A stretch of 25,420 bases of DNA. Origin: Gammaproteobacteria bacterium. Lineage in GTDB: Bacteria; Pseudomonadota; Gammaproteobacteria; Arenicellales; JAANXG01. Location: contig JBEPXV010000001.1 of assembly GCA_041641695.1 (NCBI GenBank), forward strand, positions 1 to 25,420, written 5' to 3'. How positions within the stretch are numbered: the stretch's first letter is position 1; each line of letters begins with the position of its first letter. The notes beneath the pieces were generated by a model. The model made no database searches. It worked only from the letters and a program-made list of their open reading frames with translations, and was not told the origin of the DNA. Both the position numbers and the translations under genes were made by a program. Shown here piece after piece: positions 1 to 25,420 of this stretch.

Positions 1-11
1 TGCGATGAGCC

Positions 12-1829
12 ATGTCCCCCGAATACTTCACCAGTGACATCGCGCGGCATATCTGGGAAAGCCGCTACCGGCACCGCGACGGCGACGTCGTTCACGACCG
101 GTCGGTGAGCGATACCTGGCGGCGGGTCGCCCGGGCCCTGGCCGATGTCGAGGCGCACGACCGGGATGCCTGGGCGGACCGCTTCTATCACGCCCTGGAG
201 GACTTCCGCTTCCTGCCGGGCGGGCGCATCCTGGCCGGCAGCGGCACGGACCGGCGGGTGACATTGTTCAACTGCTTCGTCATGGGCCGCGTGGAGGACT
301 CACTGGACGGCATCTTCGACGCCCTGAAGGAAGGCGCCGTGACCATGCAGCAGGGCGGCGGCGTGGGCTATGACTTCTCCACGCTGCGCCCGGCCGGCAG
401 CCGGGCGCGCAGCGCGGGGAGAATCTCCTCCGGCCCGGTATCGTTCATGGAGATCTGGGACACGATGTGCGCAACCCTGCTGTCCACCGGCAGCCGACGC
501 GGCGCCATGATGGCCACCCTGCGCTGCGATCATCCCGATATCGAGGCGTTCATCGAGGCGAAACACGAGGAAGGCTCCCTGCGCCACTTCAACCTGTCCG
601 TGCTGATCACCGACGCGTTCATGGAGGCGGTGCACGATGACGCCGCCTGGCCCCTGGTGTTTCCCGACGGCGAGCTGGATAACGGCGAGACGGGCGAAAC
701 CATACAGCGGCGCTGGCCGGGGTCGAAAAGCCCCGTGCCCTGCCGCGTATTCCGCAGGGTCGCCGCCCGGGAGGTGTGGCAGCGGATCATGCGCGCCACC
801 TATGACTACGCCGAGCCCGGCGTCCTGTTCATCGACCGCATCAACCGGCTCAACAATCTCCGTTACCGGGAGGAGATCAGCGCGACCAATCCCTGTGGCG
901 AGATCCCCCTGCCCGCCTACGGCGCCTGCAATCTGGGGTCGATCAACCTGACAAGGTTCGTCGAGAGGCCGTTAAGGGGGGACGCCCGCTTCGACCGGGC
1001 CGGTTTCGAGGAAACCGTCAAGGTCGCGGTGCGCATGCTGGACAACGTGGTGGACGCATCGCAGTTGCCGCTGCCGCAGCAGGCGGCGCAGGCGCGGGGC
1101 TCGCGCCGCATCGGTCTCGGCATCACCGGGCTGGCCGACGCCCTGATCATGCTGGGACACGTTTACGGCGGGCAGCCGTCGCTGCAATTCGCGCACGGGA
1201 TCATGCAGATCCTCTGCCACACCGCGTATCGCACATCCATCGTCATCGCCCGGGAGAAAGGCGCTTTCCCGTTCCTGGAGCCGGCGTACGCCGACAGCGA
1301 GTTCGTGCGCGGCCTCCCGGAGGACATTCAGCGGGGGATACGCGAGGCCGGCATCCGTAACAGCCACCTTACCGCCATCGCGCCCACCGGCACCATCAGC
1401 CTGCTGGCGAACAACATCTCCAGCGGCCTGGAACCGGTGTTCGATTTCAGCTATCAGCGCCGGATCATGGATGAAGCGGGCCGGTCCCGGGAATACGAAA
1501 TAACGGATTACGCGTATCGTCTGTGGCAGGAACAAAACGGCGATCAGGCGCCGCCGCCGGAGTCCTTCGTGGACGCCCGAAACCTGGACCCGGAGACCCA
1601 CCTGGCCATGCAGGCCGCGATCCAGCCCTGCGTGGACAATGCCATCTCCAAGACCATCAACGTCCCTGAAAATTTCGCATTCGAGCGCTTCAAGACGCTC
1701 TACCAGTCAGCCTATGAGCAGGGTCTCAAAGGATGCACGACCTTCCGGGCCAACCCGGTCACGGGAGAAGTCCTGTCATCCGTCAAGGACAGCACCTTGT
1801 GCTGCAGTATCGAGCGGGAGGCCGATTGA
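12..1829 (+). CDS. nrdJ: Class II (adenosylcobalamin-dependent) ribonucleotide reductase, compact form without ATP cone
   Basis: 605 aa with FLPGGRIL, TLFNCFV, GGGVGYDFS, ATNPCGEIPL (radical Cys), GACNLGSINL, RRIGLGITGLAD, IAPTGTIS, SSGLEP and KGCTTFR motifs, plus a C-terminal CC pair. No NrdB-type small subunit lies downstream. Confidence 0.93.
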   Translation: MSPEYFTSDIARHIWESRYRHRDGDVVHDRSVSDTWRRVARALADVEAHDRDAWADRFYHALEDFRFLPGGRILAGSGTDRRVTLFNCFVMGRVEDSLDGIFDALKEGAVTMQQGGGVGYDFSTLRPAGSRARSAGRISSGPVSFMEIWDTMCATLLSTGSRRGAMMATLRCDHPDIEAFIEAKHEEGSLRHFNLSVLITDAFMEAVHDDAAWPLVFPDGELDNGETGETIQRRWPGSKSPVPCRVFRRVAAREVWQRIMRATYDYAEPGVLFIDRINRLNNLRYREEISATNPCGEIPLPAYGACNLGSINLTRFVERPLRGDARFDRAGFEETVKVAVRMLDNVVDASQLPLPQQAAQARGSRRIGLGITGLADALIMLGHVYGGQPSLQFAHGIMQILCHTAYRTSIVIAREKGAFPFLEPAYADSEFVRGLPEDIQRGIREAGIRNSHLTAIAPTGTISLLANNISSGLEPVFDFSYQRRIMDEAGRSREYEITDYAYRLWQEQNGDQAPPPESFVDARNLDPETHLAMQAAIQPCVDNAISKTINVPENFAFERFKTLYQSAYEQGLKGCTTFRANPVTGEVLSSVKDSTLCCSIEREAD

Positions 1830-1875
1830 TCCCGAACCGGCAGCCCGCGATTCGGACGGCCCGTCGCCTCGCCCC

Positions 1876-2457
1876 TTAAGAGCACGAGGCCGGATTGGCG
1901 GCGGCTTCGATGACCCCGCCCTGGCCACTGCTGTAGTCGACGAAGGCGACCCGGACTCCGGTACCCGGGGCGAGACTGGTGCAGTCGATCGTTGCCGATT
2001 GGGCCGGCGTGTCTATAGCCAGGGCAAACGCCGCAACGCTGGCACTGCTGTTGTTGTGGACGAACAGCTGATAGCGCTCGGTATCCAATGCTTCGCCGCA
2101 GGCGATGGAGGCGGTCTCGCCCCCCGGTGGCTCCGTAACATCGGCGCTGATCGAATGCGGCCCGCTGCTTTCTCCGGGACGCAGCAACGCGCCGCCCGGC
2201 AGCCGCAGGCTCAGATCAAGATCCACGTCATCGGCCCAGGTCAGGACCGCCGTCAGGTCATCGATGCACGGTCCGGGTTCGAGCGGCGCATCATGGGGAG
2301 GCTCCGCAGGCGTGTCTGCGTCCGACGTCTGCGCATGTGCCGGCAGCAACGCGGTTTCGACCACCGGAGTCAGCCATCGGTCGGGAAACGCAGCCGCGGC
2401 ACCACCGGTGCCCAGCATCAGTTTCAGTATCCGCCTGCGCGGAACGTCTTGTTTCAT
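1876..2457 (-). CDS. Tat-exported protein with a YfaP/DUF2135-like C-terminal domain
   Basis: N-terminus MKQDVPRRRILKLMLG has a twin-arginine motif, and AHA/QTS is a plausible cleavage site. The mature part contains LTWADDVDLDLSLRLPGG, resembling the W-x(3-5)-DLDL-x(4)-PxG motif of YfaP/DUF2135. Start placed at 2457 from GGGAG spacing (2463 is an alternative). Confidence 0.6.
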   Translation of the reverse strand: MKQDVPRRRILKLMLGTGGAAAAFPDRWLTPVVETALLPAHAQTSDADTPAEPPHDAPLEPGPCIDDLTAVLTWADDVDLDLSLRLPGGALLRPGESSGPHSISADVTEPPGGETASIACGEALDTERYQLFVHNNSSASVAAFALAIDTPAQSATIDCTSLAPGTGVRVAFVDYSSGQGGVIEAAANPASCS

Positions 2458-2742
2458 GAGCATGTTCTCCCGTGGGATTCTGGTTTTTGATTTGCAGACA
2501 ATCGCTCGTCACATGAGTACATCGATGACCGGCGTGCCCGGATCAGTCCCGTGGTCATTGGAAAAACACACCGCCACTGCCAGGACCTGGAACCGATTCC
2601 GGGAGACCGAAGCGGAGCGATTGTAATCAGGCGGGGGGGAAAGAAAACCGCGGGGCGTTGCCCGAGTGTTTCCGGTTTGTATTCGACGGATTATGAATGG
2701 AGTCGGCGTCGTGCCGACATGTCCTTCGGAATGAATTCCGCG

Positions 2743-3840
2743 CTACGGGCGCGGTCTTCCGCCGATCCAGCCCTTGCGGCGGAAGTAATAGAGCAGCCCC
2801 ACAGCCACCAACAGCATTATGGCGAGGGCGAAGGGATAGCCGAGGTACCACTGCAGCTCGGGCATGTTCAACGGTGAAGCCGCCGGGTCGAAGTTCATGC
2901 CGTAGACGCCGGCGATGAAGCTCAGGGGGATGAATATCGTCGCGATGATGGTGAGCACCTTCATCACTTCGTTCATCCGGTTTGACAGGCTGGACAGGTA
3001 CAGGTCGGTGAGGCCCGCGGCCCGCTCACGGAACGTTTCCAGAATATCGACGATCTGAATCACGTGGTCGTGGCAGTCGCGCAGAAAGTAGCGCGTTTCA
3101 TCGCGGATCAACGGCATGTCACCGGACAGGTCGCGGAGCGCCTCCCGGAACGGCCAGATGCCGTGCCGCAGCACCTGGAAGTCCCGCTTCAGCCCGTGAA
3201 TCTGCTCGACGGTCTGGTGGTCGGGCGCCACGACCACGATGTCTTCCGCGTCGTTCAGGCGTTCGCTGTAATGCTCCAGGACCGGGAAATACGCGTCGAC
3301 GATGGCATCTATCAGGGCGTAGGCGAGGTAGTCCGGGCCCATGAAGCGCACGCGCGTGCCGCCCTTGCGTATCCGCTCGCGAACGGGCTCCAGGCAGTCC
3401 CCGGGCCGCTCCTGGAACGACACCACGAAACGACCGCCCAGAAACAAGCTGACCTGCTCGATATCCAGGGCGTCGTCCCTGATGCGCGCCATGCGGGTCA
3501 CGACGAACAGGTTGTCGTCGTATGCTTCCGCCTTCGGCCGGTGACGCGTGTTCAGTACGTCCTCGAGGGCCAGGGTGTGCAGCTCGAAGATCTCCCCCAG
3601 TCTCTTCAGCAGCTCGACGTCGCCTAGGCCGTCGACATTCACCCAGACCACGTCGTACCGGTCCAGCAATGAACGAATATCGTCCGGGTCCTTCAAGGTC
3701 AGCTCCACAAGCTGGGTCCGGTCGTAGGCCATGATGCTGATCACCGGCTCGGGCGCCCCTTCCGGCTCGATCAGCGTACCAGGGGCCACCGCCTGGTGGT
3801 CCACCTTCTTCTGGCTGAAAAGCCGGTGGTGTCCGCTCAT
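2743..3840 (-). CDS. corA: Magnesium/cobalt transporter CorA
   Basis: 365 aa with the GVYGMNF signature, MPEL loop, two C-terminal TM helices, and LHTLALEDVLNTRHRPK, SNRMNEVMKVLT. Confidence 0.95.
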   Translation of the reverse strand: MSGHHRLFSQKKVDHQAVAPGTLIEPEGAPEPVISIMAYDRTQLVELTLKDPDDIRSLLDRYDVVWVNVDGLGDVELLKRLGEIFELHTLALEDVLNTRHRPKAEAYDDNLFVVTRMARIRDDALDIEQVSLFLGGRFVVSFQERPGDCLEPVRERIRKGGTRVRFMGPDYLAYALIDAIVDAYFPVLEHYSERLNDAEDIVVVAPDHQTVEQIHGLKRDFQVLRHGIWPFREALRDLSGDMPLIRDETRYFLRDCHDHVIQIVDILETFRERAAGLTDLYLSSLSNRMNEVMKVLTIIATIFIPLSFIAGVYGMNFDPAASPLNMPELQWYLGYPFALAIMLLVAVGLLYYFRRKGWIGGRPRP

Positions 3841-3860
3841 GGGCGACTGGTTGGATGCAA

Positions 3861-4067
3861 TCAGTCAGTGCCCGCCCCGGACCGGGGCGCAGCGGATCGC
3901 TCCCGCCACATGCGCTGCAGGAACTCCTCGTCGGAAGGGGAAAGATCGAAGCGCCGGCAGGCCTCCTCGACCACGGCAGGGTCGTTGCACCGCTGCTGGG
4001 CGAGCCAGGCGACGGCCCGCCCCAGCCGCTCCCGGTGCGGGATCAGCGCTTCACCCCGGGCGGGCAT
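3861..4067 (-). CDS. Small conserved hypothetical protein (68 aa)
   Basis: ORF between fba and corA on the same strand. The sequence RAVAWLAQQ...VVEEACRRFDLSPSDEEFL resembles a small helical hypothetical family I recall from proteobacteria. Start placed at the internal ATG (4067). Confidence 0.6.
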   Translation of the reverse strand: MPARGEALIPHRERLGRAVAWLAQQRCNDPAVVEEACRRFDLSPSDEEFLQRMWRERSAAPRSGAGTD

Positions 4068-4124
4068 CCGGCTGTCCGTCCCGGCTCCGCAGCACGACGC
4101 TCGTGCCGCCGGATGGCGCACGGA

Positions 4125-5147
4125 TCACGCTGCCGCTTCCATGGCGCTGCTGTACTCGCCGTTGCGCGCCGCGCTGTTGAGCCTGGCCCGCTCATAGAAC
4201 GCCGCTTGCGCCCGGCTCGCATTGGCGGGATCGCCCTTCCACGCCTGCAGGGTCGTCTCCTGCAGCGCCCGCCCATACGAGAAGCTGAGCTCCCAGGGCC
4301 GGTGGGGCTGCTGGTTGATCGCATTGAGATTGGCCGTGGCCTCCTCGGGGGACTGGCCGCCGGACAGGAAGTTGATGGTCGGAACCGCCGCCGGGACGGT
4401 ACGCAGAAGCACCCGGAGCGTCCACTCGGCGACCTCTGCGGGCCCCGCCTGGTGGGCGCTCTCCTTACCGGAGATCACCATGTTTGGCTTGAGCACCATG
4501 TGCTCCAGGGTGACCCGGTGGCGGTGCAGCGCGTGGAAGACCTCGTTCTGGACCGCCTCGGTGACCTCGGCGCAGCGCTCGATGTCGTGGCCACCGTCCA
4601 TCAACACCTCGGGCTCGACGATGGGCACGATGCCCTGCGCCTGGCAGATGGCGGCGTACCGCGCCAGCACCTCGGCATTGGCTTCCACGGCCAGCCGGCT
4701 CGGCAGCGTATCGGAGATGTGATACACGCAGCGCCACTTCGCGAAGCGCGCTCCCTGTTCTTTGTAGCCCTTCAGACGGTCGTCCAGGTCATCGAGCCCC
4801 CCGGTAATCTCGTCGCCCGGCGCCCCGGCCAGAGGGCCCTTGCCCTTGTCCACCTTGATACCCGGCACGACGCCCCGGGCGGCGGCCAGCTCCGGCAGCG
4901 GCGTGCCGTCATCGGCTTTCTGGCCCAGTGTCTCCTCGAACATGATCACGCCGCTGACGAACTCGCCGATGCCCTCCGTCGACAGCAGCAGGGAACGGTA
5001 GCTGCGCCGATTCTCCTCTGTGGACTCCACGTCGACGGCTTTCAGCCGCTTGGCCATGGTGGGATTACTCTCGTCGGCGGCCAGTATGCCCTTGCCCTTC
5101 CGGGCGAGCTCGTCGACCGTGGCCTGAAGCTCGTCTTGTACGCTCAT
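4125..5147 (-). CDS. Fructose-bisphosphate aldolase class I (animal/plant-type family)
   Basis: Motifs GILAADES, PGIKVDKG, FAKWRCV, PIVEPEV, LKPNMV (Schiff-base Lys), FLSGGQS, SFSYGRALQ. GGAGG precedes the ATG at 5147. Confidence 0.95.
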   Translation of the reverse strand: MSVQDELQATVDELARKGKGILAADESNPTMAKRLKAVDVESTEENRRSYRSLLLSTEGIGEFVSGVIMFEETLGQKADDGTPLPELAAARGVVPGIKVDKGKGPLAGAPGDEITGGLDDLDDRLKGYKEQGARFAKWRCVYHISDTLPSRLAVEANAEVLARYAAICQAQGIVPIVEPEVLMDGGHDIERCAEVTEAVQNEVFHALHRHRVTLEHMVLKPNMVISGKESAHQAGPAEVAEWTLRVLLRTVPAAVPTINFLSGGQSPEEATANLNAINQQPHRPWELSFSYGRALQETTLQAWKGDPANASRAQAAFYERARLNSAARNGEYSSAMEAAA

Positions 5148-5185
5148 TGGTTCCTCCGTCGGATCGCGGTCAAGCATTTCCCGGT

Positions 5186-5191
5186 ATTATA
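5186..5191 (-). promoter_or_regulatory. Candidate sigma70 -10 element for the aldolase gene
   Basis: Exact TATAAT on the minus strand about 39 nt upstream of the ATG in a GC-rich background. No good -35 at canonical spacing. Confidence 0.4.
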
Positions 5192-5225
5192 AACGCCCGG
5201 TCCATACGGGGAGGCAATAAAGCCC

Positions 5226-6062
5226 TCAGTGCGACATCAGCACCGGCACCGTCATGGATTCCAGGATCTCGCGCGTGGCGCCGCCCAGCACCAGCTCCCG
5301 GTAGCGGGAGTGGCCGTAGGCGCCCATGACGATCAAGTCCGCCTGCTGGTCCGAGGCCCGCGACAGCAGCATTTCCCCCACCGAGATATCCTCGGACTCG
5401 ATGTGCGCCGCCTCGGCCTTGACCTGGTGGCGGGCGAGATGCAGGGAGATATCAGCGCCCGGCAGGTCACCGTCGCCGGCCGGCCCCTTGCGCGGATTGA
5501 TGGAAAGGACCCGCACGGACCTGGCCACTTCGAGCAGCGCCATGGCGTCGTGGACGGCGCGCATCGCCTCGCGGCTGGCGTCCCAGGCCACCAGCACGCG
5601 CTCGCCGAAGCTCTCGGGCGCGCCGATGTAGGGAATCAACAGCACCGGGCGGCCGACATCCAGAAGCACCTGCTCCACGACCCCCTGGCTCACCGACCAT
5701 TGATCGGACGGGTTCGCCTGGCCGAGTATCAGGAGATCCACGTACCGGGCATGAAGCGACAATGTCCGCGTGAGCCCGCCCTCGACGAGCCGCCACTCGG
5801 TCGTAACGCCGGCCCGGTCGGCCGCGTCCTTGAATGCCTTTTTCGCCTCCTCGGACTTCTCGAGCGCCACCCGCCGCTGCTCTTCGAGGATGTCCCCGGG
5901 AATATGGGCCTCGGTATAGGCCGGCATCACGGTCTGGTCCGGTGCGACGTAAAGTCCGGTCAAATGGGCATCATGGGCGGCCGCGAGCCGCAATGCGGCA
6001 TCCACGCGCCCGGCGTTGGCCTTGCTGCTATCGACGTGCACCAACAGGTCTTTCAGTGCCAT
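5226..6062 (-). CDS. Universal stress protein, tandem UspA domains (278 aa)
   Basis: Starts MALKDLLVHVD. Contains YVDLLILGQ, GRPVLLIP, RVLVAWDASREA, ADLIVMGAYGHSR and VPVLMSH. AAGGAG precedes the ATG at 6062. Confidence 0.95.
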   Translation of the reverse strand: MALKDLLVHVDSSKANAGRVDAALRLAAAHDAHLTGLYVAPDQTVMPAYTEAHIPGDILEEQRRVALEKSEEAKKAFKDAADRAGVTTEWRLVEGGLTRTLSLHARYVDLLILGQANPSDQWSVSQGVVEQVLLDVGRPVLLIPYIGAPESFGERVLVAWDASREAMRAVHDAMALLEVARSVRVLSINPRKGPAGDGDLPGADISLHLARHQVKAEAAHIESEDISVGEMLLSRASDQQADLIVMGAYGHSRYRELVLGGATREILESMTVPVLMSH

Positions 6063-6170
6063 GGGAGGGCTCTCCTTCTCTTCTGTGAGCGCGCTACGGG
6101 CGCGACGATTTGAATATGCTGCCGACCAGGCGGCAGTGTTTGATTGTCCCGGCCCGGACCCGCGCGGACA

Positions 6171-6184
6171 TTGATCTGGATCAA
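6171..6184. promoter_or_regulatory. FNR/Anr-type binding site (perfect) for the usp gene
   Basis: TTGATCTGGATCAA matches TTGAT-N4-ATCAA exactly. A -10-like GACAAT (minus strand, 6143-6148) places the box centre at -41.5. Confidence 0.85.
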
Positions 6185-6212
6185 TCATGCGCCCGGGGCC
6201 GGTGCCCGGGAG

Positions 6213-9200
6213 TCATGTCCCGCCGTCCGCGCCGCGCCGCTCGGCGAGCATCAGCAAGCACGGCGTCAGGAACAGAGTCAACACCGTCGCCAGCGCGAGG
6301 CCGCCGGCGATGCCGCTCGACAACTGGGTCCACCATTGGGACGACGGCGCCCCGTAGGCGATATCGCGTCCTACCAGATCGACGGTGAGCGTGAGCACCA
6401 TCGGCATCAGGCCGAGAATGGTGGTCGCCGAGGTCAGTATAACCGGTCGGCGCCTCTGCATGGCGGTCCGCAGCACGGCGGTGCGCAGGTCCGTGCCGCG
6501 CGCCCGGTAGCGGTTGAACGTGTCGATCAGAACGATGTTGTTGTTGACCACCACCCCCGCCAGCGCGATCACCGCGACACCGCCCATAACCACGCCGAAG
6601 GCCTGGCCGGTGATCAACAGGCCGATCAGCACGCCGGCGGTAGAAAATACGATGGCGCTCAGGATGATTCCGGTCTGGGCGAAGCTGTTGAACTGCGTCA
6701 CCAGTACGATGAGCATGATGAAGATCGCCGCCGCGAACGCTTTTGACAGGAAAGCCGAGGCCTCATCCATCTCCTCGGCTTCCCCCTTGAACCGGACCTG
6801 GAGCCCGGCCGGCAGCCCGGCTTCCGGCAGGGCCGCGCGGATACGCCCCACCTGGTCGTCCGGCAGACGGCCGGCTGCCACGTCCGCCTTGATGGTCATG
6901 ACCCGCCGCCCGTCGACCCGGCGGATGGAGCCGGTCTTGGGTGCCGGCCGGAAGCTTACGAAGTTGCTGATCGGCACCTGGCCCACCCTGGTGGGCACAC
7001 GCAGCTCATCGAGCTGATCCAGGGTGCGCTCGTCGTAGGGAAAGCGGATACGTATATCGACGGCTTCGTCCGCATCCTCGGGGCGATACTCGCCGAGATT
7101 GATCCCCGCCGTGAGCATGCGCACCGACTGGCCGAGCAGCAGAACATCCGCACCGAATCGCGCCGCCGACTCGCGGTCGACTTCCAGGCGCCACTCGATG
7201 CCCGGCAGGGGCCGGGAGTCCTCGACGTCCACGAAGCCGTCCAGCTCCGTCATCAGGCCGCGGAGCCGCTCGATGCCCGCTTCGATGTCCCCGAGGTTCT
7301 CGCCGCGGACCTCGATCTGTACCGGCTTGCCGGTGGGCGGCCCCGATTCCTGCTCCGCCACCTGGACCACCACGCCCGGGGCGCGCGAGGCCCGATGGCG
7401 GATGTCGGCGATGATCTCGTCGGCGGGACGGCGCTGCCGCCAGTGCTCGAAATCGAATTGAATGAGACCTATGGTATCGATGGGCAGAAAATCCTCTACG
7501 CCCCGCGTCGTGCCCATGGTACGGGCGTAAACTGTTTCTACGCCCGGAACGCCGGACACGCGCCGCTCGAGGTCGCGCACCAGCTCGTCCTTCTCCCACA
7601 CGGACAGATCGCCGCGCGCCCGTACCTGCGCCTGAGCGAGCTCCGGCTCGATGTCCGGGAAGAACTCCACGCCACGGCCAAGCTCGGCATAGGCCAGGTA
7701 AACACCCACCAGCACAAGGACCGCAACGACCAGCACCGCCCGGGGCCGGCGCAGCAGACCGGCGAGCGCGCGGTAGTACAGGCCGGTTTCCGGGATGCGC
7801 TCGTCTAGGTCGGTATCGAAGTCCGCTTCCCGTGGGCCGTCATTGCCGGACGCACCGGCATCTCTCCCGCGCGCTATGGCCGCGCCGATCACCGGGACGA
7901 AAATCAGCGCCATGAGGAGCGACGCCAGCAGCGTGACCAGAACGGTGACGGGCAGGTATTTCATGAAATCGCCGACGATCCCGGGCCAGAACAACAGCGG
8001 CACGAACACCGACAGGGTCGTCGCGATGGACGCCGTGATCGGCCAGGCCATGCGCCGGGACGCGGACTCGAAAGCGAGGCGCGGCGGCATGCCGGCATCC
8101 ACGCGCCGGTCGGCCTGCTCCACCACAATGATGGCGCCGTCCACCAGCATGCCCACCACCAGGATCAGGCTGAACAGGGCGATGATGTTCAGTGTATAGC
8201 CCATCGAGTACAGCGCCAGGATGCCGGCCAGGAAAGCGCCCGGGATGGCGAGCCCCACCAGCAGGCCCGCCCGGAGACCCAGGACCGCCACGATCACCAG
8301 CATCACCAGCACCACGGCGGTGAGCACGTTGTTCTCCAGCTCACCCACGACCTGCCTGATGTCCTCGGACTGGTCCTGCAGGTAGGTCACGCGGATCCTG
8401 CCGCCCCAGCGCTGCTGCTGAGTTTCGATGATGTCCCGAGCGCGGTCCACGGTATCGATGATGTTCGCGCCGACGCGCTTCTTTATCTCGAGGGCCACCG
8501 AGGGCTCCCCGTTGACCCGCGCGAAGCCGTCCGGGGTCTTGAAGGTTCGGCGCACGGTGGCCACGTCGCCGAACGTCACCACGCGGCCGTCCACGGTCTT
8601 GAGAGGCAGCGAGAACACGTCCTCGCGCGACTCGATGACACCCGGAACCTTCAGAGCGATCTCGCCGGCCCGCGTCTCCAGCATACCGGCGGCCACCAGG
8701 CGATTGTTTCGCTGCAGGGTGCTCACCACCTCCTCGAAGGAAAGCTGGTAGGTCTGGAGCACCGTCGGGTCCACCAGGATCTCCATGACCTCCTCGCGGT
8801 CGCCGCCGATATCCACCTCCAGCACGCCGGGCAGGCCTTCCAGCCGGTCGCGCAGGTCCCTGGCGGCGGCGATCAGCCGGCGCTCCGGCACGTTGCCGGA
8901 CAATGCGGCCGTCACCACGGGGAAAAGCGCGATGTTCACTTCGCTGACGATCGGCTCCTCGGTGTCGGCGGGCAGCTCGCCGCGCACATTGTCCACCCGC
9001 TCGCGCACGTCGGTGAGCGCCTGGTCGGCATCGAAGCCGGCGCCGAACTCTAGGGTGATCGTCGCATAGCCCTCGGCGGCCAGTGAGCGCATCTCGTCAA
9101 CGCCCTCGATCGCCTGCAATTCTGTTTCCATTGGCCGCAGGAGCAGCCGTTCGGCGTCGTCCGGGGCGATGCCCTCGTGGATCATCGACACATTGATGAT

Positions 9201-9332
9201 GGGAATGTCCACGTCCGGCGCCGCTTCCTTGGCGATTCCGAAGTAGGAGAGGGCCCCGGTGATCAGGACGAATGCCAGCAGCAGAATCACCGTGCGGCTG
9301 CGGGAGAACGCAGCGCTGATCAGCAGTTTCAT
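6213..9332 (-). CDS. RND efflux transporter permease, AcrB/AcrD/AcrF family
   Basis: About 1039 aa with two TM bundles and two large periplasmic loops. Motifs include EAAPDVDIP, GMLVDGAIIVVE, FWPGIVGDFM, RRRPVILTSATTILGLMP. Start placed at MKLLIS (9332). Confidence 0.93.
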   Translation of the reverse strand: MKLLISAAFSRSRTVILLLAFVLITGALSYFGIAKEAAPDVDIPIINVSMIHEGIAPDDAERLLLRPMETELQAIEGVDEMRSLAAEGYATITLEFGAGFDADQALTDVRERVDNVRGELPADTEEPIVSEVNIALFPVVTAALSGNVPERRLIAAARDLRDRLEGLPGVLEVDIGGDREEVMEILVDPTVLQTYQLSFEEVVSTLQRNNRLVAAGMLETRAGEIALKVPGVIESREDVFSLPLKTVDGRVVTFGDVATVRRTFKTPDGFARVNGEPSVALEIKKRVGANIIDTVDRARDIIETQQQRWGGRIRVTYLQDQSEDIRQVVGELENNVLTAVVLVMLVIVAVLGLRAGLLVGLAIPGAFLAGILALYSMGYTLNIIALFSLILVVGMLVDGAIIVVEQADRRVDAGMPPRLAFESASRRMAWPITASIATTLSVFVPLLFWPGIVGDFMKYLPVTVLVTLLASLLMALIFVPVIGAAIARGRDAGASGNDGPREADFDTDLDERIPETGLYYRALAGLLRRPRAVLVVAVLVLVGVYLAYAELGRGVEFFPDIEPELAQAQVRARGDLSVWEKDELVRDLERRVSGVPGVETVYARTMGTTRGVEDFLPIDTIGLIQFDFEHWRQRRPADEIIADIRHRASRAPGVVVQVAEQESGPPTGKPVQIEVRGENLGDIEAGIERLRGLMTELDGFVDVEDSRPLPGIEWRLEVDRESAARFGADVLLLGQSVRMLTAGINLGEYRPEDADEAVDIRIRFPYDERTLDQLDELRVPTRVGQVPISNFVSFRPAPKTGSIRRVDGRRVMTIKADVAAGRLPDDQVGRIRAALPEAGLPAGLQVRFKGEAEEMDEASAFLSKAFAAAIFIMLIVLVTQFNSFAQTGIILSAIVFSTAGVLIGLLITGQAFGVVMGGVAVIALAGVVVNNNIVLIDTFNRYRARGTDLRTAVLRTAMQRRRPVILTSATTILGLMPMVLTLTVDLVGRDIAYGAPSSQWWTQLSSGIAGGLALATVLTLFLTPCLLMLAERRGADGGT

Positions 9333-9345
9333 CGCGGCCGAGCGA

Positions 9346-10425
9346 TCAGCCGGCGGCGCCGGCGGCAACGTAGTCGACGCTCTGCCCGGGGGAGACGAAC
9401 CCGCCGCCGGTGGTGATCACGCGCGCCCGCTCCGGAAGCCCGGTCACCCACACGCCTTGAGGGTCCGCGCGCACGATCTCGACGGGCAGGTACTCGACGC
9501 GCCCGTCGTCGGACACGAGCTTCACGCCCAGGCGGCCGGCGTCGTCGAGCTCCAGCAAGGCGGGGGACAGGCGATGGGCGTTGACGCCGCCGATGGGAAT
9601 GACAATCTCGGCGCTGGTGTTGGCCGGCACGCCGGCCGGATTGTCGATCTCTATCTCGACGCGGTAGGTACGGCTGGACTCGTCGGCGCGGGGCGCAATC
9701 GCGATGATCCGGCCGGCACGGGTTTCACCGGATACCAGCGTCACCCTCGCTTCACCGCCGAGCTCCACGGCGTTGAAGTGGCGCTGCGACAGCCACGCCT
9801 CGGCGATCAGCGGCGTATTGTCCACCACGGTAACGATGGTGCCCTGCACCGCCGCGTAATCACCGACATCCACCATGACCTGGTCGACGATGCCGTCGAA
9901 GGGCGCGACGATGCGCGTGCGGGCGATATCGAGCTCGATCCGGCGCAGCGCGGCCTGCGCGGACGCCAGGGCGGCGGCCGCCTCGTCCTGGCGGACTTCG
10001 GACTGCAGGCCGCTTTCCCCCAGCCGCCGAGCGGCTTCGTGCTCGCGTTCCCGCTGGCGCAGGATGGCCCGTGCCTCGGTGAGCCGGGCTTCGCGGTCGT
10101 CCATGTCGAGCCGGACCAACTCCTCCCCCTGCACCACACGCTGGCCCGACTCCACCAGCACCGCTTCGACCTGGCCGTCGGTCCGCGCGCGGAGTGTCGC
10201 GGCACGCTCCGGCTTCGCCTGGCCCTGGGCGACGATCCGGCGCTCGATACGCTCGGCCCCGATCTCGGTCACCTCGACGGTGAAGGCATCCGCCGGCTCA
10301 CCGGCGCCGGATTCATCGGGACCCGTAGTGGCACCGTCATCGCGCAGCAGGCCGCTCAGCATCCAGAGCACCACCGCCAGCGCGATGGCGCCGGCCAGCC
10401 AGTAGTTTCGCGGAATCCGGTTCAT
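9346..10425 (-). CDS. RND periplasmic adaptor (membrane fusion protein)
   Basis: N-terminal TM anchor, lipoyl-like GQRVVQGEELVRLD, an alpha-hairpin and TRIVAPFDGIV. AAGGAGG precedes the ATG at 10425. Confidence 0.92.
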   Translation of the reverse strand: MNRIPRNYWLAGAIALAVVLWMLSGLLRDDGATTGPDESGAGEPADAFTVEVTEIGAERIERRIVAQGQAKPERAATLRARTDGQVEAVLVESGQRVVQGEELVRLDMDDREARLTEARAILRQREREHEAARRLGESGLQSEVRQDEAAAALASAQAALRRIELDIARTRIVAPFDGIVDQVMVDVGDYAAVQGTIVTVVDNTPLIAEAWLSQRHFNAVELGGEARVTLVSGETRAGRIIAIAPRADESSRTYRVEIEIDNPAGVPANTSAEIVIPIGGVNAHRLSPALLELDDAGRLGVKLVSDDGRVEYLPVEIVRADPQGVWVTGLPERARVITTGGGFVSPGQSVDYVAAGAAG

Positions 10426-10521
10426 GGCCCTCCTTGTAGAACACACAACAGGATCAGAGAACAACCTTCTCCAGGAGGGAATGTTTCCCGACCTTGCCTC
10501 CTTGGCTTAATCCGGACGGCG

Positions 10522-11088
10522 CTACCAGAAGCGCGGCCGCCCGACGTCGAGGTGCACGAAGCTGCTCTTCGGGTAATAGCCGACCCCGCCGGCCTTCAGA
10601 TCCAACGCGACCTGGCGCAGCTCGGGAAGCGGCACGGACGGCAGCCGGACATCGATGGCCTTGCCCTGCATGTGCAGGCTTTTCTTGGCGACGCCGTTGC
10701 TGTTGGCTCGCAGCTTGGCATTGGTCTTCGGGGAACGGTAACCGGAGATCACGTGGTAGGGCTCGCGCGCTTCCAGCTTGCGGCGAACCACGGTAAGCAG
10801 GTCCAGCAGTTCCGTGTCGATCTCCGCCATCTCCTCGGCGCGATGGTCGCGCAGCACGTACGCGATGTCCTCCAACGCAACCGGGTCGTAAGACCCCCCG
10901 GCCCAGTACCGGCACTCGAGATGATCGTTGGTGTGCAGGTTGCGGAAGGCGAGCGTCCGGTCGGTGTCGGGTTTCAGTATCAGGGCCGGCGCCTCGCCGG
11001 CCACGCACAATCCGGCCGCCAGACCGAGGGTTCGGCTGACGAAACGCCGCCGGCCCGAGGAATGCCTCGAAGATTCAGGATTACTCAT
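10522..11088 (-). CDS. YcbK/DUF882 family Tat-exported peptidase M15 (MepK-like murein endopeptidase)
   Basis: Tat signal GRRRFVSRTLG, then RTLAFRNLHT, VISGYRSPKTN, SLHMQGKAID, GVGYYP and FVHLDVG (His/Asp/His zinc ligands). Confidence 0.92.
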   Translation of the reverse strand: MSNPESSRHSSGRRRFVSRTLGLAAGLCVAGEAPALILKPDTDRTLAFRNLHTNDHLECRYWAGGSYDPVALEDIAYVLRDHRAEEMAEIDTELLDLLTVVRRKLEAREPYHVISGYRSPKTNAKLRANSNGVAKKSLHMQGKAIDVRLPSVPLPELRQVALDLKAGGVGYYPKSSFVHLDVGRPRFW

Positions 11089-11287
11089 AATAGTCCGGTC
11101 AACTAGTCGATTCGGGTTGCAGGAATTCCGTGTGATCAGGCGCCGCTCTCAGGCGTTCAATGCGCCCGTCCAGGTCGTTTCTCTAATCAATGGCTTATCC
11201 ATTATCCACTCAGCAGCTCCAATACGCCAACTAAATCGATGCACGGTCAGCCACCCGGCGATTCTGAAGTTCCTGACAGCGCATTTG

Positions 11288-11301
11288 ATGATCTCGATCA
11301 A
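11288..11301. promoter_or_regulatory. FNR/Anr-type site upstream of the transporter-arcABC operon
   Basis: ATGATCTCGATCAA, one mismatch to consensus. A -10-like CATGCT at 11324-11329 gives -41.5 spacing. Confidence 0.7.
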
Positions 11302-11372
11302 CCCGGCGACTTGGCCGCTCATCCATGCTTCGGGCTCACATTTCCCGCCCCCGACCCCGAAGGAGCAACGCA

Positions 11373-13379
11373 GTGACCAATGATAAACGGACCACGGCTC
11401 GACCCGGCGCGACACACCCGCCGGCCTCCTCTCGCACCATCCTCACATTGGCCACCGGACTGCTGATTGCCGCGATCCTTGCCGTGATGCCGCGTTTCGC
11501 CACCGCGCAGGACGACCAGCCCTTCCAGCTCGACACTGGCGACCAAGTGGTCTCCGGCGTGGAGACTTCGGTCACCGTGCAGGGGCCGGAAGGCCTGATC
11601 ACCGAAGAAACGGCCGCCACGCTGCGGGTCGACGGCCGGGACTACCCGCTGACTCTGGGACCGGACGGCCGGGGCACCGTCGAGGGCGTGGTCTTCGGTG
11701 CGCTGGACAACGACGTGACGCTGCAAGTTGCCGGCCAGCCGGTGGCGGTGGACCCCGGGACCGGCACGGCCGTGCTGGACGCCTCCATCCCGGCGCTGCC
11801 CGGGTGGCTGTCGATACTGCCGCCCATCATCGCCATCCTGCTCGCGCTGCTCACCAAGCGCGTCATTCCCGCCCTCGTGATCGGCGTATGGGCCGGCGCC
11901 TGGTTCTCCAGTGAGCTCACCCTGGCGGGCATCTGGTACGGGCTGCTGGACGTCATCGACACCTGGGTCCTGCGGGCGCTGGTACCCGAGGACGGCGGCA
12001 CCGGTCACATGTCCATCATGCTGTTCACCATGCTCATCGGCGCCATGGTCGGAATCATCTACCGCAACGGCGGTACCCAGGCCATCGTCGACAAGCTGAC
12101 CGCCTGGGCCACCAACCGGCGGCGCGGCGAGGTCGCAGCCGGCGCCGTGGGCACGGCGATATTCTTCGACGACTATTCGAGCCTGCTGGTTCACGGCAAC
12201 GCCGTGCGGCCCATGACCGACCGCCTGAAGATCTCCCGGGAGAAGCTCGCCTATATCGTGGATACCAGCGCGGCCCCCATTGCGACCTGGGCGTTCATCA
12301 CTACCTGGATCGGATTCCAGGTCGGCCTGATCGCCGATGCTACGGCGGGTATCGCCGGAGTGGAGGGCAGCCCCTATGCGGTGTTTTTCTCCTCCATCCC
12401 CTACATGTTCTACCCGCTGCTGGCTTTCCTGTTCATGTGGCTGCTGATCGGCACCGGCCGCGACTGGGGGCCGATGGCGCGCGCCCAGGACCGCGCCCTG
12501 GGCGGCGACGTCGGCGGGACCACCGCCGAGCAGAGCGAACGGGCAGGTCTGGTCGAAAAGGAAGGCGTGCAACGCGGCGCGCTGAACGCCGTAGTTCCGA
12601 TCGTCGTGCTGCTCGCGGTCACCATCATCGGCCTGTTCGTTACCGGCTCCGGCGACACGCTGATGGATGTGATCGGCAGCGCCGACTCGTTCACCGCCCT
12701 GCTGTGGGGTTCGATGCTGGCGGTGATCGCCGCTGTGGTGATATCCGTGGGCCGCGGTCTGCTGTCCCTGGGCGAATCCGTGGAGAGCGGCATCGACGGC
12801 ATCAAAGCCGTGTTCGACGTGCTGGTGATCCTGACGCTGGCCTGGGCGCTGTCCGCGGTTACGGAAAATCTGCAGGCGGCAAACTGGCTGGCCTCCATGC
12901 TGGGCGAGGCGCTGCCCGCCGCCCTGATGCCGGCAATCCTGTTCGTGATCGCCGCGGCCATCGCCTTCGCCACCGGTACCAGCTGGGGCACCATGGGAAT
13001 CCTGCTGCCGCTGGCCGTGCCGCTCACCTGGACGATCATGGGCAACCAGGGCCTGGCCGGCGCCGATTACTTTTATATCCTTTACGGCGCCGTGGGCGCG
13101 ACGCTCGCCGGCGCGGTATGGGGCGACCACACCTCACCCATCTCCGACACCACCGTGCTGGCCTCGGCGACCTCCCATTGCGGCGTGGTCGAGCACGCCA
13201 ACACGCAGTTGCCGTACGGCCTGCTGGTCGGAGCGGTAGCGCTGGTGCTCGGCTACCTGCCGGCGGGCTTCGGGCTGCCGGCCTGGCTGTCGCTGGTCAT
13301 CGGCCTGGTCGCGCTGATCGTGATCGTGCTGTTCGTGTTCCGGGTTCCCGAATCGTCCACCACGAAAAATCAATCATGA
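11373..13379 (+). CDS. NhaC-family transporter with N-terminal extracytoplasmic domain; putative arginine/ornithine exchanger
   Basis: Motifs [80 protein letters not shown] start follows AAGGAG. Its stop overlaps the arcA start (ATGA). Confidence 0.85.
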
Positions 13380-14611
13380 ACACCGACACCAATGACAACG
13401 GCCTCGGAGTCTGGTCCGAGGTCGGGAAACTCAAACGGGTACTGGTGCATCGCCCCGACCTGAGCCTGCGCCGGCTCACACCCGGAAACTGCCACGACCT
13501 GTTGTTCGACGACGTGCTGTGGGTCAAGCGGGCGCGCCAGGAGCACGACGTCTTTGTCGATGTGCTGCGCGATCGCGGCGTCGAGGTGCTGCAGCTTCGC
13601 GAGCTGCTCGCCGAGACCCTGGAGATCCCCGAGGCCCGGGACTGGCTGCTCGACCGCGTCGTCTCGCCGCTGCGCTCGGGTGTGACCATGCTGGCGGAGA
13701 TGCGGGCCTGGCTCGAGGAGATATCCACCCATGACCTGTCGAAGCACCTGATCGGCGGCCTGGCCAAGGCGGAGAGTCCGTTCGCCGGAGACGGGCTGAC
13801 CGGGCAGTTCATGGATCGCCACGAGTTCATCCTGCCGCCGCTGCCCAATCACCTGTTCACGCGGGATACTTCCTGCTGGATCTACCAGGGGGTTTCGATC
13901 AACCCCATGGCCATGCACGCCCGCAAGCGCGAAACACTCAACTACCAGGCCATATACCGCTTCCATCCGATGTTTACGGGCGGCGGTTATGAAGTCTGGT
14001 TCGGCAGCGAAGAGCAGGACTATGCCGATGCCACCATCGAGGGCGGCGACGTGATGCCCATCGGCAACGGCGCCGTCCTGGTGGGCATGGGGGAGCGCAC
14101 CACGCCCCAGGCCGTGGAGTGCCTGGCGCAGTCACTGTTCCGCGGCGGCGGCGCCGAACGCGTGATCGCCGCGGCATTTCCCCGCGCCCGCTCCGCCATG
14201 CACCTGGACACAGTGTTCACCATGCTCGACCGCGACAAGGTGACCTGCTTCCCGGAAGCGGTGGAGACGTTCCGCACCTGGAGCCTGCGACCGGGCGACG
14301 GTGATGGCGGCATCGAATTGTCCACGGAGAAGGGTTTCATGGAGGCGGTCTCCGACGCCCTCGGCACGACCCTGACTACCATTCCCACCGGCGGTGACAG
14401 CTACGAAGCCGAGCGCGAGCAATGGGACGACGGCAACAACACCCTGGCCGTGGAGCCCGGCGTGGTGATCGGCTATGACCGGAATGTCTACACCAATACC
14501 CAGCTCCGCAAGGCGGGCGTGGAAGTGATTACCATCCCCGGCTACGAACTGTCCCGCGGCCGGGGCGGCGCCCACTGTATGAGCTGCCCGATCCAGCGCG
14601 ACGGCATCTGA
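13376..14611 (+). CDS. arcA: Arginine deiminase
   Basis: 411 aa from ATG 13376: [68 protein letters not shown] (catalytic Cys). Confidence 0.97.
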
Positions 14612-14629
14612 AGGAGGTAAACACCAGCC

Positions 14630-15622
14630 ATGCTACGCAACCGAAGCTTTCTCAAGCTCAGCGATTTCTTCCCGGAGGAGATCGAGTATCTGATCAACTT
14701 TGCATCTGAGCTCAAGGAGGAAAAGCGCGCCGGTACCGAGCGCCAGCGACTGAACGGAAAGAATATTGCCTTGATATTCGAGAAGGACTCCACCCGGACC
14801 CGCTGCGCCTTCGAGGTCGCCGTGCACGACCAGGGCGCCCACGTTACCTATATCGGCCCCAGCGGGTCGCACATCGGCGTCAAGGAAACTGTGAAGGACA
14901 CGGCGCGCGTCCTCGGCCGCATGTACGACGGCATCGAGTACCGGGGCTTCGGCCAGGCGATTGTCGAGGAGCTTGCCACCCACGCGGGCGTGCCGGTGTG
15001 GAACGGCCTGACGGACGAATTTCACCCGACCCAGATCCTGGCGGACTTCCTGACCATGCGCGAGCACTGCGACAAGCCGCTTCACGACATCTCGTTCTGT
15101 TTCCTCGGCGACTCGCACAACAATATCGCCGATTCGCTGATGGTGGGCGCCGCCAAGCTGGGCATGGATTTCCGCATGGGATCCCCGGCCGCTTCCCACC
15201 CCCGGGGCGACGTCCTGACCTATGCGACGGAGCTGGCGGGGGACCGCGGCGGCTCGATCACCCTGACCCAGGACATCGACGCGGCGGTGGAGGGCGTGGA
15301 CTTCATTTACACCGATGTGTGGGTATCCATGGGCGAGCCGGACTCGGTGTGGAACGAGCGCGTGGCGATGCTGCGCCCTTACCAGGTGAATATGGACGTG
15401 CTGGACCGCAGCAGGAATCCCGAAGTGAAGTTCATGCACTGCCTGCCGGCTTTCCATAACCGGGAGACGGAAAAGGGGGAGAAGATTTTCGAGAAATACG
15501 GCCTGGACGGCATGGAGGTCACCGAGGACGTGTTCGAGTCGAGCCACTCCATCGTGTTCGACCAGGCCGAGAACCGGCTGCATACCATCAAGGCCGTGAT
15601 CGTGGCCACGCTGGGAGACTGA
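14630..15622 (+). CDS. arcB: Ornithine carbamoyltransferase, catabolic
   Basis: [59 protein letters not shown]; lies between arcA and arcC. Confidence 0.96.
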
Positions 15623-15626
15623 CGCC

Positions 15627-16529
15627 GTGCGGGTGGTGGTGGCCCTCGGGGGCAACGCGCTGCTCAGGCGCGGCGAGCCCCTGGAAGCGGATGTCCAGCG
15701 CCGCAATATCAAACGCGCCGTGGACGCCCTGGCACCCGTCGCGGCGGAGCACGAGCTTGCCATCACCCACGGCAACGGCCCCCAGGTCGGGCTGCTGGCG
15801 CTGGAGTCCTACGCCTACCGGGAAGTCGGGGAGTATCCGCTGGACGTGCTCGGCGCCGAAAGCGAGGGCATGATCGGCTACATGATCGAGCAGGAGCTCG
15901 CCGGCCGCCTGCCGGGGCGCGAAACCGCCGTGCTGCTGACCCAGGTCGCCGTCGATCCGGAGGACCCCGCGTTTCGGAATCCGACCAAGCCGATCGGGCC
16001 CTGGTACGACAAGGGCGACGCCGAGCGTCTGGGCAGCGAGCGGGGCTGGTCCTTCGTCGCCACGGGCGGCCAGTACCGGCGGGTGGTCCCCTCTCCCCTG
16101 CCCCGGCGCATTCTCGAGATCGGGACCATACGCCTGCTGATCGACGCCGGCGTCATCGTCATCTCGGTGGGCGGCGGCGGTATCCCGGTCATCGTTTCCG
16201 ACGACGGCGTGATCCGCGGTGTCGAGGGGGTCATCGACAAGGACCGCGCCGCCGCGCTCCTGGCCAGCGAGATCGGCGCCGACGCCCTGCTGCTGCTCAC
16301 CGACGTCGACGGGGTGTACGCCGGCTGGGGAACCGAAGAGCAGCGCCGGCTGGGAGAGACCACGCCGGAAGAGCTCGGTGCCCTGGACCTGGAAGCGGGC
16401 TCCATGGGCCCCAAGGTGGAGGCCGCCTGCACCTTCGCCCGGCATACCGGCGGTCTCGCCGGCATCGGGGCGCTGGAAGACGCCGGCGCGATCCTGGCGG
16501 GCGAAGCGGGCACTCGCATCCGGCGCTGA
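15627..16529 (+). CDS. arcC: Carbamate kinase
   Basis: VVALGGNAL, THGNGPQVG, NPTKPIGP, YRRVVPSPLP, GGGGIPV, GVIDKD, LTDVDGVY, GSMGPKVEAA. Confidence 0.96.
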   Translation: MRVVVALGGNALLRRGEPLEADVQRRNIKRAVDALAPVAAEHELAITHGNGPQVGLLALESYAYREVGEYPLDVLGAESEGMIGYMIEQELAGRLPGRETAVLLTQVAVDPEDPAFRNPTKPIGPWYDKGDAERLGSERGWSFVATGGQYRRVVPSPLPRRILEIGTIRLLIDAGVIVISVGGGGIPVIVSDDGVIRGVEGVIDKDRAAALLASEIGADALLLLTDVDGVYAGWGTEEQRRLGETTPEELGALDLEAGSMGPKVEAACTFARHTGGLAGIGALEDAGAILAGEAGTRIRR

Positions 16530-16579
16530 CGTGCCGGCCGCCCGGCATCCTCGCCAAGCGCCGGGTTTCTCCCGCTTGC

Positions 16580-16593
16580 TTGACCTGGGTTAA
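16580..16593. promoter_or_regulatory. FNR-like site upstream of dodecin
   Basis: TTGACCTGGGTTAA is a TTGAC-N4-GTCAA variant with one change. An extended -10-like TGnTACGCT at 16612-16620 gives about -40.5 spacing. Confidence 0.5.
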
Positions 16594-16684
16594 CTCGCCG
16601 TTCGAAACGGCTGTTACGCTGACACCCGTTTTACAAGACATCAGCCAGCCAACCAATACGCCTGATCAGGCGGGGAGGACTTCA

Positions 16685-16885
16685 ATGTCCGTAGCAAAAG
16701 TGATCGAGATAACCGCCAACTCCACCGAGAGCTTTGAGGACGCCATCGAACAGGGCATCAAGTCCGCCGCCCGGAGCGTTCACAACATCAAGGGAGCATG
16801 GGTCAAGGAACAGCAGGTCGTCGTCGACGGCGACCAGGTCTCCGAGTACCGCGTCGACCTGAAAGTCACCTTCGTTCTCGACTGA
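16685..16885 (+). CDS. Dodecin family flavin-binding protein (66 aa)
   Basis: MSVAKVIEITANSTESFEDAIEQGI...YRVDLKVTFVLD is the typical dodecin pattern. GGAGG RBS. Confidence 0.92.
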   Translation: MSVAKVIEITANSTESFEDAIEQGIKSAARSVHNIKGAWVKEQQVVVDGDQVSEYRVDLKVTFVLD

Positions 16886-16891
16886 AGCCGC

Positions 16892-16944
16892 GAGTGCCGC
16901 CCTCCTCGCCCGCCGGACAACGAGGGCAAAAGGGGGCGGCACTC
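16892..16944. terminator. Hairpin between convergent dodecin and hpf genes
   Basis: 11-bp perfect inverted repeat GAGTGCCGCCC (16892-16902) / GGGCGGCACTC (16934-16944), with additional imperfect inner pairing. No clear U tract. Confidence 0.5.
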
Positions 16945-16967
16945 CGTCAACGTGCCCGCGGCCGGCG

Positions 16968-17342
16968 CTACTCGATGGTCTCTCCGGGAGGCACCGGCGG
17001 CTCGTGGGTCTTGACCTTGCCCCGCCGCCGCTGCTCGTACTCCTTCAATTGGCGGCGGGCGCTGTTGAACGCGTCGCGGATCGCGACGTAAACATCTTCG
17101 TGGGCGTGGTTCTCGGCCGGGCTCCGGCTTGCCACGATTTCAGTGTCGGGCACGTGGAGCTCGATGAGAACGCTGTAGATCTTGCCCTTGTGGTGGTGCT
17201 TGTGGGGCGCGTCGATGGTCACGTGGCAGGCCGTGACCTGGTCGCTGAACTGCTCCAGCTTGTCGACCTTTTCCCGCACGGCTTTCTCCACGGCCGTGGA
17301 AGGATCCATATTGTGATAGGTAAGCTGTAAGGATACCGCCAT
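16968..17342 (-). CDS. HPF/RaiA family ribosome-associated (hibernation) protein
   Basis: [60 protein letters not shown]. Confidence 0.9.
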
Positions 17343-17404
17343 ATCGATTGCACCTGGTTGAGAACCGGAGAATCCGATTGTGCGCAGTCCCCCGCCGACA
17401 CCTA

Positions 17405-17418
17405 TTGATCCGTGTCAA
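17405..17418. promoter_or_regulatory. FNR/Anr-type site for the hpf gene
   Basis: TTGATCCGTGTCAA, one mismatch. A -10-like CACAAT (minus strand, 17377-17382) puts the centre at -41.5 for hpf. Confidence 0.78.
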
Positions 17419-17509
17419 TCAAGCGGCTGAAATGGAGCGCGCACCCGGACCGTCCGGCATCGAGTGCGTGCGGGGAGCATTCCGGGGCAACTCCGGCTAT
17501 ATTCGCGAC

Positions 17510-19066
17510 ATGACCGACAGGAACACAGCTACCGGCCGACTGAAGCTGCGCCACGTGGCCGTGGACACCTACCACGAGAACGTGGCCTACATGCACCGGG
17601 ACTGTGAGAATTACCGCGCGGAGGGATTTCAGGCGCTGTCCAAGATCAAGATCAGCTCCGATGGTCACGCCATACTGGCCATGTTGAACGTAGTGCGCGA
17701 CGACTCCCTGGTCTCGCCGGACGAACTGGGCCTGTGCGACCAGGCCTTCGAGCAGCTCGACCTCGAGGAGGGAACGAACCTGACCGTCGAGCACGCCGAG
17801 CAGCCCCGGTCCATGAGCTGCGTGCGCCGCAAGATCGAGGGGGAGCGCCTGAACAGAGCGGACTTCCAGGCCATTACCCGGGACATCGTCGACAACCAAT
17901 ACACCAAGATGGAGATGGCGGCATTCCTTGTCGCCGCCGACCAGGGCGGGCTCGACCGCGACGAGGTTCTCTACTACACCGAGGCCATGGCCGACACGGG
18001 TCGCCGGCTGGACTGGCACGAGTCCCTGGTGGCGGACAAGCATTGTATCGGCGGGATACCCGGCAACCGAACGTCCATGCTGGTGGTGCCCATCGTGGCG
18101 GCCCACGGCATGCTCATTCCCAAGACCTCCAGCCGCGCCATCACCTCGCCCGCCGGCACCGCCGACACCATGGAGGTGCTGGCAAAAGTCGACCTGTCGC
18201 CGGCCGATCTGCACCGGATCGTGCGCAGCGAGCGGGGCTGCCTGGCCTGGGGAGGAACCGCGCAACTGGCCCCGGTGGACGACATTCTCATCGCCGTTGA
18301 GCGGCCGCTGGGTATCGACGCCATGGGACAGATGGTGGCGTCGATCCTGGCCAAGAAGCTGGCGGCCGGCTCAACCCATCTCCTGGTGGACATTCCCGTC
18401 GGGCCGACCGCCAAAATCCGCAGCGAGCGCAGCGCCATGCAGCTTCGCAAGCTGTTCGAGTACGTCGGCGACCGCTGCGGCATCCACCTCGAGGTCATGA
18501 TCAGCGACGGCAGCCAGCCCGTGGGGCGCGGTATCGGGCCCGTTCTCGAAGCCCGCGACGTTATGCAGATCCTGCGCAACGACCCGGCGGGGCCGGAGGA
18601 CCTGCGCCTCAAGGCCTTGTACCTGGCCGGCCGCGTGCTGGAGTTCGATCCCGATGTGCGCGGCGGCCGGGGCTTCGCTATAGCCCGGGACATCCTGGAA
18701 TCGGGGCGGGCACTGACCCGGATGGAGGCTCTTATCGAGGCGCAGGGCGTACAATCCCGGCCGCCGGAGCTGGGCACGCTCATCCACGAGGTGACCGCCC
18801 GGCGCGAGGGGGTGATCGGGGCGATCGACAATTACCGCCTCAACCGGATCGCCAGCCTGGCGGGCGCGCCCATGGACAAGGGTGCCGGCGTGGACCTGTT
18901 GAAGAAAATCGGGGACCCGGTCGCCGCGGGCGAGCCCATGTACCGGCTGCACGCCCAATTCCAGGCCAACTTCAAGTTCGCGCGGAACATGATAGAAAAG
19001 GACACTGGGTTCACGATCGGCGACGACGACAACATCGAATCGGAAATTTCAAATGCCCGGAAGTAA
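17510..19066 (+). CDS. AMP phosphorylase / archaeal-type thymidine phosphorylase family protein
   Basis: 518 aa from ATG 17510, with the extra N-terminal domain ([17 protein letters not shown]...ALSKIKI) of the AMP-phosphorylase type. Also [71 protein letters not shown]. Confidence 0.9.
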
Positions 19067-19934
19067 GCGCTTGCTGGTCCTCGGTTTCCCGGAATACGTG
19101 GAACAGGCGAACCGCCTGGCCGGCGCCCTGGACAGCGCCTGCAAGATTATCGACATTCACCGTTTCCCTGACGGCGAAAGCCGGGTACGGCTGCCGGAGG
19201 AAGTACCGGCCCACGTGGTGCTGTGCCGCAGCCTGAACCAGCCCAACGACAAGCTTGTGGAGCTGATGCTCGCCGCCCGCACGGCGCGGGAACTGGGCGC
19301 CCGGGTCCTGACCCTGGCGGCGCCGTACCTGTGCTACATGCGCCAGGATGCCGCCTTCGCCGGCGGCGAGGCCGTCAGCCAGACCATCGTCGGGGAATGG
19401 CTGGGCAGCCTGTTCGATCGCGTCGTCACCGTGGACCCGCATCTGCACCGGACCGGCACCCTGGACGAGGTGGTGCCCGGCGCCGAGGCCGTCACGGTGA
19501 GCGCCGCGCCGGCTATGAGCGAGTACCTGAAGCACCTGCCCGACGCGCCGCTGCTCATCGGCCCCGACGATGAGGCCCGCCAGTGGGTGCAGCAGATCGC
19601 CGAGCTGTCGAACGTGGAATTCGCGGTGGCCACCAAGCAGCGCAGCGGCGACCGCGACGTGGAGGTGACCCTTTCCGACCACGACTGCGGAAACCGGAAC
19701 GTGGTGCTGGTGGACGACATCATCAGCACCGGCGAGACCATGGCCGCCGCCGTGCGCCACGCCCGGGCGGACGGCGCCGCGGCGATCCATTGCCTCGTCA
19801 CCCACGCCCTGTTCTGCGAAAGCGCGCTCGAGCTCCTTGAATCGGCGGGCGCGACCGGCATCGTCAGCACCGACAGCATCGAGCATCCTTCCAACAGGAT
19901 CCATCTGGCCCCGCTCATCGCAGAGGCCATATGA
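19053..19934 (+). CDS. Ribose-phosphate pyrophosphokinase, short archaeal-like type
   Basis: [50 protein letters not shown]. 293 aa; overlaps the upstream gene by 14 nt. Confidence 0.88.
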
Positions 19935-21319
19935 AGCTACAGTTCCTGGGCGCCACCCGCGAAGTCACCGGCTCATGCTACCTGCTCAGCCTCGGCAACA
20001 CGAAGATTCTCATCGAGTGTGGCCTGATCCAGGGCAGCGGCGAGCACGAACGCCATAACCATGACGCGTTCCGTTTCGATTCGAAGGAGGTCGACGCGGT
20101 AGTGGTCACCCACGCGCATATCGATCACTCGGGCCGGCTGCCGCTGCTGGTCAAACGGGGCTACCAGGGGCCCATCTACACCCACCGGGCGACGGTGGAC
20201 CTGTGCGAGGTGATGCTGGCGGACTCGGCATACCTCCAGGAGAAGGAAGCCGAGTGGCAGAACAGGGACCACGGCGGATCCGGGCGGGAACGCGTCGAGC
20301 CCCTGTACACCCGCGACGACGCAGCCCGGACCCAGGGGAGCTTCAGGGCGCTCGAGTACGGAAGCCCGCAGGAGATCGCCGACGGCGTGCGGGTCACGAT
20401 GCACGATGCCGGGCACATACTGGGCTCGGCGATCGCCGAGCTCGAGGTCACGGAGAACGGACGCACGCGCCGGATCGTATTCAGCGGCGACCTGGGCCAC
20501 CGCGGCGCGCCCATTCTGCGGGACCCGGCAATACTCTCCCGCGCGGACCTGGTTGTGATGGAGAGCACCTACGGCGACCGGCTGCACCGGTCGTGGCAGG
20601 ACACCTGGCTGGAGATGGGCGAAATCATTTCGAACGCCCGCAGCGAAAGAGGCAACATCCTCATCCCCGCGTTCACCGTGGGCCGCACCCAGGAGCTGCT
20701 ATACGTGTTCAACCAGAACTCCGAGAAGTGGGGCCTCGGCGACTGGCGCATCTTCCTCGACAGCCCGATGGGTATTGCGGCCACAGGCATATACGAGCGG
20801 CACGCCAAGGTTTACGACCGCCGCGCCGCCGAGTTCAACACCAGGCACCACGGGCTGTTCGACCTGCCCAACCTGTACATGAGCGAGACGCCCAAGGAGT
20901 CCATGGTGATCAACCAGATCCGGTCAGGAGCGATCGTCATCGCCGGCAGCGGCATGTGCACCGGCGGCCGTATCAAGCACCATCTCAAGCACAACATCTG
21001 GCGCGAGGCGTGCCACGTGATGATCGTGGGCTTCCAGGCCCGGGGCACCCCCGGCCGCGCCCTGGTGGACGGCGCGAGCCGCATCCGGCTGTGGGGCAAG
21101 GACTTCGACGTGGCGGCGAAGATTCACACTATCGGCGGCCTGTCGGCCCACGCCGACCAGCGCGGCCTGCTCGACTGGTACGCCGGCTTCGACGACAAGC
21201 CACCCGTCTGCCTGGTGCACGGCGAGCCCGAGTCCATGGACGCCCTGGCCGACAAGCTCACCAAAGACTACGACGCGAAGGTGACCCGGCCCGAATACGG
21301 GCAGGTCGTAAACCTGTAA
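19931..21319 (+). CDS. MBL-fold beta-CASP hydrolase (RNA-processing exonuclease family)
   Basis: FLGATREVTGSC, THAHIDHSG (HxHxDH), DAGHILGSA, FSGDLG, MESTYGDR, PAFTVGRTQE, AGSGMCTGGR, GLSAHAD, LVHGE. ATGA overlap with the prs-like gene. Confidence 0.93.
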   Translation: MKLQFLGATREVTGSCYLLSLGNTKILIECGLIQGSGEHERHNHDAFRFDSKEVDAVVVTHAHIDHSGRLPLLVKRGYQGPIYTHRATVDLCEVMLADSAYLQEKEAEWQNRDHGGSGRERVEPLYTRDDAARTQGSFRALEYGSPQEIADGVRVTMHDAGHILGSAIAELEVTENGRTRRIVFSGDLGHRGAPILRDPAILSRADLVVMESTYGDRLHRSWQDTWLEMGEIISNARSERGNILIPAFTVGRTQELLYVFNQNSEKWGLGDWRIFLDSPMGIAATGIYERHAKVYDRRAAEFNTRHHGLFDLPNLYMSETPKESMVINQIRSGAIVIAGSGMCTGGRIKHHLKHNIWREACHVMIVGFQARGTPGRALVDGASRIRLWGKDFDVAAKIHTIGGLSAHADQRGLLDWYAGFDDKPPVCLVHGEPESMDALADKLTKDYDAKVTRPEYGQVVNL

Positions 21320-21418
21320 GCGACGCCGCGCGGACACGACTTCCGGCTGCAAGGACGAAGCCAGCATCGCCCCGCGGACACCCCGATCTGTCGCTTTTCG
21401 AGGCGACCGCCTTCTCTC

Positions 21419-21944
21419 CTAATCGGACTTTCGCAACTCGGTAGGTTGGGCGGCCGTAAGTGCTTGGTTTTCCAAGGGCGAGGAGGCAAAGGTCTGTACT
21501 ACATTTGCGCGGCTAGATTTGCAGCGGTGATCTTCGGCGGGCCTGGGGCGGCAGTGTCCAGCCGAGCTTGGCGAGCAATAGCTGCTGGTCGCTCTCCACA
21601 AAGACGTAGAGCTCATCCTCCTGCGGCAAAAGCTTCCCCTTGACCTCGGGGCGCGCGTGTTCCCACAATCGGGTGGCCAGCTCGCCTTCCAGCCGGCTCG
21701 AGTGTCCCTTCGGGGTCCCGACCAGGTAATGGGCGCCGCGCCGTCGCATCTCGGCTAGATGTGCTTCGGTCGGAATCCCCCGGTCGATCACCCAAACACG
21801 TTCGCCACAGCCATAGCGCGCTTCGATCCACTCGAGAAATTCCGGCAACGTAGTGCAATCCGCCGTGTTGCCGGCCAGCACTTCGAACCCCGCCCCGAAC
21901 AACTCCTGCCAGCGTTGCTTCAAAAATCCGAACAACGCCTCCTT
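21419..21944 (-). mobile_element. IS1634-like transposase remnant (internally deleted C-terminal part) with probable right end
   Basis: Frame reads KEALFGFLKQRWQELFGA, GNTADCTTL, RVWVIDRGIPTE, YLVGTPKG, KLLPQEDELYV, LLLAKLGWTLPPQ. These are IS1634-type segments joined with long gaps. The sequence ctaatcggactttcgcaactc at 21419 resembles ends I recall for this group. Confidence 0.78.
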
Positions 21945-22020
21945 CGTTTGCGACGTTTCCAGCTTCGTCCGGCCAGGCGCCGGAACAGGCTGAATTTATC
22001 ACAATACGCCAGACGAGCTT

Positions 22021-22034
22021 GTGATATGCGTCAA
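22021..22034. promoter_or_regulatory. Weak FNR/CRP-like site upstream of the cytochrome c gene
   Basis: GTGATATGCGTCAA, two mismatches. It overlaps an 8-bp inverted repeat TATCACAA (21997-22004) / TTGTGATA (22019-22026). No convincing -10 at -41.5 spacing. Confidence 0.3.
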
Positions 22035-22141
22035 TAAGTAGCGCGAATTGTCCCGCCCATACGGAATCAAAATCAGTAACGGAGCTGGTATATGAAACGA
22101 TCTCCGAGCACGCAGTGAATGGCGGTAGCCGGGAGGCGATC

Positions 22142-23200
22142 ATGCCGAAGCCAGCAACACGGCAGATTTCAATGCTGGGGTTCAGTTGCGTCGTTGCCGG
22201 GCTGTTAATTGTCCCGCAGGTGGCCGACACCCAGGTCCGCGATCAAAGCGGTAAGGAAATTGTCGACACGTTCTGCGCCGAGTGCCACCGGACAGGGGAT
22301 AATGACGCCCCGAAGATCGGCGATGCGGAGGCGTGGAAGGCGCGTGCATCGTTGGGACTGACGGCGCTCACGCAACATGCCTTGGATGGTATCCGCCGGA
22401 TGCCCCCGCATGGCGGCCACCCGCAGCTTACCGACCTGGAGATCGCGCGTGCAATCACCTACATGGTCAACGCATCGGGTGGCGACTGGGTGGCGCCTGA
22501 GAGCCGAGCTGACATAACCGCGGAGCTTGCCGGCAAGGAGGTCGTCGAGGCGTATTGTAGCGATTGCCACCAGAGCGGGCATGAAGGCGCTCCCCGGGTT
22601 GGTGACAAAGAGGCATGGATACCCCGGCTCCAACAGGGGCTTGCCTACGTTGTGCGCTCCGCGATCAAGGGTCACGGCGGCATGCCGCCGCGCGGGGGTG
22701 CTGCCAATCTTACCGATGCCGAAATACGGAACGCGATCGTTTACATGTTTGATCCGGAAACGGCCACCGCGAGCCAAAGGGCCTGGCGCCCGGAAGAAAA
22801 ACAAACCGGACCGGTTGAGGGCAATCACGCGAATGTCGGGGGAATGCACATATATCTTGGCTTCGTGTCCGCGGAAAAGCTCCGCGGCTATCCGACGGGA
22901 TCACCCGAACGATCCATGCACAGAGGGATCCCGAGTGGTGCTGACTGGTATCACGTCAACGTGACCCTGCTCGAGCAGGCGGATCATGCCCCGATCACCG
23001 ATGCCCGGGTGGAGGTGCAGGTCGATGAAGCGGGCGCGGTGATGAAATCCAAGGATCTCGAGTCAATGGCGGTCGGACAGGGAAGCTATGGAAATTACTT
23101 CCGGTTGCGGGCCAGGACATCGTACGGCGTTACCGTCCGGGTGCACGCTCCCGGTTCACCGGGTCCCGTCGAAGCCGAGTTCCGGCACGAACACCTGTGA
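22142..23200 (+). CDS. Periplasmic di-heme cytochrome c5-like protein with extra C-terminal beta-rich domain
   Basis: Signal peptide, CAECH and CSDCH heme motifs, c5-type APKIGD..AW / APRVGD..AW, and Met-ligand motifs MPPHGG and MPPRGG. About 125 further residues follow. GGGAGG precedes ATG 22142. Confidence 0.88.
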   Translation: MPKPATRQISMLGFSCVVAGLLIVPQVADTQVRDQSGKEIVDTFCAECHRTGDNDAPKIGDAEAWKARASLGLTALTQHALDGIRRMPPHGGHPQLTDLEIARAITYMVNASGGDWVAPESRADITAELAGKEVVEAYCSDCHQSGHEGAPRVGDKEAWIPRLQQGLAYVVRSAIKGHGGMPPRGGAANLTDAEIRNAIVYMFDPETATASQRAWRPEEKQTGPVEGNHANVGGMHIYLGFVSAEKLRGYPTGSPERSMHRGIPSGADWYHVNVTLLEQADHAPITDARVEVQVDEAGAVMKSKDLESMAVGQGSYGNYFRLRARTSYGVTVRVHAPGSPGPVEAEFRHEHL

Positions 23201-23297
23201 GGCCCACCGTGCCTGAAGATCGTTCCATGACCTCGAGCTACCCTTTACCAGCTGACTAATACCAATTTTATACAGACACGTGACGGAGGCCGTCATC

Positions 23298-23492
23298 ATG
23301 ACAACCGTTTACTGGATTACTACTGCAGCGCTTCTGCTTGTCATCGCCTCACTGGTCAGCGGTGCAATCTCCATGGGCCACGGCGGTGAATTCGACCGGA
23401 AACACGCTACGGAATTCATGTTTCTCCGCGTGGGCTTGCAGGCACTGGCGATCGCGTTGGTGATGCTGCTGGCGTACATGAACTACGTGTGA
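23298..23492 (+). CDS. HIG1-domain twin-transmembrane small protein
   Basis: Two TM helices flanking SMGHGGEFDRKHATEFMFLRVGLQ (HIG_1_N pattern). GGAGG RBS. Confidence 0.85.
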   Translation: MTTVYWITTAALLLVIASLVSGAISMGHGGEFDRKHATEFMFLRVGLQALAIALVMLLAYMNYV

Positions 23493-23645
23493 CCGGTATC
23501 GTTGTTACGAAGCCGGACGAATCTCCGGACTCCCGAATTCGAGACCCCTTGTTCGCCTTGGAGTCAACCAAGCGTCTCAGCCGCTCCGCTTCAAAGTGGC
23601 GACCAACCGCGGATTGGCTAATGTGGCTGTTCTGTCAGTAATCAT

Positions 23646-23819
23646 CTCGCCAATCCTATCCAGACAGCGGTACAGGGTGTCATTGGCAATGACCACACAA
23701 CCCTTGTCCAACAAGTCCGCCATCGCGCTGCGCCCATACTACTGCCGGTGCAGCCGCCAGTCGCTTCCCGGTTCCAGTAGCTGATACGCCGTCACCACCA
23801 TCAGCACGAGATACCACAA
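23646..23819 (-). pseudogene. IS1634-like transposase fragment (middle region) with in-frame stop
   Basis: Manual translation of the minus strand gives LWYLVLMVVTAYQLLEPGSDWRLHRQ*YGRSAMADLLDKGCVVIANDTLYRCLDRIGE. This matches the PGSEWRLHRxW...SAMADLL...LYRCLD block of these transposases. Confidence 0.8.
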
Positions 23820-23829
23820 GGTGCCTTAG

Positions 23830-23916
23830 GCCCAAGACTCGATACGGGTGGGTGGCCAGCCCTTACCGGACGGGAACTCACACCCCGCAAGATACGCCGA
23901 GCTTTCCTCACCACGA
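23830..23916 (-). mobile_element. Probable 5' fragment (domain I start) of a group IIC / IIC-attC intron
   Basis: The minus strand reads GTTA-TCGTGGTGAGGAAAGCTCGGCGTATCTTGCGGGGTGTGAGTTCCCGTCCGGTAAGGGCTGGCCACCCACCCGTATCGAGTCTTGGGCC. This resembles my recollection of class C intron 5' ends (AAGCTTGGCG..TTGCAGGGTGAAAGTCCCTG..GGTAAGG..CCACCCGTATCGAGTCTTG). No RT ORF or domain V follows. Confidence 0.55.
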
Positions 23917-23925
23917 TAACGACTG

Positions 23926-23985
23926 AACAAACTGCAAATATTTCAGTGGAATATTTTCCCCACTGAAATATCTGTCAGGTTGTTT
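23926..23985. terminator. Extended hairpin downstream of glsB (terminator-like or degenerate attC-like)
   Basis: 12-bp perfect inverted repeat ATATTTCAGTGG (23938-23949) / CCACTGAAATAT (23960-23971), extended by an 8/9 match AACAAACTG / CAGGTTGTT. Confidence 0.55.
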
Positions 23986-24006
23986 TGCTTGATAACCGCT
24001 ATTGCG

Positions 24007-24258
24007 TTAAGCCCTCTTAACCAGGCTTATTACAAACAACAAAATAACGGCGCCGATAGTGGCCATAATTATGGAGCCTAATAACCCGCCTGTTGTTATG
24101 CCGAGCAAGCCGAATACAAAGCCACCCACTACGGCACCCACAACCCCCACGATAATATTCCCTAAGAGACCAAACCCGCTTCCCTTCATTAAGTTGCCAG
24201 CAAGCCACCCGACCAGCGCGCCAATAGCCAGAAATATTATTAAGCTGATGATATCCAT
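24007..24258 (-). CDS. GlsB/YeaQ/YmgE family stress-response membrane protein
   Basis: 83 aa, Gly-rich with three TMs: IGALVGWLAGNLMKGSGFGLLGNIIVGVVGAVVGG...ATIGAVILLFVISLVKR. GGAGG RBS. Confidence 0.93.
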   Translation of the reverse strand: MDIISLIIFLAIGALVGWLAGNLMKGSGFGLLGNIIVGVVGAVVGGFVFGLLGITTGGLLGSIIMATIGAVILLFVISLVKRA

Positions 24259-24269
24259 GTTGCCTCCGG

Positions 24270-24395
24270 TTAACTGTTAGAGAAAAGGACTATGCCCATA
24301 ACAAAACTGACAGCACCAGCAATGTAGAAAGTCATCATCCTATCCGTATCCGAACCTGTAACAGCCTGTATTATCTGCAAACCGACTGAACCAGG
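24270..24395 (-). pseudogene. 5'-truncated DUF3185-like small membrane protein gene
   Basis: Manual translation PGSVGLQIIQAVTGSDTDRMMTFYIAGAVSFVMGIVLFSNS* resembles the C-terminal half of DUF3185 (SVGSQ...TGSPTDK..W..IGG). There is an in-frame stop just upstream, at the IS110 junction. Confidence 0.5.
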
Positions 24396-24397
24396 TC

Positions 24398-24478
24398 AGC
24401 ACCAACGATACCACTGTCTACGTCGGATTGGATGTGCACAAGGACACCATCACCGCCGCCTGCTTCGGCGCCGAACCC
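24398..24478 (+). mobile_element. IS110-family transposase N-terminal fragment
   Basis: Frame reads STNDTTVYVGLDVHKDTITAACFGAEP, the YVGLDVHK DEDD-domain start of IS110 transposases. There is no start codon and the similarity stops after about 27 codons. Confidence 0.7.
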
Positions 24479-24509
24479 GTCTCGCGATCAGGATTCCGGC
24501 CGGTACGAT

Positions 24510-25420
24510 TCAACCCTGCCGCATCTCCACGACCCTCAAACGCATCTGCTTCTCGGACTCTATCAGCGCGAAAAGCACCAGGCCGATACCGACAATCACC
24601 AGGCCGTCGGTGAAGGATACCGCCTGCGTGCCCAGCACGCGTTGCAGGAACGGGATGTAGGTGACGGCGAACTGGGCCGTCGTGGCAATGCCCACCGCGA
24701 TCCATACCGCGGGCGTGCCCGCCACCGCCTTCCAGGTGAGCGACGTGCCGTAGGCGTTGCGCATGAAGAACAGGTAGAAGATCTCCATGACCACCAGCGT
24801 GTTGACCGCCAGGGTGCGCGCCAGCTCGAGGGAATATCCTTGCTGCAGGCCATAGGTGAATATGCCGAACATTCCGCACAGGAACAGCGTCGACACGAAC
24901 ACCACCTGCCACACCAGGCCGCCCGTCAGCAGCGGCTCGCTGCGCGGCCGCGGCGGGCGGCGCATGGTGTTCTCCTCGGTGGGCTCGAAGGCCAGGGCGA
25001 TGCCCAGGGTGACGGCGGTAATGAGGTTCACCCAGAGGATCTGCACGGGGGTGACCGGCAGGCTGAGGCCGAACAGGACCGCCACGATGATGGTCATGGC
25101 CTCGCCGGCATTGGTCGGCAGGGTCCAACCGATGACTTTCTTGAGGTTGTCGTAAACGGTCCGGCCGTAGCGGACCGCCGCGGCGATGGAGGCGAAGTTG
25201 TCGTCGGCGAGCACCAGCTCAGCCGATTCCTTGGCGGCCTCGCTGCCGCTTTTTCCCATGGCGATGCCCGCGTCGGCGCGCTTGAGGGCCGGCGCGTCGT
25301 TGACCCCGTCGCCGGTCATGGCCACCACCAGGCCCTGGGCCTGCAGAGCCGCCACCAGCCTGAGCTTGTGGGACGGGCTGGTCCTGGCGAAGATGTCCGT
25401 CTCGACGATCGCCGCGGCCA
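24510..25420 (-). CDS. Cation-transporting P-type ATPase (type II, Ca2+/CtpF-like), 3' part only; continues beyond the window
   Basis: FARTSPSHKLRLV, MTGDGVNDAPALKRADAGIAMG, VLADDNFASI, GRTVYDNLKK, QILWVNLIT, ALAFEPTE, and C-terminal TM helices. Confidence 0.93.
   Translation of the reverse strand, partial: AAAIVETDIFARTSPSHKLRLVAALQAQGLVVAMTGDGVNDAPALKRADAGIAMGKSGSEAAKESAELVLADDNFASIAAAVRYGRTVYDNLKKVIGWTLPTNAGEAMTIIVAVLFGLSLPVTPVQILWVNLITAVTLGIALAFEPTEENTMRRPPRPRSEPLLTGGLVWQVVFVSTLFLCGMFGIFTYGLQQGYSLELARTLAVNTLVVMEIFYLFFMRNAYGTSLTWKAVAGTPAVWIAVGIATTAQFAVTYIPFLQRVLGTQAVSFTDGLVIVGIGLVLFALIESEKQMRLRVVEMRQG

Follow-up and report, generated by a model that had tools for sequence, protein, structure and literature searches.

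Gene content of the contig

The stretch of DNA analyzed here (the window, 25,420 nucleotides) is a single entire contig of a MAG with a completeness of 71%, so its genes are physically linked. The host is an uncultured salt-lake gammaproteobacterium; the sequence comes from a hypersaline lake metagenome, and the runs that hold it are DNA runs only. The window contains the following features (strand in brackets; boxes have none):

12-1829 (+) accessory class II (B12) ribonucleotide reductase (RNR), NrdJ/NrdZ type; HMM, catalytic residues
1876-2463 (-) secreted hypothetical, Tat-like signal; no family match
2743-3840 (-) CorA Mg2+ channel; HMM family match
3861-4121 (-) 86-aa hypothetical (hyp86), conserved beside FBA; no Pfam match
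4125-5177 (-) class I fructose-bisphosphate aldolase (FBA); HMM
5226-6062 (-) tandem universal stress protein (USP); HMM
6171-6184 FNR/Anr box TTGATCTGGATCAA, perfect; pattern scan
6213-10464 (-) RND efflux pair: AcrB-like pump 6213-9368, membrane-fusion protein (MFP) 9346-10464
10522-11088 (-) M15/DUF882 peptidase; HMM
11288-11301 FNR/Anr box ATGATCTCGATCAA, 1 mismatch; pattern scan
11373-16529 (+) predicted arginine deiminase operon: NhaC-family transporter, arcA, arcB, arcC
13376-14611 (+) arcA
14630-15622 (+) arcB
15627-16529 (+) arcC
16685-16885 (+) dodecin, flavin-storage protein; HMM
16968-17342 (-) accessory short HPF/YfiA ribosome-hibernation factor; HMM
17405-17418 FNR/Anr box TTGATCCGTGTCAA, 1 mismatch, in the HPF/TP-like divergent region
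17510-21319 (+) TP-like/PRS-like/beta-CASP metallo-RNase operon; HMM
17510-19066 (+) TP-like (PRK04350), archaeal-type nucleoside/NMP phosphorylase
19053-19934 (+) PRS-like (PRK07199)
19931-21319 (+) beta-CASP MBL
21513-21995 (-) DDE transposase remnant
22021-22034 weak FNR-type box GTGATATGCGTCAA, 2 mismatches; pattern scan
22142-23200 (+) multi-haem c-type cytochrome; HMM
23280-23492 (+) HIG1/DUF2909 small membrane protein; weak match (PF04588, 24.2 bits vs 22.4)
~23577-23819 second transposase fragment
24007-24258 (-) YeaQ/GlsB (transglycosylase-associated) stress membrane protein; HMM
~24362-24613 IS110-like fragment
24510-25418 (-) type IIA P-type cation ATPase, C-terminal 302 aa, cut by the contig end; promoter off-contig

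The families named in the original prediction are all present, with significant scores in HMM searches of the window. Genes that it did not list are CorA, the AcrB/MFP efflux pair, the M15/DUF882 peptidase, YeaQ/GlsB, two unassigned ORFs and the transposase remnants. HMM searches found no family for the secreted ORF at 1876-2463, and hyp86, which has no Pfam match, retrieved only unnamed clusters in an Atlas search. CorA is the last gene of a co-directional USP-FBA-hyp86-CorA string with gaps of 3-48 nt; a USP start at 6188 was considered and rejected, the true start being the ATG at 6062.

The Arc proteins match PF02274, OTCace and AA_kinase, and the position of arcD is taken by a transporter of the NhaC family, whose ORF opens at 11325 with a likely GTG start at 11373 and whose gene overlaps arcA by 4 nt (ATGA). 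By its gene content, arcA, arcB and arcC together with a predicted dedicated transporter, this is an arginine deiminase (ADI) pathway operon. The dodecin gene follows about 155 nt downstream of arcC.

The RNR scores 584 bits against the NrdJ_Z model TIGR02504 (cut-off 400), and its catalytic residues (NCF, NPCGE, CNLGS and the C-terminal CC pair) align to T. maritima NrdJ. RtcB is encoded directly upstream of it, on contig C257. The original argument that this class II enzyme stands in for an oxygen-dependent class I enzyme fails, because no class I R2 was found in the genus and its housekeeping RNR is another NrdJ.

The TP-like, PRS-like and beta-CASP genes have overlapping ends. The TP-like protein falls short of the archaeal AMP phosphorylase model TIGR03327, with 491 bits against a cut-off of 535. 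The AMP phosphorylase/pentose-bisphosphate pathway, which needs R15P isomerase and form III RuBisCO, is not supported: no RuBisCO was found in four genomes of the genus, where there is one IF-2B-family gene per genome.

FNR/Anr-type boxes and a candidate regulator

Scanning the window for the FNR/Anr-type palindrome TTGAT-N4-ATCAA gives four boxes, with 0, 1, 1 and 2 mismatches, all of them intergenic and 69-119 nt from start codons. Intergenic DNA makes up 2290 nt (9%) of the window; it holds all three matches at ≤1 mismatch and four of the eight at ≤2 mismatches. The genes behind the boxes are USP (box centre 115 nt upstream of the start codon), the NhaC-arcABC operon (78 nt before the NhaC-like start, with M15 206 nt away), HPF and the TP-like operon on either side of one box (69 and ~98 nt from the respective starts), and the cytochrome c (114 nt). 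The distances are class-II-like for several of these operons; -10 elements behind the boxes are weak, and none is recognisable in the TP-like orientation.

The whole MAG contains 75 boxes at ≤1 mismatch; by a rough gene calling 35 are intergenic. The genome-wide count predicts about 0.35 such boxes in 25 kb where three are observed. Each genome of the genus has 5-17 perfect boxes, compared with 0 for the reversed control pattern. Other box-preceded genes of the MAG (Hsp20-LonC-USP-like, a second P-type ATPase, a cytochrome c) are of the hypoxia/dormancy type.

The boxes are also found at orthologues. The USP lies behind a box in all three congeners, and its orthologues in the order have one at ≤1 mismatch in 9 of 20 genomes (0.26 in shuffles) and one at 73-118 nt in 11 of 20. 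HPF homologues have a box 63-144 nt upstream in five of five other genomes. The orthologous arc operon of G002 is preceded by a similar box, the cytochrome c orthologue of G002 by a 1-mismatch box (TTGATCCAGGTCAA), and the FBA orthologue of the same genome has a box of its own. For the TP-like gene a perfect box stands upstream in G001, and none at ≤2 mismatches in G002 and G003.

For about one gene in three there is no box or no obvious link to oxygen, namely for RtcB-RNR, the secreted ORF, M15-MFP-AcrB, YeaQ and the P-type ATPase of the window. Specifically, the window scan gave no dedicated box for the efflux pair, the secreted hypothetical or YeaQ, and no FNR box was found for RtcB-RNR, nor upstream of RtcB in relatives. 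The efflux pair is syntenic in G001. The secreted ORF has a paralogue on contig C68 with an FNR box, and a homologue adjoins M15 in G002. The G001 orthologue of the P-type ATPase (92% aa, 88% nt) has no box at ≤2 mismatches; a box does precede the paralogous C13-type ATPase in G000, G002, G003 and G027.

HMM searches found no regulator gene in the window. Elsewhere in the MAG, C203:2361-3119(-) encodes an Fe-S FNR orthologue with the cluster motif CAECTKVCQC, the central Cys (...TSICALDF...) and an E--SR recognition helix (VETVSRLF), and its gene adjoins one for a CcoI-like ATPase. The box class is common to FNR/Anr, Dnr/NNR and FixK-type regulators and the MAG has at least eight CRP/FNR-family genes, so the signal read by the boxes could be NO or another cue.

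Conservation of the cluster

The window's gene set clusters in three congeneric genomes (G001-G003). G001 has the same order, CorA-FBA-USP-AcrB-MFP-M15-arc-TP-PRS-bCASP-Ptype, and CorA is clustered with FBA and USP in all three; hyp86 homologues lie beside FBA in G002 and G003, and each of the four genomes of the genus has the M15/DUF882 peptidase in the cluster. In complete relatives the island spans about 50 kb and also holds Hsp20-LonC and N-ATPase operons; in G001-G003 each of these has a box and is separated from the TP operon by 5-14 kb. The MAG carries Hsp20, a USP-like gene and additional USPs on its contigs C62 and C13, which in relatives adjoin the cluster. The neighbourhood comparison proposed with the original prediction thus bears out co-clustering within the genus, but no conserved association of these families is seen outside it; the clustering is conserved only within the genus.

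The segment at 22-24.6 kb, which includes the cytochrome c-HIG1 pair, has a low GC content and IS remnants on both sides; the clustering therefore reflects, in part, recent mosaic insertion.

A probable low-oxygen survival island

Because several of the grouped operons sit behind FNR/Anr boxes, the contig probably represents a low-oxygen survival island like the lxa locus of Burkholderia cenocepacia, as an environmental variant of a familiar type and not a new kind of system. More precisely, we put the probability at roughly two in three that the window is part of a genus-specific island with several transcription units under an FNR/Anr-type oxygen sensor. The originally proposed anoxia-survival kit is supported in part: it gains from the boxes at several operons, their conservation at orthologues, the Fe-S FNR in the MAG and the clustering in the genus; it is weakened by the third of the genes without box or oxygen link and by the minority of the FNR boxes that the island holds. 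Oxygen dependence, the operon boundaries and a role in anoxic survival or dormancy are what we infer from this arrangement.

In the proposed mechanism, the C203 FNR would keep its [4Fe-4S] cluster as O2 falls and dimerise, and the dimer would bind TTGAT-N4-ATCAA boxes whose centres lie near position -41.5 relative to transcription initiation. The units induced would be the tandem USP, which FBA, hyp86 and CorA on the same strand probably accompany; the NhaC-type transporter and arcABC, possibly with dodecin, to give ATP from arginine without respiration; the accessory HPF, which would put ribosomes into hibernation; the TP-like/PRS-like/beta-CASP operon, serving the turnover of RNA and nucleotides; and the cytochrome c-HIG1 pair. 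The proposal does not extend to the neighbouring RtcB-RNR, M15-MFP-AcrB, YeaQ and P-type ATPase genes.

Alternatively, the window could be an ordinary synteny block without functional unity, where a few members of a dispersed FNR regulon are by chance close to genes for housekeeping and transport (FBA, CorA, RND efflux, M15, RNR) on what is the MAG's longest contig, and the kit is read in. Only about 2 of the 12-14 perfect boxes per genome fall inside the island, the majority of the genus's FNR boxes lying outside, and as no other class I FBA was found in the genus, this one is possibly housekeeping. Outside the genus, USP is no longer linked to FBA, nor TP to USP, and the neighbours of TP-PRS there include no recurrent hypoxia-type families. 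Among congeners, the genes for arc, HPF, dodecin, RNR and cytochrome c are relocated or missing. However, the box density of the window is about 8 times the intergenic rate of the genome, and complete relatives carry box-preceded Hsp20/LonC, N-ATPase and second P-type ATPase genes within the same ~50 kb. The slot of the arc operon is filled in G001 by a different arc operon, and another family of the order has an analogous island with USP, HIG1, RtcB, P-type ATPase and an FNR-type regulator. On balance we regard a mere synteny block as unlikely.

The island might also serve a halophile in general stress, stationary phase or ion homeostasis, with its boxes bound by a CRP/FNR member that does not sense oxygen, such as a Dnr/NnrR-like NO sensor or a FixK-like relay. 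The hypersaline source would suit this, as would the many generic families associated with stress (USP, HPF, YeaQ/GlsB, Hsp20, dodecin) and ions (CorA, P-type ATPase, NhaC transporter, N-ATPase). Among the regulators, that of contig C38 has the E--SR helix but not the Cys cluster, and two boxes stand ahead of the regulator gene on C152, pointing to a regulatory cascade. Such an island is nevertheless very unlikely, given that the consensus is that of FNR/Anr and not CRP, that the MAG has a bona fide Fe-S FNR, and that ADI and tandem USP are classical Anr targets. It also overlaps with the low-oxygen island, because Dnr- and FixK-type relays are themselves low-oxygen pathways.

Comparison with known systems

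P. aeruginosa controls arcDABC through Anr. The likeness of the window to the Anr regulon lies in the Fe-S FNR/Anr type of sensor, the box, and the arginine deiminase operon and tandem USP as flagship targets, the USPs PA3309 and PA4352 being listed under that regulon (PMC12071387). The Anr targets of P. aeruginosa are dispersed, whereas several are physically grouped here, and its ArcD is of the APC type, whereas the arcD slot here holds an NhaC-family protein with a long N-terminal extension.

The lxa locus (Sass et al. 2013, PMC3721108) is likewise an island of tens of kb with many transcription units behind an Anr/FNR-like palindrome, TGA-N6-TCA (PMC3721108). By family names it shares with the window USP, class II RNR, cytochrome c, cation P-type ATPase and a metal-dependent beta-CASP/MBL RNase (PMC3721108). 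A cation P-type ATPase adjoining a USP, as in lxa, occurs here in congeners G002 and G003; relatives and other contigs add alpha-crystallin and an ATP-dependent protease. By the lxa criterion of co-located units sharing a motif there are 4 or 5 in 25 kb, and more in the ~50 kb regions of G001-G003. Of the multiple USPs, alpha-crystallin and Anr-like regulators expected inside an lxa-type locus, the window has one tandem USP and no regulator, and Hsp20, a USP-like gene and further USPs are on contigs C62 and C13. The window also lacks lxa's PHA synthesis, acetate kinase/Pta, alcohol dehydrogenases, ribokinase and nitroreductase. Conversely, the ADI pathway, HPF, dodecin, TP-like/PRS-like genes, FBA, CorA and RND efflux are not reported for lxa (PMC3721108). 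For lxa, expression and a deletion phenotype are known, whereas the present island, in a different host lineage, is described from genes and sequence.

The DosR regulon resembles the window in functionally analogous content only. In M. tuberculosis it includes USPs, the accessory class II RNR NrdZ, the type IIA ATPase CtpF adjoining a USP, and alpha-crystallin (in part after PMC3721108). It differs in belonging to another phylum, in its DosR/DosS two-component system and in its GGGAC-N4-GTCCC type motif, which gave one 1-mismatch match in the window, at 6208, and no pattern; no DosR-type response regulator was found in the window. Of the predicted resemblance to both systems, the families shared with lxa and the motif agree with the published account (PMC3721108), while the DosR motif and regulator are missing; likeness to either is by analogy of gene families.

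If this reading is right, lxa-like islands wired to FNR/Anr would not be confined to Burkholderia pathogens and would occur also in uncultured halophilic gammaproteobacteria with other cargo: arginine fermentation, an accessory HPF, an accessory NrdJ linked to RtcB and a nucleotide-phosphorylase/PRS/RNase operon, with N-ATPase and Hsp20-Lon added in relatives. It also supplies a concrete regulon prediction for an uncultured lineage. The gain is incremental, because the overlap of the Anr, Lxa and DosR regulons has already been reviewed (PMC12071387).

A more speculative possibility, which we consider quite unlikely, is that the single box shared by HPF and the TP-like operon drives a coupled anoxic program, where ribosomes are hibernated while beta-CASP cuts surplus RNA, the archaeal-type NMP/nucleoside phosphorylase phosphorolyses the nucleotides released and the PRS-like protein channels them into PRPP or ATP, the operon having been recruited with interchangeable ADI operons into one oxygen-controlled island. 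If true, a bacterium would here be using the archaeal AMP-phosphorylase module for energy and salvage independently of RuBisCO. The island is in any case a natural setting for asking what the widespread, uncharacterised TP-like/PRS-like pair does. Within the family, orthologues of the TP-like operon occur only in genus g1; across 80 loci the TP+PRS pair is present in 71-72 and beta-CASP in 8-9.

Gene content and source genome

Regulatory sites and within-genus synteny support the reading of the window as a putative FNR/Anr-wired low-oxygen island, and this reading covers roughly 12–14 of its 22 genes. The original prediction of a low-oxygen locus is supported for that part, but does not extend to the remaining genes. 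The window is one entire contig (C1) of a metagenome-assembled genome (MAG) of 2.52 Mb in 464 contigs, which is 71% complete. The closest public genomes are those of uncultured Gammaproteobacteria, namely a soil MAG from the Salar de Ascotan and MAGs labelled 'Arenicellales', and parts of the window are present in 20 DNA runs, with the best match in a hypersaline lake metagenome; no RNA run was among the matches listed. Genes were called from codon-position G+C together with HMM searches.

Genes and gene remnants of the window
12–1829, +, class II RNR
1876–2463, −, secreted protein of 195 aa, no family
2743–3840, −, CorA
3861–4121, −, 86-aa protein, no family
4125–5177, −, class I FBA
5226–6062, −, tandem USP
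6213–10464, −, AcrB-like pump and MFP
10522–11088, −, M15/DUF882 peptidase
11373–13379, +, NhaC-family transporter
13376–14611, arcA, followed by arcB and arcC to 16529
16685–16885, +, dodecin
16968–17342, −, short HPF
17510–21319, +, TP-like, PRS-like and beta-CASP genes
21513–21995, DDE transposase remnant
22142–23200, +, cytochrome c
23280–23492, +, HIG1/DUF2909
24007–24258, −, YeaQ/GlsB
24510–25418, −, type IIA P-type ATPase, C-terminal 302 aa

All the families that had been listed from the sequence alone were recovered; absent from that list were CorA, the efflux pair, M15, YeaQ, the two unknown proteins and the IS remnants. The genes for USP, FBA, the 86-aa protein and CorA run in one direction with gaps of 3–48 nt, and an ATGA overlap joins the NhaC-family transporter gene to arcA. 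In the transporter itself about 300 aa (window 11325–12300) precede the Na_H_antiporter domain as an N-terminal extension, the Pfam match beginning at residue 325. Atlas look-ups returned no named family for either the 86-aa or the 195-aa protein. The latter has three paralogues within the MAG, one of which (C68:7589–8144) has an FNR-type box 100 nt upstream, and in the congeneric genome G002 a homologue (L128:2081–2383) adjoins M15.

FNR/Anr-type boxes

A pattern scan of the window for the FNR/Anr-type palindrome TTGAT-N4-ATCAA gave eight matches at ≤2 mismatches. Intergenic DNA amounts to 2290 nt, or 9% of the window, and holds four of the eight, including all three with ≤1 mismatch.

Intergenic boxes of the window
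6171, perfect, 115 nt upstream of USP
11288, 78 nt upstream of the NhaC-arc operon
17405, between TP-like and HPF (69 nt from HPF)
22021, 2 mismatches, 114 nt upstream of cytochrome c

The whole MAG contains 75 boxes at ≤1 mismatch, with about 35 in roughly called intergenic DNA; this corresponds to 0.35 expected on the window contig against the three observed, the intergenic count being approximate because the simple GC3-based gene caller got some genes wrong (arcA, MFP, M15). Each of five genomes of the genus has 5–17 perfect boxes, compared with none when the control pattern is reversed. Within each complete genome the island accounts for only about 2 of the 12–14 perfect boxes.

Among the regulators of the MAG is an FNR that has a central Cys, an E--SR helix and the Cys cluster CAECTKVCQC, and whose gene adjoins a CcoI-like ATPase; at least seven other CRP/FNR-family proteins are encoded as well. 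FNR-type boxes also precede two CRP/FNR-family regulator genes (C152:4135–5138 and C310:529–1469), which suggests a regulatory cascade.

The boxes recur upstream of orthologues. For the tandem USP a box is found in all three congeners (G001–G003); among 20 further genomes of the order, nine have a box at ≤1 mismatch, where shuffled sequences give a mean of 0.26, and 11 of the same 20 have a box lying 73–118 nt from the start. Homologues of the accessory HPF have one 63–144 nt upstream in 5/5 genomes. The G002 orthologues of the arc operon, cytochrome c and FBA each have a box upstream. The arginine deiminase (ADI) pathway and tandem USPs are textbook Anr targets in P. aeruginosa. The TP-like gene is preceded by a perfect box in G001, and TP-like loci elsewhere have one in 8 of 80 cases versus about 1.5 expected. 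At ≤2 mismatches no upstream box was found for the TP-like genes of G002 and G003, for RtcB, or for the G001 orthologue of the window's P-type ATPase. A literature search found nothing relevant on an Anr or hypoxia link of the TP-like/PRS-like pair.

Conservation and rearrangement of the island

Gene order in G001 matches the window (CorA-FBA-USP-AcrB-MFP-M15-arc-TP-PRS-bCASP-(VapBC)-Ptype). A single contig of G002 carries RtcB-RNR-CorA...FBA...USP, with USP divergent from a P-type ATPase, and in G003 all core genes fall inside C5:50–104 kb. In all three an Hsp20/LonC operon lies 5–14 kb from either the P-type ATPase or the TP operon. G002 and G003 also have an N-ATPase operon there, which is preceded by a perfect box and adjoins the TP-like operon; with these nearby operons, the island spans about 50 kb in complete genomes. 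The LonC of G003 appears fragmented.

Outside the genus this linkage is lost: USP and FBA are not linked, and the TP-like orthologue is absent from the rest of the family. Co-clustering of these families across genomes is borne out by the synteny of G001–G003 but not beyond the genus. No hypoxia-type family recurs around TP-PRS in a set of 14 diverse genomes. G027, from another family of the same order, does have a comparable island, in which RtcB, three USPs, HIG1, a P-type ATPase and an FNR-like regulator are all accompanied by boxes.

The slot between M15 and TP-like (window 11089–17530; congener L123:4801–9639) holds different arc operons. The operon of G001 is inverted relative to the window, has a different antiporter/transporter family and shows a protein identity of only 58–61%, compared with 74–92% for the flanking genes. 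Both types are present in G002, as two operons located elsewhere, one of them orthologous to the window type (81–82%). The differing operons suggest either replacement or differential loss.

Near the right end of the window, G+C drops from about 0.66 overall to 0.56–0.60 across 22–25 kb, the segment with cytochrome c, HIG1 and YeaQ, and the GC3 of cytochrome c is 0.68 versus 0.86 elsewhere. Fragments of DDE and IS110-like transposases (21513–21995, 23577–23819 and 24362–24613) bracket this segment. The low G+C and the bracketing fragments point to its recent insertion; no flanking repeats were found around cytochrome c-HIG1.

Accessory RNR and HPF

Contig C257 overlaps bases 1–127 of the window exactly, and shows an RtcB RNA ligase gene (L002:149–1579, minus strand) ending 33 nt ahead of the RNR. 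The RtcB-RNR pair is also present in G002 (C7), and within the genus the window-type RNR was found in the MAG and G002 only. Sequence comparison shows its catalytic residues to be intact. The original prediction gave this class II enzyme the role of supplying dNTPs without O2. However, a search of four genomes (G000, the MAG itself, and G004–G006) revealed no class I small subunit R2 (PF00268) in the genus, and the housekeeping RNR of the genus is another NrdJ (C60 type). The window RNR is therefore an accessory paralogue that does not replace an O2-dependent enzyme. The MAG also yielded no class III RNR. The window HPF, too, is an accessory copy: two congeners gave no match to it, and a third, G006, only a weak partial one (41%).

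Relation to known systems

The low-oxygen-activated (lxa) locus of Burkholderia cenocepacia contains USPs, a class II RNR, cytochrome c551/552, a cation ATPase adjoining a USP, a metal-dependent RNase, alpha-crystallin, a Zn protease and Anr-like regulators, with the motif TGA-N6-TCA at 17 intergenic sites (PMC3721108). Compared by family rather than orthology, the window has the same motif class and five of the lxa families. It differs in having the ADI pathway, HPF, dodecin, TP/PRS, FBA, CorA and efflux genes, and in missing the PHA, acetate and alcohol genes and the regulators. Five loci related to the window RNR alone were recovered, none from Burkholderia. The proposed resemblance to lxa holds for motif class and families, as analogy and not as membership. 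The likeness to the Mycobacterium tuberculosis DosR regulon is also analogy and not membership; neither a DosR-type motif nor such a regulator occurs in the window. A 2025 review has already stressed how the Anr, Lxa and DosR regulons overlap (PMC12071387). FNR/Anr-wired low-oxygen islands are a known kind, of which the window would be a variant.

We also considered the archaeal AMP-phosphorylase/RuBisCO pathway for the TP-like gene, and rejected it, as no RuBisCO turned up in four genomes of the genus (G000, G004–G006). The TP-like protein scores below the AMP-phosphorylase equivalog cut-off.

Box-preceded genes elsewhere in the MAG

Genes of the MAG with a box upstream include a second P-type ATPase (C13), a cytochrome c (C82) and an operon of Hsp20/alpha-crystallin, a LonC-like protease and a USP-like protein (C62; L132:3730–7538). 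The N-type F1Fo ATPase operon, with atpD first, is located at C28:2678–9450 in the MAG, and also at loci L190:14662 and L191:2415; its box, perfect in G002 and G003, has two mismatches in the MAG. The C13 locus (L130) forms a second cluster, in which a USP, a PLD/VTT protein and the paralogous P-type ATPase with its box are accompanied by an AMP-binding/acyltransferase protein, an MBL hydrolase and a methyltransferase with two boxes.

Follow-up and report, generated by a model that had tools for sequence, protein, structure and literature searches.

Predicted FNR-type control of stress protein, arginine deiminase, dodecin and ribosome hibernation genes in an uncultured gammaproteobacterium from a hypersaline lake

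Introduction

The locus analysed here, a stretch of 25,420 nucleotides (the window), raises the question of whether genes as different as those for a universal stress protein (USP), arginine deiminase, a dodecin and a ribosome hibernation factor answer to a shared regulator. An earlier note had proposed that four intergenic palindromes with the geometry of class II promoters place them under one CRP/FNR-family regulator encoded elsewhere. We followed this up across the metagenome-assembled genome (MAG) of the organism, which is 2.5 Mb long, 71% complete and derived from a hypersaline lake metagenome. The split into intergenic and coding DNA rests on a crude in-house gene caller, and the position weight matrix (PWM) was trained on the MAG's own sites, the four window boxes included. 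The only RNA sequence consisted of low-depth metatranscriptome contigs from a related strain.

Results

All four palindromes lie exactly where they had been placed, between genes confirmed with Pfam. The usp box (FNR-type box 1; 6171-6184, TTGATCTGGATCAA; 21.3 bits, centre 6177.5) is a perfect palindrome with no mismatch to TTGAT-N4-ATCAA, the arc box (box 2; 11288-11301, ATGATCTCGATCAA; 17.9 bits, centre 11294.5) and the hpf box (box 4; 17405-17418, TTGATCCGTGTCAA; 18.2 bits, centre 17411.5) have one mismatch each, and the dodecin box (box 3; 16580-16593, TTGACCTGGGTTAA; 14.9 bits, centre 16586.5) has three. The core inverted repeat TTGA-N6-TCAA is kept in the dodecin box except that TCAA has become TTAA in the right half-site; measured against the genome's own consensus, TTGAY-N4-RTCAA, the dodecin box shows a single C-to-T deviation, at a C which we take to be a key contact. 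The four palindromes are very probably binding sites of an oxygen-sensing FNR-type regulator. Beyond the four first listed, a possible fifth box (22021-22034, GTGATATGCGTCAA; 14.3 bits) precedes a di-haem cytochrome c gene (22172-23200) by 144 nt, with no good -10 hexamer at class II distance.

Within the window, three matches with at most one mismatch were found against 0.25 expected from dinucleotide shuffles; at up to two mismatches the count was eight against 3.4, where enrichment is not clear. Genome-wide, intergenic DNA holds five perfect sites (0.06 expected) and 32 sites with one mismatch (2.2 expected), and its three-mismatch matches number 728 against 376 expected, about one per 430 bp, so by mismatch count alone the dodecin box is indistinguishable from chance. 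In a genome-wide PWM scan, which the earlier note had suggested for estimating the background rate, 51 intergenic sites reach 14.9 bits or more, whereas second-order Markov simulations give 3.05, and the 2.2 Mb of coding DNA has only 23. Intergenic enrichment across the MAG is about 15-fold, and 15- to 80-fold at stricter thresholds. The boxes also cluster, as the window, with 1% of the genome's length, holds five of the 62 sites of at least 14 bits against 0.62 expected (Poisson P(≥4) = 0.004, from the genome density of sites). The genome consensus has C as often as T at position 5 and G as often as A at position 10; of the 36 oriented sites, 35 have T at position 2 and 34 have G at position 3.

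The -10 hexamers proposed for the four sites are present at the expected spots, and the class II geometry claimed for these four extends to the whole genome. At 20 of the 36 sites with one possible target, the distance from the box centre to the start of an NANNNT hexamer is 28.5 or 29.5 nt (the 28.5-nt class accounting for 9/36), against a background of about 1.6 per offset and of 0-2 at any offset on the side away from the gene; the peak is confined to the gene side (binomial P ~2e-12). For the four window sites, -10 spacing serves as a proxy for box position, and the predicted transcription start sites (TSSs), derived from sequence, follow arithmetically from the geometry of box and hexamer.

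The tandem universal stress protein gene usp (5226-6062, minus strand; 278 aa, two PF00582 domains) has GAAGGAGAG just upstream of its start codon, which lies 115.5 nt from the box centre. Its predicted -10, GACAAT (6148-6143, minus strand), starts 29.5 nt from the centre, putting the box at -41.5 and the TSS at about 6136, and a box is present at 19 of 26 related loci. The arginine deiminase operon (11374-16529, plus strand; from Pfam and our own gene calls) comprises an NhaC-family transporter (PF03553; start at 11374 (GVG/GTG) or 11448, end at 13379), arcA (13376-14611, PF02274), arcB (14630-15622, PF00185/PF02729) and arcC (15627-16529, PF00696), all on the plus strand. The predicted -10 here is CATGCT (11324-11329, plus strand), again 29.5 nt from the centre, with the box at -41.5 and a TSS at about 11336. 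Boxes of at least 16.5 bits stand upstream of the arc genes in G001, G002 and G003, that is, in all three same-genus genomes with arcA, in which the transporter position is taken by another transporter or by none that was detected. The operon has retained its box while the transporter gene was swapped among species of one genus.

The dodecin gene (16685-16885, plus strand; 66 aa, PF07311) begins 98.5 nt downstream of its box centre. The predicted -10 is of the extended type, TGtTACGCT (16612-16620, plus strand), with its hexamer 28.5 nt from the centre, which gives a box at -40.5 and a TSS at about 16627. Ten of the 13 closest orthologues have a box in the promoter and five of these ten retain the TTAA half-site; the box is identical in same-genus G001, and G014, G016 (two copies) and G008 share the TTAA. 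This asymmetry persists across two genera.

The fourth box lies between divergent genes. On one side is a second hpf-family gene for a ribosome hibernation factor paralogue (16968-17342, minus strand; 124 aa, PF02482), a better-scoring copy being located on contig C4, and on the other is an operon for a phosphorylase, a PRPP-synthase-like protein and a beta-CASP protein (17510-21319, plus strand). Measured from the box centre, the hpf start lies 69.5 nt downstream in one direction and the phosphorylase ATG 98.5 nt downstream in the other. On the hpf side a predicted -10, CACAAT (17382-17377, minus strand), lies 29.5 nt from the centre, giving a box at -41.5 and a TSS at about 17370, and all 12 related hpf loci with upstream sequence have a box. 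That the box serves the plus-strand operon instead of hpf, or both as a shared bidirectional site, seems unlikely: the phosphorylase ATG follows the box at 98.5 nt, and a perfect box stands 113 nt upstream of its orthologue in same-genus G002, but in G001 and G003 the 300 nt ahead of the gene contain no box, and among 80 more distant orthologues about 5 alone have one within 400 nt. Moreover, there is no -10 at class II distance on the plus side, and the phosphorylase gene has a conserved TATATT/TATTAT hexamer of its own 6 nt before the ATG in four of four genus members. The spacing between box and ATG is also not constant, with a difference of 14 bp between G000 (the present genome) and G002; in each of the two, the class II-like distance points to the divergent gene (hpf in G000, the arc operon in G002). 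This comparison favours hpf as the target.

The proposal of one CRP/FNR-family regulator encoded elsewhere held for the family and the location, and went too far in its number. A 253-aa FNR homologue on contig C203 (2361-3119, minus strand) carries four cluster cysteines and an E--SR recognition helix. It aligns to Aliivibrio fischeri FNR (PDB 5E44/5CVR; E 1e-36), with Cys16, Cys19, Cys25 and Cys118 opposite the cluster ligands Cys20/23/29/122 and V-E-T-V-S-R (204-209) opposite the reading helix VETISR. Its best NCBIfam match is Fnr, yet below the curated cut-off (176 vs 228 bits). The promoter of its gene has a 17.8-bit box immediately after a TATAAA hexamer, a layout expected for autorepression, and we consider this FNR/Anr homologue the most likely primary regulator of the boxes. 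A single regulator is too strong a claim because paralogues on C38 (ETLSR helix) and C152 (ETLCR helix), FixK- or Dnr-like and without the cysteine cluster, carry similar helices. Their own genes lie downstream of such boxes, and at least two boxed paralogues suggest a cascade in which sites may be shared; according to published work, the sites of Anr and Dnr cannot be told apart by sequence (PMC5398030). The MAG, at only 71% completeness, may also lack further regulators.

Some or all of the boxes might then be read mainly by a cluster-less paralogue (FixK/Dnr-like C38 or E--CR-bearing C152), which FNR would switch on and which, sensing perhaps NO, haem or something else, would activate the targets. 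We regard this as quite improbable. The C38 protein combines its ETLSR helix with a lack of N-terminal cysteines and has a 20.2-bit box upstream with CCTAAT at class II distance, while C152 has at least three boxes upstream and adjoins a NapC/NirT cytochrome gene. The TTAA half-site of the dodecin box, conserved in two genera, also fits. Sites of this very form occur at FnrL/Dnr-controlled promoters of Dinoroseobacter shibae, including the nirS-promoter site TTAAC-N4-GTCAA, which was tested by mutation there (PMC5398030) and whose reverse complement, TTGAC-N4-GTTAA, is the form of the dodecin box. However, the usp, arc and hpf boxes have the canonical FNR/Anr form, known cascades place USP and arc genes directly under Anr (PMC3721108, PMC6588701), and no sequence feature separates sub-regulons.

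Chance AT-rich intergenic palindromes without a regulatory role, the dodecin box above all, are a highly improbable explanation. The abundance of three-mismatch matches and the window count at up to two mismatches would suit it, but the enrichment at stricter thresholds and the restriction of the -10 peak to the gene side do not, and it is largely refuted by conservation, the same box recurring upstream of orthologues with only 45-80% protein identity. Promoters of usp, hpf, dodecin and arc orthologues alike have kept a box, in keeping with the shared regulation first proposed, and most related promoters with a box have -10-like hexamers at the same spacing. It is scarcely credible that the boxes are cAMP-CRP sites for a CRP-like protein on contig C75 (SREMVSR helix, best NCBIfam match CRP), since they read TTGAT/ATCAA and not the CRP-type TGTGA/TCACA, and the near-invariant T at position 2 and G at position 3 mark the FNR half-site, not that of CRP.

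Discussion

We consider it highly likely that the four boxes are class II sites of dimeric FNR-family activators, the C203 protein most likely being the primary one, and that the genes behind them are switched on as oxygen falls; what we infer here is that the activators bind and activate, that oxygen is the signal, and where transcription starts. The [4Fe-4S] cluster of the C203 protein would form only without oxygen, allowing dimerisation and DNA binding. With its centre some 41 bp ahead of the transcription start, the dimer would substitute for a missing -35 element and bring RNA polymerase to a weak -10. Falling oxygen would thus turn on the tandem USP, the transporter-arcABC operon with its substrate-level ATP from arginine, the flavin-sequestering dodecin and the extra ribosome hibernation factor.

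As at the class II promoters served by FNR in E. coli and at the arcDABC promoter under Anr in P. aeruginosa, a TTGAT-N4-ATCAA inverted repeat has its centre 28.5-29.5 nt ahead of a weak predicted -10, which would put it at about -41.5 or -40.5. The regulator likewise has equivalents of cluster cysteines 20/23/29/122 and an E--SR helix, and its gene has a box over its own promoter. Arginine deiminase genes, predicted targets here, belong to the Anr regulon of P. aeruginosa, and 20 of 24 Pseudomonas species have Anr boxes in front of arcD (PMC6588701). The arcDABC order of Pseudomonas was not found here: arcA, arcB and arcC are present behind an NhaC-family transporter (PF03553), not the ArcD antiporter. 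Unlike in the E. coli and P. aeruginosa systems, position 5 tolerates C as readily as T and position 10 tolerates G as readily as A, and about a quarter of the oriented sites (9/36) have a spacing shorter by 1 bp.

With one cluster-bearing FNR and boxed cluster-less paralogues, the system resembles the FnrL/DnrD/DnrE/DnrF cascade of D. shibae and the Anr-Dnr cascade of Pseudomonas, and it shares with D. shibae sites of the form TTGAC-N4-GTTAA / TTAAC-N4-GTCAA, which lie about 39.5-43.5 bp from mapped starts there (PMC5398030). In contrast to those cascades, NnrS and NapC/NirT-like genes are the only denitrification genes behind boxes in this 71% complete MAG.

By analogy, the locus is an ordinary, predicted low-oxygen regulon of the FNR/Anr type that resembles the Burkholderia lxa locus, whose motif has been described together with Anr control of P. 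aeruginosa USPs (PMC3721108). Both are chromosomal clusters of operons behind a shared FNR-like TGA-N6-TCA motif, with USPs and other stress and metabolic genes; here the USPs are in the cluster, and HSP20 (alpha-crystallin), metabolic and electron-transfer genes are elsewhere in the regulon. A ribonucleotide reductase gene lies in the window (12-1829), as a class II ribonucleotide reductase does in lxa, and the role proposed for both is survival without oxygen, from sequence in our case. Unlike lxa, with 17 motif sites in a 50-gene locus, the window has five boxes in 25 kb, the host is a high-GC gammaproteobacterial MAG from a hypersaline lake, and the arc operon, dodecin and hpf are part of the cluster; the text of PMC3721108 contains neither "dodecin" nor any "ribosom..." term. 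The DosR regulon of Mycobacterium tuberculosis likewise has USPs, alpha-crystallin, an Acg-type nitroreductase, a P-type ATPase and a ribosome hibernation factor in common with the candidates here, although DosR, unlike FNR, is an unrelated two-component response regulator with another DNA motif. Dodecin abundance in M. tuberculosis rises as oxygen falls, and mycobacterial dodecin is stated not to be DosRS-regulated (PMC12855090).

Among the papers in the library searched, none combines "dodecin" with "Fnr". Dodecin and a dedicated second HPF copy might be conserved direct members of FNR-family regulons across this gammaproteobacterial family, with TTGAY-N4-RTTAA marking a sub-regulon whose preferred reader would be a FixK/Dnr-like paralogue lacking the cysteine cluster and not FNR. 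We think this unlikely as a whole; if true, flavin sequestration would be coupled to a second tier of the oxygen cascade.

The FNR/Anr low-oxygen mechanism is textbook. What the analysis adds is a regulon map, with good support, for an uncultured hypersaline-lake bacterium, comprising motif, promoter geometry, regulator and a candidate regulon of roughly 50-60 sites, whose other candidate genes encode HSP20, P-type ATPases, a nitroreductase-like protein, cytochromes c, CBS proteins, ClpB, NnrS, hemA and FNR-family paralogues. Dodecin and the extra hpf copy, as conserved FNR-box genes, are its less familiar targets, and the conservation of an imperfect TTAA half-site at the dodecin promoter and the retention of the arc box alongside transporter exchange within one genus are modest new points. 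The map points to a probable way of surviving oxygen loss, by drawing ATP from arginine, silencing ribosomes, storing flavins and deploying stress proteins.

Four FNR-type boxes with class II spacing

The four intergenic inverted repeats resembling the FNR consensus TTGAT-N4-ATCAA that an earlier note had described are confirmed, each exactly at the position named there and with its flanking genes identified by Pfam. The box TTGATCTGGATCAA at 6171, which scores 21.3 bits on a PWM derived from the same genome, lies upstream of a tandem USP gene (5226-6062, - strand), and ATGATCTCGATCAA at 11288 (17.9 bits) lies before an NhaC-family transporter gene followed by arcA, arcB and arcC (approximately 11374-16529, + strand). 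The dodecin gene (16685-16885, + strand) is preceded by TTGACCTGGGTTAA at 16580 (14.9 bits) and an hpf-family gene (16968-17342, - strand) by TTGATCCGTGTCAA at 17405 (18.2 bits). A CCCGGG-N7-CCCGGG hairpin (6192-6210) sits between the stop codon of an RND pump gene and the usp box and, having no T-run, would be a weak terminator at best.

The -10 hexamers proposed for these promoters are all present. GACAAT (usp), CATGCT (transporter-arc) and CACAAT (hpf) each start 29.5 nt from the centre of the respective box, and the hexamer of TGtTACGCT at the dodecin promoter starts 28.5 nt from it, a spacing from which transcription starts are predicted at 6136 (-), 11336 (+), 16627 (+) and 17370 (-). 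The proposed class II geometry is also borne out genome-wide. When the flanks of 36 sites of at least 14 bits with a single possible target were oriented to the gene and NANNNT was counted at every offset, the motif started 29.5 nt from the centre in 11 and 28.5 nt from it in nine (together 20/36), against a background of about 1.6 per offset and 0-2 in the flank facing away from the gene (binomial P ~2e-12). By this gene-side peak, class II architecture is a property of the whole regulon, and the dodecin promoter, with its "-40.5" spacing, follows a variant that is common in this genome and is no oddity. A class II -10 was also considered for the divergent gene at the arc box, which encodes an M15 peptidase, and was rejected, as the hexamer at that distance, AGAATC, lacks the final T.

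Enrichment over chance

The window is contig C1 of a 2.52-Mb metagenome-assembled genome (464 contigs, 65% GC, estimated completeness 71%) that appears to derive from a hypersaline lake metagenome. Coding and intergenic DNA (the latter 12.6% of the genome) were separated with our own purpose-written codon-usage gene caller, and the PWM was iterated from the exact intergenic TTGA-N6-TCAA sites of the same genome. Perfect matches to TTGAT-N4-ATCAA number five in intergenic DNA (0.06 expected) and none in coding DNA (0.18 expected), and matches with one mismatch number 32 (2.2 expected) and 38 (7.7 expected), respectively, which places three of the four boxes in a strongly enriched class. The dodecin box has three mismatches and is inseparable from chance by mismatch count (728 intergenic sites observed, 376 expected), so for this box the genome-trained PWM and conservation were used. 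At the exact intergenic TTGA-N6-TCAA sites T and C are equally frequent at position 5, as are A and G at position 10, and with this tolerance the dodecin box departs from the core at a single position (TCAA to TTAA).

The genome-wide PWM scan proposed in the earlier note for estimating the background rate yielded, at 14.9 bits or more, 51 intergenic sites compared with 3.05 in second-order Markov simulations of intergenic DNA, and 23 sites in 2.2 Mb of coding DNA. Locally, the window holds three matches with at most one mismatch (0.25 expected from shuffles) and five of the 62 sites of at least 14 bits in the genome (0.62 expected; P ~0.004).

Conservation in related genomes

The association of box and gene recurs in related genomes, and at most orthologous promoters a -10-like hexamer follows the box at unchanged spacing. 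For hpf, a box was found in all 12 related loci with upstream sequence, 63-145 nt upstream in six and about 625 nt upstream, before one intervening ORF, in the other six. In six relatives of genus g6 (L058-L063) a conserved ORF of 155-171 aa comes first after the box and the hpf orthologue second. A box precedes usp in 19 of 26 loci, at protein identities down to 40%, and dodecin in 10 of its 13 closest orthologues; the dodecin box is identical in one same-genus genome, and its TTAA half-site is kept in four loci of another genus. Among the related genomes searched, arcA was found within the genus only, and all three same-genus genomes that have it (G001, G002 and G003) carry a box of at least 16.5 bits upstream of the arc genes (L106 in G001). 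The first gene of the operon varies, being the NhaC-type transporter here and a different membrane transporter, YfcC-like by eye, in G002 (L105, G002:C2:134900-139500), and in G003 the box directly precedes arcA with no transporter between (L104/L097).

A first search of RNA datasets with a 6.7-kb stretch listed no match, and in a second two sediment metatranscriptomes matched 10-14% of the sampled words. At 16400-17700 they yield only contigs from a related strain, 151-272 nt long and at a depth of 2, which are uninformative for starts, strand and level and possibly reflect DNA carry-over; one (17293-17443), equally uninformative in these respects, spans the predicted hpf start and box.

The target of the box at 17405

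This box sits between hpf and a phosphorylase operon, and the comparison of sequences favours hpf as its probable target. All four members of the genus share a hexamer, TATATT or in one relative TATTAT, placed exactly 6 nt ahead of the phosphorylase ATG (17498-17512 in the window; loci L219, L220 and L221 in the relatives), which suggests a conserved leaderless transcript from a promoter of its own. The box is absent from the 300 nt upstream of the phosphorylase gene in two of the four; in the two that have it, its distance to the phosphorylase ATG differs by 14 bp and its spacing to the divergent gene is correct. Together, these four features argue for hpf. Shared use of the box by hpf and the phosphorylase operon seems unlikely to us. 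Inspection by hand of the + side of the box gave no class II -10 and no class I spacing to the conserved TATATT. That phosphorylase genes generally lie behind FNR boxes is unsupported, as only about five of the 80 distant orthologues compared show one (at least 13 bits) within 400 nt, besides the two of four genus members.

The regulator and its paralogues

About 10 genes of the Crp/Fnr family occur in the genome. The protein encoded on contig C203 (2361-3119, - strand) is the FNR homologue as judged by alignment to the crystallised FNR of Aliivibrio fischeri (E 1e-36), in which Cys 16, 19, 25 and 118 fall opposite all four cluster ligands and VETVSR falls opposite the recognition helix VETISR; its best NCBIfam match is Fnr, with a score under the curated cut-off. 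Its own promoter (L001, C203:2361-3150) has a 17.8-bit box right after TATAAA and just before the ribosome-binding site, a placement that looks like negative autoregulation. In a paralogue on contig C38 (L004, C38:6980-7731) the helix reads ETLSR and the N-terminal cysteines are missing; its gene is preceded by a 20.2-bit box that has CCTAAT at class II distance. Another on contig C152 (L002, C152:4135-5138) has an ETLCR helix and no cysteine cluster, with three or four boxes upstream and a divergent NapC/NirT cytochrome gene. The arrangement looks like a cascade from FNR to FixK/Dnr-type regulators.

The earlier proposal was that usp, the arc operon, dodecin and hpf are co-activated by one CRP/FNR-family regulator encoded elsewhere. 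The C203 homologue agrees with a regulator encoded outside the window, but "one regulator" stays an assumption given the C38 and C152 paralogues, which have FNR-type helices and lie behind boxes themselves. Sequence reportedly does not tell Anr sites from Dnr sites (PMC5398030), so that any of these family members may act at a given one of the four promoters. This detail excepted, the data support the reading of the four genes as part of an FNR-type regulon, the predicted mechanism being FNR/Anr class II promoter activation.

The wider regulon and the rest of the window

By Pfam annotation, the genes behind other high-scoring boxes encode HSP20, two P-type cation ATPases, a nitroreductase-like protein, cytochromes c, a NapC/NirT cytochrome, two CBS-domain proteins, ClpB, NnrS, glutamyl-tRNA reductase (hemA), an SCP2 protein, an ATP-synthase beta-like subunit, an E1 dehydrogenase and an acyl-CoA synthetase. 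On contig C11 (L222, C11:5281-5854) the called start of an SCP2-domain protein lies 42.5 nt downstream of a 20.1-bit box, and we presume that this protein could act in oxygen-independent ubiquinone synthesis as a UbiT-like factor. The mixture of respiratory and dormancy-type genes is as in Anr/FNR regulons and the Burkholderia lxa locus (PMC3721108).

Within the window, a fifth FNR-like box, GTGATATGCGTCAA (22021-22034), scores 14.3 bits. The gene 144 nt downstream of it encodes a di-haem cytochrome c (22172-23200), and a HIG1/DUF2909-like gene (23280-23492) comes next; at class II distance from the box there is no convincing -10. Elsewhere in the window (12-5147 and 24510-25418) there are genes for the large chain of a ribonucleotide reductase (605 aa), for CorA and for a class I fructose-bisphosphate aldolase, and a P-type cation ATPase gene of which the C-terminal part is present. 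These regions look low-oxygen-related too, and no strong box lies directly upstream of their genes inside the window.

Comparison with known systems

The box at the arc operon matches the link seen in Pseudomonas, where an Anr box lies upstream of arcD in 20 of 24 arc-containing species (PMC6588701), and control of USP by Anr has been stated (PMC3721108). Sites with a TTAA half-site occur in D. shibae at mapped class II-like distances, the one in the nirS promoter having been tested by mutation (PMC5398030). FNR-activated hibernation factors are less textbook, given that RaiA, a relative of hpf, is reported to be down-regulated by FNR in E. coli (PMC8778775). Another hpf-family gene, with a better score, is present on contig C4 (L242, C4:7099-7365), and the hpf gene of the window is therefore an extra, box-associated copy. 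No match for dodecin and Fnr together was found in the literature searched; in M. tuberculosis, dodecin becomes more abundant with falling oxygen and is not under DosRS control (PMC12855090). Regulons of this kind are well known, and what is modestly new is the conserved targeting of dodecin and of the second hpf copy, together with the conserved imperfect half-site in the dodecin promoter.

Follow-up and report, generated by a model that had tools for sequence, protein, structure and literature searches.

A probable low-oxygen operon pairing an archaeal-type nucleotide phosphorylase with a Prs-like enzyme, and a possible route from RNA breakdown products to PRPP

Operon layout and low-oxygen setting

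The window (the whole 25,420-nt stretch of gammaproteobacterial DNA that was analysed) contains three intact, overlapping open reading frames on the same strand, which a direct reading locates exactly where the original prediction had placed them, as a single operon. These genes and the neighbouring features are as follows.

5226-6188, minus strand: tandem Usp gene (Usp domains)
6171..6184, unstranded: third FNR-type box, TTGATCTGGATCAA, an exact match at the 5' end of the Usp gene
11288..11301, unstranded: second FNR-like box, ATGATCTCGATCAA, with one mismatch to TTGAT-N4-ATCAA
16968..17342, minus strand: hpf/yfiA-type ribosome hibernation factor gene (Pfam Ribosomal_S30AE)
17405..17418, unstranded: FNR/Anr/FixK-type box, TTGATCCGTGTCAA, between the divergent hpf and the operon
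17510..19066, plus strand: phosphorylase gene, 518 aa, archaeal-type nucleotide (AMP/NMP) phosphorylase-like, with an extra N-terminal domain
19053..19934, plus strand: Prs-like gene, 293 aa, class III-like PRPP synthase paralogue of the NF005537/PRK07199 subfamily
19931..21319, plus strand: beta-CASP gene, 462 aa, metallo-beta-lactamase ribonuclease-type enzyme

The three genes constitute a real operon. The first two share a 14-nt overlap, in which the ATG of the Prs-like gene (19053) precedes the phosphorylase stop codon (TAA, 19064-19066), and the junction of the Prs-like and beta-CASP genes is an ATGA overlap (19931-19934). The triad is more than a chance arrangement, because it occurs in identical order in two relatives that are 84-86% identical (loci L089 and L090) and in distant Pseudomonadota. 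A longer phosphorylase frame starting at TTG 17348 is unsupported, because the homologues are 511-521 aa in length. A search of the window against Rfam gave no match.

The prediction that the operon belongs to a hypoxia locus beside hpf is borne out by the surrounding features. The hpf gene (42 bits on TIGR00741, cut-off 40.9) is divergent from the operon and has the FNR-box region in common with it, the centre of the box being approximately 98 nt before the ATG at 17510 and approximately 70 nt before the hpf start. The pattern TTGA-N6-TCAA occurs twice in the window, compared with 0.14 expected matches, and boxes are found at the equivalent site in both close relatives (position 9882 in L089, position 9934 in L090), the second of which also has the hpf neighbour. 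The box at 11288-11301 directly precedes a transporter gene upstream of arcABC, and NrdJ and the Usp gene complete the low-oxygen context. The genome also encodes, on contig C203, an FNR-like regulator that has a Cys cluster at its N-terminus as well as an E--SR helix, so that the box, its conservation in relatives and a cognate regulator in the genome, the sequence features expected of an FNR/Anr/FixK regulon member, are all present.

A close counterpart is the bll3117-bll3116-bll3115 operon of Bradyrhizobium diazoefficiens, whose genes, compared by annotation, match the three families and their order (thymidine phosphorylase family, ribose-phosphate pyrophosphokinase and MBL-fold hydrolase, respectively). 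This operon is from a different class (Alphaproteobacteria) and is known from omics tables alone. Its genes are induced 5-15-fold in microoxia (PMC6515984), the induction being seen at both the RNA and the protein level (PMC6515984, PMC9104804). In a fixK2 mutant, bll3117 is down 6.6-fold and bll3115 is down 30.6-fold, and a FixK2 box, of the CRP/FNR type, lies at -74 of the predicted operon (PMC9104804). On the basis of the boxes, the regulator, the neighbour genes and the Bradyrhizobium data, we consider the low-oxygen setting of the operon to be real. FNR boxes were rejected as a general feature of the family; oxygen control is lineage-specific, because, of 79 loci that are more distant, just 5 have an FNR-type box within 350 nt.

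The conserved pair and the three proteins

The conserved unit is the phosphorylase/Prs-like pair, and the nuclease is optional. The phosphorylase gene is followed immediately by the Prs-like gene in 77 of 80 related loci, and in a 300-genome sample the two are adjacent in 30 of the 32 genomes that have both, while the Prs-like gene stands alone in only one. Of the 80 close loci, 4 have the nuclease next to the pair, and of 36 sampled carriers, 12 do (about a third); it is found on either side. The original prediction had described the triad as a known bacterial neighbourhood; this holds for Bradyrhizobium and for distant Pseudomonadota, but what is conserved more generally is the pair. About one in eight of the sampled Pseudomonadota carries the archaeal-type phosphorylase, almost always with the Prs-like gene, and the gene set of which the operon is a member is widespread in bacteria. 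The two genes also occur as a natural Prs-like::phosphorylase fusion (P0139), in which the Prs part is 40% identical to that of the window and has the same hallmarks. A predicted complex of the two separate proteins had a score of 0.02, from paired alignments of 35 rows, a value that speaks neither for nor against an association. In full-text literature searches, the pair was mentioned only by the two Bradyrhizobium omics papers (PMC6515984, PMC9104804) and was unmentioned in a paper on the Burkholderia lxa locus, and no biochemical assay was found for the bacterial phosphorylase clade or for the Prs-like subfamily.

The phosphorylase has the Pfam domains Glycos_trans_3N, Glycos_transf_3 and PYNP_C, and scores well above the cut-offs of NF003338 (691.8 bits, cut-off 434) and TIGR02645 (604.5 bits, cut-off 434.6). 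Its closest structure in the PDB is the AMP phosphorylase of T. kodakarensis (4GA5/4GA4, E 1.5e-104), with the best pyrimidine nucleoside phosphorylase at E 1.9e-43. The extra N-terminal domain is evident from the match to NF003338, which begins at model position 2, whereas canonical DeoA proteins match this model only from about position 94; the alignment to 4GA5 begins at chain residue 48. The motifs PGN(K/R)T and SSRAITS(A/P)AGTAD are common to the window's protein and the T. kodakarensis enzyme, although the former has a TP-like Lys at a position where the latter has Val. These comparisons support an enzyme of the archaeal AMP-phosphorylase type, though one that falls under the cut-off of the AMP_phos equivalog model from NCBI (TIGR03327, 491.5 bits against 535).

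Compared with the archaeal enzymes (4GA4/4GA5/4GA6, TIGR03327), identity is approximately 45% over 430 residues, and the reaction is presumably identical (NMP + Pi -> base + R15P, ribose 1,5-bisphosphate). The T. kodakarensis enzyme takes all NMPs as substrate (PMC8376864). The window's enzyme differs in being bacterial, predicted to be oxygen-regulated and paired with a Prs-like gene, and in having neither R15P isomerase nor type III RuBisCO as a partner.

The Prs-like protein (Pfam Pribosyltran_N and Pribosyltran) passes the cut-off of NF005537 (368.5 bits against 322), a family annotated as ribose-phosphate diphosphokinase, and its closest PDB structure is the class III Prs of M. jannaschii (1U9Y, E 2.1e-38). 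It is similar in length to that enzyme (1U9Y/1U9Z) and has every catalytic motif in common with it; across 77 aligned members of the family, the diphosphokinase motifs are all kept, namely the flag FPDGE, RQD, DPH, the K-x-R loop and the ribose-5-phosphate loop DD..STGxT. The difference lies in the loop that follows RQD, where the subfamily is without the dibasic pair of canonical class I/III enzymes. The window's sequence is RQDAAF, as against RQDRR in the genome's own canonical prs and in the 4TWB enzyme and RQDKK in M. jannaschii. Among the 77 subfamily sequences, 24 have K at position +1; at position +2, Ala is found in 68 and K or R in none. The subfamily also has invariant HLHR and E..QWV motifs, and, again in contrast with class III PRPP synthases, it is an extra copy in addition to the housekeeping prs and almost never occurs without the phosphorylase.

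The third protein has Lactamase_B, Beta-Casp (123.8 bits) and RMMBL domains (Pfam). Its motifs read HAHIDH, DAGH, SGDLG, MESTYG, SAHAD and LVHGE, so that MBL motifs 1-4 and beta-CASP motifs A-C are all complete, with motif C having the His of the RNA type; these motifs and the RMMBL domain place it among the RNA-type beta-CASP nucleases. It is not a member of the family described by the aCPSF1 model (275.6 bits against 580.2), nor of that described by the Cas14 model (389.9 against 800). Its nearest relatives (51% identity) are in genomes without the phosphorylase/Prs-like pair.

A possible fate of ribose 1,5-bisphosphate

To our knowledge, R15P has been described as an intermediate in just two settings, the catabolism of nucleotides in archaea and the breakdown of phosphonates in bacteria. 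PhnN is a ribose 1,5-bisphosphokinase that converts R15P to PRPP, with ADP rather than AMP as its by-product. As the original prediction stated, neither R15P isomerase nor RuBisCO is encoded in the window, and a search of the genome (71% complete) agrees: both are absent, no full isomerase/RuBisCO route was found elsewhere, and no PhnN scored over its cut-off. Among five good carrier genomes, none has an isomerase over the cut-off and only that of Methylococcus capsulatus has RuBisCO. The isomerase is likewise missing from all 301 sampled Pseudomonadota genomes, including 36 carriers that are at least 92% complete, so that the incompleteness of the MAG does not account for its absence here.

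A different partner is found on a neighbouring branch of the phosphorylase family. At least 16 of the best 150 representative homologues are PhnN::phosphorylase fusions (164-212 bits on TIGR02322, cut-off 156), and in one further locus (L111) a split phnN gene precedes the phosphorylase. With ordinary thymidine phosphorylases as the root, a FastTree phylogeny joins the window's clade to a sister clade in which all 17 fusions fall (joint support 99). Phosphorolysis followed by regeneration of PRPP, which is what the fusions would accomplish, is the same logic that we propose for the window, although the PhnN-linked systems have a partner of the guanylate-kinase fold rather than the Prs fold, and are located downstream of nadC, with nadC and quinolinate genes, rather than with hpf, arc genes and a nuclease.

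The distribution of PhnN is consistent with this comparison. Each of the four sampled carriers that are without the Prs-like gene encodes PhnN, in one case fused, compared with 3 of 32 carriers that have the Prs-like gene and 41 of 264 non-carriers; this complementarity is that of four genomes from three lineages, in one of which PhnN is common anyway. Since PhnN is fused or adjacent to the phosphorylase in the sister clade and present in each of these four genomes, we read the Prs-like enzyme as a putative stand-in for PhnN. The natural fusions in the sister clade thus lend indirect support, by analogy, to a conversion of R15P to PRPP.

A proposed recycling route and its alternatives

We propose that the locus is an oxygen-regulated nucleotide-recycling operon that would return RNA breakdown products to PRPP; this is our preferred reading, though we regard it as evenly balanced. 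At low oxygen, an FNR/Anr-type regulator bound at 17405-17418 would activate hpf and the three genes. The beta-CASP enzyme would degrade RNA to 5'-nucleoside monophosphates, the phosphorylase would convert NMP and phosphate to free base and R15P, and the Prs-like enzyme would convert R15P to PRPP, the role of PhnN in the sister clade. In this way, ribose phosphate from spent RNA might be returned to the synthesis of nucleotides and NAD with no involvement of the archaeal isomerase/RuBisCO sink. We infer every enzymatic step of this route, and purely so the action of the Prs-like enzyme on R15P, above all its choice of substrate. For the NF005537 subfamily as a whole, we tentatively suggest, at just short of an even call, a Prs-fold enzyme that acts on R15P, either to form PRPP, replacing PhnN without being homologous to it, or to exchange the 1-phosphate with AMP/ADP.

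If the Prs-like enzyme does handle R15P, a fold that has been studied well would gain a new activity. The route would then extend the pentose bisphosphate pathway by a bacterial branch that is under oxygen control and has not been described before, leading from RNA-derived ribose to PRPP. Through it, ribosomal RNA would be recycled during oxygen starvation, in parallel with the hibernation of ribosomes. Such a route would be relevant to how methanotrophs, nitrifiers, rhizobia and others become dormant and persist.

Because all of the canonical motifs are kept, ordinary chemistry on R5P and ATP is the simpler biochemical expectation for the Prs-like enzyme, and one-phosphate transfer onto R15P by a Prs fold would need a different geometry. 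Under the best surviving alternative, which we nevertheless consider unlikely, the enzyme is an ordinary unregulated class III-type synthase (R5P + ATP -> PRPP + AMP) and the phosphorylase removes the AMP or keeps the AMP pool down at low energy charge; in either case, unspecific enzymes would dephosphorylate R15P. The M. jannaschii synthase as the best solved match and the diphosphokinase annotation of NF005537 both agree with such a coupling, as does the increase of AMP under hypoxia. It provides no fate for R15P, however, and leaves the PhnN fusions of the sister clade unexplained, as the by-product of PhnN is not AMP. It would also add a third synthase to a genome that already has two other prs genes (the housekeeping gene and a second copy).

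Prs chemistry with one phosphate fewer (ADP + R5P <-> AMP + R15P) would preserve the geometry of the normal Prs reaction, by our reasoning, and together with a reversible phosphorylase would give a low-cost base salvage independent of PRPP, or, in reverse, would keep the energy of the glycosidic bond as ADP. The loop after RQD, at whose second position a basic residue never occurs in this subfamily, speaks for this reaction; in the Prs of M. smegmatis it is part of the ATP site (PMC5395218). We find this exchange quite improbable, because by our own estimate the catabolic direction is thermodynamically poor, and because the PhnN analogy favours PRPP as the product.

We give similarly little credence to ordinary nucleoside salvage, in which the first gene would encode a thymidine/pyrimidine nucleoside phosphorylase linked to PRPP synthesis for base recycling. 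Public annotation does label its product 'thymidine phosphorylase family protein', and the phosphate-site and base-site residues in common with TP are conserved. Family scores are bimodal, however, with values of 585-712 bits for the archaeal type against no more than 236 for genuine DeoA proteins from those genomes, and several genomes encode both. Two motifs of the archaeal enzyme, PGN(K/R)T and SSRAITS, and its N-terminal domain point the same way. In the sister clade, the phosphorylase is fused to an R15P kinase, an arrangement that is sensible only if the product of phosphorolysis carries a 5-phosphate, and this argues against a nucleoside-only enzyme.

Finally, we regard it as highly improbable that the genes form a mobile module that depletes nucleotides in defence or as a toxin: an IS fragment is present downstream of the operon and the beta-CASP protein has family-level similarity to the Cas14 and Avs1a models, but PADLOC returned only a 17-bit ShosT match that reflects the PRTase fold, regulation is probably by oxygen, and the surrounding genes, which the relatives have in common, are stable ones for metabolism and stress.

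A search of sequencing runs found the sequence in no RNA run and in DNA metagenomes only, these being from a hypersaline lake, saline soils and sediments.

The operon and its proteins

The window belongs to a contig of 66% G+C from a metagenome-assembled genome (2.52 Mb, 464 contigs, 71% complete); the reads holding it come from a hypersaline-lake metagenome, and its nearest named organisms are Arenicellales and other Gammaproteobacteria. The operon consists of three genes on the same strand:

17510-19066, phosphorylase gene, 518 aa
19053-19934, Prs-like gene, 293 aa
19931-21319, beta-CASP gene, 462 aa

The phosphorylase start is placed at ATG 17510 rather than at an upstream TTG, because its homologues are 511-521 aa long. 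The genes overlap by 14 nt at the first junction and by an ATGA at the second. The domain and family assignments of the three proteins are unambiguous, and the original observation of three overlapping genes at this place holds.

The phosphorylase passes NF003338 (691.8 bits, cut-off 434) and TIGR02645 (604.5 bits, cut-off 434.6). By far its best solved relative is the T. kodakarensis AMP phosphorylase (4GA5, E 1.5e-104; best pyrimidine nucleoside phosphorylase match, E 1.9e-43), with which it shares the N-terminal extension and the PGN(K/R)T and SSRAITS(A/P)AGTAD motifs. Its description as an archaeal-type AMP phosphorylase is upheld by this relationship, but not by the AMP-phosphorylase equivalog TIGR03327, where it scores 491.5 bits, under the cut-off of 535. 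All NMPs serve as substrates for the archaeal enzyme (PMC8376864). Six homologues of 912-1017 aa (P0155, P0159, P0172, P0194, P0206 and P0221) carry a LAGLIDADG intein within the catalytic domain, and were left out of the tree described below.

The Prs-like protein falls in subfamily NF005537 (368.5 bits, cut-off 322); its closest solved relative is the M. jannaschii class III PRPP synthase. It is the third copy in the genome; the other two are a housekeeping prs (386 bits on TIGR01251) and another paralogue. An alignment of 77 family members shows that it has retained the FPDGE flag and RQD, the catalytic His and both the K-x-R loop and the DD..STGxT ribose-5-phosphate loop. Class I and III PRPP synthases have two basic residues after RQD, whereas in the NF005537 subfamily the second is never basic (0/77) and is Ala in 68 of the 77 sequences. 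In M. smegmatis Prs, the loop after RQD is part of the ATP site (PMC5395218).

The beta-CASP protein has complete MBL and beta-CASP motifs, an RNA-type His in motif C and an RMMBL domain; profile searches place it outside the Cas14 and aCPSF1 equivalogs.

A low-oxygen island

Together with the operon, the NrdJ, Usp, hpf and arc genes form a low-oxygen island, which also holds class I aldolase and CorA genes. Its main features are:

12-1829, NrdJ, class II (B12-/adenosylcobalamin-dependent) ribonucleotide reductase (TIGR02504, 584 bits)
5226-6188, tandem-domain universal stress protein (Usp) gene, with an exact FNR-type box (TTGA-N6-TCAA) at its 5' end
11288, FNR-like box ATGATCTCGATCAA, one mismatch, before the transporter gene preceding arcABC
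11325-13379, Na+/H+-antiporter-family transporter gene, ahead of arcA
about 13385-14611, arcA, arginine deiminase pathway
14630-15622, arcB, same pathway
15627-16529, arcC, same pathway
16580-16885, dodecin (flavin-storage protein) gene, between arcC and hpf
17405-17418, FNR-type box (TTGA-N6-TCAA), divergent hpf/operon region

The dodecin start codon is uncertain, since the reading frame reaches 37 residues N-terminal of the Pfam domain. The window has two copies of TTGA-N6-TCAA, where 0.14 would be expected. An FNR-like protein is also encoded in the genome, with a cluster of cysteines at its N-terminus and an E--SR recognition helix. These boxes, the regulator and the neighbouring genes bear out the hypoxia locus that had been proposed beside hpf.

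Two close relatives, L089 and L090 (84-86% identity), retain the full triad beside an arc operon and a P-type ATPase gene, with an FNR-type box at the equivalent place ahead of the triad; in L090, hpf also adjoins it. Their arc operon carries a DcuC-type transporter gene and is divergent from the triad, while that of the window has the antiporter-family transporter and lies co-directionally upstream, and the region has therefore been rearranged. Only five of 79 more distant loci have an FNR-type box within 350 nt, and the family at large does not share it.

In Bradyrhizobium diazoefficiens, bll3117-3116-3115 encode the same three families as the window operon and belong to the core set of proteins and transcripts induced by microoxia (PMC6515984). 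The genes are predicted to make up one operon, which has a FixK2 box at -74; in a fixK2 mutant bll3117 is down 6.6-fold and bll3115 30.6-fold (PMC9104804).

The conserved pair, its partners and proposed function

In species-representative genomes, the 80 best related loci (64-72% identity) have the Prs-like gene directly after the phosphorylase in 77 cases and a neighbouring beta-CASP gene in only four. Of 300 evenly sampled Pseudomonadota genomes, each at least 90% complete, 36 have the phosphorylase, with a bimodal score distribution (585-712 bits for the family versus at most 236 for true DeoA). The Prs-like gene occurs in 32 of these 36 carriers, 30 of which have it next to the phosphorylase in the same order; only one genome of the sample has it without the phosphorylase. 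Twelve of the 36 have a beta-CASP gene beside the pair, on the upstream side in eight and the downstream side in four. The conserved core is therefore a two-gene module of phosphorylase and Prs-like genes, and the three-gene unit is kept in L089 and L090 but is not what the wider family conserves. Third genes such as DUF1614 and SDR differ between lineages: of 77 gammaproteobacterial loci, 16 have a DUF1614 membrane protein gene directly after the pair (for example L079, 10452-11105), 13 an SDR gene and 8 an HD-domain protein gene.

The closest relatives of the window beta-CASP protein (49-52% identity) are in five genomes without the pair (G282, G222, G048, G092 and G100), while nucleases beside the pair in other lineages are 36-42% identical to it, which suggests that such nucleases were recruited independently, more than once.

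Searching the 50%-identity representatives exhaustively gave 730 phosphorylase homologues (E 1e-30 or better). At least 16 of the best 150 carry an N-terminal domain over the curated cut-off for PhnN, the PRPP-forming ribose 1,5-bisphosphokinase (164-212 bits versus 156); one further representative has a PhnN-type domain just under it. Another is a fusion of the type Prs-like::phosphorylase, whose Prs part has 40% identity to the window protein and the same hallmarks. A FastTree phylogeny (127 sequences, with four ordinary thymidine phosphorylases as the root) places the window clade (9 rows) as sister to that with all 17 PhnN fusions (joint support 99) and the Prs-like fusion in the next clade out. 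An R15P-specific kinase fused to a phosphorylase makes sense only if that phosphorylase releases R15P. In L111, a separate phnN gene overlaps the phosphorylase start. All four PhnN-type loci examined (L097, L098, L103 and L111) have nadC (quinolinate phosphoribosyltransferase) directly upstream, which points to a PRPP supply or recycling loop reserved for NadC.

PhnN is present in all four sampled carriers that lack the Prs-like gene (one being a nadC-linked fusion), in three of 32 that have it and in 41 of 264 non-carriers; these are small numbers from non-independent lineages. From this complementary distribution, PhnN and the Prs-like enzyme look like alternative partners with an equivalent job.

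The enzymes of the archaeal sink had been noted as missing from the window, and neither RuBisCO nor R15P isomerase was found in this genome (71% complete). The isomerase model detected all three archaeal controls and matched none of 301 genomes. For five good carriers (two Methylobacter species, Methylococcus capsulatus, strain HdN1 and a closed MAG), it gave nothing beyond distant MtnA-like matches; no PhnN passed the cut-off in them, and RuBisCO occurs in M. capsulatus alone. A full isomerase/RuBisCO route elsewhere, which would have undercut the idea of orphan R15P, was thus looked for and not found.

The function we favour, at about even odds, is RNA recycling to PRPP, in cells where translation would be winding down under an FNR-type switch. 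RNA breakdown, with the nuclease optional, would supply NMPs; the phosphorylase would convert NMP and Pi to base and R15P; and the Prs-like enzyme would convert R15P to PRPP. The last step is the weakest, because the Prs-like protein resembles a competent ordinary diphosphokinase. That same resemblance favours the main rival, canonical PRPP synthesis with AMP removal by the phosphorylase, which we nonetheless consider unlikely. A minority idea, the Prs reaction minus the gamma-phosphate (ADP + R5P -> AMP + R15P), would fit the lost basic residue after RQD, but is improbable. Plain nucleoside salvage fits the data poorly and is equally doubtful, and a defence module, also a poor fit, is very improbable.

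The gene set was already annotated, and its microoxic induction in one organism is known from the literature, where we found no biochemical work on it. The window adds a clean FNR-box/hpf/arc context; from the analysis come the sister-clade relation, the pattern of complementary partners and the ATP-site-loop hallmark of the Prs-like subfamily. The proposal belongs with known routes, the pentose-bisphosphate one and that of PhnN, and is directly testable.

Sequence downstream of the operon

Three further genes follow the operon:

21513-21935, minus strand, IS1634-family transposase fragment
22115-23200, dihaem cytochrome c gene
24510-25418, minus strand, P-type ATPase gene

In L089 and L090, the ATPase gene is about 1.0-1.6 kb from the operon, whereas in the window the 21513-24400 region separates the two. 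This region, with the transposase fragment, the cytochrome c gene and a lower-GC stretch (56-57% versus 65-68% elsewhere), looks like an insertion.
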